Source of the DNA: a bacterium
Lineage (GTDB): Bacteria > Vulcanimicrobiota > Vulcanimicrobiia > Vulcanimicrobiales > SCRA01
Reading direction: 5' to 3'
NCBI GenBank assembly: GCA_004298665.1
Contig: SCQY01000254.1
Location: forward strand, 1 to 59,719
DNA: 59,719 nucleotides
This document shows positions 1 through 59,719 of this stretch, in pieces. Under the pieces are notes generated by a model, which worked only from the letters and a program-made list of their open reading frames with translations, made no database searches and was not told the origin of the DNA. Made by a program: the position numbers and the translations under genes. Positions within the stretch are counted from its first letter, which is position 1, and each line of letters begins with the position of its first letter.

Positions 1-147
1 CGTCATCTTTTTGATTGCACTTAGCCAAGAGATGCCCCAGAGCTGCGCACGACAGAGTGGTTCGGTCTTGCCAGCGGTAGGTTGCGGGCGTCGGTGTCGG
101 TGTCGGCAAAACACAGTTATACGAGCAACCGGCCGATCGGCAACTAA

Positions 148-177
148 AGAGGGGCCCTGCTAGGCAGGGCCCCCTCT
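148..177 (-). terminator. Intrinsic terminator of the lipoprotein gene
   Basis: Near-perfect hairpin AGAGGGGCCCTGC-TAG-GCAGGGCCCCCTCT followed by TTTAGTT on the minus strand, just downstream of the stop at 196. Confidence 0.7.
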
Positions 178-195
178 GACTAGCACCTGGTACCG

Positions 196-1083
196 CTACG
201 GGTAGATCACCGGCGAGCCACCGCTGGCCGGGCCGTAGACCCCCGCGTTCGACGTAGACAAGCCGACGAAGGCGTAGTTGGCGCCAGCCAACTGCGCAGG
301 CAACGGATTCACGACGCCCACACACCCGGTCCCCGTATGATAGTCACCGCCCTGCATCGCGCCTACGCCCTGATAGACGGTCACAGGATCGGACGTCGGG
401 TTGGCGGCATTGTAGGCATTGTAGACCCGCACCGCCGCCAGCGCCGCGCTATCGACCGGCGGCGGCGAAAGCCCAGCTTGCTTCCGGTCGAACTCGAAGT
501 CTTGAGCGCACACCACCTCGTTATCGGTCAACCGGAGCACTTGGTCGATACCTAACCCGTTGCTCCCGCTCGCGAGTGCGATCTTCTCGTGCAGCGAGGC
601 GTGGGTGCTGGTGTACGCCCCCATGCCGCCGTTGGCCGGATCGGGAACCTGGCCAATCAACGCCGTCGTGTCGTACAGTACAGCGGAGTCCTGCGGAAAC
701 ACCGAGAGCAGGTACGTCCCTGCCGGCACGTTGCTGAACGAGTACGCCCCGCTAGCGTTGGTCGTCGTCGTCGCGACGGCGGGCGCCATCGTCGGCTCCG
801 GCTGGCCTGAGGGTGGCGGCGTCTGGAACGGTGTCAGCGCGACGGAAGCACCGGAGATCGGCGTTCCCGAATCGTCGGTGATCGTACCCGAGGCGCTCGC
901 TGGCGCCGGCGCCGGCGTCTGCGTTTGCAGCGGGATCGGGGTCGGCGTTCCGACCGGGGGAATCGTCGGGGATCCGGCGCCACCACCTCCACCACCGCAG
1001 GCGGTGAGGATCGCGATGAAGAGGACGGCGCCCGCACCGAACGCGACGTCAGCCTTAGGGATCTTCTCGTAGTTGCTGCTCAT
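196..1083 (-). CDS. Lipoprotein with carboxypeptidase-regulatory-like (beta-sandwich) domain
   Basis: Hydrophobic leader with lipobox LTA-C, poly-Gly, Pro/Thr linker, then SGTITDDSGTPISGASV...TTTNASGAYSFSNVPAGTYLLSV. Start placed at ATG 1083. Confidence 0.7.
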   Translation of the reverse strand: MSSNYEKIPKADVAFGAGAVLFIAILTACGGGGGGAGSPTIPPVGTPTPIPLQTQTPAPAPASASGTITDDSGTPISGASVALTPFQTPPPSGQPEPTMAPAVATTTTNASGAYSFSNVPAGTYLLSVFPQDSAVLYDTTALIGQVPDPANGGMGAYTSTHASLHEKIALASGSNGLGIDQVLRLTDNEVVCAQDFEFDRKQAGLSPPPVDSAALAAVRVYNAYNAANPTSDPVTVYQGVGAMQGGDYHTGTGCVGVVNPLPAQLAGANYAFVGLSTSNAGVYGPASGGSPVIYP

Positions 1084-1399
1084 TCGTTCCGATCTCTCGC
1101 CGCATCGGCGAGCCCTTCTCCATAAATTGTAACACGCGCTTCTCGCTGCACTTCTCGCTGTGATTCCCATTCTTACACCGCCTACGCCATGGTGCGCGGC
1201 GAGGGAACAGGCTCTGTGACCGCCCGGTCCAGTCTACGACGACTCCTTCAGGCGAAACCGTATCACCACGGTGTGCCAGATGGCTGGCGCACTGGCCCAC
1301 GGGCCTTCGAGGTGTTGCTACCCACCGTCGATTGCCAGGCGCGTACCAACAGCCCGCAACGGTGGTAGTGCCCTACCAAGGTATGCCCCCTCGCGGTCG

Positions 1400-1735
1400 C
1401 TACCGAATCGTGGCAGTCGCGTGCCCGAATAAGGGCGCTACCAACGCATGCATCGTGAGATTGAGCGTGACCGCACCTACGAGCAACGCTCCGAGCAGCG
1501 CGACAAAGCGCAAGTCAGACCGAACGCGTGCGGGATTGGTCCGCCAGCGCTCGAACGAAGCTCGGATCCGCGGCCAGCCGAAGTACCAACCCGCCACTAC
1601 CGCTGCCAGCGTCCCCAGCGCGAGGAATGCCAGTCCCCGCGCCGCCTCGCCGACGTCGGTCATCACCTCTGGGGCGTGCAGCTGATCACGAGAGCAAAAG
1701 CACGCGACCCCGCTTCCGCAGTTCCTACAGCGCAT
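1400..1735 (-). CDS. Small membrane protein, hypothetical
   Basis: Two hydrophobic segments; start uncertain. Confidence 0.4.
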   Translation of the reverse strand: MRCRNCGSGVACFCSRDQLHAPEVMTDVGEAARGLAFLALGTLAAVVAGWYFGWPRIRASFERWRTNPARVRSDLRFVALLGALLVGAVTLNLTMHALVAPLFGHATATIR

Positions 1736-1864
1736 TCACTCCTCCAATCTCTCTTCGTCGGTGCGGCGCGGCCACCGCGGCGTTCCCACTTCTGTTGTAG
1801 CAGGCTGCCATACCATGTGGCAAGAGACACGCCGAGGATCCATTGCCAGCGGGAAGCCCGCTGG

Positions 1865-2749
1865 CTAGAGACGCAACCGCAGAGGCGGCTCAGGCGGAAG
1901 GAGCATACCTTCCCCCGAGAACGCAACTGTGGTCCCTATTCTCGGCGTATCCAAGCCTCGGCGGTCCCCAACGCAAAAGCCGGCAGCGACCGTCGAAATC
2001 GCGACGAACGCTGCGCCTATAGCGATGAGCTGGCCGCGGCCGCCGGGCACCGGAGCGACCTCCTGGGCGGCGAAGCCCAGGGCGTCGCGCGCTTGTCGCG
2101 CGACCAGCTCCCGGTCACGGAGGAGCAATCCGGGGAGCGCTGGCCCCAAAGCGCGACTCGCCCATTCCGGGATGGCTCCCGCAATATAGGTCAGCCGCCC
2201 GTCGCTGGTTTCAAGTATTTGCTCGAAAGCGAGCGCTCCATCGGGCCCCATGAGCGGGGGGGCAGCGTTGTCAACGAGGACAGCACGATCAGCGAGCTCA
2301 AGAGCGCGCGGTAAACGCGCCATACTGGCGTGGTACTTCCGCTCGATGACGTCTCGGGGGATGTCATGCAACCCGAGGGCCACGCGCTCCTCGACGCGCT
2401 CAACATGACGCTGCGGTTCGCCGACGCCCAGGAAGAATAGCTCCACTCGATACCCGAGGTCTTTCGCCTCCTCCATCATCCGCAAGTACGTGGATGGAGT
2501 CGCGAGATTGCTCCCCGCGAGAGTTGTCTCGATACAGAAGCTTTCGCGGCGGGCAAGGTGGCCACGAGCGCGCCGATTTCCTTCCGCCCAGGCGTCAGCC
2601 GCGCTAAGGTGACCCGCGCGGCCGATTTCGTCGGCGTCAATCACGGGCATCACGACGCGTAGGCCGGAACCCTCAGTGAAGGTGCTCTTTCCAGCACCGT
2701 TGGGCCCCGCGACAACGATGAAGCGGAGTGTGTACGGAGATCGGCTCAA
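1865..2749 (-). CDS. Zeta-toxin-like P-loop ATPase/kinase (COG4185 type) with C-terminal extension, possibly KfrB-like
   Basis: VVAGPNGAGKST Walker A, IDADEI, ETTLAG, RVEERVALGLHDIP, DN motif. Confidence 0.8.
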   Translation of the reverse strand: MSRSPYTLRFIVVAGPNGAGKSTFTEGSGLRVVMPVIDADEIGRAGHLSAADAWAEGNRRARGHLARRESFCIETTLAGSNLATPSTYLRMMEEAKDLGYRVELFFLGVGEPQRHVERVEERVALGLHDIPRDVIERKYHASMARLPRALELADRAVLVDNAAPPLMGPDGALAFEQILETSDGRLTYIAGAIPEWASRALGPALPGLLLRDRELVARQARDALGFAAQEVAPVPGGRGQLIAIGAAFVAISTVAAGFCVGDRRGLDTPRIGTTVAFSGEGMLLPPEPPLRLRL

Positions 2750-2755
2750 GGTTGG

Positions 2756-3043
2756 TTAGCTGATGCGCCGGATCAGGGGGCGGCCCTGCGAAGCGACTTC
2801 CCGGATACGCTCGATCGCACCGTTCGACTCGCGGACCTCGAAGGTCCGACCATCGGGCGCCAATTCGAAGAGTCGGCCCGTATTCTCGCCGCGGCCCTCA
2901 TAGCGGATAGCTCGGCCAAGAGCGAGGGTCTTCTTGACGCGCTCGGCCGCCAGGGCCCGAGCTCCGCGCAATAGCGGTTCTACATCCGACGACGGTCCGA
3001 CTTGGAGCGGCTGTTTGACCGGGACGGCTTGAGCCTGCTTCAT
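2756..3043 (-). CDS. Small protein upstream of zeta-like ATPase, putative antitoxin
   Basis: Directly upstream of the ATPase; TATACT-6nt-ATG leaderless start at 3043; similar to 57079..57297. Confidence 0.55.
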   Translation of the reverse strand: MKQAQAVPVKQPLQVGPSSDVEPLLRGARALAAERVKKTLALGRAIRYEGRGENTGRLFELAPDGRTFEVRESNGAIERIREVASQGRPLIRRIS

Positions 3044-3169
3044 GGCTTTAGTATACACCTCCGGAATCGGCCTGGCTACGTTGTATTCGGCGGCGTTGCT
3101 GGAGGCCCAAACCAAGAGCAGGCAAGCGCGCTATTGCATGACATGCCAATCCTGGCATATCATGGGGCT

Positions 3170-3793
3170 ATGGCGGCCCGATCCTTGCCTAATCGGCCTT
3201 CTTCCCCCCTCTCAATGGCGGGCTTCGAGCTGTTGAGTCCGACCGAGCGGGCGGTTGTCCGAGCCTTGCTCGCGCGCGGCGGGGAATGCTCCGACGGCTA
3301 CGGTCCACTTGCGGCAGCGCTCGGCGCGGGATGGCGGTCGGTCGCCCGAGCGTCGGCTCACCTCAAAGTGCGAGGTTGGTGCACGTTCAAGCGCCGCGGC
3401 GCTGGGAAGCCAGGGCGACTGCGACTCTCTGACGAGGCGCGCCACCTTCTGGCGTCGAGTTCAAATCAGCCTGAGGTTGCTGCCGCCACGCCGATTGTAC
3501 CGTCCCGCTTCATTGGGGATCCGAGGGCACTGGAGGTGGCGCGCATCCGGGCCCGGATTGGCACGGCCATTGTGACGGCCCATGACGTCGCTCGCTACTA
3601 CTTGGAGAGCGCTTCGCCGGATGAGCTCGCCCGTCTCGACGCACTCCGCGACGAACAGGGCGGCTTGCCGATCGACGTCGTGCCGACGGGTGAGCCCCAG
3701 CTCGACGAAGGTATCCGGGTCATCTTCGAGGACCAGGCGCACTTCCGTGCGCGCCGCGCGGCTGAGCGCCGGGCCTTCGGCTGGGACGCATGA
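3170..3793 (+). CDS. Winged-HTH-like hypothetical protein
   Basis: LSPTERAVVRALL...LAAALGAGWRSVARASAHLKVRGWCTF; TATCAT-6nt-ATG start at 3170. Confidence 0.5.
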   Translation: MAARSLPNRPSSPLSMAGFELLSPTERAVVRALLARGGECSDGYGPLAAALGAGWRSVARASAHLKVRGWCTFKRRGAGKPGRLRLSDEARHLLASSSNQPEVAAATPIVPSRFIGDPRALEVARIRARIGTAIVTAHDVARYYLESASPDELARLDALRDEQGGLPIDVVPTGEPQLDEGIRVIFEDQAHFRARRAAERRAFGWDA

Positions 3794-3843
3794 TGGCGAC
3801 CGACGCTGCGTCTTCTCACCTACATACCGCAAGACAACGCCCT

Positions 3844-3987
3844 ACGTAGTGTGGTACTATTATAGAACGTAGTGCGGGACACGCCATCACTTGCGGCTAT
3901 TGAGATCAAACGAGGCATGGGAACCGCGTTTTACGCTAGCGCGTAGTACCACAGAGTGAAGGAACATCGGAACGTAGTGTGGTAGTA
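3844..3987. repeat. Repeats upstream of parA, candidate centromere/operator
   Basis: ACGTAGTGTGGTA at 3844 and 3972, ACGTAGTG at 3867, inverted TGTGGTACTA at 3944-3953. Confidence 0.55.
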
Positions 3988-4058
3988 CGCTGTACATGGC
4001 GGCGCCGAGCGCGCGCGTCGCCGTAACTGTAACACAATCACGCTGAGGTACTATCACA

Positions 4059-4919
4059 GTGCCATATGTCGTAGCGGTCTACTTAGAGAAGGGCGGGTCG
4101 ACGAAGACGACCACCACCGTCCACCTTGCCCATGCGTTCGCCCGAAAAGGACTGCGTTCGCTGATCGTCGACATCGACGCTCAGCGGCACGCTTCCCAGT
4201 GGCTTTTCCCTGGCGATCCACCAAGCCTTACAATCAACGAGGTCGTTCGCAAGCCAGAGATGGTGGCAGACGCCGTTGTCCCCTCCCGGATCCACGGCGT
4301 GGATCTACTCTACGGGTCGCGCGTCTTGCCGATGACCGCGGAGAGCGTCCTGAAGATCAGCGACGATGGTACCCCACGCAACCAAGTCTCCGTGCTCCAG
4401 AACGTCCTTGCCGGGCTCGACGGCCGTCACCAGCTCGTCTGGATCGACTGCTCGCCCAGCGTCGGCCTGCTGAATGCGAACGCCTTAGTCGCGGCAGACC
4501 ACGTTCTCGTACCGATGGACCTCGCGGATATGAGCTTCCAGGGTCTCGAGGACGTCGCCAAGACGCTCACCCAAATGCGGCGGAACGGCCTGATCTCGAG
4601 CATCCCCGACATCACCTTACTGCTCACTCAGACCGAGAGTGAGGAGTCCAAGACCACGGACGAAATTCGTCGCAAGATCGTCGGGGATACCGAGCACCCG
4701 CGTCCATATCGCGTTCTCAATCAGACGATCCGGGCGCGGCGCCAAATGCGAGGAATCTACCACACGCACATGACCGCTTTTGACCTTGCTGAGACAGGCG
4801 GCTTCAAGTACTCGCATTTACGAGCCGTCGCCGACGACTATGCGGCTGCCGGAGCGGAGTTCGCGTCCATCGTTGCGGCGGCGATCGCGAAGCAGAAGTC
4901 TGCCACGGAGGGCATCTAG
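4059..4919 (+). CDS. parA: ParA-family partition ATPase (short type, no N-terminal HTH)
   Basis: EKGGSTKTTT deviant Walker A, LIVDIDAQ, WIDCSPSVGLL..NALVAADHVLVP. Confidence 0.92.
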   Translation: MPYVVAVYLEKGGSTKTTTTVHLAHAFARKGLRSLIVDIDAQRHASQWLFPGDPPSLTINEVVRKPEMVADAVVPSRIHGVDLLYGSRVLPMTAESVLKISDDGTPRNQVSVLQNVLAGLDGRHQLVWIDCSPSVGLLNANALVAADHVLVPMDLADMSFQGLEDVAKTLTQMRRNGLISSIPDITLLLTQTESEESKTTDEIRRKIVGDTEHPRPYRVLNQTIRARRQMRGIYHTHMTAFDLAETGGFKYSHLRAVADDYAAAGAEFASIVAAAIAKQKSATEGI

Positions 4920-4920
4920 C

Positions 4921-5337
4921 ATGGCCAACGACGACCCGTTCAGTCAGCTCAAGGCGGTACAGGCGGAAGATGCTCACACTCGTAGGCCAACTCCGTCCGT
5001 CCAGACGACGTCGCGCGAGCGAACGGAGCAAGTGGCCACTGAAGTGCCCAACGCCATGACCCCGAGCACCCGGCACGAGGGCGTGGAACCGGCCAAAGGC
5101 TATGAGGAGGAGAAGGAGCCCCGCAAGGCCGCGGGCCGTGAGATCCAGCTCGCCGCGTATCTCGATGAGGAGCTGGATGCCTTCGTCGATGATTATACCG
5201 GCCGTCGCATCGAAGGTAGCCGGCGCAAACCGAGCCGCTCTCTCGTCGGGTACTGGATGTTGACGATCGCGATGAACGTGCTCAAGGCACAGGGACTGCC
5301 CACCATGCCGCGAGAGCTGCTCCGGCGTCGGCGCTGA
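4921..5337 (+). CDS. Small ParA partner (type Ib ParB-like centromere-binding protein)
   Basis: Starts 1 nt after the parA stop; disordered N-terminus, compact C-terminal helical/RHH-like part. Confidence 0.55.
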   Translation: MANDDPFSQLKAVQAEDAHTRRPTPSVQTTSRERTEQVATEVPNAMTPSTRHEGVEPAKGYEEEKEPRKAAGREIQLAAYLDEELDAFVDDYTGRRIEGSRRKPSRSLVGYWMLTIAMNVLKAQGLPTMPRELLRRRR

Positions 5338-6519
5338 TTAACCCACTGCTTGTTCTTGGCGCAGAGCGATCTCGAGTGGCACGTCGACGCCGAATGCAAT
5401 GCGCGCTGCTTCAAGGAGCTGTTCGCGAATGCGCGACAAAGCCATGTCGCGGGCGAAGCCGTTGGGCGCAAGAAGTACCACCCCGCCTACGCCCCACCGT
5501 GTCGGCGTGAGTGGTTGCGCCAGACCGTAAAACGCTGGGTCTGAGAGGCGCGATCGCAAGGCCTCAGTGAACGCCATCCACGTTGGTTCCGCGAGGAATG
5601 GATGTTCTTCGCGGCGGCGCTCCGCCACCGGCATTTCAATTGTTGGCTGCGCGGCCTCCGGTGGCGCGACCTTGATCCGCCGTGCCTGCAGCTGGTCGCG
5701 CGCCGCATCGGGTAGATTCGGATGCCGCAGCGGCTGCCGAGAGGGAGCGACGTCTTCGCCGTCAGCAGCGGCCAAGAGCCACTTACCTGGATGCTGGATA
5801 TCGCTGCGATCGGCGATCTCAAGGAGCTTCGACTCGAGCCACGCCACGCCACGCCTACGCAAGATCTTTGTCACCGCGGCCGTTGTCAGCCCGAAGCGTT
5901 CAGCTTGCGCGATCAAGGCTGGCGGCGTCGTACTCTTGAGGATTGATCCGGGCTGCTGCTGCTTTGAAGAAGTATTGCTTAGAGTATTGCTAGGGCTATC
6001 ACCGATGACAGGGGACCCCTGTCGCTCATGATAGGTGCCCCCTATCACCGATGATAGGGGTGTGGCGATGGGAGCGCTATCATCGGTGATAGGGGTCCCA
6101 TCCGTGAGGCGGTCGTCACCTCTATCATGGGTGATAGGGGTCTTGACGGCAGTTTGGACGGTACCCCTGTCACGGGTGATAGGGGTAGTTGAATCCTCGG
6201 CCTCGTCTTGGCAATCGATTCGTCCACCGACTCCGAGCAATATCTGATACACGAGACCTCGGCCGACGCCGGCGGCGAACGATCGGATCCACTGAAGTTG
6301 CTCAAGATGGCGAAGATGGCGGCGCACGGTCTGGTCCGAGCAGCCGACGGCGCGAGCGAGTGTGGTCATGGACACGCGAACCGGCGAGTCGCCATACTGA
6401 AAGGACTTCAGGGCGAAGAAAGTCAGACGGATCTCGCCGGGTACGCTGGCGTCTCGGATAGCCGCATTGGGGACCATCGTAAAGCCGCGTCCTGCAGGCT
6501 CCCCATGCTGCCTAGCCAC
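5338..6519 (-). CDS. Replication initiator: N-terminal HTH, C-terminal DnaA domain-I-like fold
   Basis: FTMVPN...SMTTLARAVGCSDQTVRRHLRHLEQLQWI (HTH_36-like); C-terminal WMAFTEALRSRLS...LLAPNGFARD...REQLLEAA resembles DnaA_N; internal iterons. Confidence 0.75.
   Translation of the reverse strand: MARQHGEPAGRGFTMVPNAAIRDASVPGEIRLTFFALKSFQYGDSPVRVSMTTLARAVGCSDQTVRRHLRHLEQLQWIRSFAAGVGRGLVYQILLGVGGRIDCQDEAEDSTTPITRDRGTVQTAVKTPITHDRGDDRLTDGTPITDDSAPIATPLSSVIGGTYHERQGSPVIGDSPSNTLSNTSSKQQQPGSILKSTTPPALIAQAERFGLTTAAVTKILRRRGVAWLESKLLEIADRSDIQHPGKWLLAAADGEDVAPSRQPLRHPNLPDAARDQLQARRIKVAPPEAAQPTIEMPVAERRREEHPFLAEPTWMAFTEALRSRLSDPAFYGLAQPLTPTRWGVGGVVLLAPNGFARDMALSRIREQLLEAARIAFGVDVPLEIALRQEQAVG
5996..6182. 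repeat. Six palindromic iterons inside rep, putative origin
   Basis: CT(A/G)TC(A/G)-N4-TGA(T/C)AG at 5996, 6019, 6042, 6077, 6122, 6167; AGTATTGCT direct repeat at about 5971-5991 next to it. Confidence 0.8.
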
Positions 6520-6755
6520 GGGCTAGAGCCCATGGAAGGCCCGGCCTATCGGGCCGAGGTAGGTTCATCGCGATCTCCTCACACCCAATCAGGTGTGCTG
6601 AAGTAGCAGGATGTCCCACGCCGACCCCGAAAAGGACATGCGTGGGTGTGTGATCCTGGTGCTGGTACCACCCAGACCAAATCGCCTCACCGGGCCTCGT
6701 GACGACCGCCAAATCCTCGACGAGCCCCAGATGAAAATCAAACCCTTCCAGTATC

Positions 6756-6790
6756 CCGCCGGCGTTCCACCGCCGGCGGTTCTACTTTCT
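6756..6790 (+). terminator. Plus-strand hairpin with T-rich tail upstream of rep
   Basis: CCGCCGGCG-TTCCAC-CGCCGGCGG then TTCTACTTTCT; no convincing plus-strand gene feeds it. Confidence 0.5.
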
Positions 6791-6844
6791 GGGCGACGCT
6801 ATCATCGTCGCATCGCGTACTCTCCTAACATCGCTGGCACGTGA

Positions 6845-7129
6845 TTAGCTCGCGGCCTCATGGGGACGCGAGTCCGATGGATCTAGGAAACGCCGGATGA
6901 GCCGCCTCCCAGAGGGGCCCGTCACGCGGTTCACCTCCAGGAAGCCAGCCGTGGTAAGCTCGCGTTCCAGCCGGTAGATAGACGTCATCGAGAGCCCCAG
7001 GCTCCTTGCCGCCTCCTCGTACTCGATCTGCGGGTTTTCTCGGATCAGCGCGTAGTAAGCGATTGCCTTACCCTGCGACGGCAGCAAATTCGCCCGGAGG
7101 AGTGCGCGCGGCAGTTGAATGACGTCCAT
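6845..7129 (-). CDS. Small HTH DNA-binding protein
   Basis: ENPQIEYEEAARSLGLSMTSIYRLERELTTAGFL; start placed at ATG 7129. Confidence 0.6.
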   Translation of the reverse strand: MDVIQLPRALLRANLLPSQGKAIAYYALIRENPQIEYEEAARSLGLSMTSIYRLERELTTAGFLEVNRVTGPSGRRLIRRFLDPSDSRPHEAAS

Positions 7130-7298
7130 CGAGAGTGCTCCCCGACAATTGTGCCAGCGGTTGCCACAGACTTCGACCACTACATCTTGTGTCCTCTCAC
7201 CGTGGCTAGTGGCATCCCTTGAGGTTGCTGGGTGAGAATAACAAGCGTAACAGGGGTGACCCGAACTGGCGCTCGCTGGGTAAAGAGGCGATGGCCGA

Positions 7299-7916
7299 TC
7301 ATTTGATGTTGCCTGATGCTGTTCCTGCACTGCTTCCGTTGTGCCTGCCAAGAGAACACCTCTGTCGCCATTGCAGGGAAGGGAGGGGAGCTCCAACGCG
7401 GAGTGCACGTGCCCGAATCGCTTCCCCTCGGACCGGGCCCCAGTACCTAGAATCCCAACTCAAGCGGTCCGCACCGGTTAGCCAATACTCACGCGGGCCC
7501 AAGTGCGTGGTGAGGCCGCCATTCCATCGCGGTAGGGGCCTCCGGTGCGGGTCGCGCGCAGCGGGGCGCGAGGCAGCGAGGAGACGTCCATCTATGCAGA
7601 CGCCTTGACGCGTGACACTCACTCGCGCTCCTGAAACGGCGCCGAGCAACTTGACGACTTCGCCGGCGCCGCCAGGACACGATCCGGGGCCAATGTACGC
7701 GCGAGCGCGAGCGATCCTCGCAGCTGGTTCCGGGATGCACGCTATGACAGCATCGCCTGTGGCGAGATTCTGCGAAGGAAGCAGGAGGTACCATCCGATG
7801 GGCATGCTGGCGGTCGTGTTGTATCCGATACCGATACCGGCGATGCGCGCGGCGGCTAGCACAAAAAGAGCCGCGACGAATGAAACGCCGAGCAGCCTAC
7901 GTCGCGATTGCATCAA
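7299..7916 (-). CDS. traF: Conjugative transfer peptidase, S26/TraF family
   Basis: Signal anchor, YNTTASMPIGWY, GSCPGG..VVK, SWDSRYWGPV. Confidence 0.85.
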   Translation of the reverse strand: MMQSRRRLLGVSFVAALFVLAAARIAGIGIGYNTTASMPIGWYLLLPSQNLATGDAVIACIPEPAARIARARAYIGPGSCPGGAGEVVKLLGAVSGARVSVTRQGVCIDGRLLAASRPAARDPHRRPLPRWNGGLTTHLGPREYWLTGADRLSWDSRYWGPVRGEAIRARALRVGAPLPSLQWRQRCSLGRHNGSSAGTASGNIK

Positions 7917-9246
7917 GAGAACTCGCGTCTATGTTGGGAGTGGCTGGCGCCAAGCCAAGTAGCAGCTCAAGGCGCGGGCGGCGACGGAGGGATGCCAAGT
8001 GCTCGAGCGCTGCGAGGTCTCCAGCCTTCGCTTCGTTAACGAGCCACGCTCGCCACGAGGGCGGCTTTGGATATCCAGCGAGGGTGCGTTTGAGAGCCGC
8101 TCGTTCACTAGCGATCTGCTCGATCAAAGCGTCCACATCGGCCTGCCGCTGGAGGAGTACAGCCGCGCGCGCAGCTTGTCGGAGGCCTGGGTCGACCGTC
8201 GTCCTCACGATCTTCAGGCGGGCACTCGCCATGGCCTTAATCGCGCGCCGCCGCTCCCGCTCGGAGGACCGTTGTATCCGCCAACGGTGGGTCGGTGATC
8301 CGCCAGCGGATGCGGTGATATCGGCGCACTCCATCGCGTAGCGCAGGCGTAGCTCCGCAGGACCGCGTGCAGGAGGCGCCATCGCCACGGTGCGCCGGTA
8401 GGAGCGTGCGACGTCTATCCGGATGTCATCCTTCGGGGGCTCGTAAGGGCCGAGCCTCGCCACCAGTTTCGGGAGGCTCGCGAACCGCGCCATGTGCGAG
8501 GCGCGCCCCCGGAATCGCTCATCCTCGACGTCGACAAGGACGCCTCCGCGAGCCACTTGTTCGTAACGAACTCCGTACTCACCGAGAAGCGAATGAAGGT
8601 CCTGCCAGGTGGCGTCCGGGCGTGAAATGACCTCTAAGGCCCGCAGTCGGATCGCCGTCCCGAGCCACTCCTGAAAGCTGGGGCGCCCCTGCCATTGGCG
8701 TGCGGTCGCTCGTGGCGACAAGCGCGCTGGAAGCAACTCTCGACGCGCGTACGTCTGTCCGCCGATCTTGAGCGACTCGAGGGTCTCGGCGCTCGGGGAC
8801 CTCCACCCGAAGGCGTCGTCCAGCGTGGCCGCGAGGTGCTGCAGACGCAAGGCGCTCCAAGGCAGATTTGCCGTGCGAAACGTTGTCGGGTGGATCCGGT
8901 TGACGACGATGTGTGCGTGGCTGTGAAGGCCGTCCCGGTGTGAAACGGCGACCCACTGATGGTCGCCCAACCCAAGTTCGTCGAGGGCTCGTCTTGCGGC
9001 CATTTGCATTTGCATGGCGGTCGGCGCGTCCTCTGGTGACCAAGACAGGACGATATGGCATGTCGGGTCTGTGACCCGTGGATTCTTTGCCGCGGTGACG
9101 CGCATTTCGCTCGCGGCCGTTCGGAGCGACCGTAGGGCGTCTGACGCCATGACCCATGCGAGCTTCTCGTCTTGGGAAAGGTACTGGAGCATCCGCCCGA
9201 AGGCATTTCCCTTCCCACTTCTTTGAGCGACGATCTTTGCGATCAA
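7897..9246 (-). CDS. MOBP-family relaxase (RP4 TraI-like)
   Basis: TTG start after GGAG gives MIAKIV...LQYL; HIVLSW motif II; HRDGLHSHAHIVVNRIHP HUH motif III. Confidence 0.88.
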   Translation of the reverse strand: MIAKIVAQRSGKGNAFGRMLQYLSQDEKLAWVMASDALRSLRTAASEMRVTAAKNPRVTDPTCHIVLSWSPEDAPTAMQMQMAARRALDELGLGDHQWVAVSHRDGLHSHAHIVVNRIHPTTFRTANLPWSALRLQHLAATLDDAFGWRSPSAETLESLKIGGQTYARRELLPARLSPRATARQWQGRPSFQEWLGTAIRLRALEVISRPDATWQDLHSLLGEYGVRYEQVARGGVLVDVEDERFRGRASHMARFASLPKLVARLGPYEPPKDDIRIDVARSYRRTVAMAPPARGPAELRLRYAMECADITASAGGSPTHRWRIQRSSERERRRAIKAMASARLKIVRTTVDPGLRQAARAAVLLQRQADVDALIEQIASERAALKRTLAGYPKPPSWRAWLVNEAKAGDLAALEHLASLRRRPRLELLLGLAPATPNIDASSLDAIAT

Positions 9247-9250
9247 CGAC

Positions 9251-9481
9251 TTACTCCAGATGCGCGATGGCGTCTTCAACCGCCCCGCGCGCCTCGTCGG
9301 CATCCGGGAAGTCGCGCTGCAATAGGTCGAGGACGCGCAGCAAGGCGTCGGCGGCAATGGTGCGCCCATCGACGCGAATCGTGCGCTGGCTGAGCCGCTG
9401 CCGGACGTATTCCGCGAACGTGAGGTGGCACTCGGCCGCGATCGCGCGATAGGCGGTGAGCTCTGTATGGCTTACCCGCAC
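9251..9481 (-). CDS. mobC: MobC/TraJ-like ribbon-helix-helix relaxosome protein
   Basis: VRVSHTELTAYRAIAAECHLTFAEYVRQRL; directly upstream of the relaxase; start uncertain. Confidence 0.7.
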   Translation of the reverse strand: MRVSHTELTAYRAIAAECHLTFAEYVRQRLSQRTIRVDGRTIAADALLRVLDLLQRDFPDADEARGAVEDAIAHLE

Positions 9482-9489
9482 ACCCGGTA

Positions 9490-9690
9490 GCCAGGCGGAC
9501 CGATCGAGCCCCGTGTGTTCAGGGGATGTGCCCACAAAGCACCCCTTGTCAGCAGTTAGCCAGGAACATATACAGGAATCGCTTCGGGCATACGGGCTCA
9601 AGTCCTGTTCGTCAAGGCACACTCAACCGAGGGAGAATATCGTCGGGCACCGTAATAGGAAGCAGAAACGTGTCACGAGAGGAGAAGTAG
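9490..9690. other. Candidate oriT region
   Basis: Intergenic gap between divergent mobC and traK-like genes, the position of oriT in RP4; imperfect AGGGG...CCCCT inverted repeat near 9521-9546; nic site not identified with confidence. Confidence 0.5.
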
Positions 9691-10029
9691 TTGGCAAGAG
9701 CTGGAACGACCGACGGGGTTGCTATTCCACTGACGACTTTGGACAAGATCTGCGACCAGGTTGGACGGCTGGCGTCTCAGCCGGTGATCGTGTCTGGGAC
9801 CAAGAGGGTCGTGGAGCGCTCGTACGACGTGTTGCGCAGCGCATTGGACGCCGGACACAGCCCGGAGAGTATCCTCGAGGCCTTCAAGGCGGAGGGTTGC
9901 GTCCTCGACTGGGGCGCGGTGGAGCGAGCGATGCGGGCAGTCGAGCGTGAGCGGCGACGCAACAAACCGCTGGCTGGAGCTACCCGCGGCGCGGCGCAGG
10001 AGGAGGGCCATGGACGAGCTGGATCGTGA
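9691..10029 (+). CDS. TraK-like oriT-accessory protein (by position and weak similarity)
   Basis: YDVLRSALDAGHSPESILEAF resembles the TraK DVKAALDAGY motif; GGAG RBS. Confidence 0.45.
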   Translation: MARAGTTDGVAIPLTTLDKICDQVGRLASQPVIVSGTKRVVERSYDVLRSALDAGHSPESILEAFKAEGCVLDWGAVERAMRAVERERRRNKPLAGATRGAAQEEGHGRAGS

Positions 10030-10849
10030 ATTCTCCGACCTTGGGGCGGCTGGTGGCGGGGAGGAGGGCGGTGGGGATCTGCCGCTTCTGACCCGCGAAG
10101 ACCGCGAAACAATTACCGCCAGATCCGCGCAGCGGGCGACCGCGGACGGCAGCCGGCAGCCGATCACGGGAGCCGGTGAGGGGGCGGGAAAGAGAGCCGA
10201 TCCCCCGCCGAAGGGAGGCCGGCCCGGCGCGCGCGTGGCGCGGAAGAGCGCCTCTGGCTCAGGGGAGCAGATTGCGCCATTCGGGCAGCCGAGCGAACCG
10301 CCGGGGCCCCCGTCGGCAGGAGCTGTTGCCACCGGGATCACGGTGGACGCCCAGCAGGCTGAGGGTCTGGTGGAGCGCCTGTCGGAGCGACTCGCCGCGC
10401 GAGTCGAGTGCACCGTCGGAGCGCGGATCGAGGGCTTCCTCGAAGCGCTCCAAGAGATCAGTCCGCCCGGGCGGGCGTCGGTTGACGCTGAGACGGTGCC
10501 GTCGAGCGCGCTGGTGCCTGCCGGCTCGCACTGGTCGCGCGCGTGGCTCGTGGTCGGAGCCAGCATAGCGTTCGGCATCGGCGGTTGGGCGTGGCGCGGT
10601 GGCGCCGACCGCGCGACGATGGCGGCCGAACGCGCGACGTGGGTCGCGCAGCTCCCGAACGTACGGGCGTCACTGGCTACGCCTTGGGGAGAGCGTTGGC
10701 TGCGCATGCTGGCGGCCAATCCACGCCGCGCGATCGAGGACATCGAGGCTTGTATGCCAGCGGCCGGGCTAAGGATCCAGAGGAGCACGGCAGGCGGTGA
10801 AGCCTGCGCTGGGAGCGGGGCCACGCAGGGGTGGCGCCTGGCGCGGTAG
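10010..10849 (+). CDS. TraM/MobE-like membrane-anchored transfer protein (by position)
   Basis: GGAGG RBS, ATG 10010; single TM segment WLVVGASIAFGIGGWAW. Confidence 0.4.
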   Translation: MDELDREFSDLGAAGGGEEGGGDLPLLTREDRETITARSAQRATADGSRQPITGAGEGAGKRADPPPKGGRPGARVARKSASGSGEQIAPFGQPSEPPGPPSAGAVATGITVDAQQAEGLVERLSERLAARVECTVGARIEGFLEALQEISPPGRASVDAETVPSSALVPAGSHWSRAWLVVGASIAFGIGGWAWRGGADRATMAAERATWVAQLPNVRASLATPWGERWLRMLAANPRRAIEDIEACMPAAGLRIQRSTAGGEACAGSGATQGWRLAR

Positions 10850-10869
10850 GCGCGATGGAGGGACCCGGG

Positions 10870-11433
10870 CTAGAGCCCGGGTCCGCGTAGTAATGGACCC
10901 TTGAGGCGCAGGGATTCCAACCGCTCAACGTAGCCATACAGCCGGCCGAGATCGGCCCTTTCAGGGGTCATCAGAGGGATCCGGGTACGCAACTTGGCGG
11001 TGTCTACGAGGCCAGTGCGCGCCGCGGTTTCGCAATAGCGGAGGTCCTTATCGCGGCCGGCAGCGAGTTTGGCGAGGATGAGGTCGTGGAGTTCAAGGCA
11101 CCACCCAATCGCGTCGCCGGTATTCTCGTTGCGGAGCGGCACGAGCCGCTGCATCCACCCTTCCGGGGCAACGGCCGTCTCGGGGCCGACGGTGCTCGCG
11201 TAGTAGCCAAACTCGTCGTGGAACGGCGAGAACTCCCCAAGGGCGCCATCGATCGCGTCAGCCATTTCGAGCAGATTTTTCGGGAAGACGTCGGCCTCCA
11301 TCGAGACGGTGAGCTCCTCTGGCGGATCGGGAACCTGAGCGAGGATCGCCTGGCTACCGATGACGACGATCTCGTTGTCGCCGGTAACGCCAGCGGCAGC
11401 GCGGATGATGTGCTCGAGATGAACACGCCGCAT
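10870..11433 (-). CDS. DUF6036-type nucleotidyltransferase, putative toxin
   Basis: IVVIGSQAIL, SMEADVFP, GYYASTVGPETAVAPEGW..R, DLILAKLAAGRDKD. Confidence 0.75.
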   Translation of the reverse strand: MRRVHLEHIIRAAAGVTGDNEIVVIGSQAILAQVPDPPEELTVSMEADVFPKNLLEMADAIDGALGEFSPFHDEFGYYASTVGPETAVAPEGWMQRLVPLRNENTGDAIGWCLELHDLILAKLAAGRDKDLRYCETAARTGLVDTAKLRTRIPLMTPERADLGRLYGYVERLESLRLKGPLLRGPGL

Positions 11434-11906
11434 CAGCGGTACGCCCGCATGATGGCAGCGCGTTCCTCACGTGACAGGACGCCGGTGAACGGGCTCGACT
11501 GCCGGAGGCGAGTCGCTCGCTGACCCGAGCTCCGTAGGAATTGGGCGATCTCCCTCGGGTCGCCGGAGAGAATGCGCCTCCATTCGTCGAGGTAAGCCTC
11601 CTGCGATCCCTGTGATGACCAGCGGTCGATGTTGTCCCGCGCCCGCGCGACAATGCCCGGGTTGGTTTCGATCTTGGTCGCGATGAGCCGGTGGAAGGCC
11701 ATGCTCCGACGGTCGATCCGCACGTGGGGATTCTCTCGCCCGTGCCGCCGCAGGTACGATAGGGCGTTGTTCTGCGCGGCCCGGTGATGGCCAGAGCAAT
11801 ACGTTGGCTTGCGGCCGCGGGTGAGGGCCGCCGCGACGCGCTCGCCCGAGATCTCTCCACCGCAGTAGGCACAGCGGTACTGCTCGCTGAGAGCCGACGT
11901 ATTCAT
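11433..11906 (-). CDS. Partner of the DUF6036 NTase with N-terminal Zn-finger, putative antitoxin
   Basis: CAYC...YCSGHH; C-terminal YLDEWRRIL...RLRQSSPFTGVL; 1-nt stop/start overlap. Confidence 0.65.
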   Translation of the reverse strand: MNTSALSEQYRCAYCGGEISGERVAAALTRGRKPTYCSGHHRAAQNNALSYLRRHGRENPHVRIDRRSMAFHRLIATKIETNPGIVARARDNIDRWSSQGSQEAYLDEWRRILSGDPREIAQFLRSSGQRATRLRQSSPFTGVLSREERAAIMRAYR

Positions 11907-12025
11907 ACAGTTACACTATATCATTTTCAGGCGTGCGTCGACAACGCTGGCGCGGCAGCCTTCGTCGCTCGGCGAGCGGCCGGGCAGGCTGGCTACTGCG
12001 TGGTAGGCGGCGGTTAGGTGAGGAG

Positions 12026-13246
12026 TTAGGCCTGCGGCAGGCCGCCCATCACCCGAGTGAGGACCGTCTGCTTCACGCCGCCGCGAACGTCGTGGCGCTT
12101 GACCGTGCCCCGGATCGTCAGGAGTTCGCCCTGGTGGAGGCCGCGGAAGCGCGGATCATAGGAGGCGAACCACACGGCCTCGCGGCCATCTACCGTGGTG
12201 AAGCGGGCAAGGAAGCAGTCCCCGAAGCGGCTGGCCAACGGCCGTACGTCGATGAGGGTGGCGTCGACCTCGATGCGCTTGCCCACCGCCCCGATGAAGT
12301 CGCTCAACGCCACCGCCTGCTGCCGCCGGCGCGCCTCGGCCTGCTCGCGGAGCCAGGAGGGGACAGCCGAGGCGAAGAGTCGGAAGTCCCTCCCCTCAAG
12401 TGCCGGCTTGCCGGCGAGGACCTGGAGGTTCCGGCGGTACTCGGAGTCGCCGCCTTCTTGCGCCCAGGCGAGGACGGCCTTGGAGACGTCGTGGTCGGCG
12501 TCGGTGACGCGGAAGTCGGGATGCTCGGCGAGGAAGTCGCGCCCGTAGCGATCAAGTACCAGGATGCCCCAGACGACATCGGCGGTGGCAAGGCCGGCTC
12601 CCTCGCGCGCCTTGGCGGCGCTAATCCAAGGGATGACATTGGCGACCGCATGAGCCGTTGCGAGCGCCTCCAAGGGCGCCACGCCCGGCGCGGAATGACC
12701 GCCGCTACCAGAGAAGCCGTCATCCTCTCCTAAGGCTTCGATCTCGCGGATGATCTCGAAGCTCGCAGCGACCGCGTGGGGATCGACCCCGAGGAAGTCG
12801 TGGATGCAGGTGCTCCCGACCTGTTGCGCTTCGCCCGCGGCGTTGGTGACGACGTAGGTATCGCTGCGCCGCCGAAGCACGCGGCAATGATCGCACCATG
12901 CGGGCCGTATGGAGTACGAGGCCGGGATGGTCTCGCCGGGGAGAGAGCGGATGACCGTGCCGGTCGCTTCGTGCTGAAGTACGGCGGCCAGGCGCCACCC
13001 GCCGGGGAGCGCCAGGACCTCGGCCGCGACGTCGACCTGGAGGTAGCGGGTCATGAGCGGCGGGAGCCCGAGGACCGCGCGCGCCTCCCGCTCTTCAGGG
13101 GAGATGGCGGCGCGCTTCGCGATCTCCCCGACCACCACCCAAGTCGGCGGGGTGAGATTAAACCGCGCCGCGCGCCGAGCGAGGCGGGTGAGCGTGGCCT
13201 CAAGGTCCGAGAGTCTGAAGGCGGGGATCTCGTAGCGCAACGTCAT
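12026..13246 (-). CDS. Conserved phage/plasmid hypothetical protein with CxxC and C-terminal OB-fold-like domain
   Basis: WCDHCRVLRRR...VGSTCIHDFLG; FIGAVGKR...LTIRGTVKRH...QTVLTRV. Confidence 0.7.
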   Translation of the reverse strand: MTLRYEIPAFRLSDLEATLTRLARRAARFNLTPPTWVVVGEIAKRAAISPEEREARAVLGLPPLMTRYLQVDVAAEVLALPGGWRLAAVLQHEATGTVIRSLPGETIPASYSIRPAWCDHCRVLRRRSDTYVVTNAAGEAQQVGSTCIHDFLGVDPHAVAASFEIIREIEALGEDDGFSGSGGHSAPGVAPLEALATAHAVANVIPWISAAKAREGAGLATADVVWGILVLDRYGRDFLAEHPDFRVTDADHDVSKAVLAWAQEGGDSEYRRNLQVLAGKPALEGRDFRLFASAVPSWLREQAEARRRQQAVALSDFIGAVGKRIEVDATLIDVRPLASRFGDCFLARFTTVDGREAVWFASYDPRFRGLHQGELLTIRGTVKRHDVRGGVKQTVLTRVMGGLPQA

Positions 13247-13260
13247 ACTCTAAGTATAGC
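13244..13260 (-). promoter_or_regulatory. Palindrome copy, leaderless type
   Basis: GCTATACT-TAG-AGTATG; ATG is the start of 12026..13246. Confidence 0.8.
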
Positions 13261-13482
13261 GCATGCCCAGCGGTTGCGTGCCGCCCGCAGCGCATGCCTT
13301 CAGGTTTCACCTTCGTCGTGACCTGTGCCGCGCGGCTGACCAGCGTCGGCAACGCCGTCGTAGCCGGACGGCCAGCGCTAACGTCACGAGCTTGATCGCG
13401 CGCGCTTGGCAACGGTGAAGGCGTACGCGCTATCGGCGTGGCCGCTACACGTCTCAAAGTCGCCTTCCCGCCGCGTAAGTTC

Positions 13483-13641
13483 CTAGTGGCGCGCGATGGC
13501 GAGGCCGATTTGCCAAGCCACTTCCACCCCGGCCAGGAACGCGAACGTGGAGAAGAAGACGGTCTGGACGAGTGCGTCTAGCCCATCGTCACCGGAGATC
13601 GCGCGGTCAATGGCACACACCGCTCGCGCGACGAGCCTCAC
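13483..13641 (-). CDS. Small membrane protein
   Basis: GTGA overlap with the upstream ORF; hydrophobic C-terminus. Confidence 0.4.
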   Translation of the reverse strand: MRLVARAVCAIDRAISGDDGLDALVQTVFFSTFAFLAGVEVAWQIGLAIARH

Positions 13642-13820
13642 GCCGCGCCTCCTTGCAGAGCAGCGTAGTAGGCGGCGATCGCGCTTGAGCGCGCCGCGCG
13701 CGTGTACGCGCCGTTTCGGCGAAGGTAGACGGTTAGCTCGGTCGGCCCGCGGCGCTTTCCCTTGGCAGCGTCGGCGATCGCCCAGGACTTCGCAAGGGCG
13801 GAGGCGGCGCGGCCATCCAT
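13638..13820 (-). CDS. Hypothetical 60-aa protein
   Basis: TAATG coupling, GGAGG RBS. Confidence 0.45.
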   Translation of the reverse strand: MDGRAASALAKSWAIADAAKGKRRGPTELTVYLRRNGAYTRAARSSAIAAYYAALQGGAA

Positions 13821-13945
13821 TAGGCCACCTCCCGCGAGAACCAGAGGCCGCAGAAGCGGCAGTTGAAGTGCGCGACGGCACGCATGATCGTGATGGAGGC
13901 GTTCTCGGCGCCGCACCCGGGGCAGGAAGCGAAGGCGTCGTGCAA
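13820..13945 (-). CDS. 41-aa Zn-ribbon micro-protein (not in ORF track)
   Basis: GGAGG then TTG; MHDAFASCPGCGAENASITIMRAVAHFNCRFCGLWFSREVA with two CxxC. Confidence 0.55.
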   Translation of the reverse strand: MHDAFASCPGCGAENASITIMRAVAHFNCRFCGLWFSREVA

Positions 13946-13968
13946 GGCATTCCTCCGTGGTGGTGTGT

Positions 13969-13987
13969 GCTATACTCTAAGTATAGC
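13969..13987 (-). promoter_or_regulatory. Palindrome copy, full type
   Basis: GCTATACT-N3-AGTATAGC perfect; extended -10 TGCTATACT. Confidence 0.8.
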
Positions 13988-14088
13988 AGCCTCCCCGGCT
14001 AAGCCTCATCGTGAACCGCAGTGAATCCGACCTCGAATAGGTTACGGAAGCGGGCGCACGACATGATTTGGGAAAAAGGAGTCCCGCG

Positions 14089-15237
14089 TCATCCCGCTTC
14101 GTCGCGTCGACCGGTTCCAGGGAGAGCACCGAGGAGCAGTTGCAGCTCCGCTTCCCTGGAGATCGGCGAGGCCGGCACGTCCCGCCGGCGCGCTTCTGCC
14201 TGCCACACGGCGAGGTTCTCCGCGCTTACGCCAGGCAGCCACGTCACAGTGTCCGGCGTGACGGCTGCGAGGCGCTTTCGTCGCACGTCGTCGTAGAAGA
14301 GGTCAGCGCCAACGAACGCCCGCCCGGCCTCGGCGCATGCTGCTGCCGTCGTGCCAGTCCCGGAGAAGGGGTCGCAGACGAGATCCCCCGGCATCGAATA
14401 CAGCATGACTGCGCGCTTCGCGAGCGCCAACGGAAACTGCGCGGGATGCCCTGGGGCGCGCTCCGGATGATTCGCCTTCACCTGCTCGATCGGCCAGACG
14501 TCAGTTGGCCAGGCACCGAGCGGATTACAGGTAAGCTCCCCCTTGTGCGGACCTTTGTACGCGCGCTTCTCGGGGTGCCGCTGCGGCGTGCGGGCTGCGG
14601 ACGCATTGAAACGGGGGGAGTCGCCCTTACACCAGACGAGTGCCGCCTCGTAGCGTTCGGCGAGGCGCCGCTTCGGCTGGAGGCCATGGCTCTTCGTCCA
14701 AATAACGCGGCTCTGGAATGTGAGGCCAGCGCCGCGGAAGTCGTCGAAGAAGAGTATGTCGAGCGGCACAGTCTGGTTCGCGTCGTCGCGCGTGTTTCCG
14801 AGCTGCACGAAGGCCATGGCGTTGGGCTTGAGGGTGCGGGCCATCTCGGAGATCACCTGCATCATCCACCCGTGGTAGTGCAGGTGGCGCATGCGATCGG
14901 CGCGCGGGGCCTCGCCGTAGACTTTCCCGATGTTGTACGGGGCCGACGTCACGATGAGGTCTAGCGAGTCGTCGGGCAGCGAGTCGAAGAAGTCGAGGAT
15001 GTCGGCGGTCACGGTCTCGCCGATGATCGCGCGCAGCGTCTCCTCCTGGCGCCGCCGACGCTCCTCGGCCCGCTCGCGGATGCGTGCCTCGTGCTGCCGC
15101 GCCCCGTGGCGAAGCAGGATCTCGTAGACGAACCCGCGCGATCGCCCGATGCGATCAGCCGTCTCCTGATAGGTGAGGCCGTCGGCGCGCAGCCGAAGCA
15201 CCTCGCGCTCGATCGTGGCAACAGCGACGGCGCTCAC
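14089..15237 (-). CDS. Orphan beta-class N4-C/N6-A DNA methyltransferase with N-terminal HTH
   Basis: DLIVTSAPYNIGK catalytic motif precedes DPFSGTGTT SAM motif; HPAQFP; GTG start overlapping the upstream TGA. Confidence 0.88.
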   Translation of the reverse strand: MSAVAVATIEREVLRLRADGLTYQETADRIGRSRGFVYEILLRHGARQHEARIRERAEERRRRQEETLRAIIGETVTADILDFFDSLPDDSLDLIVTSAPYNIGKVYGEAPRADRMRHLHYHGWMMQVISEMARTLKPNAMAFVQLGNTRDDANQTVPLDILFFDDFRGAGLTFQSRVIWTKSHGLQPKRRLAERYEAALVWCKGDSPRFNASAARTPQRHPEKRAYKGPHKGELTCNPLGAWPTDVWPIEQVKANHPERAPGHPAQFPLALAKRAVMLYSMPGDLVCDPFSGTGTTAAACAEAGRAFVGADLFYDDVRRKRLAAVTPDTVTWLPGVSAENLAVWQAEARRRDVPASPISREAELQLLLGALPGTGRRDEAG

Positions 15238-15533
15238 GCAGCGTCGGCCTCGATCGACCCATCGGAGAGGAGCACACCGTGACGATTCCCGACGCGCTCC
15301 GAGCGATCGAGCTGGAGTTGCCGCACCGCCTGGGTGGAGAGGGCTGCGTAAGGCGCTACGGCCTCGAGCAGTTCCGCGATGGTCCCGAAGCCGCCGAGCT
15401 TGTCGAGAGCACGGACGCACTCCCCCTTCGTATTCACGAGCTGCGCAAAGAAGTAGTCCAAGGGGCGGTCGTATCCCACGAGCAAGCGGCGATTGCCGAG
15501 GAGCATCGCGGGAGCGACAACGTATCGCGACAT
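15234..15533 (-). CDS. Hypothetical protein
   Basis: GGAGG RBS downstream of a palindrome; coupled to the MTase. Confidence 0.6.
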   Translation of the reverse strand: MSRYVVAPAMLLGNRRLLVGYDRPLDYFFAQLVNTKGECVRALDKLGGFGTIAELLEAVAPYAALSTQAVRQLQLDRSERVGNRHGVLLSDGSIEADAA

Positions 15534-15552
15534 GCTGACCTCCGGGCGGGAG

Positions 15553-15571
15553 ACTATACTCTAAGTATAGC
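15553..15571 (-). promoter_or_regulatory. Palindrome copy, full type
   Basis: GCTATACT-TAG-AGTATAGT. Confidence 0.8.
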
Positions 15572-15764
15572 GCACCTTGAGGGGACGTGGCCTACCAGGG
15601 CGCCGGAGCGGTCACGTCGTCAGGAAGCGAGCACGCGTTGGAGCGGCGGCCCGGGCCAAGTAGCACGCTTCGCGGTCGCTAGCGACGCATTGACGACATC
15701 CCAATGGGCCACGCAGGACCGGAGTACGATGGATGACGGCAGCCGTCTGCGTATTGGCCCGCTA

Positions 15765-16436
15765 CTATTGTCGCGCGGAGGCGGTAGTGGTAACGGGTGC
15801 CCCAAGCGCCGCAGCGTCGAGGTGTGCCAGCGTGGCGGACGAGCTTGGGAAGGAGATCAGGAAGCCGTACGTGCCGCGCGGGGGCTCACTATAGTGTGCG
15901 TTCTCCGTTCGTAGGCGCCACGCGAGGGCCGCGAGGGCAACGTCAGCGCTGCTACCCCAGGGGACGAATACCGATATCGTGGCGATAGCGTAGTGAACGA
16001 AGCCCCCAGTAAGCAAGAGCGCGATGGTTGCACCGGCGACAAGAAAGGGTAGGGGCGCCAAGGCGACAAGGATCGTGTGGCCAGCAGTCATTGTCTTCTC
16101 GTCGCTCAGGCGGGTATACGCGCGCAGGATTGCGATGTTTGGCACCAGGTCGAAGTGTATTGATCCACTATACCGGAGCGCCCGTAGGGCAAGCAGATGA
16201 AGGGCTTCATGCCCCACGATGAATACGCCCATAGCGGGCAAGACGACCACAAAAAATACGCCGTAATCGCGCGCGGACGGGATCGTGCCGATCCGCAAGA
16301 ACGTAAGCCACTGGTGGACCAGGTCTACCACAAACGGTGCAGTCAGAAGGATGAGCGTGACCGCACCCAGGATGAGCGGGGCCAGGGCGACGGCCCTGGC
16401 CGGGCGCAGTGGAGATGCGAAATGGCGCGTTTCCAC
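15765..16436 (-). CDS. DUF3267-like membrane zinc metalloprotease
   Basis: TM segments, HEALH (HExxH), VALAP, SSAD. Confidence 0.7.
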   Translation of the reverse strand: METRHFASPLRPARAVALAPLILGAVTLILLTAPFVVDLVHQWLTFLRIGTIPSARDYGVFFVVVLPAMGVFIVGHEALHLLALRALRYSGSIHFDLVPNIAILRAYTRLSDEKTMTAGHTILVALAPLPFLVAGATIALLLTGGFVHYAIATISVFVPWGSSADVALAALAWRLRTENAHYSEPPRGTYGFLISFPSSSATLAHLDAAALGAPVTTTASARQ

Positions 16437-16548
16437 GGATAGCGCAGGTCCTTTCTATGATAGAGTGGCGCGCACGGTCAGCTCCCAGCGCGCCCGGGTG
16501 TTGCGTGGTGACAGGGCGCCAGCAGCGGGGCTACGAGGCCGCGGGCGC

Positions 16549-16806
16549 CTAGGACTTCGATGAGCGATACCGTGCCGTCGCAGCGTTCTTGGCGCACGCC
16601 TGCGAGCAGAAGTAGTGCTTCGCGCGGCGCTTCGTCGACGTGATCAGACGGTCGATCTTGATATGCTCGACTTTGCAGTATTCGCACAACGGGAGTTTCT
16701 CATCATAGACCTCGCCTACGACGAGGCGCTTCCCGTGTACGGTGACAGTAAGACTGCTCATGGCCTCGGGGTTCGCGGCCGGCAAAGCCGGGTCCCGGCC
16801 GCTCAC
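16549..16806 (-). CDS. Small Cys-containing hypothetical protein
   Basis: CEYC...HYFCSQAC; GTGA overlap. Confidence 0.5.
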   Translation of the reverse strand: MSGRDPALPAANPEAMSSLTVTVHGKRLVVGEVYDEKLPLCEYCKVEHIKIDRLITSTKRRAKHYFCSQACAKNAATARYRSSKS

Positions 16807-16907
16807 CGGCGGCCGAAGAAGAAGAGGTCAAGCAGCGCCAGCAGCCACCGGCCGCTGACGAGGTCGCGTAGGAACAGGAACGACATGAGCGTACTGCGGC
16901 GGTTCAT
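16803..16907 (-). CDS. 34-aa hydrophobic peptide
   Basis: MNRRSTLMSFLFLRDLVSGRWLAALLDLFFFGRR; first ORF after a palindrome; GGAG RBS. Confidence 0.4.
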   Translation of the reverse strand: MNRRSTLMSFLFLRDLVSGRWLLALLDLFFFGRR

Positions 16908-16935
16908 CAAGGGCATCTCCGTGGTCTATGGAGGC

Positions 16936-16954
16936 GCTATACTGTGACTATAGC
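16936..16954 (-). promoter_or_regulatory. Palindrome copy, full type
   Basis: GCTATAGT-CAC-AGTATAGC; extended -10. Confidence 0.75.
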
Positions 16955-17121
16955 ATTGTCCCGACGAGGTTGCTAGCGACAGCGTTCGCAAAAGTCGGAT
17001 CCGCGCGTGGTGATCGAGAGGAGCGACCGGTGGCCATTGTCCTCACCACCCGCAGGAAGCGGCGGCGCAGCAGCCGCATCGCCGTCCCGTCGCGAATAGC
17101 GTGGCAACAGCGCCGAGCGGC

Positions 17122-17322
17122 CTACGCCGGCACCTTCTGCTTGGTTTGCGAATCGTAGCCGGAGCACGTCATTGCGACGTGGTGGCACTCCTGTCCGCGA
17201 CACGCCCGCCCGTGCATCTTCATGCAGGTCGGATCGGTGCAGTTAGGATCATTCGGGCATGACGGTTGAATGCCATATCCTCGCCCATGATTATTGCCTG
17301 TGCCGAAACATCCACGCCTCAT
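17122..17322 (-). CDS. Cys-rich small hypothetical protein
   Basis: ATGA overlap with upstream ORF. Confidence 0.3.
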   Translation of the reverse strand: MRRGCFGTGNNHGRGYGIQPSCPNDPNCTDPTCMKMHGRACRGQECHHVAMTCSGYDSQTKQKVPA

Positions 17323-17513
17323 GTCGGCCCTTCCTCGCCCGTGGCCAGGTCCACGGTAACGCAGCGGTAGCCGGGGATTAGATGGCGCGGCCGCTCGAAG
17401 ATACCGCGGCCCCGCTCTCCGCTCAAGGAGACGACGCAGATTTGACCCCAGGCGTCGTTCGGTTGTTTATCGTTTGCACGCGCCACACTTGCCCCGTTTA
17501 TCGGTGACGACAA
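17319..17513 (-). CDS. Small hypothetical protein
   Basis: Part of a chain of coupled ORFs; start uncertain. Confidence 0.3.
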   Translation of the reverse strand: MSSPINGASVARANDKQPNDAWGQICVVSLSGERGRGIFERPRHLIPGYRCVTVDLATGEEGPT

Positions 17514-17733
17514 AGTGATGCCCGTAGTCTTTCAAATGCTGCGTGACCTCACCGGATCCAGCTTGACGGATCACCTGATCGGCGCGCGCCCAAGAATCGG
17601 TGTGGAACACCTCGCGCTCGGCCTTCCGGTCCCAGACGTGAAACTGCTTACGGCTGGAGCCCACGGTGTGGTCCCGAAGCTCGTACCGCGCGGCCTCATC
17701 GTGGCGGGCCAGGTTGTCGGTCTTAGCGCTCAT
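17467..17733 (-). CDS. Hypothetical protein
   Basis: GGAG RBS, ATG 17733 (MSAKTDNL). Confidence 0.5.
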   Translation of the reverse strand: MSAKTDNLARHDEAARYELRDHTVGSSRKQFHVWDRKAEREVFHTDSWARADQVIRQAGSGEVTQHLKDYGHHFVVTDKRGKCGACKR

Positions 17734-17773
17734 ATCGTTGTCCTCTCCAGATCGCCCCTGGCTCACCGCGCAC

Positions 17774-18211
17774 CTAGTTGACGGACAGCGCGGCGATGCC
17801 ATCGGGGCCGTCGAGACCATCGCAAGTCGAGCACAGATACAGCGGGCGGCCGTCTCCGTCGAGGTGACGCACCGTTGCGGCGGCACCGCAGTCCGCGCAC
17901 AGCGGCGCGCAGCACGCGCAGTAACGGTGGACCTTATAGGCAAGCGCGGCACCCCCGCCGAGGTCCAAGCGCGCCTTCCAGGGCATCGCACGGATCACGG
18001 CGGCCTCGTCCTCGAAGTCGGCGTTGTCTCGGCGCAGTTCCCCAAGGGTGGTCGGCCAGGAGTGCTGCTGCAGCGTGCCAGCCATGGTCGTCACAGTGAT
18101 ATGGACGTCTTCATCGGGGTCCCAGGTGTTGCGCTCCAGCAGGGCGGGACAGTCGGGCCAGGCGTGCTCGCTCGGGTGGAGGTGACAGGCACTACGCGAT
18201 GAGATCGTCAT
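17774..18211 (-). CDS. Cys-rich hypothetical protein
   Basis: Leaderless start in a palindrome copy; several CxxC. Confidence 0.55.
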   Translation of the reverse strand: MTISSRSACHLHPSEHAWPDCPALLERNTWDPDEDVHITVTTMAGTLQQHSWPTTLGELRRDNADFEDEAAVIRAMPWKARLDLGGGAALAYKVHRYCACCAPLCADCGAAATVRHLDGDGRPLYLCSTCDGLDGPDGIAALSVN

Positions 18212-18225
18212 ACTCATAGTCTAGC
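18209..18225 (-). promoter_or_regulatory. Palindrome copy, leaderless type
   Basis: GCTAGACT-ATG-AGTATG; extended -10. Confidence 0.7.
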
Positions 18226-18408
18226 ATACTGCTGACGCCGGTGCAGCGCGTCACCTGTCTAGATCAGCCCGAGAAGTATGAGCCAAGCGGCGACCGTGTG
18301 TTGAGCGCGTCGTGACGCCGCGAGGCTATGTGCGTTCGCAGATCCAGCACGAGAGCCTGCTCTCGAAGATACAGCCGCGTGGTGTAGAGTAGCTGTACGG
18401 GTCGAGTT

Positions 18409-18774
18409 TCACACGATGTCTCTGAGTGCTCTACAGAGCTCCTCTGTGATGTCCTCCGGCGAGTAGTCGCTATGATCCGCTGCGAGGGTGTTGCGAAGCC
18501 TGACCAGCGGCTCAAGTGCAGCCAGGAGTTGAGGCAATGCGTTGTAGGCTGCGATGATCGCATCGGCGCTTCCCCAAGCGGACTCGGCGACGACGTTCCC
18601 GCCATAGGCACGAACGTTTTCGTCGTCGTTGTAGTAGCGGGTGTCATCCGCCACGATACTTCCGCGAAGTTGTCCGGGCCGCAGCGGTACGTGCGGTCCC
18701 TGGTCAACCCGAGCCCTGACTGCGGCCAGAGACAATGGACTGTGTGATGTATCGAGCGCGTCACTCATGCGCAA
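18409..18774 (-). CDS. Phage-like hypothetical protein
   Basis: ADAIIAAYNALPQLLAALE motif common in phage accessory proteins. Confidence 0.5.
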   Translation of the reverse strand: MRMSDALDTSHSPLSLAAVRARVDQGPHVPLRPGQLRGSIVADDTRYYNDDENVRAYGGNVVAESAWGSADAIIAAYNALPQLLAALEPLVRLRNTLAADHSDYSPEDITEELCRALRDIV

Positions 18775-18950
18775 TCCTCACTGTGATAGCGAGCTGGTGC
18801 GATAACGCCGAACCACGGCGTGGAAGGTAAGGAACCTCGGCGCAGGCAGTCAATGACGCACGCGCGCGTGAAGCCCGCGTTCTGCTCGCCGCCGCCGGCG
18901 TACGGCGAGTTGACGACGACAAGCATGAAGGAGCGTACTGCTACGGCCAT
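18765..18950 (-). pseudogene. Truncated phage protein (LVIVESPYAGD...ARAC..DCL.RGE family)
   Basis: LVVVNSPYAGGGEQNAGFTRACVIDCLRRG matches the family N-terminus, then diverges and stops. Confidence 0.45.
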
Positions 18951-18964
18951 ACTCGTAGTATAGC
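18948..18964 (-). promoter_or_regulatory. Palindrome copy, leaderless type
   Basis: GCTATACT-ACG-AGTATG; extended -10. Confidence 0.8.
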
Positions 18965-18983
18965 ACCTAGCGGGGGGTGAGAC

Positions 18984-19874
18984 TCACGCGGTTGCAGGGA
19001 GAGAGTAGGTCGCCGGCGCCGATCGCACGCAGCGTGCCTGCAAGACCTGGCGGACCTTCTCGCGCCACCAGGCCGTCGTCGTTGGGCGACGACCCTCGAT
19101 AGCGCGTGCGATCTGGTCCACCGTTCCCGTACCGCCTAGATCCATGAGCGCGGCCCTAACGACAGCCCACCAGACGCCGCCCTTTGGTGCGTCCTCGAGC
19201 AGCGCGCGGTACCGCTCGGCTAGGTTCTTCGCGTCGCGCGTCTCGTGATACAGAGCGAAGCCAACCAGCGTCCGTCTGCGATCCTTGGAAAAGAGCGCGA
19301 AGAGCAAGGGCATCGAGAGACCCGGGAAGATGTTCCGTGGAATCAGAGACTGATCGATAGACCAACTCTCGGCATAGCGGCACACGCGCGAGGCGGTCTG
19401 GAAGATATACGCAGGCAAAATGAAGCCGAGGCGGCCTCCATCCGGGAGCAACCGGTGACAGCGTGCGAGGAAGCCGTCGATGACGTCGAGGTCGAATGGC
19501 GGGTTACCTACGACGGCGGTCGGCTGAACGTCGAGATGGACGGTACGGAAGTCGCCCTCGATGATGCGCCGCCCCGTGCGCACGCGAGCCTCGGCCGCGA
19601 GCGCCGTGTCGATCTCCACGCCAACGGCTGGCACAGTCGCTGGAAGCGCGGCCAAGAAGCGGCCAGGGCCGCAACTAGGCTCAAGAACGAGGTCCTCTCG
19701 ATCGAGGTGCGGGAAGTATCGCGCGATGATCTCCTCGCATACCCATGCTGGCGTGAAGAACTGGCCTAGAGCCCTGGCCGCCGGCGACGTTTGGCCCTGT
19801 GGAGGCGCCACGGCACCGCGGTCTGACAAGAAATTGAACGCGCTGGCCGCGTCGCTGTCGTTGCGTCTCGCCAT
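18984..19874 (-). CDS. Orphan N6-adenine DNA methyltransferase with C-terminal wHTH-like domain
   Basis: GQFFTP, VLEPSCGPGRF, VVGNPPF. Confidence 0.88.
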   Translation of the reverse strand: MARRNDSDAASAFNFLSDRGAVAPPQGQTSPAARALGQFFTPAWVCEEIIARYFPHLDREDLVLEPSCGPGRFLAALPATVPAVGVEIDTALAAEARVRTGRRIIEGDFRTVHLDVQPTAVVGNPPFDLDVIDGFLARCHRLLPDGGRLGFILPAYIFQTASRVCRYAESWSIDQSLIPRNIFPGLSMPLLFALFSKDRRRTLVGFALYHETRDAKNLAERYRALLEDAPKGGVWWAVVRAALMDLGGTGTVDQIARAIEGRRPTTTAWWREKVRQVLQARCVRSAPATYSLPATA

Positions 19875-19888
19875 ACTCTAAGTATAGC
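19872..19888 (-). promoter_or_regulatory. Palindrome copy, leaderless type
   Basis: GCTATACT-TAG-AGTATG; extended -10. Confidence 0.8.
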
Positions 19889-20007
19889 ATCCGCGCGGCG
19901 CCCATGGACCGTGCAGCCGCCACCGCTCTTCGTCGGTGGCGCGCCTCGCGCCGAGCGACCATGCCCGCCGTCGAGGGGATGGTCGCTCGGCATGGGAGGA
20001 TGGTCCG

Positions 20008-21072
20008 CTACGCCGTTGCAGACTCGCGTTTGAGCTTCAGCTGCGCAGCATCGCAGTCACCGTCGGCGACATCGCCACGAACGCGGAGGAACGTTGGCTG
20101 ATAGAGCGAGCCGCCCGCGTAGGCGTAGAGGTAGCGAACCTCCACGAACGTCCCGATCGCGGGCTTCGCAGCGTTGGGTGGGATCGTTACGTTTCCGACC
20201 TCGACCCATCCGGCGTTCCCGCGCATCTCCAAGCCAACACTCTGCTTGGCATTATGGCGTGAGACGCGGCACGTCGCAGTCTCGTAGAACTTGAACTTGA
20301 ACTGGGTGCCGTGTTTCCGTCCTGCCTCGACCGGGGCATCGGCTCGCTTGAAGACGACGCCTTCGGCGCCGGCGTCATAGAGCGCATTGAGTGCCTCGCG
20401 CTTGTTGGCGTGGCTGACCCCGACGACCGCTATCCAGGGAGAGGGGACATCACGCAGCAGTGCGATAAGCGCCTCATGTCTCGCGGCAAAGGGGCGTTCA
20501 TTGCCATGCCCGCCGGCCTCGAGGAGGTCGAACACGTGGTAGGTATCGCCGACGAGCTCGCCGTCGACGATGAACGAGTCCTCGGGCAGAGCCAGGATGT
20601 CTGCCACCAGCGCTTGTGGCAGGCTTGCGGCATTCCCGAGCTTGTTCGCGCCGACCACGGAGCCGCCGTCGCGCCGTACCATGAGACGCTCGCCATCGTG
20701 CTTCTGCTGCATGAGGTAGCGAGCGTCATCGAGGAGGCGTTCAGCCTCGGAGCGCTCGATGGGGATGAGCAGTTGCGGACGCAAGCCGGTGTCAGTTGGC
20801 ACGCTAGCGATTACGGCCCCGCCAGGAGCGCCCTGCGAGACACGGTAGTGCTTCTTGACCTTGGCGGCCACCAGGGCATCGAACGCGGCCCGCGCTGCGG
20901 CGAGGGCCGGGAAGACGCCCTTTGGCTGGAGCTTGAGCGCGGATCCAATCCGGCCGTTGAAACCGTTGACCGCGAAACCACTACCCGTCTCCTCGAGCTG
21001 CACGCGGTAGGCTTTGGCACTCCCTTCTTCGGTGCAGGTGAGCAGGACGGACGCGATGACGGAAGCAGGCAT
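20008..21072 (-). CDS. WGR-domain ATP-dependent DNA ligase
   Basis: N-terminal KAYRVQL...NGRIG (WGR-like); KHDGER motif I, VDGEL, FDLL, EGVVFK, C-terminal OB fold. Confidence 0.85.
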   Translation of the reverse strand: MPASVIASVLLTCTEEGSAKAYRVQLEETGSGFAVNGFNGRIGSALKLQPKGVFPALAAARAAFDALVAAKVKKHYRVSQGAPGGAVIASVPTDTGLRPQLLIPIERSEAERLLDDARYLMQQKHDGERLMVRRDGGSVVGANKLGNAASLPQALVADILALPEDSFIVDGELVGDTYHVFDLLEAGGHGNERPFAARHEALIALLRDVPSPWIAVVGVSHANKREALNALYDAGAEGVVFKRADAPVEAGRKHGTQFKFKFYETATCRVSRHNAKQSVGLEMRGNAGWVEVGNVTIPPNAAKPAIGTFVEVRYLYAYAGGSLYQPTFLRVRGDVADGDCDAAQLKLKRESATA

Positions 21073-21094
21073 TCATTTCTCCTGGAGTGTTAGT

Positions 21095-21113
21095 GCTATA
21101 CTCTAAGTATAGC
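21095..21113 (-). promoter_or_regulatory. Palindrome copy, full type, between divergent ligase and rusA-like genes
   Basis: GCTATACT-N3-AGTATAGC perfect; extended -10. Confidence 0.8.
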
Positions 21114-21216
21114 AGCCCAAGAAGCGTTGCCCCAGGGCGCTGGCTAAGTAAAGTGTGGTAGCGCCCGAGAGGAGCCTTGCGATCCCACGCGTGGAGCGCG
21201 TATCCTAGAGTCAAGG

Positions 21217-21792
21217 ATGAATAGAGGTGAAGCCGCGGGTCGAGCCGCGCAGGACGCTAGAGTGCCAACGGACGTGCTGGTGGTTGTCGCGCGGATCGAC
21301 GGACCGTATCCGTCGGTTGGGCATACGGGCCGCGACGGCGTGTCGCGAGGTCGCAAGTCGCGGGCGTACCACCAGCTCTATCGGCGGGTCCTCGACGCAG
21401 CGCGGGAAGCGATTGCGAGAACGGGATGGGAGCGTCTACCCACGTCGGAATTAGGACTCGTCGTAGCGACGCGATATTGCCCCGATCGCCGGCGGCTCGA
21501 TGCGTGGAATCTCGGGAAGTGCGAGGCGGACGCTCTCACGGAGTCGGGCGTCTGGGAGGACGACTGCGTAGCCGAGCCGCTGCTGCGCCGCCGCTATGAC
21601 CCTGCTGGCCCCGACCGCGTGGTATTCACGATCTTCCGCGGCGACCGAGAAGCGCCAGCGGAGGGTCGTGTTCGTCGCAGATCGTCGGCCCGACAGCCGT
21701 CCGTCGTTCCCGATCGCGGAGGCCGATGCGCAGAGCTGAATGGGAAGCCTATCTCCCGTGAAGCCGCACTGGCCCTCATTCGACGAAAATAG
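21217..21792 (+). CDS. RusA-like Holliday junction resolvase
   Basis: RRRLDAWNLGKCEADALTESGVWEDD matches RusA DxDNxxKxxxDxL...DD with substitutions; start uncertain. Confidence 0.65.
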   Translation: MNRGEAAGRAAQDARVPTDVLVVVARIDGPYPSVGHTGRDGVSRGRKSRAYHQLYRRVLDAAREAIARTGWERLPTSELGLVVATRYCPDRRRLDAWNLGKCEADALTESGVWEDDCVAEPLLRRRYDPAGPDRVVFTIFRGDREAPAEGRVRRRSSARQPSVVPDRGGRCAELNGKPISREAALALIRRK

Positions 21793-21940
21793 GACACGTT
21801 AAGGAGCGGAGCGCTCGGGATGCGTTCACCGTTGCCCCAATAGCCGGGAGAGAGCAGGAATAAAACCGCGGCGGCGATCTCATGCCCACGGAAAGATCGG
21901 CCCATACCGTCGGGCCGCTCGGCTGCCGTCCGCGGCTTCG

Positions 21941-22279
21941 CTATGCGTCGAGCTCGCGCAGAAGGCGCGAGATCACGCGGTCGCGCTCCGCCGCACACTC
22001 GCGCTCATAGGCATGGACCTCGGCGAAGAGCGCGGCGCGAGCGGCTCTCGCTCGCGGGGCAAGCTCGACCGAGCGGAGCGAGGCGCGCCAGGAGTCGTAG
22101 GCGATTCGCTTCGCGCGGGTCAGCGTCGCGCTGCTCGGCAGGTCGTCGAGCGTCCAGTGAGCCCGTCGCTCGACCGGCGCTGACCGGCGCGCGCGCTGAA
22201 GCGTTGGAGTTGGCTTGTTGAGCACGCGGTAGCGGAGGATACTTCGCAGGACGCGTACTTCGGATTCAAGAGTCGGCAT
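21941..22279 (-). CDS. Hypothetical protein
   Basis: GGAG RBS, coherent ORF. Confidence 0.45.
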   Translation of the reverse strand: MPTLESEVRVLRSILRYRVLNKPTPTLQRARRSAPVERRAHWTLDDLPSSATLTRAKRIAYDSWRASLRSVELAPRARAARAALFAEVHAYERECAAERDRVISRLLRELDA

Positions 22280-22367
22280 GGCTCCTAGTAGGTCTCCAAG
22301 GGGTGAAGAGGGGACGAGGATTGGCCCCGGTGGGACCGGAGTTCCACGCGGGGCCGCATCTCGGTGA

Positions 22368-23492
22368 CTAGGAGCGCTTCTTGTGCCCCTTCAGCGCGAG
22401 GAGCGCGCCATGAACGGCCTTGATCTCATCCTCGGCGAGGTCGTCGATCGTGGTAACGTCCGCGTGGATTACCTCTCGGACGTACGCCAGGAGCGCTTCC
22501 GGGCTCTCGAGGCCCTTCTCTTCTCCGAGCGTCACCACGGAGCGCTTCCACGGGATCGAGGCAGCCTTCACGCCGCGCTCGGCGGCGCTGCGCCATGCGG
22601 GCTGCTGAGCCTTCGGCTCCGGCGCATCCTGTGCCGCCGCTGCGGCGTCGTCGGCCCGCTCCGCCGCGGCTCCCGCTGCCGCATCGTCTCCCTGGGCGCT
22701 GGCGGCCGTAGCCCCATGTTCCGCGGCAACGGTGGCACCCTGCTCCTCGATCATCGCTCCCAGCGTAGAGATGTAGGCGTCCTGACCCGTTGGCGGATCG
22801 TCCTCCGGCGCTGCGGGCCTTAGCGCTTCCGCACGGGCTGCGAGCCGTCCGGACGCCCCGGTCGCCACGACAGTGGCCTGCTCCGCGACCGCGTAGTCGC
22901 GAACCTCTTCGGCGATGGCCAAGCCGCGCAGTATGTCCGACGCGCCGTCACGAAGCGTCCACGAACGCGCGCGCATCTGGTGCATGCGCTCCTCGTACAG
23001 AGCCCAGGGACCTTCCTTACCAATCAGGCGCGCCTTCTTCGCTTGAGCGTACGTGAAGGAACGCGTGACCGGCGTGCGGCCCTTGCGCGTGAGCGTGCAG
23101 TACGCAACGCGCTTCTCGCCTTCGCCCTCGAACCACTCCTTGCAGTCGACGAACGACGGGTGGGCCTGCACGAGCGCCAGCGCGTGATCACCCCAAATCG
23201 AAGGGCGGCCGTTGATCACCGCGATACCCTGAAGGCTCTGCGCCGGCGATAGACCGACCTGGGCACCCTCGGTGATCGCGATGAGCACGTTGGCCGGCTT
23301 GCCCTTGTAGTCTTTCGGCGCGAAGTCGGAGCCGGCGAGCATCTTGCAGAGGTACATCGCCTGCTCGAAGTTCTGCGGTCGGATCGCGTCGACGAACGCC
23401 AAACCGATGCTGGCGGGTCGGCCACCCGCCGTGGAGATCGGGACCACCTCCGGGAGCTGTTGCTCCTTGGTGGCGCCGTTGGTCTGACCCAT
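22368..23492 (-). CDS. recT: RecT/Bet-like single-strand annealing protein
   Basis: KGKPANVLIAI..G..VGLSP.QSLQGIAVINGRPSIWGD; GPW...RM..MRA; next to YqaJ. Confidence 0.85.
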   Translation of the reverse strand: MGQTNGATKEQQLPEVVPISTAGGRPASIGLAFVDAIRPQNFEQAMYLCKMLAGSDFAPKDYKGKPANVLIAITEGAQVGLSPAQSLQGIAVINGRPSIWGDHALALVQAHPSFVDCKEWFEGEGEKRVAYCTLTRKGRTPVTRSFTYAQAKKARLIGKEGPWALYEERMHQMRARSWTLRDGASDILRGLAIAEEVRDYAVAEQATVVATGASGRLAARAEALRPAAPEDDPPTGQDAYISTLGAMIEEQGATVAAEHGATAASAQGDDAAAGAAAERADDAAAAAQDAPEPKAQQPAWRSAAERGVKAASIPWKRSVVTLGEEKGLESPEALLAYVREVIHADVTTIDDLAEDEIKAVHGALLALKGHKKRS

Positions 23493-23523
23493 GAAGAAGT
23501 CCTTTCCTCGCGTAGTGGTGTAG

Positions 23524-23542
23524 GCTATACACTAAGTATAGC
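23524..23542 (-). promoter_or_regulatory. Palindrome copy, full type
   Basis: TAGGCTATAC-N5-GTATAGCCTA (23521-23545). Confidence 0.8.
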
Positions 23543-23566
23543 CTACGCGAAGTCTGAGTTCCAGGA

Positions 23567-24583
23567 TCACGAAGCGACGCGAAACTCACGCGTCGTCTTC
23601 ACGAACGCCTTGGCGGCGTCCGGACGTGCGGCCTTGAACGCGTTGGCGTCGAATGCTGGAACCAGGAACGAGCGGAACAATTCCGGCTCCTGCGCGGCCA
23701 GGGCGGCCTCATCGATTCGCCCGGTGCTCTTGGTCGAGAAGGTGGCGAGCTTCTGGCCGCCGATGGTAAGGACGTCGGCCTCGCCAAGGAAGGCGACGAT
23801 CTGATGCTTGACCTCTTCTTTCGCTTTCTCGCCAGCGTTGAGCTCGCGGTAGCGGTCGACCAGCATCGCGATCTCGGGAGTAGCCTCCTTCGCGACACCC
23901 TTGACCTTCGGCCAGCGCGTCACAACGTCGCTAACGGTGCTGGGATCGGGCGGGACGCCCTGCTCGACGCGTCTCCAGAAGTCGGTCTCGAGCGCGATGA
24001 GGTTAGCGATATCCTCTTCGTTGCGCTCGATCAAGTACTCGCGGTAGTCGCTGCCAGCGATCAGGGCCGCCACGTAGGCGAAACGGCGTCCCGTCACGGC
24101 GAGCTGGTGCTGCACCTGAACGTAGTAGCTCTCCGGGATCTCCGACGAGCCCGAGTCGCCCCAGCCGTCGGCGGAACGAGCGGTCTTGATCTCCAAGACC
24201 ACCGGCTCGATCCCGCCGAGGAACACGTCGCGGTCCAGGTTCGCGAGCATGAACGGGTACTGATGATGCCTGAGGATGAAGTTGATGCGTCGGACCTTCC
24301 ACTCGGGGTGCTCCCGCGCAAACTTCTGCGCGATCGGCTCCTCGAGGATGTTGCCCCACTCGATCCAGGGCTTCTCGGAGATGTCCTCCGGTTCGATCTC
24401 GCCGCGCTTCTCCAAGTAGAGTTTGTATGGCGTGGACCAAGACGACATGCAAGCGACGACCGCTGCATCGGATGAGCCGATGCCTAGGCGGCGGGCCGCG
24501 AGCCATTCCTCGTGACTCATGCCGGCCTTGCTGATCTTGTGATCTTGCACGGGGGAAGAGGGCTGTGGTAGGGTGATGGTCAC
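23567..24583 (-). CDS. YqaJ-like viral recombinase exonuclease
   Basis: EEWLAARRLGIGSSDA, WGNILE, LANLDR, LEIKT, YYVQVQHQL. Confidence 0.92.
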   Translation of the reverse strand: MTITLPQPSSPVQDHKISKAGMSHEEWLAARRLGIGSSDAAVVACMSSWSTPYKLYLEKRGEIEPEDISEKPWIEWGNILEEPIAQKFAREHPEWKVRRINFILRHHQYPFMLANLDRDVFLGGIEPVVLEIKTARSADGWGDSGSSEIPESYYVQVQHQLAVTGRRFAYVAALIAGSDYREYLIERNEEDIANLIALETDFWRRVEQGVPPDPSTVSDVVTRWPKVKGVAKEATPEIAMLVDRYRELNAGEKAKEEVKHQIVAFLGEADVLTIGGQKLATFSTKSTGRIDEAALAAQEPELFRSFLVPAFDANAFKAARPDAAKAFVKTTREFRVAS

Positions 24584-24793
24584 AGGGGCGATACCTCGCG
24601 TAGTGGTGTGGATTGTTCCTGTGCAGCGGAGAGGTGTTGCAAGCGCCTCTCCGCTCTACGTTTATTCTAGCACGTTGCGACGGCGCCTCATGCGCAGCGG
24701 CTACACGTCCTTCGTCACCGACGGCCCATTCGCCAGCGGTACACAGCCAACAGCAGCGGGTGTATGGGAGATTACCGTCGAGGACTCACCATC

Positions 24794-25441
24794 CTATAGG
24801 GCGGGCCCGGAGACGATCAGGCTGCGATACTGCCGCTCAATCCGTTCGATCGCAAGGCCTAAGTCCACGAGCACCGCGCACTTTCCGTTGACGAGTTGCA
24901 AGCCCGGACGATCGAAGCGGACATGCAGCGGTCCGGCGCCCAGGCCGTTGTCCAGCACGAGGTCTGGGCGAATCGCCTCGATACTCGGCTCACTCGCGTC
25001 GTTCAGCATCTCCAAGGTCGGCTCCGCACCATCGCGCTCCAAGACGCGGTGTCGACGCGTCTCCTCGTCTGCGTCGATGAAGAGAACCGCGGCACCAGCA
25101 GCCCGTAGAGGCTCCGTTTCTTCCTGCCGGCGTGCGATCACGACGGGTATTCCCGAGGTCGCCTCCCAGCGCTCTAGGGTATCTCGTACGGCCTCGCGCT
25201 GGGCGAAGGGGTCGTTGCCGATAGTTTGGAGCGCTCGACGGAACTCCGGCTTCCGTCGCCGGATCTCACCGGTGGAGAGGTGCAGGCGCTTTCCAAGCAT
25301 GGCGTAGTAGTGCTCCCCGAGATGCCAGGAGACCGCGTGATGGGCCTGTGCTATCGCCGCCGTGATCCGGTCTACAACGTAGTCCTTCCCCGCCCCCATC
25401 CTTCCAACGATGACGAGACCCGCGTGTTGCTGAGCCATCAC
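24794..25441 (-). CDS. P-loop nucleotide kinase (dNMP-kinase-like)
   Basis: GRMGAGKD, LFIDADEETRRHR, SE...DLVLDN. Confidence 0.6.
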   Translation of the reverse strand: MMAQQHAGLVIVGRMGAGKDYVVDRITAAIAQAHHAVSWHLGEHYYAMLGKRLHLSTGEIRRRKPEFRRALQTIGNDPFAQREAVRDTLERWEATSGIPVVIARRQEETEPLRAAGAAVLFIDADEETRRHRVLERDGAEPTLEMLNDASEPSIEAIRPDLVLDNGLGAGPLHVRFDRPGLQLVNGKCAVLVDLGLAIERIERQYRSLIVSGPAL

Positions 25442-25710
25442 GCCACCTCTCTCGAGCGGAGGTGTCGGCGAGGCATGTCGCCCACAAAGTCGGCGCGCTC
25501 AATTGCCAGGCGCCGGCGGCCGTCTGGCGATACGCCACGGTCAATCTGGCGCGCCCACTTCCGGGCGTCAGGCCCAACGGCATGGGGATACAAGGGCTCG
25601 AACCCGAGAGCCACGAGGACATCCTCGCTAGTCACTTGCGGGCAGAGGCCGCGTGCGAGCCAGAAGAGCACCTCCTCTGCCGTCGACGCATTCACACGGC
25701 TAGTGGTCAC
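25438..25710 (-). CDS. Hypothetical protein
   Basis: ATGA overlap, GGAG RBS. Confidence 0.45.
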   Translation of the reverse strand: MTTSRVNASTAEEVLFWLARGLCPQVTSEDVLVALGFEPLYPHAVGPDARKWARQIDRGVSPDGRRRLAIERADFVGDMPRRHLRSREVA

Positions 25711-25756
25711 TAATTACTCCTTCCAGAGGATGGGTGCCAAGACGGAGCCATACGCA

Positions 25757-26218
25757 CTACAACGTTAGCCCGCTTAACCGGGCCTTCGGCTCAGCGAGGT
25801 TCGGAGAGCGCAGTGCGATGGCAAGAAGATCGGTTCGCAACTGACCGACGACGTCGCGGTACACGTCATCCTCGTCGATGAGTCGGGAAATGCGGTTGTG
25901 AGCGTACAATGCGCTGGTGTGGTCCCTGTAGCCGAAGGCTCTGGCAAGTTGAGGGTACGAAAGGTTCTTCAACTCGCGTACCAGGTAGAGCGCAATATGG
26001 CGAGCGGCGACCTCGTGAGGCTCCCTCCCTGACGCGCGGACGGCATTCGGCTGCACGTCGAACGCATCTGCGACGTGTTCGATGATCGCGTTGGTCGGCA
26101 GGAATGGAATGCGCCTTTGCGATGGCGCCTTCACTCCGAGGCGATGCGCGGCCCAGCCTGTCGTTGGGAGAGCCGCAGAATCGAAGGCGGGAGTGGGAGT
26201 AGGGAGTATCGATTCCAT
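25757..26218 (-). CDS. Stand-alone DnaA C-terminal (domain IV) DNA-binding protein
   Basis: IIEHVADAFDV...ARHIALYLVREL.NLSYPQLARAFGYRDHTSALYA. Confidence 0.85.
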   Translation of the reverse strand: MESILPTPTPAFDSAALPTTGWAAHRLGVKAPSQRRIPFLPTNAIIEHVADAFDVQPNAVRASGREPHEVAARHIALYLVRELKNLSYPQLARAFGYRDHTSALYAHNRISRLIDEDDVYRDVVGQLRTDLLAIALRSPNLAEPKARLSGLTL

Positions 26219-26219
26219 G

Positions 26220-26600
26220 CTACGGTTTCCTCAGGTCTATGCCACGTTCATGGGCACGCACTAGGACGACGCGCCCGCTGGCGAGACGGCGATGGTGAGA
26301 GCGGACGGCGTGACGCGTGGCACTCGCGCGCTCCCTGGGGTGTGAAGAAACGGCAATGGGCTCAGCGCGATCATCGAGTGCCACGACGGACCGCGCAAGG
26401 ACGTGCGGTGTCGGCTTGGTACACAGGCGGCCGCTGACAAGGAGTTCACGATGGCACAGCACGGTCTCGGCGTCGATAGGTGGTGCGAGAACGTCGATCG
26501 TGCCGACGTTGGGGATGACGAGCGAGAAGTGCAAGACATTGGAGCGCCGCATCAGCCGGCCGCGTCTTCCGCGTACCAGAAGTGCCGCGTAGGCGCTCAT
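26220..26600 (-). CDS. Hypothetical protein
   Basis: Coupled to primase (ATGA) and to the DnaA_C gene. Confidence 0.4.
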   Translation of the reverse strand: MSAYAALLVRGRRGRLMRRSNVLHFSLVIPNVGTIDVLAPPIDAETVLCHRELLVSGRLCTKPTPHVLARSVVALDDRAEPIAVSSHPRERASATRHAVRSHHRRLASGRVVLVRAHERGIDLRKP

Positions 26601-27715
26601 ACCGCTGGCACGCCAACCGCTGGAGGAGGGGCGAGTTGAAAGCGAGCGGCGTACAGCTCACGAATCTGCTGCTCAAGGTCCTTGCGGGTCAGGCGGAGAT
26701 TCGTCTTTTGGATGAGCGACGTGACATCATGCGCCGCGCATCGCTGGCGCAGCTCTTGCAGGATGCCGGCGTCGTCCAAGCCAGCGGCGCGCTGTTCTGG
26801 CACCAAGTTTGCGACGTCGTAGTGGTCCCAGCGCTCTGGTGCGAGGTCGTAAGCCCGAACCGGAATGCCGGCTTTGCGAAACAGCTCTGCGCGCAAGGCC
26901 ACCGATCGGCGTCCCGGGAGATCGCAGTCAGGCAGGAAAATCAGACTTCGCGTGCCTTGAAAATAGCCTGCCCACTCTGGCGGGAGGTTCCATGACGAAC
27001 CGCTGGAGTTGGTTGTCGCGACAAGGCCCAAGGACTCCAGCGCCTTGACTTTCTTTTCGCCCTCGACGTAGAGAATTGGCTTCCCGGCGCGCGCAGCATC
27101 GAACACTTCAGGGAGTCGGTACGGGACCGCCTTAACGCCGGCTATACCCTTCTCCCAGCCTGGCCCCTCGGTGCCATACAGCCTGGGATCGTTGCAGCCG
27201 GGGGAGGGCCGATACTGCGAGAACGTTTTGCCTGGCTTCCCACTGGAGAAGACACCCTCTTCACGGACAACGCGGTAGAGCAGCGTGCCGTCCAGATCCA
27301 CATAGTCGTAGCGGTCGACGACCTGTTTGCGCAGCAGCGGTTCGACGTGCTTGCGATGGCGCGCCTTGCTCGCGAAGTCGATCGTCGGCTCGTAGGGAAC
27401 CCCGGACAGGCGCTCCTCGACCAGCCAATCGACTGCGGCGCCTCGGGTGCGTGCGCCCTCGGCGAAGACGATGAAGTCGAGTAACCCGCCTGACTGACCG
27501 CAACAGAACGAGTGCCACACCTTGGCGTTTGGCTCATCGCGCACGGAGCAAGATGGCGTGTCGTCGTTGTGGTCTGGCGAGGGGCAAGGTACCAGCACGC
27601 CGCGCGTGGTCCGGATTCCGCGAGCGGGTAGACCCGTCAAGCGCTCGTAGGCGGCGAACATGCTCGTGCCATTGATCAGGCGGTGGAGATCGATGTCGTA
27701 CTTGGTGTTGGGCAT
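26597..27715 (-). CDS. DNA primase (CHC2-type Zn finger + TOPRIM)
   Basis: CPSPDHNDDTPS...WHSFCCG..G; YVEGEK; FLPDCDLPG. Confidence 0.85.
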   Translation of the reverse strand: MPNTKYDIDLHRLINGTSMFAAYERLTGLPARGIRTTRGVLVPCPSPDHNDDTPSCSVRDEPNAKVWHSFCCGQSGGLLDFIVFAEGARTRGAAVDWLVEERLSGVPYEPTIDFASKARHRKHVEPLLRKQVVDRYDYVDLDGTLLYRVVREEGVFSSGKPGKTFSQYRPSPGCNDPRLYGTEGPGWEKGIAGVKAVPYRLPEVFDAARAGKPILYVEGEKKVKALESLGLVATTNSSGSSWNLPPEWAGYFQGTRSLIFLPDCDLPGRRSVALRAELFRKAGIPVRAYDLAPERWDHYDVANLVPEQRAAGLDDAGILQELRQRCAAHDVTSLIQKTNLRLTRKDLEQQIRELYAARFQLAPPPAVGVPAV

Positions 27716-27809
27716 CCGGCTACCCCTGGATAGGCATCAGGCGGGAAGCATAGGCTCTTGTTCAGGCATCACGTAGGGAATCCTGCTCGAGAAAAGAAGA
27801 ACCGAGACC

Positions 27810-29966
27810 ATGGAAGCCGTAGCCCTCGAAGGCCACGTCGCGCGGGTACTCTCGCACGACACCAGAACCAACGTTGCGCTCTTCCTGGTCGAGATGGCCT
27901 CGGGCGAGCGTCGTCGCGTGAGCAGCGTCGTGCCCCTGGAGCCGGTCGAGGGCACGGCCGTGCGCGTCGAGGGGCCTCAAGCGCTTGCCGGCGATGGCCG
28001 GCTCACCGTACGGGCCACCAGCCTGCGGATGGAACCACCCCTCCTCGGCAAGCCTCTGAGCCGCTACCTCGCCGCGATCGCGCCGTGGCTCAGCACCGAG
28101 GCCCTACGCCTGGTCACGGCGTTCGACGGCGACCTGGGAGAGGAGCTAGTTCCTGGGGTGCCGCACGCGACGGCCCTGCGGTTGCGAGAGGCCTGGCGCG
28201 ACCACGATCTCGACCTGGCGGACGTCGGCTTCCTTCGTCGAGTCGGGTGCCCTATGGGCGCGGCAGCCGCCGTCGTGCGTGCGCACCACGGCGAGTCGGT
28301 GCGTGAGCTCGCTGGTGAGGATCCGTACGGGCTTACGCGTGCGGGGCTACCCTGGTCGGTCGGCGAGAAGCTCGGGAGGTCGGCGCTCGTGAAGCCCGAT
28401 GATCCTCAGCGTATCGCCGCGGCGCTTCGTGAGGTCATGCGCCGGGCCTCCGAGCATGGGGACACCGCTTGCCCGCACCGCGAGTTGCTGGATGGCACGG
28501 CGGTCCTCGCCGACGCCACCCCGGAGGTCGTACAACGCGCCATTCTCGCCTCACTGCTCGATGGCGAGATCTCCGAGGTGGACCGCGGCTCGCGCGTTGA
28601 CTACCAGACGCGTCGCTGGCGCCAGCTCGAAACGGAACTCGCGGCCGACATTGCTCGCCTGAGTGCTAAGGTTGGGCGTCCACCCGATGTCCGGGATCCG
28701 CGGCTCGACCCCGATCAGAGGGCTGCAGTGTCGCAGGCATTGGCGGGCGGAGTGTCCATCGTCACCGGCGGTCCGGGGACTGGCAAGACCACGAGCGCGC
28801 GGAAGATCATCGAAGGCTGGCCGGGAGACGTCGTTCTCATGGCGCCGACCGGGATGGCCGCCAAGCGCCTTGGCGAGGCGACGGGGGCTACCGCGACGAC
28901 GATCCACGTTGCGTTGCGCGCGGCTCGCCGCGGCGAGGGATGGGCTTTCGGCTACGACCGTAGCAGGCCGCTCCATGGCGGCCAGCTGCTCGTCGTGGTG
29001 GACGAGGCCACGATGCTCGACGGCGAGATGGGGGCCGCGCTCATGGCCGCAGTCCCCGACGGAGCGGGTCTCGTGCTCCTGGGCGACGTCGACCAACTCC
29101 CGGCCGTGGGCCCAGGCAACGTCTTCGCCGACCTCATCACAGCCGGCGTCCCAACGGCGCGGTTGCGCAGGATCTGGCGCCAGGCTGGGGATTCCCCGAT
29201 CCCCTTCATCGCCGCGTCCGTTCGAGATGGCGAGCCCCCTGAGTTCCGGAGAGGCTCTGACGCGAGTTTCGTCGCCGGCCGGAACGCCCTCGCCAGCGCC
29301 GCTGCGCGTGTACGCGACCTGCGCGCCCAGGGCGCCGAGCTGTCCGACATCCGCGTGCTGGCTCCCCAGCACCGTGGGCCCACCGGCGTCGACGCCCTTA
29401 ATTTGACGCTCAAAGAGCTCTGGAATCCGACGCGCTCAGGCGAGGGGGTCGCGACCTCGCGGAAGATCGAGGGTCCCGACGGCGAGCAGGTGCAGGAGGT
29501 CCTTGCACCCGGCGACCGCATCATGGTCACGGCGAACGACGCGCTGCGGGAGGCCCGCAACGGGGATCTCGGGACTGTGGTCGCCTGCGGGTTCGACGGG
29601 GATCACCGGGCGTGGGTCGAGGCGATACGGGACGGCGGGGGCGGCATGCGGTTCGAGGGGACAGAGGTGCGCCGCCTCAAGTTGGCCTATGCGACAACCG
29701 TTCACAAAGCACAGGGGTCGGAGGCGCCGCATGTCGTGTTCGCGATCTCTGAGGCCGACCGGCTGATGGCCGACCGCGCCTTGGTCTATACCGCGATCAC
29801 GAGGGCACGGAATACCCTAACGGTGGTCGGCGACCCCGATGCCTTCGATGCAGCCGTGCTGCGTGCAGGAACGATGTCGATGCGGCAAACGGGGCTCGAG
29901 CCTCGCGTGCGCCAGGCTCTTATGAATCTCCAGGGGCCGCGCATGAGGATGACGGGAGTGGCATGA
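27810..29966 (+). CDS. recD2: RecD2-like SF1B helicase
   Basis: TGGPGTGKTT, MAPTGMAAKRL, VVDEATM, GDVDQLPAVGPG, LAYATTVHKAQGSE, YTAITRA. Confidence 0.92.
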   Translation: MEAVALEGHVARVLSHDTRTNVALFLVEMASGERRRVSSVVPLEPVEGTAVRVEGPQALAGDGRLTVRATSLRMEPPLLGKPLSRYLAAIAPWLSTEALRLVTAFDGDLGEELVPGVPHATALRLREAWRDHDLDLADVGFLRRVGCPMGAAAAVVRAHHGESVRELAGEDPYGLTRAGLPWSVGEKLGRSALVKPDDPQRIAAALREVMRRASEHGDTACPHRELLDGTAVLADATPEVVQRAILASLLDGEISEVDRGSRVDYQTRRWRQLETELAADIARLSAKVGRPPDVRDPRLDPDQRAAVSQALAGGVSIVTGGPGTGKTTSARKIIEGWPGDVVLMAPTGMAAKRLGEATGATATTIHVALRAARRGEGWAFGYDRSRPLHGGQLLVVVDEATMLDGEMGAALMAAVPDGAGLVLLGDVDQLPAVGPGNVFADLITAGVPTARLRRIWRQAGDSPIPFIAASVRDGEPPEFRRGSDASFVAGRNALASAAARVRDLRAQGAELSDIRVLAPQHRGPTGVDALNLTLKELWNPTRSGEGVATSRKIEGPDGEQVQEVLAPGDRIMVTANDALREARNGDLGTVVACGFDGDHRAWVEAIRDGGGGMRFEGTEVRRLKLAYATTVHKAQGSEAPHVVFAISEADRLMADRALVYTAITRARNTLTVVGDPDAFDAAVLRAGTMSMRQTGLEPRVRQALMNLQGPRMRMTGVA

Positions 29967-31000
29967 GAGAAGTTCTAGTCGAAGAAGCGATCGCGCACGC
30001 ACGGACGCGCGAGGCGTCGGATGTCTACCTGTGCGCCGGTGAGCCGACCGCGCTGCTGGTGGGCAAGAAGCTCTATCCTCAGGAGACGACCGTGAGCCCC
30101 GACGATCTCGAGCGCTTCCTCGAGGCATGTGGGATCCGCGACCTGAGCCAGCCCAAGCAACGGCTGAAGAACCACGGCTTCTGCGTAGTCGATCATGCCG
30201 ACTCTGCTGGGACGATGCGCTTAACCGTAACGAGGCCAGGTGGAAGGTACGACGTCTCAATCCGACTTCAGGGTGCCGAGCCTCCGGAGCTCGAATCGCT
30301 GGGCTGGCCAGCGAACATAGCAGAGTTCGCTAAGTTGCCCAAGGGTCTCGTGGTCATCACTGGGCCCGGTGGATCCGGGAAGACCTCGCTGCTGAGCGGT
30401 CTGGTGCGTCGAATCCTGGAGGTGGGCGGCCGACCTCTGTGGATGCTTGAGTCTCCGCCGGAGTTCCGCCACGCGCACCGCCAAGGGCGGGTCACGCAGT
30501 ATTCCGTTGGCCTTGACGGAGACTTCCCATCGTACGCCCACGGCGTCGTAGCGGCGATGACTGCTACTGTGGAGGTAGTCGTGGTCGGTGAGGCGACGGA
30601 GGCGGACGTCGCACGAGCCGCGCTCGATGCCGCGCGCTTGGGCAAGCTCGTCTTCGTCACGATGCACGCTGGGAACACGGTGCAGGCGCTCGAGCAGCTC
30701 GCGACCTGGGGCGTGTCGATGACGCAGTTGGCCCAGGAGATCGCCGGCGTGGTGTCGTTGCGCCTCATTCCCAAGCTTGGTGGCGGGCTACAGCCCGCCG
30801 CGGAGATGTGGTTGCCTGACGACGCGAGCCTTGCCCTCATCCGGTCTCGCGACGCAGACCTCGAAGGGTTGCGGGAGCGCATCAAGAGCGGGCACGGGAT
30901 GAACACGCTGGAATCAGCGTTGCGGATGCTCTGGAAGGGCGAGAAGATCACGCACGAGGATGCCAAGCGATACGCGGTCAAGCCAGGCGAGGTGCTGTAG
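29963..31000 (+). CDS. PilT/PilU-like secretion/retraction ATPase (divergent)
   Basis: ASDVYL, GLVVITGPGGSGKTS, ESPPEF, VVVGE, TMHAGN, GMNTLE. Confidence 0.8.
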   Translation: MREVLVEEAIAHARTREASDVYLCAGEPTALLVGKKLYPQETTVSPDDLERFLEACGIRDLSQPKQRLKNHGFCVVDHADSAGTMRLTVTRPGGRYDVSIRLQGAEPPELESLGWPANIAEFAKLPKGLVVITGPGGSGKTSLLSGLVRRILEVGGRPLWMLESPPEFRHAHRQGRVTQYSVGLDGDFPSYAHGVVAAMTATVEVVVVGEATEADVARAALDAARLGKLVFVTMHAGNTVQALEQLATWGVSMTQLAQEIAGVVSLRLIPKLGGGLQPAAEMWLPDDASLALIRSRDADLEGLRERIKSGHGMNTLESALRMLWKGEKITHEDAKRYAVKPGEVL

Positions 31001-31004
31001 CCTC

Positions 31005-31931
31005 GTGGAAGACGACCGCGCGTCCATTATCGCTGGCTGGGACCGGTGGATCCAAGCCGGCGGCGTCCCGTACGCAGAGGCCGATCCGGCGCGGATCGAG
31101 GCGGCATACACGCGGATCGCATGCCAAGAGCGCGTCGAGTCCGTCGCCCGAGCCGTGCTCGACGGGCTGCAGAAGGGCTTTAGCGCCGAGGTTGCAGCGT
31201 ACATCGGGGCCGACGGACGGACTTGGCGGATCGAGCGCGACGGCATCATCCGCAGCGGTGACCCGCCGCGCGTGCCGTGCGGTGACGAAGCAATGGGGCG
31301 GACGGATGACCTGAGTGCCCCGTTCGATGACGGCCGCTTGTGGTACGTGGTATTGCCGCTGCGTCACACTGGATTCGACGAGGGCTGGATCTACGCGGCT
31401 GGACAGCGCCTTGTCGACGTTGGTCGGTTGCGTGGTCTGGCCGCCTTTGTGACCTCCGTAGCGCAGAGCGTGCGTCTGCGCGCCGAAGCCGAACAGCGTG
31501 CGCTCACTGATCCGCTTACGCAGCTTCCGAATCGCCTAGGCCTAGAAGCCGCGGCTCGTAAGTGGTTGGCGCACGCCGAGCCGTTCATCGTCGGGTTCGG
31601 CGACGTTGATAACTTTAAGGCAGTCAACGACACAAAGGGACACGACGAGGGCGATCGCGTGCTCGTGCGGATCGGGCAGGTGCTCACCAGCGTGGTGCGT
31701 GAGGGGGATGTTGCCGCTCGCCTCCACGGAGACGAGTTCGTGTGCCTAGCGCGCGGGACAAGTGCCGAAGCCTTTCTTGCGCGGTTGAATCGAGCGCTGG
31801 AGGCAGCGTATCTGCAAATGTCCTGGGCGGCGGCCGTCTATCCGGCCGACGGCCGCTCCTGGGATGCGCTCAAGGTGGTGGCAGACGCGCGAATGTACGC
31901 GGTGAAACGTGCGCGCAAAGCCGGACGTTAG
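31005..31931 (+). CDS. Diguanylate cyclase (GGDEF domain, HGDEF variant, RxxD I-site)
   Basis: TDPLTQLPNR, DVDNFKAVNDTKGHDEGD, REGDVAARLHGDEF, ADARMYAVK. Confidence 0.88.
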   Translation: MEDDRASIIAGWDRWIQAGGVPYAEADPARIEAAYTRIACQERVESVARAVLDGLQKGFSAEVAAYIGADGRTWRIERDGIIRSGDPPRVPCGDEAMGRTDDLSAPFDDGRLWYVVLPLRHTGFDEGWIYAAGQRLVDVGRLRGLAAFVTSVAQSVRLRAEAEQRALTDPLTQLPNRLGLEAAARKWLAHAEPFIVGFGDVDNFKAVNDTKGHDEGDRVLVRIGQVLTSVVREGDVAARLHGDEFVCLARGTSAEAFLARLNRALEAAYLQMSWAAAVYPADGRSWDALKVVADARMYAVKRARKAGR

Positions 31932-32033
31932 CGCGCGAGCTCGACGACGATGACGAGAACGGCCAACGCTATAGCGGCGCCAACGAGCATCCATCCGAGT
32001 CGGTGGATGAAGGGGCGCTCCGAGGCGCTGTTG

Positions 32034-32588
32034 TCAGGGCGTGGCGATGAAGACGGCATCAGATGGCAATCCCAAGTGAGCGGAGAGGTGTGCGCGGAGC
32101 GCTTCCTTCGAGTGGTGCCACACGTAGAAGTCGTCGGATTTGAGATGGGGGCTTCCGTACAGACGCCCGGTACGCGTGTCGTATCCATAGACGGGCTCGC
32201 CGCCGATGGTGCCCAGCAGGAATGTATGTTCTTCCGGCCACTCGTCGAGGAACCGGACTCCGATGATGTCGGCCAGCCCGACGTGCTCGGCGTCGGGGCC
32301 GACAAGCGCCAGACGCAGGAGCCCTCGTACCGACTCGATCGCCTGATACTCGTCGGATCGCGTCCCGCCCGGTTCGCCCTCGAGCTCGATGGATGCGTGG
32401 CGCAAGGTTTCCAGCGCCAGGGTTGCCAGGAGGGTGGCCATGGTCAAGCGTTCGTCGCGCGGAAGGGAGCGGGCAGCTACGGTGACGTCGCCGAGCGTAT
32501 CGATCACTTCGGAAAGCAGGCTAGAGCTGGTCGGGAAGTCCGTCATATCTGGACCGTAGCACGCGAGTCTCTGAAAGTCGAGCGACAC
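32034..32588 (-). CDS. Hypothetical protein
   Basis: Coherent acidic ORF opposite the block. Confidence 0.45.
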   Translation of the reverse strand: MSLDFQRLACYGPDMTDFPTSSSLLSEVIDTLGDVTVAARSLPRDERLTMATLLATLALETLRHASIELEGEPGGTRSDEYQAIESVRGLLRLALVGPDAEHVGLADIIGVRFLDEWPEEHTFLLGTIGGEPVYGYDTRTGRLYGSPHLKSDDFYVWHHSKEALRAHLSAHLGLPSDAVFIATP

Positions 32589-32593
32589 CCGCT

Positions 32594-34153
32594 GTGATCG
32601 CGTTGCCGACCTGGAGCATCCCTATGCGGGCATGGCAGGCTCGCGCCGTGCGCGAGTGGGTAGCTGTTCGCCCGGAGAACGCGACCTGGGTAGCGGCGCC
32701 GGGATCGGGGAAGACGCTGGCCGCCGCTCGCCTTGGACACGGGCTGTTGCGCGCCGGCCATGTGAACCGCATCATCACCGTCGTTCCGCGGCTGCACCTG
32801 AAGCGGCAAATCTCCCGCACTTACGGTCGGGTTGGGATTCCGGTCGAGCACCGTTGGCAGGGAGAGCGTTGGCCGGCAGATGCGCTAGGCGTGGCCGTCA
32901 CCTACCAGCAGGTCGCCGCCGATCCCGAGCGCATGGCGGCCTATGCAGCGGATGCTCTCGTGCTCTTGGATGAGGTCCACCACGCCGGCGCCGATGCGGC
33001 ATGGGGCAAGGCCCTCTACGCGGCCTTCGAGCGTGCGCCGTACCGGTTGTCGCTCTCGGGGACCCCCGTGCGCACCGATCGTACGCCGATCCCTTTCGTG
33101 GAGTACGACCACCTCGGGCGCTATCGGGCGGATATCGTCTACGGCTACGCTGACGCAGTAGCGGAGGGGGTCTGTCGTCCCCTGGTCTTCGTGCTGGGCG
33201 ACGGTGCGGCACGCTGGCGTACGAACGACGGAGAAGAGGTGGAGGCATCCTTCACGGAGGCCGGGAGGCTCACGGCAAACCGACGGCGAGAGCTCATGCG
33301 CACGCAGCTTGAGCTTGGCATGCACGGGTTGATCGAGCGTGCAAATCGGGCGCTACTGCGACTGCGCGCGGAGGAAGCCCCAGACGCTGCAGCCCTGCTC
33401 GTAGCGCGCGACCAGGACCACGCCAGACGGATGGCCGGCCTCGTCTATGCGATCACCGGCGAGCGGCCCGAGTTGGTGATTTCCGACGAAGAGGGGGCGG
33501 ATCGGGCGCTGGAAGCCTTCTCGCGCGGGCGTGGGAGCTGGGTGGTCTCCGTGCACATGGTTTCGGAGGGAGTCGACATACCTCGCCTGCGGGTTGGAGT
33601 ATTCGCCTCCGCAGTGACCACGGAGCTGTACTTTCGGCAGTTCTGCGGGCGCCTCGTGCGCGGCGCCACCGAGCGCGCCGAAGGCCAGGGGTACGTGTAC
33701 CTGCCCGCCGAGCCCGCGCTGGTTTCCCATGCGCGGGAGATCCGCGCGGAGTTAAAGGGGGTCGTGGTGCGACCGAACGTGCGCGCGACGATCCCGGTGC
33801 CACAGGAACCTCACGCACGCGAGCTGGGGCAGTACGAGGCGCTCTACGCCGGACTCGCCGTGGTCGCCTCCGTGCACGGAGAAGAGCCGAGCGACCAGGA
33901 ACGCCAGGAAACGCGAGAATCAAGCATCGCAGCAGGAACCACTACAGGAACAGATAAAGTAGCGCTCCAAGCCGAGGTCGTTGAGCTGGTCCGGCGTGTA
34001 TGTCGGGCGACAGGCCAAGAGCCCCGCGCCATTCACGGGCGGCTCAAGGCAAGATTCGGCGACGACCTGCGAGGAGCGACGTTGTGGACGCTACAAGGGA
34101 GGATAGCCGAGCTGCGGGACTGGTTGAAAGCCGCCCATTCGGCCGCCTCGTAA
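32594..34153 (+). CDS. SF2 DEAD/DEAH-box helicase (ResIII-like)
   Basis: RAWQ, APGSGKT, LLDEVHH, LSGTP, VHMVSEGVDIPRL, FRQFCGR. Confidence 0.9.
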   Translation: MIALPTWSIPMRAWQARAVREWVAVRPENATWVAAPGSGKTLAAARLGHGLLRAGHVNRIITVVPRLHLKRQISRTYGRVGIPVEHRWQGERWPADALGVAVTYQQVAADPERMAAYAADALVLLDEVHHAGADAAWGKALYAAFERAPYRLSLSGTPVRTDRTPIPFVEYDHLGRYRADIVYGYADAVAEGVCRPLVFVLGDGAARWRTNDGEEVEASFTEAGRLTANRRRELMRTQLELGMHGLIERANRALLRLRAEEAPDAAALLVARDQDHARRMAGLVYAITGERPELVISDEEGADRALEAFSRGRGSWVVSVHMVSEGVDIPRLRVGVFASAVTTELYFRQFCGRLVRGATERAEGQGYVYLPAEPALVSHAREIRAELKGVVVRPNVRATIPVPQEPHARELGQYEALYAGLAVVASVHGEEPSDQERQETRESSIAAGTTTGTDKVALQAEVVELVRRVCRATGQEPRAIHGRLKARFGDDLRGATLWTLQGRIAELRDWLKAAHSAAS

Positions 34154-34704
34154 GCGAGAGCCCCTGGCGCGATCGTTTCCGTGACCTTGGGGCTAAGCGC
34201 CCGGAGGTCGCAGCGCATGGTGTGCGCGTAGCGCTCCTGGCCTCTAGCATGGCGTTCTGCTTCGGCCTCTCGCGGGAAGAAAGCGCCATCGTTCGCAGCG
34301 CGGCACTCCTGCACGACTTGGGCAAGATCGAGACGCCGCTGACCATCCTGGAGAAGCCAGGTCCGCTGCAGCCGGCCGAGCGCGTCCTCATGGACCGCCA
34401 TGCCGCCGCTGGCGAGAGGCTCCTTCAGGATGTGCCCGCGTGCGAGCGCCTCGCGCTCATCGTTGGCCAGCATCACGAGCGTTTCGACGGCAGTGGGTAT
34501 CCGCGCGGGCTCGCTGGGGCGGCGATTGACCCGGCCGCCCGAATCGTCACCGTCGCCGACGCCTTCGTCGCGATGATCGAGGATCGTCCTTACAGCCAGC
34601 GCCGTTCGCGTGTCGATGCACTCGCTGAGGTCCGACGCTGTTCTGGAACCCAGTTCGACGCCGCGGCTGTTGCCGCACTGTTCGCAAGCGAGGGATACCC
34701 GTGA
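34000..34704 (+). CDS. HD-GYP cyclic-dinucleotide phosphodiesterase
   Basis: LLHDLGK, HHERFDGSGYP, ADAFVAM..DRPY, GTQFD; true start probably near 34150, unclear. Confidence 0.88.
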   Translation: MSGDRPRAPRHSRAAQGKIRRRPARSDVVDATREDSRAAGLVESRPFGRLVSESPWRDRFRDLGAKRPEVAAHGVRVALLASSMAFCFGLSREESAIVRSAALLHDLGKIETPLTILEKPGPLQPAERVLMDRHAAAGERLLQDVPACERLALIVGQHHERFDGSGYPRGLAGAAIDPAARIVTVADAFVAMIEDRPYSQRRSRVDALAEVRRCSGTQFDAAAVAALFASEGYP

Positions 34705-34940
34705 GCATTCCTTACGCCCCAACTCGCGCGCGCGACCGTGCGCTGGCCCTCGTTGTGGACCTCAACACCGCGCACTACACGCATGAATCCGAGACGGTGG
34801 TCCTCGGCCGCCATGGCGTCGATTACATCAACGACTCCGACCAGCGATGGTCGAAGGGGTGGTCGCTCGGCGACGGGTGGGCTGTCTACTTCGATCAAGA
34901 TCTGAGACTCTATCGCGTCGCCATACCGGAGGCAGCGTGA
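34701..34940 (+). CDS. Hypothetical protein
   Basis: GTGA overlaps at both ends. Confidence 0.5.
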   Translation: MSIPYAPTRARDRALALVVDLNTAHYTHESETVVLGRHGVDYINDSDQRWSKGWSLGDGWAVYFDQDLRLYRVAIPEAA

Positions 34941-35626
34941 GCGCGCGTGCCCGCTCCGCACGCTCGAGTAGTGGTTTCTTCGTGCTGGTTACCGCCGCGG
35001 GCGCCGCCTGGGTTTGGCCGCACGGTGCAATGCGCTTTGCACCCCTACTGCGGTCGGTGTTTGTGCCATGGCTGGCGGCGGCCCTCGTTGTCGCCGGCGG
35101 CGCGTTGGTGGCGCTGACTGCGTTCCGAGACGCGAGCGCGCGGCGCGAGCGTGGCCAAGTGTGGCGTCTGCGCAAGATGGATGGAGGCAGCTTCGAGGAC
35201 CACGTGGTCCATACGCTACGCGCCCTCTCATACCGCGTCGAGTGGACGGGGAAGGGCGGCGCCGACCAAGGCGTAGACGTAGTAGCGGAGCGCGACGGCC
35301 GTCGCATCGCTGTGCAGGCCAAGCAATACAGCGGAACCGTCGGCAACGCTGCGATTCAACAGGTCTTCGCCGGAATGACTCACTACGGTTGCGATGGCGC
35401 CGTGGTCGTTTGCACGAGCGGTTTCACTAAGGCTGCGCGCGAGCTCAGTGCGAGCACCAACGTCACGCTGGTCGACGGGGAGGGCTACGCCGCCCTCGTA
35501 CGCGAGGCGTTCGGCAACGGCGACACGCTGCGCTGGCGGATCCCGGCCTTGAAGTCTCTCTTCGTTCCACTGGCGTGCGTAGCCGCCGGCGTGCTTCTCG
35601 CTATCGCTCACACAGGAAGGTGGTAA
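34937..35626 (+). CDS. Membrane-anchored Mrr-cat restriction endonuclease domain protein
   Basis: N-terminal TMs; FEDHV, GADQGVDVV, IAVQAKQY, FTKAARELS. Confidence 0.85.
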   Translation: MSARARSARSSSGFFVLVTAAGAAWVWPHGAMRFAPLLRSVFVPWLAAALVVAGGALVALTAFRDASARRERGQVWRLRKMDGGSFEDHVVHTLRALSYRVEWTGKGGADQGVDVVAERDGRRIAVQAKQYSGTVGNAAIQQVFAGMTHYGCDGAVVVCTSGFTKAARELSASTNVTLVDGEGYAALVREAFGNGDTLRWRIPALKSLFVPLACVAAGVLLAIAHTGRW

Positions 35627-35630
35627 GTCG

Positions 35631-36137
35631 ATGAACGGAACCCACGTTTCCCCGGACCTCGGAGACACCGTTTACGTAGCGAATGTCATCCGTGCCGGCG
35701 AGGAGGAGGACTACGGGGTCGCGAGCCCCGTTTACCAGGTGCTGCAAGGGCGAGTCCTCGATCCGCGTACGGAGGGCGGCTTCGTCCTTTTCACCGCGCC
35801 CGTCGAAGGGAGAGAGGTGCGTCTCGCTGCTGCGCCGGAGCGCTGCTGGAGTTCGCCGGGAAATGCTGGCCGGGAAGCGTACCGGGCATCCCTTGCGGAC
35901 GAACGGGTGCGGCGGCAGGACTTGGAAGAGTTCCCGGCGATCGCGCATCGGAACGCATGGTCGCCGGCGGAAGCCGAGATCGCCAAGATGCGCGCCGTCG
36001 ACAACATCAAGACGATCGAGACGGCACGCGCGGCGCTATTCGCCGACCTCCAGCAGAAGTACGGGATCCAGCAAGAGGCGATCGAGGAGCCGGTGATTGC
36101 TCCGAAGAGGCACCGCCTGGGTTTTGGCCTGTCGTGA
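35631..36137 (+). CDS. Hypothetical protein with basic C-terminal tail
   Basis: Coherent ORF in the operon; ends PKRHRLGFGLS. Confidence 0.6.
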   Translation: MNGTHVSPDLGDTVYVANVIRAGEEEDYGVASPVYQVLQGRVLDPRTEGGFVLFTAPVEGREVRLAAAPERCWSSPGNAGREAYRASLADERVRRQDLEEFPAIAHRNAWSPAEAEIAKMRAVDNIKTIETARAALFADLQQKYGIQQEAIEEPVIAPKRHRLGFGLS

Positions 36138-36712
36138 GAGTGCAGCCCGCAGCTACGGCGGGTCCGCGAGGCCCGTGGATCGCCACGCGTACTGGCCGCT
36201 ACTACCTCTTCTGCCCGAGTTCGCGCGACATCGACATCGAGACGATCGCGCACGCCCTGTCGAACCAATGTCGCTGGAGCGGTCAAGCCGCATTCTATTC
36301 CGTAGCGCAGCACTCGGTGTTTGTTTCCGAGCACGTGCCGCCGGAGGACGCCCTCGCCGGGTTGCTCCACGACGCCGCGGAAGCATACGTGCGCGACGTT
36401 CCGACTCCCCTCAAGCATGATCCGGCGATGGCCCGCTTCTGCGAAGTGGAGGAGCTCGGTATGCGGGTGATCTCCGAGCGATTTCGCCTCCCGTGGCCGC
36501 TCCCGGAGTCTGTACACATCGCCGATCAGCGAGCCTGCGCCACGGAGTGGCGGGACATCCTCCCGCCGGTGATGGCGGCTCAGTGGGTTCCAGTCGCTCA
36601 GCCGTTCAACGCGCGCATCACGCCATGGCCTCCGGAAGAGGCGCGCCGACGATTCCTGGCGCGTTTCACGGACCTCTTCCCGGCCGTTCCCGCGGCGGCC
36701 GTATCTGCATAA
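36134..36712 (+). CDS. HD-domain phosphohydrolase (YfbR/YfdR-like, phage type)
   Basis: IDIETIAHALSNQCRW.G...YSVAQHSV, LLHDAAEAY..D, ADQRACATE. Confidence 0.85.
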   Translation: MRVQPAATAGPRGPWIATRTGRYYLFCPSSRDIDIETIAHALSNQCRWSGQAAFYSVAQHSVFVSEHVPPEDALAGLLHDAAEAYVRDVPTPLKHDPAMARFCEVEELGMRVISERFRLPWPLPESVHIADQRACATEWRDILPPVMAAQWVPVAQPFNARITPWPPEEARRRFLARFTDLFPAVPAAAVSA

Positions 36713-36719
36713 GGAGGGC

Positions 36720-37769
36720 ATCACCACGAGCGACAAGCAAAAGCCGCGTCACGATCGCGCCAACTTTCGCGAGGAGGCGACAGCCAAGGTCATCGAGATG
36801 ATCGAAGCTGGCGCCGCCCCTTGGCAGGTGCCGTGGTCCGTTCCGATGACCTGGCCGTATAATCCAACGACCGGTATGCGCTACCGTGGCGGTAACGCAA
36901 TGTGGCTCGCCGTCATGGGGATGGCGCGTGGGCATGGAGATCCGCGTTGGATGACGTTCAACCAGGCCAAAGAGCAGGGATGGAGCGTCCGCAAGGGTGA
37001 GCGCGGGACGTTGGTGGAGTATTGGCAGCGCACGACCGGGCAAGATCGGTTCCGCCAGCGCGAGATCGATGGTGACGGAAAGCTCATTCGCTCGAACGTG
37101 AAGAGCTATGGCGAGGTCGATGATCACTCGAGCGCCCCCACCGGCCGTTTAACGGTCCGATGCTTTGTCGTCTTCAATGGCAAGCAAATCGAAGGGATCC
37201 CCGAGCTAGTGGCGCCCCCGCTTCTCTGGGATCCGCTCGACCGGGCGGAGCAACTCGTGTCCGCGATAGGCGTCCCGATCTATCATGACGCGGGCGCGGC
37301 GTTCTACGTTCCGGCGAAGGACGAGATCCATCTCCCGCCGCGGGAGGCGTTCTCGGACCGGCAGGCCTACTACGCGACGCTCTTCCACGAGGCTGTCGGG
37401 CACGCGTCGGGGCATCCAATCCGGCTCAATCGCTTCCAGCTCGACAAGAGTTTGGCCGGAAAGGAGCGGGCGATGGAAGAGATGACGGCTGAGTTCACCG
37501 CGCTCTTCGCCTCCATGGAGGTCGGGCTACCCTTCCGCGCATCGGATCACGTCGGGTACCTCGCACACTGGCGCGAGCAGCATGGGGAGGACAAGCACGC
37601 GATCTTCCGCGCAGCGTCGGCGGCGCAGAAGGCGATGGACTATGCCTTGGAGCTTGAGTTGAAGATGCGGCTGCGACAGATGGAGCCGAACCTCACTCCT
37701 GACGCCGAGGAGCCGCGCCTAGCCGCCGCGGGCCACTTCGGCCGCAGCCTACACCTGGGAGGGTTCTAG
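36720..37769 (+). CDS. ardC: ArdC-family ssDNA-binding antirestriction protein
   Basis: MIEAGAAPWQVPW, YRGGN, RWMTFNQA...VRKGERG, VFNGKQIEG, YYATLFHE, EEMTAE; start upstream of ATG 36798 uncertain. Confidence 0.88.
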   Translation: MTTSDKQKPRHDRANFREEATAKVIEMIEAGAAPWQVPWSVPMTWPYNPTTGMRYRGGNAMWLAVMGMARGHGDPRWMTFNQAKEQGWSVRKGERGTLVEYWQRTTGQDRFRQREIDGDGKLIRSNVKSYGEVDDHSSAPTGRLTVRCFVVFNGKQIEGIPELVAPPLLWDPLDRAEQLVSAIGVPIYHDAGAAFYVPAKDEIHLPPREAFSDRQAYYATLFHEAVGHASGHPIRLNRFQLDKSLAGKERAMEEMTAEFTALFASMEVGLPFRASDHVGYLAHWREQHGEDKHAIFRAASAAQKAMDYALELELKMRLRQMEPNLTPDAEEPRLAAAGHFGRSLHLGGF

Positions 37770-37772
37770 ACC

Positions 37773-37922
37773 ATGGGAATCGATCAGAAGATCGCCGATG
37801 ATGAGCGCGCGATCTTGGAAACCGGCGAGCCACTTGAGGGATCGGGATTCGAGAATGAATCGGAAGCAGATTCCGGCGATCTCGAGGTCGACAATCTAGA
37901 CACGGCATCCAATCAAGCATGA
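37773..37922 (+). CDS. 49-aa highly acidic peptide (not in ORF track)
   Basis: GGAGG RBS; 15 D/E versus 2 K/R; ATGA overlap with next gene. Confidence 0.55.
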   Translation: MGIDQKIADDERAILETGEPLEGSGFENESEADSGDLEVDNLDTASNQA

Positions 37923-38287
37923 CGGCAGCGGAGGTCGCTGCCGGCGTCTATGCGGCGTTGCAGAGCCACCGGTATGCGTTCAACGGCGAAGCCCAGCTCC
38001 AGGACGGGATCGAGCAGGTGCTCGTCGATGCGGGCTTTGTCGTACAACGAGAGGCCCATCTCTCGAAGGCCGACCGCCCCGACTTCGTTGTAGCGCCTGG
38101 CGTCGGGATCGAGGTGAAGGTCGCCGGTAGTCCTTCGGCTGTGACACGCCAGCTCTTCCGTTACGCGCAGCACCCCGAGATCCACGCGCTTGTGCTCGCA
38201 ACGACGCGGATGGCGCACCTTCACGTTGCTCGAGAGCTCGCCGGAAAACCCGTGGTGCTCGCCGTGATCAACGGAGGGCTTCCGTGA
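37919..38287 (+). CDS. Small PD-(D/E)xK nuclease-like protein
   Basis: E..LQ, RPDFVV...GIEVK, QLFRYA. Confidence 0.7.
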   Translation: MTAAEVAAGVYAALQSHRYAFNGEAQLQDGIEQVLVDAGFVVQREAHLSKADRPDFVVAPGVGIEVKVAGSPSAVTRQLFRYAQHPEIHALVLATTRMAHLHVARELAGKPVVLAVINGGLP

Positions 38288-40059
38288 GAACCTATGGACA
38301 GCTGAGCTTCGGCCAAGGGAGTTGGACCCTCTCGGGCGAGCCGCAGCTCATCATCCGGGCGAAGCGTATCTTCGATCGCGCTTTCAAGGGCCGTGTCGGC
38401 GCCATCGCACTATCCGACACGGCCGAGAACGCCCGCGAGCTCGAGTGGCTGATGAACCGCTACCCGCTCGAGATGGCCGAACCCGATCGTCTGCATCTCT
38501 TGGACCGCGCGCGCGACTATGATCGGCGGCTTGAAACCGTCGCGCGGATTCTCGCCGAGGGTTACGAGCCGCCGGCCTTCGAGTTGGCGGAGCCACTGCG
38601 TCACTACCAGCGCGTCGGCGCCGATCTCCTCCTCGAGAGCCGGAGCCTCCTTCTTGCCGATGACGTTGGCTCCGGGAAGACCATGACCAGCTTCGGGGCC
38701 CTCACCGACGGTCGAACGCTTCCCGCTCTCGTAGTAACGCTCACGCACCTGCCGATTCAATGGCAGCGCCAGCTCGCGCGCTTCGCGCCGGCGCTGCGGT
38801 CCTACATCGTGAAGACCGCGCGTCCCTACGGCTTCAATGCCAAGAGGAAGGAGCGCGAGCCGCTGGATCTCGCCAAGAGCATCGAGGCGGGTGCGCCGTT
38901 CCCCGATGTGGTGCTGATGTCATACTCGAAGCTGGCAGGGTGGGCCGATTACCTAAAAGGGCGCTTCCGGTACGTCATTTTTGACGAGTGCCAAGAGCTT
39001 CGACGTCCTAGGAGCCGCCGGTACGCCGCCGCGCGCGGCGTTGCCGCCGATGCTGACTTCCGTATTGGTCTGAGCGCTACTCCGATCTACAACTACGGCG
39101 CAGAGATGTTTCACGTGCTGGACGTCCTCTCGCCCGGTGAGCTGGGAACATTCGAGGAATTCACACGTGAGTGGTGCGGCGCACCTGGTGGAGAGAGGGT
39201 GCTGGATCCTGCTGCCTTTGGGATGTATCTGCGCGAGCGGGGGCTCATGCTCCGGCGTACGGTAAAGGAGCTCAGGCTCGAGGTGCCCGAAGCCGAGCCG
39301 ATCCCGCACTACGTGGAGGCTGATCTTGAGGCCATCGAGCAAGTGCAGGACCGCGCGGCCGAGCTCGCGCGCATCATCCTAGCGCAAGGAGCGCACGGTT
39401 TCGACAAGCTCCAGGCCACGCAAGAGTTCGATTGGCGGCTCCGCATGGCGACGGGTATCGCGAAGGCGCCCTACGTCGCCGACTTCGTCCGGCTGCTCCA
39501 CGAGAGCGGAGAGCAAAAGATCGTGCTCTACGGCTGGCACCGCGAGGTCTACGGGATCTGGCTCGAGCGGCTCAAGGATCTCCGGCCGGTGCTCTACACG
39601 GGCAGCGAGTCGTCGGTGCAGAAGGACCGCGCGCGACAAGCCTTCGTCGACGGCGACGCCGATGTGCTGATCATCTCGCTTCGCGCTGGCGCGGGCCTCG
39701 ACGGCCTGCAATTCGCCTCGCGCACCCTGGTCTTCGGCGAGCTCGACTGGAGCCCAGGCGTGCATGAGCAATGCATCGGGCGCCTCAAGCGCGACGGGCA
39801 GACGCGGCCAGTGCTCCCGTACTACTTGCTCTCCGATCACGGCTCGGATCCGGTACTCGCCGAGACCCTTGGTGTAAAGGGCCAACAAATCCGCGGCATA
39901 CGCGACCCGAACACCCCTCTAGTCGAAGCACTCTCGCAGACCGGGGCCGATGTCCGCAAGCTCGCCGAGGAGTTTCTGCGGCAGCGCGGACTCGACCATC
40001 GCGCCGATGAGGCGGCGGCCACCGCGATCGCGAATCAGCTCACGCTCGACGTCGCGTAA
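38284..40059 (+). CDS. SNF2-family helicase/translocase
   Basis: LLADDVGSGKT, IFDECQ, LSATPIYN, SLRAGAGLDGLQ, ELDWSP..HEQCIGRLKRDGQ. Confidence 0.9.
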   Translation: MRTYGQLSFGQGSWTLSGEPQLIIRAKRIFDRAFKGRVGAIALSDTAENARELEWLMNRYPLEMAEPDRLHLLDRARDYDRRLETVARILAEGYEPPAFELAEPLRHYQRVGADLLLESRSLLLADDVGSGKTMTSFGALTDGRTLPALVVTLTHLPIQWQRQLARFAPALRSYIVKTARPYGFNAKRKEREPLDLAKSIEAGAPFPDVVLMSYSKLAGWADYLKGRFRYVIFDECQELRRPRSRRYAAARGVAADADFRIGLSATPIYNYGAEMFHVLDVLSPGELGTFEEFTREWCGAPGGERVLDPAAFGMYLRERGLMLRRTVKELRLEVPEAEPIPHYVEADLEAIEQVQDRAAELARIILAQGAHGFDKLQATQEFDWRLRMATGIAKAPYVADFVRLLHESGEQKIVLYGWHREVYGIWLERLKDLRPVLYTGSESSVQKDRARQAFVDGDADVLIISLRAGAGLDGLQFASRTLVFGELDWSPGVHEQCIGRLKRDGQTRPVLPYYLLSDHGSDPVLAETLGVKGQQIRGIRDPNTPLVEALSQTGADVRKLAEEFLRQRGLDHRADEAAATAIANQLTLDVA

Positions 40060-40215
40060 GATACCAGGCGCTCACGGGACGCACCGGGTAGCGCGAGGGG
40101 CGATGCCAGGCCGGGGCGGTTGCATCCGAGCTACAAAGAGTATGTGGTGGTGGAGCGGCGCCCCCCCGTCTGCTTGGTGAACACTCGAAGCCGTTGGCAT
40201 GACGTCGAACGGAGG

Positions 40216-40380
40216 TCAGGACTCGCCGAGCAGCTCGCGACGCAGCGCTACCTGCACCGTAGAGCGAGACAGCCGCCGGCGGTCGCGGTGTGCGTACGCG
40301 CCGGGTCGGTGCGCCAGAGCGTTTGCTGCTGCGGCGCCGAGGCGCGGGGTGAGCGGGGGGCGGCGTCCTTTCTTAGCCAT
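40216..40380 (-). CDS. Small basic hypothetical protein
   Basis: TATCAT-6nt-ATG leaderless start. Confidence 0.35.
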   Translation of the reverse strand: MAKKGRRPPLTPRLGAAAANALAHRPGAYAHRDRRRLSRSTVQVALRRELLGES

Positions 40381-40611
40381 GTCCCTATGATAACATCTGG
40401 CGAACAGCACGGCCCGAGGCTTCAGCCTGCTGCGCCGGGCGCATCAGTGATCGCCGGTTCGTCGATGCTCACAGTAGCGTGCCGATGGTAAGGCCCAACT
40501 TGGGCCAACACCGTAAGCCTAGCGATTACGAGCGCGCGTCACCTTGCGCATACGCCGGGCGACCGATCATGGCACCAGTTTCGTATCGATGTCGCCGCAC
40601 TCTGCGGATTA

Positions 40612-40872
40612 TTACGATCCGTCGCCATGTGCGTCAGCCACCGTCGATGGCAGTAGGGCGTCTCTGAAGGTGCGCAGGGCCTCTAGCGGCGTTTCGCCCT
40701 CGTGCTTAGGCGTGATCGTATCGCCAAGGAACGTCCCATAGGCGATCCACCGGGAGCCGAAGGTCCCAATGCGCACCTCGGGGCGCAGAGCGGGACCCCA
40801 ATACGAGCGCAGGAGGTCGCGCACCTCATTTGCGAGCGTGGAGAGTCGCTCGCGTTTTCGAGCGGTCGTCAT
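40612..40872 (-). CDS. Hypothetical protein
   Basis: Leaderless start in a palindrome variant. Confidence 0.55.
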   Translation of the reverse strand: MTTARKRERLSTLANEVRDLLRSYWGPALRPEVRIGTFGSRWIAYGTFLGDTITPKHEGETPLEALRTFRDALLPSTVADAHGDGS

Positions 40873-40886
40873 ACCTTGATTATAGC
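40870..40886 (-). promoter_or_regulatory. Palindrome variant, leaderless type
   Basis: GCTATAAT-CAA-GGTATG. Confidence 0.6.
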
Positions 40887-41521
40887 GCCGGCGTTCGGAC
40901 GTGGTGCAATCGCGATCGGCGCGTTACGGCTTGCGAGCGTCGCGAAGGCGAACTCCGGCGTCGAGGATGATCGACAGGTCGAGCGTTCACGCGGGCGAGG
41001 TGTGCGAAGGCCGCGTCGGCGTCACCGTAGAGGCTCGTACGGCCGTAGTGGGTTACCTGGTGGCACTCGAAGCACAGACAGATGATGCGCTGCAGCCGTT
41101 GCACCAGGCGCACCGCGTCGTACGACCAGCGCTCGTGGGCGTCCAAACGACGAGTGCGACCGTCGCCGGCCCACGCCGCAGTAGCCGGGTCCCACCGGGC
41201 GCCACAGATCTCGCAAACCCGCCCTGCCCGCTCGTAAACGAAACGCCGCAGACGGTCCCAATCGGCGGCCGCCACGCTTGTGCGAACGTTCGTGAAGAAG
41301 CACGACGACGGAACGAGGTCAACGAAGAGGCCATTTCCGCCATACTGCCGGTCCTCGCCCGGGAGCTCAACGAGCGGTTCGCGCGTCCAGCGCGCGAAGG
41401 GCATCGGATCGACCTCAGGCGGAACATACCGGCGCCGCGCCGCGCGGTCCCACCGGGCGCCTATCGCCTTTGCCTGTTCCTTCTCGGCGAAGGGGACCTC
41501 GAGGTACCGTTGTTCACCCAC
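40880..41521 (-). CDS. DUF5710 + HNH-like nuclease, C-terminus probably truncated
   Basis: YLEVPFAEKEQAKAIGARWD; DLVP.SC.FTNVR; CEICG; HERW; CLCFECHQVTH; tail becomes low-complexity. Confidence 0.65.
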   Translation of the reverse strand: MGEQRYLEVPFAEKEQAKAIGARWDRAARRRYVPPEVDPMPFARWTREPLVELPGEDRQYGGNGLFVDLVPSSCFFTNVRTSVAAADWDRLRRFVYERAGRVCEICGARWDPATAAWAGDGRTRRLDAHERWSYDAVRLVQRLQRIICLCFECHQVTHYGRTSLYGDADAAFAHLARVNARPVDHPRRRSSPSRRSQAVTRRSRLHHVRTPAL

Positions 41522-42065
41522 GGGAAGACTCTCCGAATCGGAACGGGAGCTGCTCTTGGTATGTTAGTGCGGCTCGATCAGCTTGGGGCGCCGGGGCAAG
41601 GGCGGTTGTGACGGCTCCGGCCGGCGCTGGCGTGGCCGAGCGCCGACGCGGCGTCGCCGTCAGCGCGAGTGCGGCGCCCGCCGTCGCGGCGACGTCGGCG
41701 GGAACGTCGAAGAAGCCGAGTTTGCCGTGGCACGGTATCGGCGTAGCGAGAGCGCGTACCTCCTCGAGGATGAAGCACCATGGACCGGAGATCCACTCCA
41801 CCTGATCAGGGTATCGCGTTTCCGCCGTTTCGTCGTCGATGCAGTCCACGAGTCGCGCGACACCAACGATCGCGCCGCACGCGAGTTCCTCCGGCACCGA
41901 GAAGCTATCAGCTCGGAGCATCTCCACGGAGTCACGCTCGATCGTCTTCCCCGCGTGGATGAAGACTTCGCCGCGGAAGCGCGTCGGCCACGTACGGTTC
42001 TCGATGCGCTTGTTCGCGTAGAGGATCGCCCAAGACCAGGGGTGACGGATCGAGAGAGCTTTCAT
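41514..42065 (-). CDS. ASCH-domain protein
   Basis: MKALSIRHPWSWAI...KRIENRTW...RGEVFIHAG. Confidence 0.85.
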   Translation of the reverse strand: MKALSIRHPWSWAILYANKRIENRTWPTRFRGEVFIHAGKTIERDSVEMLRADSFSVPEELACGAIVGVARLVDCIDDETAETRYPDQVEWISGPWCFILEEVRALATPIPCHGKLGFFDVPADVAATAGAALALTATPRRRSATPAPAGAVTTALAPAPQADRAALTYQEQLPFRFGESSRG

Positions 42066-42166
42066 GCTGGAAACCGCTCGCTGTGCGGCGCGAGGCGAGT
42101 GGAGTCAAAACGCAGATTGCGATCCTCGTTATGCATCGGCCGTCTCCAGCGGCGTTATCTTGTGGT

Positions 42167-42334
42167 TCACGACTTCGCCTCTTCCTGGCACGACGGGCGG
42201 TGGATCTTCCTCGTCTTCATTCCACCGTTGACGAGCGTTCCGCCGCCAGGTCCACAGATCGCGCACTTAACGACGTGCCCCTCGACCGGGCGTGGTGCGC
42301 TCCGCACGACCTCGGTTAGCATGTTATCGCTCAT
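42167..42334 (-). CDS. 55-aa hypothetical protein
   Basis: MSDNMLTEVVRS...CAICG...HRPSC. Confidence 0.35.
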   Translation of the reverse strand: MSDNMLTEVVRSAPRPVEGHVVKCAICGPGGGTLVNGGMKTRKIHRPSCQEEAKS

Positions 42335-42398
42335 GGTGCCTAGGAAGGATGCGGCAAGGGGCCAGAGCGTTACCGGCGGAAACGATTCTCTTCACGAG

Positions 42399-43229
42399 CT
42401 AGCCTCCCGCTTCGGCGAGCGCCGCACCCCCGGGGAATTGTGACCACTCGAGGTCGTCCAGCTCGCGCCCTGCGCGCTTCTTTCCGACGAGGCCATAGAA
42501 GTCGCCGTTAAGATAGCACTCACGGCGCGCATAGCCAAAGTCCGGCGTCCACTCGCCCCATTGCTTGAAGAAGAAGGGGATACGAGCGGCCGCGCAGCGG
42601 TCGCGCACTTCGCGGACCCACGCGCGCGCCATCGGACGCGCTCCGGGCCCACTCTCGCCGCTGACGATCACCCAGTCGATGCCCGTGAAGTCGACGGCGT
42701 CAACGGGGCCAAGGAGCGGCTCGAGCGAGAGGAACCGCACGGCCGCCGGCGTCTCGCGGAGCATGTCCGCACGCCACGCAAAGGCGTTCGATTCGATGCT
42801 CACGCCCAGCCAAGCATTGGGGAGCGGCACGGCCCGCAGGAAGCCGACTGACGAGGCTTCCGTGTATGCATAGTAGTCGTGCACAACCCGACGCATCTGT
42901 TCGGGGCGTTTCGTCAGGATCTGATACGTGTGCTGAGCGGCCGAATTCATGGTGTCGAAGATGCGGTCGATAAACGCGTCCGGGACATCCTTGTGGAAAA
43001 GGTCGCTCATGCTGTTCACGAAGATCCGCCGAGGCTTGCGCCACCGACGCGGCTGCTGAAGACGGTCCTCGCGAAGCGTCACGTCGAAGCCGCGGGGGAA
43101 TGCTTTGGAGCCGCCGAAGCGCTCCGCTACACGCCGCGCATAGGAGTGGTCGCAGCCCGGCGAAACCTCGGTGCAGCCCGTTACGGGGTTCCATGTAGCG
43201 TCGGTCCACTCGATCGTCGTATTGGTCAT
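42399..43229 (-). CDS. Phage Gp37/Gp68 (DUF5131) protein
   Basis: TTIEWTDATWNPVTGCTEVSPGCDHSYA, FVNSMSDLFH, LTKRP, FLSLEPLLG, WVIVSGESG, FFKQWG; third Cys of the CxxxxxxCxxC motif reads Ser. Confidence 0.9.
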   Translation of the reverse strand: MTNTTIEWTDATWNPVTGCTEVSPGCDHSYARRVAERFGGSKAFPRGFDVTLREDRLQQPRRWRKPRRIFVNSMSDLFHKDVPDAFIDRIFDTMNSAAQHTYQILTKRPEQMRRVVHDYYAYTEASSVGFLRAVPLPNAWLGVSIESNAFAWRADMLRETPAAVRFLSLEPLLGPVDAVDFTGIDWVIVSGESGPGARPMARAWVREVRDRCAAARIPFFFKQWGEWTPDFGYARRECYLNGDFYGLVGKKRAGRELDDLEWSQFPGGAALAEAGG

Positions 43230-43302
43230 ACGGTTCCCCTTCGATTGTTACCCAGCCACGCCGCGAGGACGGAAGCCACGTCGCCGCGCGGTCGAGCGTT
43301 AA

Positions 43303-44013
43303 TCATGCAGCGTGACCAGCCATGACGGCACGCAAGCGCTTGATGGCCGCTTGGCGGATCTGAGTGACCCGTTGGCGCGAGAGCCCTATGTCGCCGGCGA
43401 TTGCTTCAACACGATCGCCGGCGACGTAGTGCCGCTCGAGGACGAGGCGCTCGCGCGGCGGAAGACTAGCGATCGCCGCTTTCAGGGCCCGAGCTGTCTC
43501 CGTTTGGCAATAGTCGGTCAGCGGATCGCCGCCCATGGACGGCTCGAAAGCGTTTTGCGGGAACGGAGTGTCCAGCGAGAGCACGGTTCTGAAGCCATCC
43601 CTCGCCGCTATCTGCCGCTGCCGGCGGACGCTCACGCCGGTCACCGCCGCAATTTCGGCTTCCGAGGCCTTTTCGGCCGTGCGGCTGTAGATCGCATGTC
43701 GGGCCGTGTCGATCGCGCGCCAATCCCGTCGAACGCCGTCCGGGAGTGGGTCGAGCTGGCGCGCCCCGTTCAACATCATGCTCTTGGCCACACGATAGAC
43801 GTACGTCGCCAGAGAGGCGCCCCGCGACGGATCGAAAGTCTTCAGGGCTCGCGCGATTCCGACCAATCCCTCGCTGAGGAGGTCGTCGTATGCGACCGGT
43901 ATCCTTGCCGCGACCGAGCGCGCGAGACGGCGCACGACGGGGAGCATTGCGGCGGCCATGGCCTCGCGTTCATCGGCAGTCCAGGGGGATGCGCCCGCAA
44001 CCATGCCAGCCAC
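43303..44013 (-). CDS. Sigma-70 family factor, FliA/WhiG (sigma-28)-like
   Basis: DDLLSEGLVGI...FDPSRGASLATY; AIASLPPRERLVL...EAIAGDIGLSRQRVTQIR. Confidence 0.85.
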   Translation of the reverse strand: MAGMVAGASPWTADEREAMAAAMLPVVRRLARSVAARIPVAYDDLLSEGLVGIARALKTFDPSRGASLATYVYRVAKSMMLNGARQLDPLPDGVRRDWRAIDTARHAIYSRTAEKASEAEIAAVTGVSVRRQRQIAARDGFRTVLSLDTPFPQNAFEPSMGGDPLTDYCQTETARALKAAIASLPPRERLVLERHYVAGDRVEAIAGDIGLSRQRVTQIRQAAIKRLRAVMAGHAA

Positions 44014-44014
44014 G

Positions 44015-44506
44015 CTAGTGGTCCTCCCGCTGCCCCGGCCCGAACCCCGGCATGGGCTTATCGCAGGCGTAGCACCGAGGATCGCCCAACCGAAAGACCG
44101 CGATGTGCTGGTGTGAAGCGGAGGGGTTCGCCACGCTGGGGAGCGTGTCGAAGTCGGGGTTCACTGCGTCATCGTGTTCCAGGAGGATCAGATGCTTTTC
44201 GCACAGGCGCTCGTTGTCGCTCGTCGTCCTGCAGAGATAGCACGGGGAGCCGTTTACGCCGATCTCGAAGGCGCTGTTGAACGGCAGCCCGTTGTACCGA
44301 CAGAGCTCGGTGCAGTCCACGACCCGGTGCAACGTCTCGTGGTCCAACCCGTGCTGGATCGCCGCATCCCAATCGACCACGGTCAGGCCGGCCTGCTCGC
44401 CGTCGTGAAAGCGGCGCAGGTCAGCGGTGGACACAACCTCGCCTGTGTCAGGGACGTGGATCAGATCGTCCGGGTGAAGGTCGCGCTGGCGTTGTGCGTG
44501 TGGCAT
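44015..44506 (-). CDS. Cys-containing hypothetical protein
   Basis: Leaderless start in a palindrome copy. Confidence 0.55.
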   Translation of the reverse strand: MPHAQRQRDLHPDDLIHVPDTGEVVSTADLRRFHDGEQAGLTVVDWDAAIQHGLDHETLHRVVDCTELCRYNGLPFNSAFEIGVNGSPCYLCRTTSDNERLCEKHLILLEHDDAVNPDFDTLPSVANPSASHQHIAVFRLGDPRCYACDKPMPGFGPGQREDH

Positions 44507-44520
44507 ACTCATAGTATAGC
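44504..44520 (-). promoter_or_regulatory. Palindrome copy, leaderless type
   Basis: GCTATACT-ATG-AGTATG. Confidence 0.8.
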
Positions 44521-44559
44521 GTGCCATCGCGGCCGGGACGTTGCTGCGGAGGTCAGGCA

Positions 44560-46305
44560 TTACGCGACGGCCTCGTCGTTGTGACCGAGCCCGAGGGCAA
44601 CGATGGCTTGACGATAAAGGGCAAGGGCGACGTGTACCGAGACGGCATTGCCGATCTGCGCGGTTTGCGCCGTCTTGGTGCCGGTAAAGACGTAGCCTTC
44701 GGGAAATCCCTGGGCACTAGCGAGCTCGCGGGGCTGGAGCATCCGGAAGCGAATGCCGAGCTTGTAGAGTGCGCCGTCGATCTCCACCACGTAGGGCGAG
44801 TGGCCCCTGGGTTCTGTGGGCGCGAGGTACGGCTCCACGAGGTCGCCAGCGCCTCGGTGCGTCACCGTCGGGAATGGGCTGTCAACGGAGTGAGTGCGGG
44901 GCGCCTGGCCGTCGCGCTCTCCAAAGTGCGCGACCAGGAACGGCTCGACCAGGCGGACCCCGCGAGAGGTAGTCGTGATCGTGCCGAGCGGCTCGGCAAC
45001 GGACGCCGTGCCGTCGCCGTTCTGAGGCACGATAAACGGCTCCACCATGCCAACGCCGTTCTTACTCGTGATCGTGCCGAGCGGTTCATCCGTGCTCTTC
45101 GGGCGGTGCGGCGCGTCGCCGTGACGTACGTCGATCAGGAAGGGCTCGGCCACGCCGAAGCGATCGCGCGTAATGACGGTCGCGAGCGGTTCCTGGGCGC
45201 TCTTGGGACAGGCAGCATCCTTGCCGGAACCTTTGCCGTCGCGTTCGGCGTAGGAGACGATGAACGGCTCGCAAACGCGGATGAAGCCGTCGGTTGTGAC
45301 AGTCGGCATCGGGTCGTCAATCGATCGGGCGACGGCGCCGCCGTGCTGGCCGAGAGTGAACGGCCGCAGCTCTGGCTCTGCGAGGCCGAGGTGCGTACCA
45401 CCGGCACAGATCGTCGGAATGGGTGCGTCCAGGGACCGAGCATCGGCGTGCTGCCGCAGTGCGACGATGAACGGCTCGACCGCCCGGCCGGAGCAGTAGC
45501 GGCGAATGCCCGCTTCGATACGCGCGATGGTGTTTGGAGAGAGCGGCGTATCGCGCTCGAAGATGTCTTCGCTCGGCAGCGAGAAGTCGATGATCTCGCG
45601 CGCAGGCACCCAGGGAAGGCGTTGACCCGTTTCAACCTCGAGGGTCCCGGGCTTGCCGTGGGTTGGTCGCGGGAAGGTGTAAGAGTAACCGTGCGCCGCG
45701 AAGACGACGAAGAGGCGGATGCGGGTCTGTGGCTCGCCGAAGTCGGCGGCGTTCAGGAGGTCCCAGCGTCCGGTATAGCCGAGGGATTCGATAGCCGAGA
45801 ACCAGGCGTGGAAGGTCTCGCCGCGACGGTTCTTGATCGGCCGGAAGATAGGCTCGTCGTTCTTGTCCAGCACGGGTTCCCCGTGGCGATTGCGGATGGC
45901 CGCGACGGGTCCCCATTGGAGGAACTGTCTCACGTTCTCTACGATGATGATCTTCGGGTGCAACGCCTCGGCCATGCGAACGATCGACCACGCGCTCGCG
46001 CGCTTCTGGTCGTCGATACTGTGGCCGCCCTTCGCATAGCTATGCTCGGTGCAAGTTGGGCTTCCCCAAAGAATATCCAGCTTACCCTCGGGCACGAGCT
46101 TGTACGGGCTCGTGTTGTCGAGATCCATGCACCAATGCCGTTCCGCTGGAAAGTTTGCTTCGTGGCTAGCGATGGCCACGTTCCAATGGTTGATCGCCGT
46201 GAGGTGATACGACACCGAAAACTCGGCGCAGGCCGCAGCAAGGCCCGCGCTACTTCCCCCCGCGCCGCAGTACGTATCGGCAACTCGAAGCATAGGCAAT
46301 GTCAT
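44560..46305 (-). CDS. Orphan C5-cytosine DNA methyltransferase with repetitive variable region
   Basis: DTYCGAGG, WGSPTC, ENV, PQTRIR, RMLQPREL..AQGFP, QIGNAV. Confidence 0.92.
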   Translation of the reverse strand: MTLPMLRVADTYCGAGGSSAGLAAACAEFSVSYHLTAINHWNVAIASHEANFPAERHWCMDLDNTSPYKLVPEGKLDILWGSPTCTEHSYAKGGHSIDDQKRASAWSIVRMAEALHPKIIIVENVRQFLQWGPVAAIRNRHGEPVLDKNDEPIFRPIKNRRGETFHAWFSAIESLGYTGRWDLLNAADFGEPQTRIRLFVVFAAHGYSYTFPRPTHGKPGTLEVETGQRLPWVPAREIIDFSLPSEDIFERDTPLSPNTIARIEAGIRRYCSGRAVEPFIVALRQHADARSLDAPIPTICAGGTHLGLAEPELRPFTLGQHGGAVARSIDDPMPTVTTDGFIRVCEPFIVSYAERDGKGSGKDAACPKSAQEPLATVITRDRFGVAEPFLIDVRHGDAPHRPKSTDEPLGTITSKNGVGMVEPFIVPQNGDGTASVAEPLGTITTTSRGVRLVEPFLVAHFGERDGQAPRTHSVDSPFPTVTHRGAGDLVEPYLAPTEPRGHSPYVVEIDGALYKLGIRFRMLQPRELASAQGFPEGYVFTGTKTAQTAQIGNAVSVHVALALYRQAIVALGLGHNDEAVA

Positions 46306-46319
46306 ACTCTTAGTATAGC
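46303..46319 (-). promoter_or_regulatory. Palindrome copy, leaderless type
   Basis: GCTATACT-AAG-AGTATG. Confidence 0.8.
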
Positions 46320-46324
46320 TTCAC

Positions 46325-46564
46325 TTAAACGTGCGTTTGTGCGTCGCGCATCGCGCGGCGGTACGCCTCACGCTCTTTGTCGGCCACTGCACGCGGAACG
46401 TGCGAGCCGTCGTTGGCTCGCGTGAAGCAGCACGCCCAATGGAATCCGAGCGGCCCCCCATGCTGTGCGCCGTGCGGGCAGAACCAATAGCCGTCGATCT
46501 CTATGCCGCCTTCCGGCCAGCATTCGTTGGCACGCCCGTCGTGATGCTTGATGGCGGGCTTCAC
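46325..46564 (-). CDS. Small Cys/His-rich hypothetical protein
   Basis: GTGA overlap with upstream ORF. Confidence 0.4.
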   Translation of the reverse strand: MKPAIKHHDGRANECWPEGGIEIDGYWFCPHGAQHGGPLGFHWACCFTRANDGSHVPRAVADKEREAYRRAMRDAQTHV

Positions 46565-47001
46565 GGAGCCAACGCGTCGGCGGCGAGTTGCTCGTTGATG
46601 ATCGTGGCCTGAGGGTAGTGCCGGCGGATCCACCGCAGGCTTGCCGCACCGTAAGGAGCTGAGAGCTTCCGGTAGGTGCCCAGCCGGTCTCCCGGGAGCG
46701 TGAATACGAGGTGATCCCGCAAGAGCGGCGCGACGGTGCGTCGGGCGATCTCTCGGTCGAGGAGGTCGTCCACGAGCTGGTCGAGCGGCTCAAAGGGGTA
46801 GGCGCGCGGGATAGACTTCGCGTAGCGCTGAGCTTCGAGCTGGAGAGCGAGATCAACCGTCGTGTAGTCGTGCCTACCGCCACGTCCAGCGTTGCGGACG
46901 CGGAAAGCCGGGGTGCCGCCGACGTAAGCCGTTGCCGTGAAGGATGGCCTGTCGTCGGACCCGGTGTGGAAGAAGCGGATACCTCGGAGCTCGATCGTCA
47001 T
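46561..47001 (-). CDS. Hypothetical protein
   Basis: MTIELRGIRFFHTGSDDRPSFTATAYVGG...; coupled to PLD stop. Confidence 0.55.
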   Translation of the reverse strand: MTIELRGIRFFHTGSDDRPSFTATAYVGGTPAFRVRNAGRGGRHDYTTVDLALQLEAQRYAKSIPRAYPFEPLDQLVDDLLDREIARRTVAPLLRDHLVFTLPGDRLGTYRKLSAPYGAASLRWIRRHYPQATIINEQLAADALAP

Positions 47002-47002
47002 G

Positions 47003-47962
47003 TTAGTCACCCTTCGAAGGCGTTTCGGCGAGGGGGCGTGCCTGGGCCCACGTGCGTGCGAAGCGCGCCGCGAGCGAGGCGGAGAGGGACGGGTCGGTAG
47101 TCGTAAGGCCCCAATCGAGTTGCTCCGGAACGCCGCGGGTTGCGTTCGCAGATCCGACCCAAGCCGATCTCCCAGCGATGGCCATCTTCTCATCGGAGAA
47201 CGAGATACGCACCTGGACGCCAACGCTGGCGAGACGCTCAAGGTCTTTGCGCTCATACCGGGACGCTTCCACCTCGCGCTGCGCTACGATCAGTTGCACG
47301 GAAGCGCCGCGACGAACTCTATCGAGAAGAGCATCGTAGACGGGGTTGCGCCAGCCGAAGGACTCGCTCTCGACTGCGACGGGACCACGCGCCTGGAGCA
47401 GGAGCGCTGCCTCCGCTTGGAGCGCAGCGGCCTTCGTCGTCTGGAGGTGCGCGCTCGAGGTCGGCGCACCAGTGAGCGCGGCCCCGACTTGATGGGCGTC
47501 CGCCGGGTCGTGGTCGGCGACGATCGTCTGGTTCGGTCCGTCGCCGAAGTTCGTGTCGTCGAGGTATACGGCGCCGGCGATCACGACCGCCTTTAGGTGG
47601 AGCGCGCGCGCGGACCGGAATACGTTGATGCGGTGACGGTGAAGCTCGGCGGTTACGGCTGCGTTGGTTTTGCCGACGAAGCCCGAGGGGTCGTAGGGAT
47701 CCCCAGGGAGGAGCACTTGCGCGCGACTCCCGTCGTCGCCAGCGCGCTCGAGAGCTTCGACCACGACGCTGCTTGGTTCCAGGACATAGGCCGAGACGAG
47801 AACCTGGCGGGCGCCCTCGATAGCGGCGGCGACCGTTTGCGGGCTGACTACCGCGATCGTCTGGGCGCCGGAGACCGGCGCCGGCTGCGTCGCAAGCCAT
47901 ATCGTGCCGCAGAGCGCGACCGCGGGAAGCAGCTGCGAGGAGGCGAGGCGATGAATGCGCAT
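47003..47962 (-). CDS. Secreted phospholipase-D-superfamily protein (degenerate HKD motifs)
   Basis: Signal peptide; HLKAVVIA...DDTNF and DEKMAIAG...VGSAN. Confidence 0.7.
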   Translation of the reverse strand: MRIHRLASSQLLPAVALCGTIWLATQPAPVSGAQTIAVVSPQTVAAAIEGARQVLVSAYVLEPSSVVVEALERAGDDGSRAQVLLPGDPYDPSGFVGKTNAAVTAELHRHRINVFRSARALHLKAVVIAGAVYLDDTNFGDGPNQTIVADHDPADAHQVGAALTGAPTSSAHLQTTKAAALQAEAALLLQARGPVAVESESFGWRNPVYDALLDRVRRGASVQLIVAQREVEASRYERKDLERLASVGVQVRISFSDEKMAIAGRSAWVGSANATRGVPEQLDWGLTTTDPSLSASLAARFARTWAQARPLAETPSKGD

Positions 47963-48125
47963 GATCAGAGAGCTCCTTTTGGAAAGGGCCACAAGCGGCG
48001 ATTCGGGCGCACCGGGTTCCTGAAGGTCAACGGCGCGCCCAACGCGGTGCCGTGCTGGGAAGAGGCCCGCCGCAAAGCTGCGGCAGGACTCTCACCTGCA
48101 AGAACTTGAGCAGCTTGCAAACCAC

Positions 48126-48581
48126 TCAGAACGGGATTTCGTCGTCCATCTCCTCGCCGGAGCTTTGATTGCCGCCGCCCGTTGCACGATATGCGCTCTC
48201 GCCAAATCCGTCGAAGTCGCGGGCCGAACCATTCGAGGGGCTTCCCTGGTTGGAACGATCCAGCATCTGCATGTCGTTGGCAATGACGTCGACGGCCTTT
48301 CGTTTTACGCCGTCGCGGTCTTCGTAAGATCGGATCTGGATGCGCCCATCGATTAGGACCAGCATCCCCTTTTTGAGGTAGGTGTTGCAGGTCTCGGCGA
48401 GCTTCTCCCAGGCCGTGACGTCGAAGAAGTCCGTCTCGCGATTCTCACGATTCGCGCCACGACCGCGTCGATCGACGGCGACCGTAAACTTCGTGACGGT
48501 GGAACCACTCGAGAGCGCGCGCATCTCGGGATCGCGTGTCAGTCGTCCTACGCAGATGAACTTGTTGAAACTGCCGGCCAT
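48126..48581 (-). CDS. ssb: Single-stranded DNA-binding protein
   Basis: NKFICVGRLTRDPE, TDFFDVTAWEKLAE, YLKKG..V..DGRIQ.R.YED, C-terminal DDEIPF. Confidence 0.95.
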   Translation of the reverse strand: MAGSFNKFICVGRLTRDPEMRALSSGSTVTKFTVAVDRRGRGANRENRETDFFDVTAWEKLAETCNTYLKKGMLVLIDGRIQIRSYEDRDGVKRKAVDVIANDMQMLDRSNQGSPSNGSARDFDGFGESAYRATGGGNQSSGEEMDDEIPF

Positions 48582-49025
48582 GCTGCTCCTCTGTCGGTGT
48601 CGTGGTGGCTTACTACAAGGATACCATCATTGGGAACGCAAGCATCTGCACAGGCACAAGATCAGGTACATGGCAGGAAGTTGGCCGGCTTAGGTGATGA
48701 GACCTGCCGTGTCGCGGCGGCCAAATGGGCGGATGTGTATCTGGCAGATCAGCTAGCGGCTCGGCGGACGGCACCGGGCCTGGCCAGGGCGCGGGATCTG
48801 GAAGGCCTCCATGCTGACGGCTTAGCCCGGCCTGTACTCGGAGCCACAATGGTCGGCGGCCGCCACGATAATCGGCGACGCCGAAAGGACGTGGCCACGG
48901 GACGGATTCGGATGGGCCGGAGCGTCCCGAGCGTTGCCAGTCCCGTGCCACCTTAGTGGCGACCCGGCGGGGGTGGCCAAGCGGCGGCCGCCGCCGCCAA
49001 CGCCACTCCGGCGCGGGTGTGCCGC

Positions 49026-49439
49026 CTAATCCTCTCCGGGAAGGAGGATCGTGAGCGCCGGCTCTACATCATCGCCAGGGCCGCAGATGCACTCAAGTAC
49101 CACACGCTGTGGGAGGCGGCCGGATCCGGCGCGCGTTGTGCGCATGACCTCGAACGTGGTGCGGTTACTCGCTGAGGCGGCCCGGCTACGCCGAAGTGTA
49201 AAGCCTAGGACAGCGAGAACGTCGGCGAGGCGCCCTGTCTCGTCTTGAACGGTCCCCTTGCGCCGGTCGTCTGCCTCCGTCCATTCGACGCAATCGGTCC
49301 ACGCGGCCCTGGTCATCGCGACGGGATACCGGATGCCAAACTCGCGCGCGGCGGCACTAACGTCGATGAGCACACCGTCGTCGATGGCATCCGTTCGCGA
49401 ATAGCTGTCGATCAGGTCATCCTGCGTGAACAAGCTCAT
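49026..49439 (-). CDS. DUF6573-like protein
   Basis: YSRTDAIDDGVLIDV, QDETGRL.DVL, GPGDD.EP..TILLPGED; TACAAT-6nt-ATG start. Confidence 0.7.
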   Translation of the reverse strand: MSLFTQDDLIDSYSRTDAIDDGVLIDVSAAAREFGIRYPVAMTRAAWTDCVEWTEADDRRKGTVQDETGRLADVLAVLGFTLRRSRAASASNRTTFEVMRTTRAGSGRLPQRVVLECICGPGDDVEPALTILLPGED

Positions 49440-49576
49440 ACGTCCATTGTAGAGCGCGCGCCGTTGGGCGGCAGCTGCGGCTCTCGTCAAGGGCCACGTC
49501 CGAAAACGCTAGCGTGCAGAGCCGCGCCTCTGCTAAAATTGCAACGAAGACTCACCGCTGGATGCAGGGGAGATCG

Positions 49577-49771
49577 ATGAGTAGCACCGAGATGGAGCAA
49601 GTCTTTCGAGAGGTCCACGGTAGCCTAATGCTGGAGGGCCTGGCCCCCGACGAGTTCACGCGGGGCCTCGAGGCGCAGATCTGTGCCGAGCGTCTCACGA
49701 TCGACGAGGCGCTCGCGAAGGCGAGAGAACACTACGGCGCGCTGGCGGCGCAACGACGCCACGATGGGTGA
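49577..49771 (+). CDS. VbhA/FicA-like antitoxin
   Basis: GSLMLEG inhibitory motif; overlaps fic start; extended -10 TGCTAAAAT at 49531. Confidence 0.75.
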   Translation: MSSTEMEQVFREVHGSLMLEGLAPDEFTRGLEAQICAERLTIDEALAKAREHYGALAAQRRHDG

Positions 49772-50441
49772 GCCGTGGCGCGACCCGTATCTTACGCCGG
49801 GCGGCGTTCTCATAAACCGCTGGGGGATTGAGGACCAGGACCTCCTTGAGGCTACGGAGACCGCGTTTACTGACCTTCGGCTCGCCGAGCTTGCGCAGCA
49901 GCCCATCATCGGCGCATTCGACCTAGACCACCTGCGCGCGGTCCACCGGCATATCTTCCAGGACGTATTCGAATGGGCCGGCGAGGACCGCACGGTCGAG
50001 ATTGCCAAGGCACATCTCTTTTGCGAGCGTGCCGCAATCAATGCCGAAGGGTCCCGGATCTTCGGCGCACTACGCAAGGAGAAGGACCTCGTCGACCTAC
50101 CACGGGAGAAGTTCGTGCGGCGCGCCGCCCACTACTACGACCAAGTGAACCAGCTCCACCCGTTTCGCGAGGGCAACGGTCGGGCTCAACGCGAGTTCTT
50201 TCGCCAGCTCTCGCTCGAGGCCGGCTGGCCGCTGAGGTGGGACCGCCTCGGGATCGAGCACGGGGACCCGGGCAAAGACATCCTTACGGGCGCGTGCATC
50301 GAAGCGATGGATGGTCGGCTCGATGCTCTGGAAGCCGTCGTTGACATGTGCGCCGATCGCGAGCGTTTCGGAGTTCCGGCGGTAGGCGGCGAAGAGGGGC
50401 CGCGGATCAAGCACCGAGGCGTCGGCCAGATCAAGCTATGA
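49764..50441 (+). CDS. fic: Fic-family AMPylase (FicT/VbhT-like toxin)
   Basis: DPYL..GGVLINR, HRHIFQDVFEWAG, canonical HPFREGNGRAQR. Confidence 0.92.
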   Translation: MGEPWRDPYLTPGGVLINRWGIEDQDLLEATETAFTDLRLAELAQQPIIGAFDLDHLRAVHRHIFQDVFEWAGEDRTVEIAKAHLFCERAAINAEGSRIFGALRKEKDLVDLPREKFVRRAAHYYDQVNQLHPFREGNGRAQREFFRQLSLEAGWPLRWDRLGIEHGDPGKDILTGACIEAMDGRLDALEAVVDMCADRERFGVPAVGGEEGPRIKHRGVGQIKL

Positions 50442-50837
50442 GGCGACGGTACTCCCGGCGCCGATTGGAGCGGGACGTACTTTACCTCTTCGCAGGCATG
50501 GCCGTGCTCGGCTGGCTGACCGAGGGCGGGTGGAAGCCGTATGCTGCCGCTGCGTGGCGGGGCATCGCAGACGGTCCCTGCGGCTATCCCGATCGCGGCG
50601 GCCGCCGCGGTTTCATCCCTCGTGTACGGTCTCGTGGCCGCGATGCGGGACGAACGCCGGCGGCGGCGCTGGTCGATGACCTGCCGACTACGCGAGATGG
50701 ACGGCTTGGCGTTCGAGCGGCACGTAGCCAAGACGTATCGCACGTATCGCACGTTCGGTTACCGCGCCGAATTGACGAAGGCGAGCGGGGACCAGGGTGC
50801 CGACGTCGTGGGGGGGGAGCTGCGCAGCGTCGTGTAG
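50438..50837 (+). pseudogene. Broken second copy of the membrane Mrr-cat gene
   Basis: RLREMDGLAFERHVA..GYRAELTKASGDQGADVV then premature stop; frame change upstream; 9-nt tandem duplication (YRTYRT). Confidence 0.65.
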
Positions 50838-50852
50838 CGTCGCAGACGTGGC

Positions 50853-51875
50853 CTACTGGGGGAGCGTCGCCGGTGCGCGCTTTCCGGCCTTGCGTAGCGA
50901 CCGTGCACGCTGCAGGACCGGCTTGAGGTCGGCGAGCGTCCTCCCACCGTGGAGGCCGCCGCGCTTCAGCACCGCGTCGTCCTGCTCGCCGCGGAAGGCC
51001 GCGTGCGCTAGCGCCCCTAGGCGCAAGCTGTGTGGCGAGCAGCTCTCGGGGTCGATGCCAGCGGCGGCGCAGCGGCGAACGACGATCGCGTAGATTGTGC
51101 GCGGGGAGAGCGCCTCCGGTAGGATATGACCCTCTTCGTCGACGTGGCGCCAAACGAGTCCCCGCTCGATAGCGGCCAGACGCAGCCAGCCTTCTAGGCC
51201 GATCACTGGGCACAGAATTGGCGAGGCGCTGTACTCGAGCGTGACATCGCGTTCGCGCTGCGGGAGATCCGAGGCGTTGACGCGCAGGCGCAGCCCGCGG
51301 TCAGCCGCGGCGATCTGCTCGGCTTCCAGGCGCGCCAGCTCGGCACGACGGAGGGCGCCGTGGAAGAAGACCAGGATCATCGCGCGGTCACGGGCGTCCA
51401 CGGCGCGATCGTGGGCGCTGGCGAACCGTCCCGCGACCCGTAGCTCGCGATCCATCGCGTCGATAATGGCGCGCAGCCCTGTTTCCATGATGGCGAGCTT
51501 GCGCTCGCGCGGCCGCCGGTCTTCCGTGAGGATACCCAACCAGAGGCGGCGCACGGCGTCGTCTTGGGTTGGATCAGGGAAACGGTGCTCGCGGTGCTTG
51601 GCGCGAATTGCGGCGCGGCGCTGCTTAAGCGTGCTCACGGAGGCTCCGTCGCTACTATCCCAGCGGTCGGCGAGATAGAGGCGGACGGAGTCGGGATGAG
51701 CCGGGAGGGCCTTGCGGCCGTTCAACTCGCACCATTCGGCGAAGTCGCGCCACGAACGGCCATAGGCCAGGCGGGTGTTCTCCGGCTGGCCTGCGGCTGC
51801 GAGGGTGGTGGCGCTGGCTTCTAGCGCGCGCTGGTCGCGCCGGCCGTCCGCCAGAAGGTGGAGCTGACGCGGCAT
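50853..51875 (-). CDS. Tyrosine-recombinase-family protein, apparently lacking catalytic Lys and Tyr
   Basis: NTRLAYGRSWRDF, RDRAMILVFFHGALRRAEL, CPV, HSLR; no Tyr after HSLR; TAGACT-6nt-ATG start. Confidence 0.8.
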   Translation of the reverse strand: MPRQLHLLADGRRDQRALEASATTLAAAGQPENTRLAYGRSWRDFAEWCELNGRKALPAHPDSVRLYLADRWDSSDGASVSTLKQRRAAIRAKHREHRFPDPTQDDAVRRLWLGILTEDRRPRERKLAIMETGLRAIIDAMDRELRVAGRFASAHDRAVDARDRAMILVFFHGALRRAELARLEAEQIAAADRGLRLRVNASDLPQRERDVTLEYSASPILCPVIGLEGWLRLAAIERGLVWRHVDEEGHILPEALSPRTIYAIVVRRCAAAGIDPESCSPHSLRLGALAHAAFRGEQDDAVLKRGGLHGGRTLADLKPVLQRARSLRKAGKRAPATLPQ

Positions 51876-51942
51876 GCGCTAAGTCTACCCCGAACGCACG
51901 TTTGGGGCAAGCCGTTGAACGCCGGCGCCACCGCGCCGGGGG

Positions 51943-52284
51943 CTATCCCGTGGGCAACGAGAATCCCGAACAGCGTCTGGCTCGTGCCCTAGAGCGAAAT
52001 GCTCGGCGGTGCGTGGCGACGTACCGGAACGCCACGGTGCGAGGTGCGATCTCCGGCGCCCCGTAGGCATTCGCCGCCTCCCGAAGCGCCGTACGCCGCA
52101 AGGCGTCGACCCTATTGGTCGTCGGGTCGTCAATCACGCGCTCGAGAGCTGAGCGCAGGGCCCGACCCACGATCGGGCCGCCACGGAAGCCCGCCTGCTC
52201 TAGGCCCTGCTCGACCAAGAGGGCCTTGACATAACGCCAGTCGATCGCTAATTCCGCCACCGAGAGCGCCAGCAGCTCAGCCAT
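51943..52284 (-). CDS. Hypothetical protein
   Basis: GGAG RBS, coupled to the GNAT gene. Confidence 0.4.
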   Translation of the reverse strand: MAELLALSVAELAIDWRYVKALLVEQGLEQAGFRGGPIVGRALRSALERVIDDPTTNRVDALRRTALREAANAYGAPEIAPRTVAFRYVATHRRAFRSRARARRCSGFSLPTG

Positions 52285-52286
52285 CC

Positions 52287-52904
52287 TTATCTCCTGAAGC
52301 GGACGTAGCCTCGCTCGTGCGGCTCGCGATCGTCGTTCCAACGTGCTAGGACCGGCACATGAAACAACGGCCGGCACCAACGCACGACCCTTGCCTCGGC
52401 CACAAGGCACATCGGATTCGTCCGAATGGCAGGCTCAATTCTCGCTGCGATGGCATGGATGCAGGCACGTGCATAGCCATGGCCGCGGTGCTCCTCCGCG
52501 ACGTAAACGCCGAGGAGGCCGATCCGATTACCGTATTGCTTTGGCGCCGGCGAGGACCAGCAATCGCCGATGCACGTGGGCATGAGCAGCGCGTGCGCAA
52601 CTGCTTCGCCGCCCGTCCGAACGATAGCCGCAACGCGCGGCGCATCAGCGTAGAAGACTGACCGCCTGAACAAGCCCTCCGCGTTGAAGAGTCTGGCGTC
52701 GGCGATCTCCTCTGCGAAGCACGGCTTCTGGCTAACGTGCGTGATGACCCCAGGAGCGGGCGCCGATGATCTCGACGTAAAGACGCGCGACCAGAAGGCC
52801 CACTGCGCCCGGTTCATCCTGTGCATCGCGACGGCCTCAGTCTCGGGCTGCGTGTCGCGAGCGGGGCAGACGTCCACCACCTCCGCTATCGCCATCTGCT
52901 CCAT
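52287..52904 (-). CDS. GNAT-fold acetyltransferase-like protein
   Basis: LLGVYVAEEHRGHGYARACI acetyl-CoA motif; leaderless start. Confidence 0.65.
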   Translation of the reverse strand: MEQMAIAEVVDVCPARDTQPETEAVAMHRMNRAQWAFWSRVFTSRSSAPAPGVITHVSQKPCFAEEIADARLFNAEGLFRRSVFYADAPRVAAIVRTGGEAVAHALLMPTCIGDCWSSPAPKQYGNRIGLLGVYVAEEHRGHGYARACIHAIAARIEPAIRTNPMCLVAEARVVRWCRPLFHVPVLARWNDDREPHERGYVRFRR

Positions 52905-52918
52905 ACGCCTAGTATGAC
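52902..52918 (-). promoter_or_regulatory. Palindrome variant, leaderless type
   Basis: GTCATACT-AGG-CGTATG. Confidence 0.55.
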
Positions 52919-53027
52919 ACGTGCGAGGGATGCGCCGCCATCGTCCTTTGTCAACCGCGCCGATTGTATGCAATGGCAAAGGGTTGTAGCGCCGCCGGCG
53001 GCGCCGCGCAGGCTCAGCTTATTCGCC

Positions 53028-53333
53028 TTAGTCACGATCATCCGCCCTCGCCTCGCAGTCATCCGCGTACTCTCGGAGGTGTTGCGCGCATGCGAGCGCT
53101 CCCAGATCTTCGCAGGCCAACGCCACGCGCCGCAGCTCAATCGCGCGGTGGACGCCGGTGGGCCTGGCGGCGTCGATGGCGTCCCAGCGTGCCAGGGCCA
53201 AGTCGCGACCGCGCTCGAACGCGCGCTGTTCATCGTGGCGGTTGACGCGCTTGATCCCGTGCATCCGCTCGCGGAGCTCGGCCACGGCCCGGTATCCAGC
53301 GGCTTCTGCATGCGGTTCGCGTTGACTGGCCAT
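53028..53333 (-). CDS. Hypothetical helical protein
   Basis: GAGGAG RBS; TATACT half-site at about 53387-53403 upstream. Confidence 0.5.
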   Translation of the reverse strand: MASQREPHAEAAGYRAVAELRERMHGIKRVNRHDEQRAFERGRDLALARWDAIDAARPTGVHRAIELRRVALACEDLGALACAQHLREYADDCEARADDRD

Positions 53334-53712
53334 CACGTTCTCTCCTCGTGTGTTCATCATCATTCACGACACGACGGTGTGCGTTGGTATCTCTAGTATA
53401 GTGCTCCCCATAACCACACGTGCTGCGTCTCTTCGTCACCATGAGATACCATTGTCGACTCACCCGGCCACCGCGCGGCCGCCTCGCGGTGCGCGCGCAG
53501 CGCGCAAGAAGTTGACGAAGAAGAAGCGCACGGGAGGCGCGGCGGGGGAGCGGTGCGGTTATGGGGAGACGGTGCGCTGCTCCGCACTGATCGCCGTGCG
53601 TCGTGGCTAGCGGAGGTCGGACAGGCGCGGACGGACGGCCGCAAAGACGGCGAAGCGACGACGGGCGGGAAGCGGAAGTCTACAGAGCTCCGCTAAGGGG
53701 AACTACCTGCGC

Positions 53713-53856
53713 GTGAGAGACATCGACGGCTCCCTGCTCGACCTCAGCTCCCCGGAGAGCCGGCCACGCGGCGACGTCGCGACGATTGTGTGGCCTTGGC
53801 TCCTCGAGGAGTTGCAAGCGTGGCTTGTGCGCTACGATCGCCGGTACGGCTCCTAA
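53713..53856 (+). CDS. 47-aa micro-protein, paralogue A (not in ORF track)
   Basis: MRDIDGSLLDLSSPESRPRGDVATIVWPWLLEELQAWLVRYDRRYGS; similar to 57696..57845. Confidence 0.65.
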   Translation: MRDIDGSLLDLSSPESRPRGDVATIVWPWLLEELQAWLVRYDRRYGS

Positions 53857-55337
53857 GCCGCCTCAGCGGTCGTGCCTACCCCGACCGCGAAGATGCCAGG
53901 CTGTTTGAGCGCCAGCGCCGCAACCTGCCCGCCGATACGCGTCGTCGCACGGTAGTAGCCTTCGGTGAAGTGGTCGTCGGCGTAGTAGTGAGCAAACTCG
54001 TGAATGATGATGTTCAGGACGCCGGCGATATGCTTGGCATCGAGTGAAAACCAGGCGTGACGTAGCGTTTGCAGGTTGAAGTCGAGTTGCCGCCCTCCGA
54101 AGCAGGCGTAGAAGTCGCCCCGCGCTCGTACGATGCGCACGGTCGGCGTGTAACCCAAGACGTGCTCACCGAGCCGCGCCGCCAGCGTTGTGACGTCGCG
54201 CATCCCAGGAGTGTAGTCGGAAGAGTCGATCACCGGAACCTGCTCGGCATCCTCGCCGTCGCTGTAGGGCTTCACGGTTGGCGTGACTTGCCCAGCGGGG
54301 AGAATCTCCGTGCTCTCCTTGACCGCCGCCCACTGCGCCTTCGAGAACGCGCCGCCAGCGATCACCGTGTAGCCCTCGGACGCCGCCTTCGTGTTGGCTT
54401 CGCGGTCGGAGGGGTCGTAGACGACGACCTTCTCGCCGAACCGCTCCCGGACCACGCTCCGTACCGCCTCGGGGCTCACCCGGTCGTCCTCGAGCGCGTT
54501 GCCAACCCACGTTGACGCGGCGCTCTCCTTGTCGAGCATGGCGTGGGTGGCGTTCAGTACCTCGGCGCGCAGAGTGCGGAGATAGCTCGGCGTCACGTTG
54601 TCGCGGTCCTGATTTAACGGAACCTTCTGGAGCACGTTGACGTGGTAGCGATCGCCGATCTCCACGACCGGAATGCCCATTTCGTAGATGGTCGCCTCTT
54701 CGCCGTCCAGAGGCTCGTACAGTTCGACGCCCGTCTTGCGCGTCGTGCGGCGCAGGATGCCCTCGGCGTCGGCAAGCACCGTAGGAAGGCTCACCTCGAA
54801 CGTCGCGATAGGCTTGCGACACGGGATACACTCACCATTGAAGATCGTCTCGATCTCGGTGGGAGGAATGAGGCGCCGCAGGTCGTGCTGAACCTCCCTG
54901 ATCTCGGCCTGCGTCATCGCGATGATCGCCTCGAACCGGCTTCCCATCTCGGTGCGCTCGAAGTTGAGTTGGCGATCGCCGTCTGCCGTGAACGTCACAC
55001 CGCCCGACGTCGAGATGATCGCCGCCTGCTCGCACAGTGCGAGCACCAGCTTCTCGCCCAAGTTGAAGCGCCCGCGCTTGGTTGCGTCGGCCTTCTTGGT
55101 CGACTCCGCGAACAACGTATAGGCGTGGCTGAGATCCTTGAAGCCGTCCGGGTTATCATCCGCGACGATTAAGCGCGCTTTCCCGCGCTTGCCGGGAATA
55201 GGCGCAAGGGTCCCGACGACTTTCTTCGTCTGCTCGTCCCACGCGTTCTGGAACAGCTCGTACAGCAGAAAGCCTTTCGGCTTATCGGCGACGAGTTTAC
55301 GAAGCCCCTCTTTATCGACTGTAAACCAACTTGGCAT
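53853..55337 (-). CDS. GHKL ATPase with C-terminal HExxH zincin-like domain
   Basis: ELFQNAWD (N box), DDNPDG, KRGRFNLGEK; IIIHEFAH. Confidence 0.75.
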   Translation of the reverse strand: MPSWFTVDKEGLRKLVADKPKGFLLYELFQNAWDEQTKKVVGTLAPIPGKRGKARLIVADDNPDGFKDLSHAYTLFAESTKKADATKRGRFNLGEKLVLALCEQAAIISTSGGVTFTADGDRQLNFERTEMGSRFEAIIAMTQAEIREVQHDLRRLIPPTEIETIFNGECIPCRKPIATFEVSLPTVLADAEGILRRTTRKTGVELYEPLDGEEATIYEMGIPVVEIGDRYHVNVLQKVPLNQDRDNVTPSYLRTLRAEVLNATHAMLDKESAASTWVGNALEDDRVSPEAVRSVVRERFGEKVVVYDPSDREANTKAASEGYTVIAGGAFSKAQWAAVKESTEILPAGQVTPTVKPYSDGEDAEQVPVIDSSDYTPGMRDVTTLAARLGEHVLGYTPTVRIVRARGDFYACFGGRQLDFNLQTLRHAWFSLDAKHIAGVLNIIIHEFAHYYADDHFTEGYYRATTRIGGQVAALALKQPGIFAVGVGTTAEAA

Positions 55338-55364
55338 TGGAGCGCTCTCCTCACATTGCACGAA

Positions 55365-55381
55365 GATACTATAAGTATAGT
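55365..55381 (-). promoter_or_regulatory. Palindrome copy, leadered type
   Basis: ACTATACT-TAT-AGTATC, upstream of the GHKL gene. Confidence 0.7.
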
Positions 55382-55765
55382 ATGCGCAACGCCCGCGCGC
55401 TGTCTCTCTCTCATCACTACCACGCGCGACATATGGAAGAAGGCCACGCTAGGGTGCCGCCGCAGCTCGCGCCAAGCGCGGCCCTCATGTCTCAACTCGA
55501 TCCGCGATGCTCACGGCGTACAGCGTAAAGTACTTCGCCCACTCGTCGCGGGCGGTGTGCCGCTGCACGCACAGCCAGGGAATATACCGCGGCTCCTTGG
55601 GAGCCCGGCGCAGCTGCGGCCTCCGCCGGCGTCACCCGACGCATCGAGGGGCGTGGAGGTAACAGCGTCGGCTCCGCAGCTGCGAACGCCGCGATTCGGC
55701 CGCCATAACTGAACGTCACCTCGAAGAACACGCTGCGCCCGCGCTTGACCTGCGGGTTACCGTTA

Positions 55766-56455
55766 TCAACCTGCGGGTGCGATGATGCTCGGCTCGTCGT
55801 TACGGACGCTGTTGACGCGCCTCGAGATCGGATACCACGTAATGGCATCGGCAGGGATTGGATCCGCGAGTGAAAGCGCTCGCGTCGGCGTCAGCTCGCC
55901 CGGCGCGAGCCACGCATCTCTATTTTCTGGCCGCAGGATAATCGGAATGCGATTGTGGATTGCTGCTAAGCCTGCGCCGTTTGGCGCAGCTGTCAAGATG
56001 GCGCAGGTTTCGAGGCCGGGGTCACCTTCCTGGGCGTCCCGCGGCCGCCACCATTCCCAGAGACCCGCGAAGAGGAATGGCTCGTCGGAGCGCAGGTGGA
56101 TACGCATTGGGGTCTTCGTGCCATCGCCGTTGCGCCGCCACTCGTAGTAGGCATCCGCGACGATCGCTGCGCGCCGCCGGCGGAGGGCTACGCGGAATGC
56201 GGGCTTCTCGGCAACCGTCTCGATGCGCGCGTTGATCATGCGCGAACCGATGGACGGATCCTGTGCCCACGACGGTACGAGGCCCCAGCGCAGCGCAGTG
56301 ATCTCGCGGGCGCCGTCGTTCTTGATTGCGAGCACCGGCTGCGTCGGCGCGATGTTGTACCGTGGCGTCCACGTCACGCCGGCGGCTAGGTGGTAGGAGG
56401 GAAACGCTGCCTCGACGTCTCGATCGTCGAGACTCAATCCAAACCTCCCGCACAT
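55766..56455 (-). CDS. SRAP/HMCES-family (YedK-like) abasic-site ssDNA protein
   Basis: MCGRF start, RYNIAPTQ, WGLVPSW, INARIET, YYEW, IHNRIP, VNSVRND. Confidence 0.92.
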   Translation of the reverse strand: MCGRFGLSLDDRDVEAAFPSYHLAAGVTWTPRYNIAPTQPVLAIKNDGAREITALRWGLVPSWAQDPSIGSRMINARIETVAEKPAFRVALRRRRAAIVADAYYEWRRNGDGTKTPMRIHLRSDEPFLFAGLWEWWRPRDAQEGDPGLETCAILTAAPNGAGLAAIHNRIPIILRPENRDAWLAPGELTPTRALSLADPIPADAITWYPISRRVNSVRNDEPSIIAPAG

Positions 56456-57078
56456 CAGAGGCCGAACGAACGCAGCTCTTGCCGCGGCGCCTGGATCCGA
56501 AGGTTTGGCGGAAGGAGGTCGTGCATAGCGCGCCGCGCCCATGTTGGGACCATTGGTGCTGCCCACGCGAGCCTCGCTCCGGCGAGTTCGAGGATTCGCG
56601 CTGGGTCGCCGTGTCCGCCACTATCGAAGACGGTCGTGTAATCGGCGACTGCGGCCGCGCGGCTTAGATGCGCCATACTACGCGGAAAGCGGCGCCGCAC
56701 GTCCGCTTCCGGAACGTCATGGCCACCGGCACGAACGCGCCGGGCGATTCGCGCTAGGCACGTTTCGACATCGGCGACTCCGAGGTAGAAGAGTTCGATC
56801 CGAAAGCCCCGCTCTCGCGCCGCCAGAAGGCGCCGTTCGTGTCGGAGTCCTGCAAGAGTTGTCTCGACCGCGAATGACTCCCGCCCGTCAAGGAGCGTAT
56901 CCATGCGTTCCACGGCTTCGCGTCCCGCAGCTATCGCGCGTATCGAGCCTGCGCCCGTGATTGCGATCACGTCCGGGTTCACGACACGAACAACCGCGTG
57001 GTCGACGTACGCATCGACGAAGGACGATTTGCCCACGCCGTTCGGACCGCAAACGATCACGAGAAGCGGGGGCTGCAC
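56455..57078 (-). CDS. Second zeta-toxin-like P-loop ATPase
   Basis: GPNGVGKS, VNPDVI, ETTLAG, RIARRVRAGGHDVPE; TGATG overlap with SRAP. Confidence 0.82.
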   Translation of the reverse strand: MQPPLLVIVCGPNGVGKSSFVDAYVDHAVVRVVNPDVIAITGAGSIRAIAAGREAVERMDTLLDGRESFAVETTLAGLRHERRLLAARERGFRIELFYLGVADVETCLARIARRVRAGGHDVPEADVRRRFPRSMAHLSRAAAVADYTTVFDSGGHGDPARILELAGARLAWAAPMVPTWARRAMHDLLPPNLRIQAPRQELRSFGL

Positions 57079-57297
57079 CTATGAGGCGATCCGCTTCAAG
57101 CGTTCGATGGAGCCGTCAGGGTGCTCTTCGACGACCCAGCCGTCCTGCTCGTAAGCGATGGAGATACCGCGTCGAAGCTGCGCTGCCAAGACCTGGCGCA
57201 CATGGGCACCCACCACGTGCTCGGCTCGGCCGGCGTGCGCGTCGGCTACCATGCGCCGCAGAGTTTGATCCGTTCGGTCGGTTTTGGCCACGCTCAC
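57079..57297 (-). CDS. Putative antitoxin of the second zeta-like ATPase
   Basis: TGGTAAAAT-6nt-GTG leaderless start; GISIAYEQDGWVVEEHPDG. Confidence 0.6.
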   Translation of the reverse strand: MSVAKTDRTDQTLRRMVADAHAGRAEHVVGAHVRQVLAAQLRRGISIAYEQDGWVVEEHPDGSIERLKRIAS

Positions 57298-57638
57298 GTG
57301 CGTATTTTACCACGGTCTTTTGAGTCCCAGGGCGCGTCTGGATGGGAGGCGCGCATGGAAGTCAGGAAGGGGACCTGGCCCCAGCGGTTGACGTGCGCCC
57401 GGAACCAGCCATCGAGGCGCTTCTGCTCAGGCCGTGGCAGCCGGAAGATCGCCTCACAAGCACCCAGGAGGGCCGGCGGCAGGCCCGTCTCGAGACTCTG
57501 CATCCATGCCCCCATGAACGCTGCCAGGCGTTGGCGATCGGCGTCCTCGAGGTTGAGGACGATGTCGCGGACGGCGAGGAAGGCTGGCGAGTGTGGCTCG
57601 GACATCGAACACATGTTCGTGTCGCCCCCCCGCGCCAC
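57294..57638 (-). CDS. Hypothetical protein
   Basis: Coherent ORF, GTGA overlap; start uncertain. Confidence 0.45.
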   Translation of the reverse strand: MARGGDTNMCSMSEPHSPAFLAVRDIVLNLEDADRQRLAAFMGAWMQSLETGLPPALLGACEAIFRLPRPEQKRLDGWFRAHVNRWGQVPFLTSMRASHPDAPWDSKDRGKIRT

Positions 57639-57695
57639 CTAGCGTCTGGGCTGCGGTGGGAGCCTACGATGGCTCGGCGGGGGCACTCCCTCGCC

Positions 57696-57845
57696 ATGAT
57701 GCCGATCGATCTCGATGGACTACTGCAAAGCCTGCGCTCGCCGGAGAGTCCAGCGCGTGGCGATATCGCGACGGTCGTGTGGCCGTGGCTCTCGGAGGAG
57801 TTGAAGACGTGGCTCGTTCGGGTCGACCGACGGCGCGGTGTCTAG
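57696..57845 (+). CDS. 49-aa micro-protein, paralogue B
   Basis: MMPIDLDGLLQSLRSPESPARGDIATVVWPWLSEELKTWLVRVDRRRGV. Confidence 0.65.
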   Translation: MMPIDLDGLLQSLRSPESPARGDIATVVWPWLSEELKTWLVRVDRRRGV

Positions 57846-57911
57846 GTGTGTTGTAGGGCGCTTTGCGGTGCTTACACAGCTCGAGGTCGCGCTACAGGCG
57901 CTGGCCCGACA

Positions 57912-58361
57912 CTAACCCGCGAAACGGCGGCGTAGCTCATCGACGACGTCTGCGAGGGGGATCAGACGCTCGGGAGGCACCTCCGGGCGAGCATGGAGCG
58001 CCCCGTCCTGGTACTCGCGCACCCGTACGGGTCTACCAGAGCGATCGAGCGCATCTTCGAGTAGCTGTACGAGCCGTCCGGTGCGGCGCTCGATGGCCCA
58101 TTCGCCGGCGAGCATTGTTCCAGGGACGCGGCTTCCAATGGTAGCGCGCGATGGGCGAACCATCTCACCCGCATCACGCAACTGCCCAAGCGGCGCCAAG
58201 CACTCCTCACCTTCACGGCCGGGACCAATGATCCGTAGCCGTACCTCATCCGCAGCCGTCTCCTCAAGGACGTAGGCCAGGTGCCAGGCCGAGCCAGAGC
58301 TACCCGGAAAGAACGCCATGAGCTGCCTATAGCGGAGCGGCGAAGGGTCCTCTTCGTCCAT
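57912..58361 (-). CDS. Hypothetical protein
   Basis: Coherent ORF. Confidence 0.45.
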   Translation of the reverse strand: MDEEDPSPLRYRQLMAFFPGSSGSAWHLAYVLEETAADEVRLRIIGPGREGEECLAPLGQLRDAGEMVRPSRATIGSRVPGTMLAGEWAIERRTGRLVQLLEDALDRSGRPVRVREYQDGALHARPEVPPERLIPLADVVDELRRRFAG

Positions 58362-58828
58362 GCACCCGCTCGCTTCGATACAGCCGTGAGATCAGTCCCG
58401 CCAGATGCCCGAGGCCGTAATATCGCGCCCGGCGGGAGCGACCCGAAGCGAGGCGTTGCCGCGCCGGTTGGCACCGCAACTGCCCCGTTGTCCCGTAGTG
58501 TTTTGAGCGGGGCCTCTCCCGGCGCCTTATAGCCACCCACTCGCTGGGGACGGTTCACACGATGATGCGCGTATCTTGACCCGTCAGGCCGAAGGCGAAC
58601 AGTAGGTCCGCCGCATCGGGTGGATTGATCACGCATGAGTCCGCCGGGATCCGCGTCGGCTCCGAGACGATGAATAGCGGCGGCCATCCGGTGGGCTGGT
58701 GCAGCGCTAAGCGCGCTAGGACCAGCGGCCTCCCACCTGTTGATGGGAAACGCGACGGAACCCATGCGTGTCGAACCTGGCGAGCTTTCCCATCCATAGC
58801 CTCGTACTACCTTCCTCGCTGAGCGGGA

Positions 58829-59380
58829 TCACTGCGGCACCCGCGAGACGTCCACATCATAGCTGTGGATTACGCCGCTCTTATCAACGCAGGAGATAGT
58901 GGCACGAGTGACTGAGCCTTCTTCGAGTTGGTAGTATTCGTCCCCACGCGCTTTGCAGAATCGACTACTGACACGGCTCATCCGTGCGGTGTTCGTGGCT
59001 GCTGTAGCGTCCAGCGCTTTCAGCGTTCTGATATGCTGCGAGATTTGTTCGCGGATCTGTCCCTCCCATGAAAGCAGCAAGAATACGACAGAAAGGACTA
59101 GTACCGGCCAAGTCACAAGCCGCACTATCTTGAAGAGCGATGTCTGGCGATCGAAGGGAGGCTCGAAGAGAAGCTCGCCGACGGTCAAATTTAGAAGTGT
59201 AACCGCAGCGGCGCCGCTTGCCAAAGCAACGGTGGCCACGGGATTGTTGGGAATAATGGCGCGAGCAATCTGCCACGCGGCGAAGCCGGTCGCTGCGGCC
59301 ACAATGACTACTAGGGCGACGACTAGCGCCCGGTAAGTTCCTGAAGATAACGTCCGCTTTGGCGCGGGCGTATTGTTCAT
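58829..59380 (-). CDS. Membrane protein with three predicted TM segments, visibly lower GC
   Basis: Hydrophobic N-terminal two thirds, soluble tail with two Cys; GGAG RBS. Confidence 0.6.
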   Translation of the reverse strand: MNNTPAPKRTLSSGTYRALVVALVVIVAAATGFAAWQIARAIIPNNPVATVALASGAAAVTLLNLTVGELLFEPPFDRQTSLFKIVRLVTWPVLVLSVVFLLLSWEGQIREQISQHIRTLKALDATAATNTARMSRVSSRFCKARGDEYYQLEEGSVTRATISCVDKSGVIHSYDVDVSRVPQ

Positions 59381-59706
59381 CGCATCTCCTTTCGCATCGA
59401 GTCGATATGATCAGTTCCGCCATTCTCTCTTACGGCGATCGCCGCCCACCGCTGATAGGCCTCGACGCCGGCGACGAGCTGCTGCGTGTAGAGCGGCGAA
59501 TCGACTGAGAGGATGCCGCCGGCGGGGCTCCGCCGCGCCCAGCGCTGGATCGCGCGCTGCACGCCTTTCGGCATGCCCGGAAATGCCTCAAGGGCTGCCT
59601 CCCGTCGCGCTGGCCATGCCGAGCGCACCACTTTGCGCGAGAGCCGGCGAATCAGCACATCACGGAAAGCATCGTCATGGTCAGCCATCGCAATGGTGAG
59701 CCGCAC
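59377..59706 (-). CDS. Hypothetical protein
   Basis: ATGA overlap with downstream ORF; start uncertain, at window edge. Confidence 0.45.
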   Translation of the reverse strand: MRLTIAMADHDDAFRDVLIRRLSRKVVRSAWPARREAALEAFPGMPKGVQRAIQRWARRSPAGGILSVDSPLYTQQLVAGVEAYQRWAAIAVRENGGTDHIDSMRKEMR

Positions 59707-59719
59707 CGCATGACGCTCC

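Follow-up and report, generated by a model that had tools for sequence, protein, structure and literature searches.

RESULTS AND DISCUSSION

A 19-base palindrome heads at least 12 operons of one replicon

The 59,719-nt contig analyzed here (the window, taken at its full length) carries a dispersed 19-base palindrome, composed of two 8-bp arms and a 3-bp spacer, that heads at least 12 operons. Our best reading, held with moderate confidence, is that each copy combines a compact promoter with the operator of a dimeric repressor and controls a regulon devoted to establishment and anti-defense. The consensus is GCTATACT-N3-AGTAT(A/G)nC; 12 strong copies score 25–36 bits with the weight matrix (the first 12 entries below), and a single weak copy, of 15 bits, lies at 40868. 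When the 16-mer GCTATACTNNNAGTAT was searched allowing at most one mismatch, 19 strand-hits were found versus 0.01 expected from shuffles, and the palindrome claimed in an earlier note on this DNA is therefore real. That note counted 13 good copies, of which 12 are strong and one, placed at 40870 (here 40868), is weak. Its weaker variants did not hold up: at 24653 (8.7 bits), 52902 (8.2 bits, on the plus strand), 49437, and 53387 (the last two unlisted) the palindrome scores at or below background, and these are at most -10-like boxes, while the variant at 51873 is the promoter of an integrase gene, TAGACT-N6-ATG, without the AGT arm.

13242–13260, minus strand: motif GCTATACTTAGAGTATGAC, 34.8 bits; ATG at 13246 of a predicted leaderless 406-aa ORF, 12026–13246 (phrog_2319)
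13969–13987, minus strand: perfect palindrome GCTATACTTAGAGTATAGC, 35.7 bits; Shine-Dalgarno and ATG 23 nt downstream; small ORFs 13483–13950
15553–15571, minus strand: motif, 34.3 bits; heads a 99-aa ORF and an N6/N4 DNA methyltransferase, 14089–15533
16936–16954, minus strand: motif with C7>G, 26.3 bits; heads 85-aa Zn-finger and DUF3267 zincin-like ORFs, 15765–16916
18207–18225, minus strand: motif, 27.9 bits; ATG at 18211 of a predicted leaderless 145-aa Cys-rich ORF, then small ORFs
18946–18964, minus strand: motif, 30.6 bits; ATG at 18950 of a predicted leaderless 61-aa ORF
19870–19888, minus strand: motif, 35.1 bits; ATG at 19874 of a predicted leaderless 296-aa putative methyltransferase
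21095–21113, minus strand: perfect palindrome, 35.7 bits; heads an ATP-dependent DNA ligase with WGR domain, 20008–21072
23524–23542, minus strand: motif with A12>T, 32.4 bits; heads a RecT-like annealing protein, 22368–23492, and a 112-aa ORF
44502–44520, minus strand: motif, 29.8 bits; ATG at 44506 of a predicted leaderless 163-aa Cys-rich ORF
46301–46319, minus strand: motif, 34.0 bits; ATG at 46305 of a predicted leaderless C5 cytosine DNA methyltransferase, 44560–46305
55363–55381, minus strand: motif ACTATACTTATAGTATCTT, 25.1 bits; heads a 502-aa GHKL/sacsin-like ATPase-domain protein, 53853–55361
40868–40886, minus strand: weak copy GCTATAATCAAGGTATGAC, 15.3 bits; ATG at 40872 of a predicted leaderless 86-aa ORF
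51871–51889, minus strand: integrase promoter, not a palindrome, 11.3 bits; TAGACT lies 6 nt before the ATG of a tyrosine integrase, 50853–51875

All strong sites are intergenic or at gene starts and read in the same direction as the minus-strand gene that follows, as the earlier note had said of every copy. The regulated genes it named were also recovered, namely the N6/N4 methyltransferase, the C5 methyltransferase (with an N-terminal FxGxG-type C5 motif, YCGAGG, from residue 12), a putative third methyltransferase, the ligase, and the RecT-like and GHKL-like proteins. In the 44502 operon, the 163-aa ORF is followed by a sigma factor, a DUF5131 gene, an ASCH-like ORF, and a DUF5710 ORF.

The motif is specific to this replicon. 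Scanning the remaining 3.1 Mb of the assembly gave no site, the top score being only 12–14 bits. The other contigs hold 140 TATACT and 26 GCTATACT sequences, none of them followed by N3-AGT, whereas on this contig N3-AGTAT follows TATACT in 12 of 16 cases. The motif thereby shows two traits of a plasmid global repressor-operator regulon: a short element repeated on one replicon and absent from the rest of the assembly, and a dyad overlapping core promoter elements (with +1 at its predicted place).

The left arm resembles an extended -10 promoter

Judged from its sequence, the left arm, (T)GCTATACT, is most likely a -35-independent promoter of the extended -10 type. Among the strong sites, G occupies -14 in 11 of 12, C occupies -13 in all 12, and T occupies -15 in seven. 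No conserved -35 element was found upstream of the motif sites, nor any canonical sigma-70 -35/-10 promoter in the 12–28 kb interval. In eight sites, including the weak copy at 40868 and the integrase promoter, an ATG stands at motif positions 15–17 and opens ORFs of 61–581 aa; at the motif copies among them the right arm reads AGTATG, with the ATG 7 nt past the -10. In the ORFs at 13246, 18950, 19874, 40872, 46305, and 51875, no other start codon lies between the upstream stop and this ATG. The ATG-type genes would be leaderless, with the AUG at the predicted first transcribed base, and the remaining six sites have a Shine-Dalgarno-led start 23–36 nt downstream. The shared register supports the proposal that the left arm is a -10 box and that the right arm covers the expected +1, itself a predicted position.

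The window also encodes a sigma factor of its own, which the earlier note had missed:

43303–44013, minus strand: sigma-70-family factor, FliA/WhiG-like, 236 aa, inside a motif-headed operon

This protein is a candidate reader of the left arm, as a serious alternative or partner, and a weak point of the promoter-operator reading is that it alone could account for the conservation of that arm. The motif would then be its promoter, with GCTATACT as an 8-bp composite -10 needing no -35, read by the plasmid factor in place of, or alongside, the host primary sigma; since its own operon carries the motif, positive feedback would follow, with the right arm acting either within the initiation region or as a control site of its own. 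We regard this as possible but rather unlikely. Both the gene and its site are kept in one relative (relative A), and the protein is a near-orphan, with one relative at 91% and the next at 35–39%. Compared with Pseudomonas aeruginosa FliA, R80 is changed to V, D87 to N, and R97 to D; in that protein these residues contact -12G, -13C, and the GC extended -10, and their replacement argues for a new sigma specificity. No other promoter-like element of the contig was found to be over-represented, which favors the same explanation, as does the invariant C at -13, which the sigma-70 TGn rule leaves unexplained. Reliance on an extended -10 is also known for sigma-28 promoters (PMC12784957). A canonical FliA promoter, TAAA-N15-GCCGATAA, was rejected: GCCGATAA occurs on the plasmid about as often as expected (48 matches versus 42) and there is no TAAA-type -35. 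The lack of enrichment favors a factor of altered specificity, but TATACT preceded by G at -14 and T at -15 also comes close to the extended -10 consensus of primary sigma factors, and the plasmid protein retains the -35-contacting Gln/Arg residues of region 4, yet no -35 is conserved. Moreover, a sigma factor leaves unexplained the exact mirror right arm and the invariant AGT at -3 to -1, and it meets a bootstrap problem in a naive cell.

The right arm is under selection

Five orthologous site pairs from two related metagenomic elements were compared. The left arm is identical at 39 of 40 positions and the inner right arm, AGTAT, at 25 of 25, while spacer identity is 8/15 and the flanks agree at about 43%. 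As the arms were kept while spacers and flanks drifted, both arms are under selection; purifying selection on the right arm fits a symmetric binding protein. The 15553 site has an L227 ortholog with the arms kept and the spacer changed, and the other sites with orthologs are 16936 (L227:398), 19870 (L175:284 and L324:1866), 21095 (L324:633, spacer TAC), and 44502 (L067:1518). At ATG-type sites of relative B, the frame opened is an ORF of 194 aa or a mini-ORF whose end overlaps the following gene by ATGA. In the metagenome-assembled genome (MAG) carrying relative B, the same module heads a chromosomal RHH-PemK toxin–antitoxin operon.

The statement that arms are conserved while the spacer varies needs one amendment, because the spacer is partly constrained: it reads TAG, in one orientation, in seven of the 12 strong sites, a bias not explained by a purely symmetric binder. 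The outer right arm (positions 17–19) is palindromic mainly at sites having a 5' leader, and is AGC in five of the seven sites without coding constraint. Read from the sequence, the half-site centers are 11 bp apart, one helical turn.

An unlikely explanation is that the 19-mer is solely a promoter, a portable, optimized -10 and start-site cassette with no dedicated repressor. Leaderless translation needs exact placement of the 5' AUG, and transcription tends to start in a T(-1)A(+1) context; AGTAT would fix such a start precisely, and the palindromy would be a by-product or reflect a bidirectional promoter. That no regulator was found on the contig agrees with this, as do the equally good -10 borne on the plus strand by perfect copies and the portability seen at the chromosomal RHH-PemK operon. 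Leadered sites, however, keep the full 8-bp mirror arm (the AGC noted above) without needing exact AUG placement, and at ATG-type sites the plus-strand -10 is degraded to CATACT. Antisense transcripts would enter the 3' ends of upstream genes and would serve no ORF. The integrase promoter is the natural comparison lacking the right arm: it has the same register with CGC replacing AGT, showing that a -10 and an ATG can occur here without that arm, so that AGT is an added feature of the motif.

A promoter-operator under a dimeric repressor would accommodate both arms. Transcription is predicted to start at the A in motif position 15, 7 nt after the hexamer, with the promoter presumably read by the host primary sigma or by the plasmid's FliA-like factor. 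The right arm, AGTATAGC, mirrors the left, and the 19-bp operator would span -14 to +5, where a putative plasmid-encoded dimeric repressor would occlude RNA polymerase. With A at position 17, a short-leader transcript with its own Shine-Dalgarno would be made; with G, the arm would itself provide the 5'-terminal AUG of a leaderless gene. The operons so headed concern DNA modification, repair, and recombination, and include small proteins without assigned role. On entry into a repressor-free recipient the regulon would burst and then be shut down, as expected for a MOBP-type plasmid with anti-defense and establishment genes. Repressor-controlled establishment regulons are known (PMC8708921).

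The earlier suggestion of a dimeric repressor is thus favored by the symmetry of the motif, its plasmid specificity, and the selection on its right arm, and weakened in that no cognate repressor was found on the contig. The four regulators it proposed (3170–3793, 6845–7129, 25757–26218, and 50853–51875) gained no support. The wHTH proteins at 3215–3793 and 6845–7180 and the DnaA-domain-IV protein at 25757–26134 showed no motif-linked support, and the MAG with relative B has no counterparts of these three except its chromosomal DnaA. The N-terminal HTH of the N6/N4 methyltransferase has diverged between two elements whose motif is identical and is likewise not supported as reader. The repressor of such a regulon is plasmid-encoded and usually autoregulated; no homologues of known plasmid regulators were present among the scanned contig ORFs, but the contig is open-ended and the regulator may be encoded outside it.

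Plasmid context and single-stranded DNA

The motif-headed genes lie on a plasmid coding for a MOBP relaxase, an SSB, ArdC, and orphan methyltransferases, with a control region at 3215–5337 that comprises a wHTH gene, iterons, parA, and an RHH-like gene. The transfer genes are:

7897–9481, minus strand: MOBP-type relaxase and NikA-like RHH accessory gene

The oriT is presumed to lie within 9482–9738, and the minus-strand genes above 10.8 kb would then be oriT-facing and of leading-region type. The establishment setting assumed by the earlier note agrees with this gene content, which matches that of conjugative establishment and leading regions (PMC11541004).

The same note had raised a second mechanism, in which the 8-bp stem and 3-nt loop fold on the transferred strand before complementary-strand synthesis and serve as a promoter or priming signal that rebuilds the -10. 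The genes headed by the motif all lie on the minus strand and could be transcribed from the presumed T-strand, in line with the orientation rule for leading regions (PMC11541004), and a perfect copy has a folding energy of -4.9 kcal/mol (z = -3.6). We nevertheless consider this mechanism highly improbable. The ATG-type copies, half of the sites, fold at just -1.2 to -1.3 kcal/mol, and among the 38 deviating arm positions of 21 sites only one pair is compensated, which indicates that base pairing is not selected. The 5' arm would also have to double as non-template -10 and as template for -3 to +5, a geometry in conflict with sigma-dependent initiation. In the Frpo/ssi elements of F and ColIb-P9, both the -35 and the -10 are restored within a long imperfect hairpin (PMC11541004); although these elements likewise serve leading-region genes oriented for T-strand transcription, identity with them was rejected, as the motif here has an 8-bp stem, folds with -4.9 kcal/mol in the best case but only -1.2 for half of the copies, and comes with neither a -35 nor any long Frpo-like structure. 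The hairpin promoters of the phage N4 virion RNA polymerase were rejected too, since the contig's ORF lists hold no ORF of single-subunit RNA polymerase size, the scanned ORFs (about 14 small called ORFs being outside the scan) gave no RNA-polymerase family match, and the loop center is 5 nt from the predicted +1. The N4 early promoters have a similar stem and loop size, but there the distance is about 11 nt.

Comparison with known systems

The closest parallels are with systems in which one operator is repeated over a plasmid. KorA of the IncP-1 plasmids RK2/RP4 binds the short palindromic operator OA, GTTTAGCTAAAC, which is repeated across plasmid promoters, overlaps the -10, and controls maintenance and anti-restriction-type genes. 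The likeness lies in a palindrome repeated over the -10 regions of one plasmid, and in the parA-linked control region also found here. The operator sequences, however, differ (GCTATACT-N3-AGTATAGC versus GTTTAGCTAAAC), and the operator proposed here reaches +5, may hold the start codon, and accompanies promoters without a -35. No KorA homologue was found among the scanned contig ORFs.

In the ArdK/CUP system of IncN pKM101 and the ArdK boxes of IncW R388, repeated strong promoters drive leading-region and establishment genes, including anti-restriction genes and ssb, until a plasmid repressor shuts them off after establishment. Genes of the same kind stand under repeated promoters here, but in the CUP repeats conservation extends over long segments, and in our motif over just 19 bp; nor are those systems known for leaderless starts. 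The scanned contig ORFs include no ArdK-like protein.

The C-protein operators of type II restriction–modification systems have palindromic cores of the type ..ACT-N3-AGT.., frequent leaderless transcripts, and a role in timing after entry (PMC2632904). The motif shares with them the ACT-N3-AGT core and predicted leaderless starts. C-boxes, however, are found upstream of the promoter, at a distance of about 18 nt from the start codon, with an Xre-type C gene following directly downstream; their usual form is a 35-bp double box whose spacer is GTG, and C proteins act mainly as activators at weak promoters (PMC2632904). Identity with a C-box was rejected, as here a single 19-bp box covers the -10 and +1, and no HTH_3/Xre-type C protein occurred among the scanned contig ORFs (about 14 small called ORFs lie outside the scan).

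In the Bacillus plasmid p576, the promoter shared by several establishment operons, ardC among them, adjoins or overlaps an operator for Reg(p576), an arrangement that leads to transient expression following transfer (PMC8708921). The control of several establishment operons by a shared promoter-operator is common to both plasmids; that of p576 differs in its Gram-positive host, its sigma-A promoters with -35 and -10 elements, its other operator, and a start codon that is not embedded in it.

A palindrome confined to the plasmid contig

An earlier note on this DNA had described a dispersed 19-base palindrome, with a −10-like left arm and an AGTAT-type right arm (8 bp each) on either side of a 3-nt spacer; its presence was confirmed by mismatch search, weight matrix and bin-wide comparison. 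With at most one mismatch allowed, GCTATACTNNNAGTAT gave 19 strand-hits against 0.01 expected. A weight matrix trained on the good copies placed 12 sites at 25–36 bits, clear of all else (13242, 13969, 15553, 16936, 18207, 18946, 19870, 21095, 23524, 44502, 46301, and 55363). Next came sites 40868 (15 bits) and 51871 (11 bits), and the top score elsewhere in the bin (3.1 Mb) was in the 12–14 bit range. Among the weaker variants previously listed, those at 24653, 49437, 52902, and 53387 fell to background level when scored as palindromes; the one at 51873 is a −10-like box 6 nt ahead of the integrase ATG, without the AGT arm.

The plasmid-specific part of the motif is the right arm. The other contigs of the bin contain 140 TATACT and 26 GCTATACT boxes, near the chance number, and none is followed by N3-AGT, versus 12 of the 16 TATACT boxes followed by N3-AGTAT on the plasmid contig. 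The right arm is therefore not a common feature of ordinary TATACT boxes, nor is the palindrome equally dense on the chromosome, as the rest of the bin carries no copies. When the exact palindrome was searched in 185k genomes, 66 single chance matches and one true relative (locus L035) were obtained. Scans of metagenomes and viruses with the commonest 16-mer of the motif returned, for the most part, chance matches in AT-rich DNA, and only locus L175 was related. The multi-copy matches in a Lachnospiraceae fecal MAG, JBGVLO01 (L039, L052, and L060), were rejected as unrelated terminator/REP-like hairpins; there, four perfect GCTATACT-N3-AGTATAGC copies form the center of a longer repeated hairpin with a 16-bp stem, in DNA of 38% GC.

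Promoter-like left arm and putative leaderless starts

Every strong site is intergenic, between genes of the minus strand, and reads in the minus sense. Neither conservation beyond the 19-mer nor a −35 element was found among the copies, and a consensus scan of the 12–28 kb region found no canonical sigma-70 promoter. Position 1 (G, at −14) is kept in 11 of the 12 strong sites and position 2 (C, at −13) in all of them, and the preceding base is T in seven, so that the left arm resembles an extended −10 element, (T)GnTATACT. The reading of the motif as a promoter is strong, and we hold it with high confidence.

In eight of 14 sites (the strong ones plus 40868 and the integrase promoter, 51871), motif positions 15–17 are ATG, opening ORFs of 406, 145, 61, 296, 86, 163, 581, and 340 aa. 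For the ORFs at 13246, 18950, 19874, 40872, 46305, and 51875, this ATG is the first start codon past the upstream stop, and the C5 methyltransferase cannot start much further in, since residue 12 is already the first of its N-terminal FxGxG-type motif (YCGAGG). The A of the in-motif ATG falls 7 nt past the −10 hexamer, where +1 is normally found; from this register, we infer that the ATG-type genes are leaderless. The remaining six strong sites have ATA or ATC in place of ATG, and are followed by a GGAG-type RBS and a start codon 23–36 nt downstream. In the rest of the bin, 1,345 long ORFs were scanned and showed strong Shine-Dalgarno signals; just 18 have TANNNT at −12 relative to their first start codon. 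Thus, the leaderless design would be a trait of the plasmid and not of the bin.

The tyrosine integrase (50853–51889, minus strand) is apparently leaderless too, from a TAGACT −10 box that has no palindromic right arm. This promoter is a natural "operator-less" counterpart of the module.

A right arm with the layout of an operator

A promoter function accounts for the left arm, but not for the right arm. The AGT triplet (−3 to −1) hardly varies, with G13 and T14 present in 21 of 21 sites and A12 in 18, and the integrase promoter has CGC in the same register. Where the outer arm is free of coding constraint, it completes the mirror image, being AGC in five of seven sites. The symmetry is 8-3-8, with half-sites 11 bp apart and a span from −14 to +5, which is the classic layout of an operator at which a dimeric repressor shuts out RNA polymerase. 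Our preferred explanation, probable although unproven, is that the motif is the operator of a dimeric repressor overlapping the promoter; bound to the 19-bp site (−14 to +5), such a protein would exclude RNA polymerase. A dimeric repressor had also been suggested in the earlier note, and the symmetry, the near-invariant AGT, and the mirrored outer arm speak for it, but no regulator can be named. Two wHTH proteins (3215–3793 and 6845–7180) and a DnaA-domain-IV protein (25757–26134) have no motif-linked support as candidates, and no counterparts of them were found in the MAG of a motif-bearing relative (relative B, below), save its chromosomal DnaA.

Two other candidate repressors were rejected: the N-terminal HTH of the N6/N4 methyltransferase is about 25% identical between two elements with an identical motif, and the RHH antitoxin P0045 of locus L226 has no homologue in the window or in its assembly. 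A recombination site was also dismissed from known site architecture, the 3-bp spacer being too short for tyrosine recombinases and its odd length unsuited to serine recombinases, as was a methyltransferase or restriction target, since the arms hold no consistent known site.

The functional form of the motif could alternatively be a single-stranded hairpin on the transferred strand, as had been proposed, but this we consider highly improbable. Perfect copies would fold as ssDNA at −4.9 kcal/mol, but the ATG-type half of the sites reach merely −1.2 to −1.3 kcal/mol, and the 38 arm deviations from consensus across 21 sites include a single compensated pair. In addition, the 5′ arm would have to serve simultaneously as the non-template −10 and as the template for −3 to +5, and no ORF of the size of a phage-type RNA polymerase was found.

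A sigma factor within the regulon

Site 44502 heads an operon that encodes a sigma factor.

Genes of the operon headed by site 44502
44015–44506: leaderless (predicted) 163-aa Cys-rich protein, cotranscribed ahead of the sigma factor
43303–44013, minus strand: FliA/WhiG-like sigma factor, 236 aa

The Cys-rich protein could be a partner or an anti-sigma of the plasmid sigma, which is itself a near-orphan: among 5.8 billion proteins, it has one relative at 91% identity and the next at 35–39%. In Pseudomonas aeruginosa FliA, recognition of −12G, −13C, and the GC extended −10 is reportedly due to residues R80, D87, and R97 (PMC12784957). Aligned to this protein (9wsm), the plasmid sigma has V, N, and D, respectively, and the plasmid shows no enrichment of canonical GCCGATAA boxes; the plasmid sigma may therefore read a new −10. 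That it accounts for the motif by itself, with no dedicated repressor, seems to us unlikely: the changed −10 and extended −10 residues are in agreement with such a role, as is the fact that the motif is the sole repeated promoter-like element on the contig, but the mirror symmetry is left unexplained. Within the operator model, this sigma could just as well act as the partner on the polymerase side.

A still more tentative proposal is a self-contained, host-independent system. Here, the diverged FliA-like sigma would read the −35-less 8-bp promoter GCTATACT, a dedicated repressor would bind the mirror-image right arm, and one A-to-G change in that arm would make the gene leaderless, with the AUG as the first transcribed base. 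If true, this would be a plug-in promoter/operator/start-codon module for a broad-host-range element, whose anti-defence cargo would be expressed and then silenced without host −35 recognition or Shine-Dalgarno pairing.

To our knowledge, the timing of anti-defence and establishment gene expression after transfer is known for few model plasmids only. In the present case, promoter, operator and, as an option, start codon appear to be united within a 19-bp module, used by at least 12 operons of an uncultured groundwater plasmid lineage. The system belongs to the known class of plasmid global or establishment regulons; what is unusual is the start codon inside the operator arm and the plasmid-borne sigma in the regulon. 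If confirmed, it would provide a new operator with its regulator, an example of systematic leaderless expression in a plasmid with an otherwise Shine-Dalgarno-led presumed host bin and, possibly, a plasmid-encoded sigma factor that might have a new specificity. Small and portable, the module is also a candidate part for synthetic biology.

Conservation in related elements

Relative A (L067, L324, and probably also L175; ENA sample ERZ27256801) has a protein identity of 86–91% and carries sites ahead of the sigma operon, the ligase, and the putative methyltransferase. Relative B (L035/L227, SCRI01000005.1, from MAG FW021_bin.74) has few genes in common, at 44–75% protein identity, and contains five sites in a single orientation within 8.5 kb. 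Over five pairs of orthologous sites, 39 of 40 positions are identical in the left arm and 25 of 25 in AGTAT, versus 8 of 15 in the spacer, 9 of 15 in the outer right arm, and about 43% in the flanks. Purifying selection thus acts on both arms but not on the spacer or surroundings.

One of the ATG-type sites of relative B is the start of a 194-aa ORF. Two putatively leaderless mini-ORFs of 38 and 14 codons (L227:3316–3432 and 4993–5037) also start from a motif arm, and their stops overlap the next ATG (ATGA), which fits translation from the 5′ end and suggests translational coupling from a 5′-terminal AUG.

The same MAG has one more exact copy (L226:14856–15444; SCRI01000041.1, GCA_004298675.1), heading a pair that consists of a 75-aa RHH antitoxin, leaderless, and a toxin of the PemK/MazF type, on a contig with metabolic genes and a chromosomal-looking neighborhood. 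By our estimate, 3 Mb of sequence would yield about 0.004 chance matches of this kind, so the module is portable. Distant homologues of the 406-aa protein (L233 and L234) and of the ligase (L325) were discarded as carriers because the motif is absent from them. Locus searches seeded with the sigma or methyltransferase protein alone retrieved no relatives, since the method needs exact 8-mers.

Gene content, presumed leading region, and host

The plasmid contig (C227; 59,719 bp, 65% GC) comes from a metagenome-derived bin of 3.16 Mb in 362 contigs. The sample is a groundwater metagenome, and the runs holding the contig sequence are all DNA runs, with no RNA run among them. The bin may be mixed: its RpoB has at most 78% identity to Bacillota or Actinomycetota sequences, and Logan depths were 73 for the plasmid and 59 and 42 for two other contigs (contigs compared: C230, C346, and C187). 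The contig ends do not join, and consist of repeated or strain-variable DNA; therefore, the replicon may exceed the contig. A 20-kb megablast query had no match in plasmid and phage collections, a search for Rep in 300 same-order genomes found no relatives, and Rfam returned no hits. Domain searches gave the following assignments.

Genes assigned by domain search
7897–9279, minus strand: MOBP-type relaxase, with a NikA-like RHH gene alongside (backbone)
4059–4919: ParA (backbone)
Backbone: Rep-like wHTH protein
Toxin–antitoxin type: two zeta/AAA_33 kinases with small partners; a Fic/VbhA-like pair
Establishment/anti-defence type: SSB; ArdC-N with zincin; three methyltransferases, the third merely putative; ATP-dependent ligase with a WGR domain; RecT-like and YqaJ recombination pair
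Others: SRAP; DUF6573; PLD nuclease; Mrr-like; GGDEF protein; tyrosine integrase; RecD2-, SNF2-, and ResIII-type helicases; VirB11/T2SSE ATPase

Such gene content is that of plasmid leading or establishment regions, in which genes face oriT and the T-strand is the template (PMC11541004). The relaxase belongs to a minus-strand operon, and a likely oriT lies in 9482–9738. A candidate plus-strand nick (GTCCTG|T) is located downstream of an imperfect inverted repeat, spotted by eye and absent from the repeat-finder output. If the plus strand is the one transferred, the minus-strand genes at 10.8–27.7 kb would face oriT with the T-strand as template. The regulon is plasmid-wide, extending beyond the presumed leading end, with sites also at 40–55 kb.

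A 12-kb plus-strand block (27810–40059) contains no motif copy. It encodes a RecD2-like helicase, the VirB11/T2SSE ATPase, a GGDEF protein, helicases of the ResIII and SNF2 types, an Mrr-like nuclease, and ArdC, and is a candidate second tier, possibly sigma-dependent.

Other repeats

A second repeat, CGTAGTG(G/T)(T/G)GT, had seven matches versus 0.8 expected.

Copies of CGTAGTG(G/T)(T/G)GT
3845–3855
3973–3983
13956–13966
23511–23521
24599–24609

Its copies form iteron-like repeats upstream of parA, and recur in the 5′ leaders adjoining motif sites 13969 and 23524 and ahead of the YqaJ gene. Exact copies of a 16-mer, CCTCGCGTAGTGGTGT, occur at 23506 and 24594. The CGTAGTG-type repeat may constitute a second, KorB-like control layer, acting through the ParG-like RHH protein (4921–5337). 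Finally, a palindrome distinct from the motif, GCATG-A-CATGC, is found together with a related half-repeat in a divergent promoter region (3116–3214), flanked by a small ORF that adjoins a zeta-like kinase and by the 192-aa wHTH gene; the palindrome is probably a local autoregulatory site.
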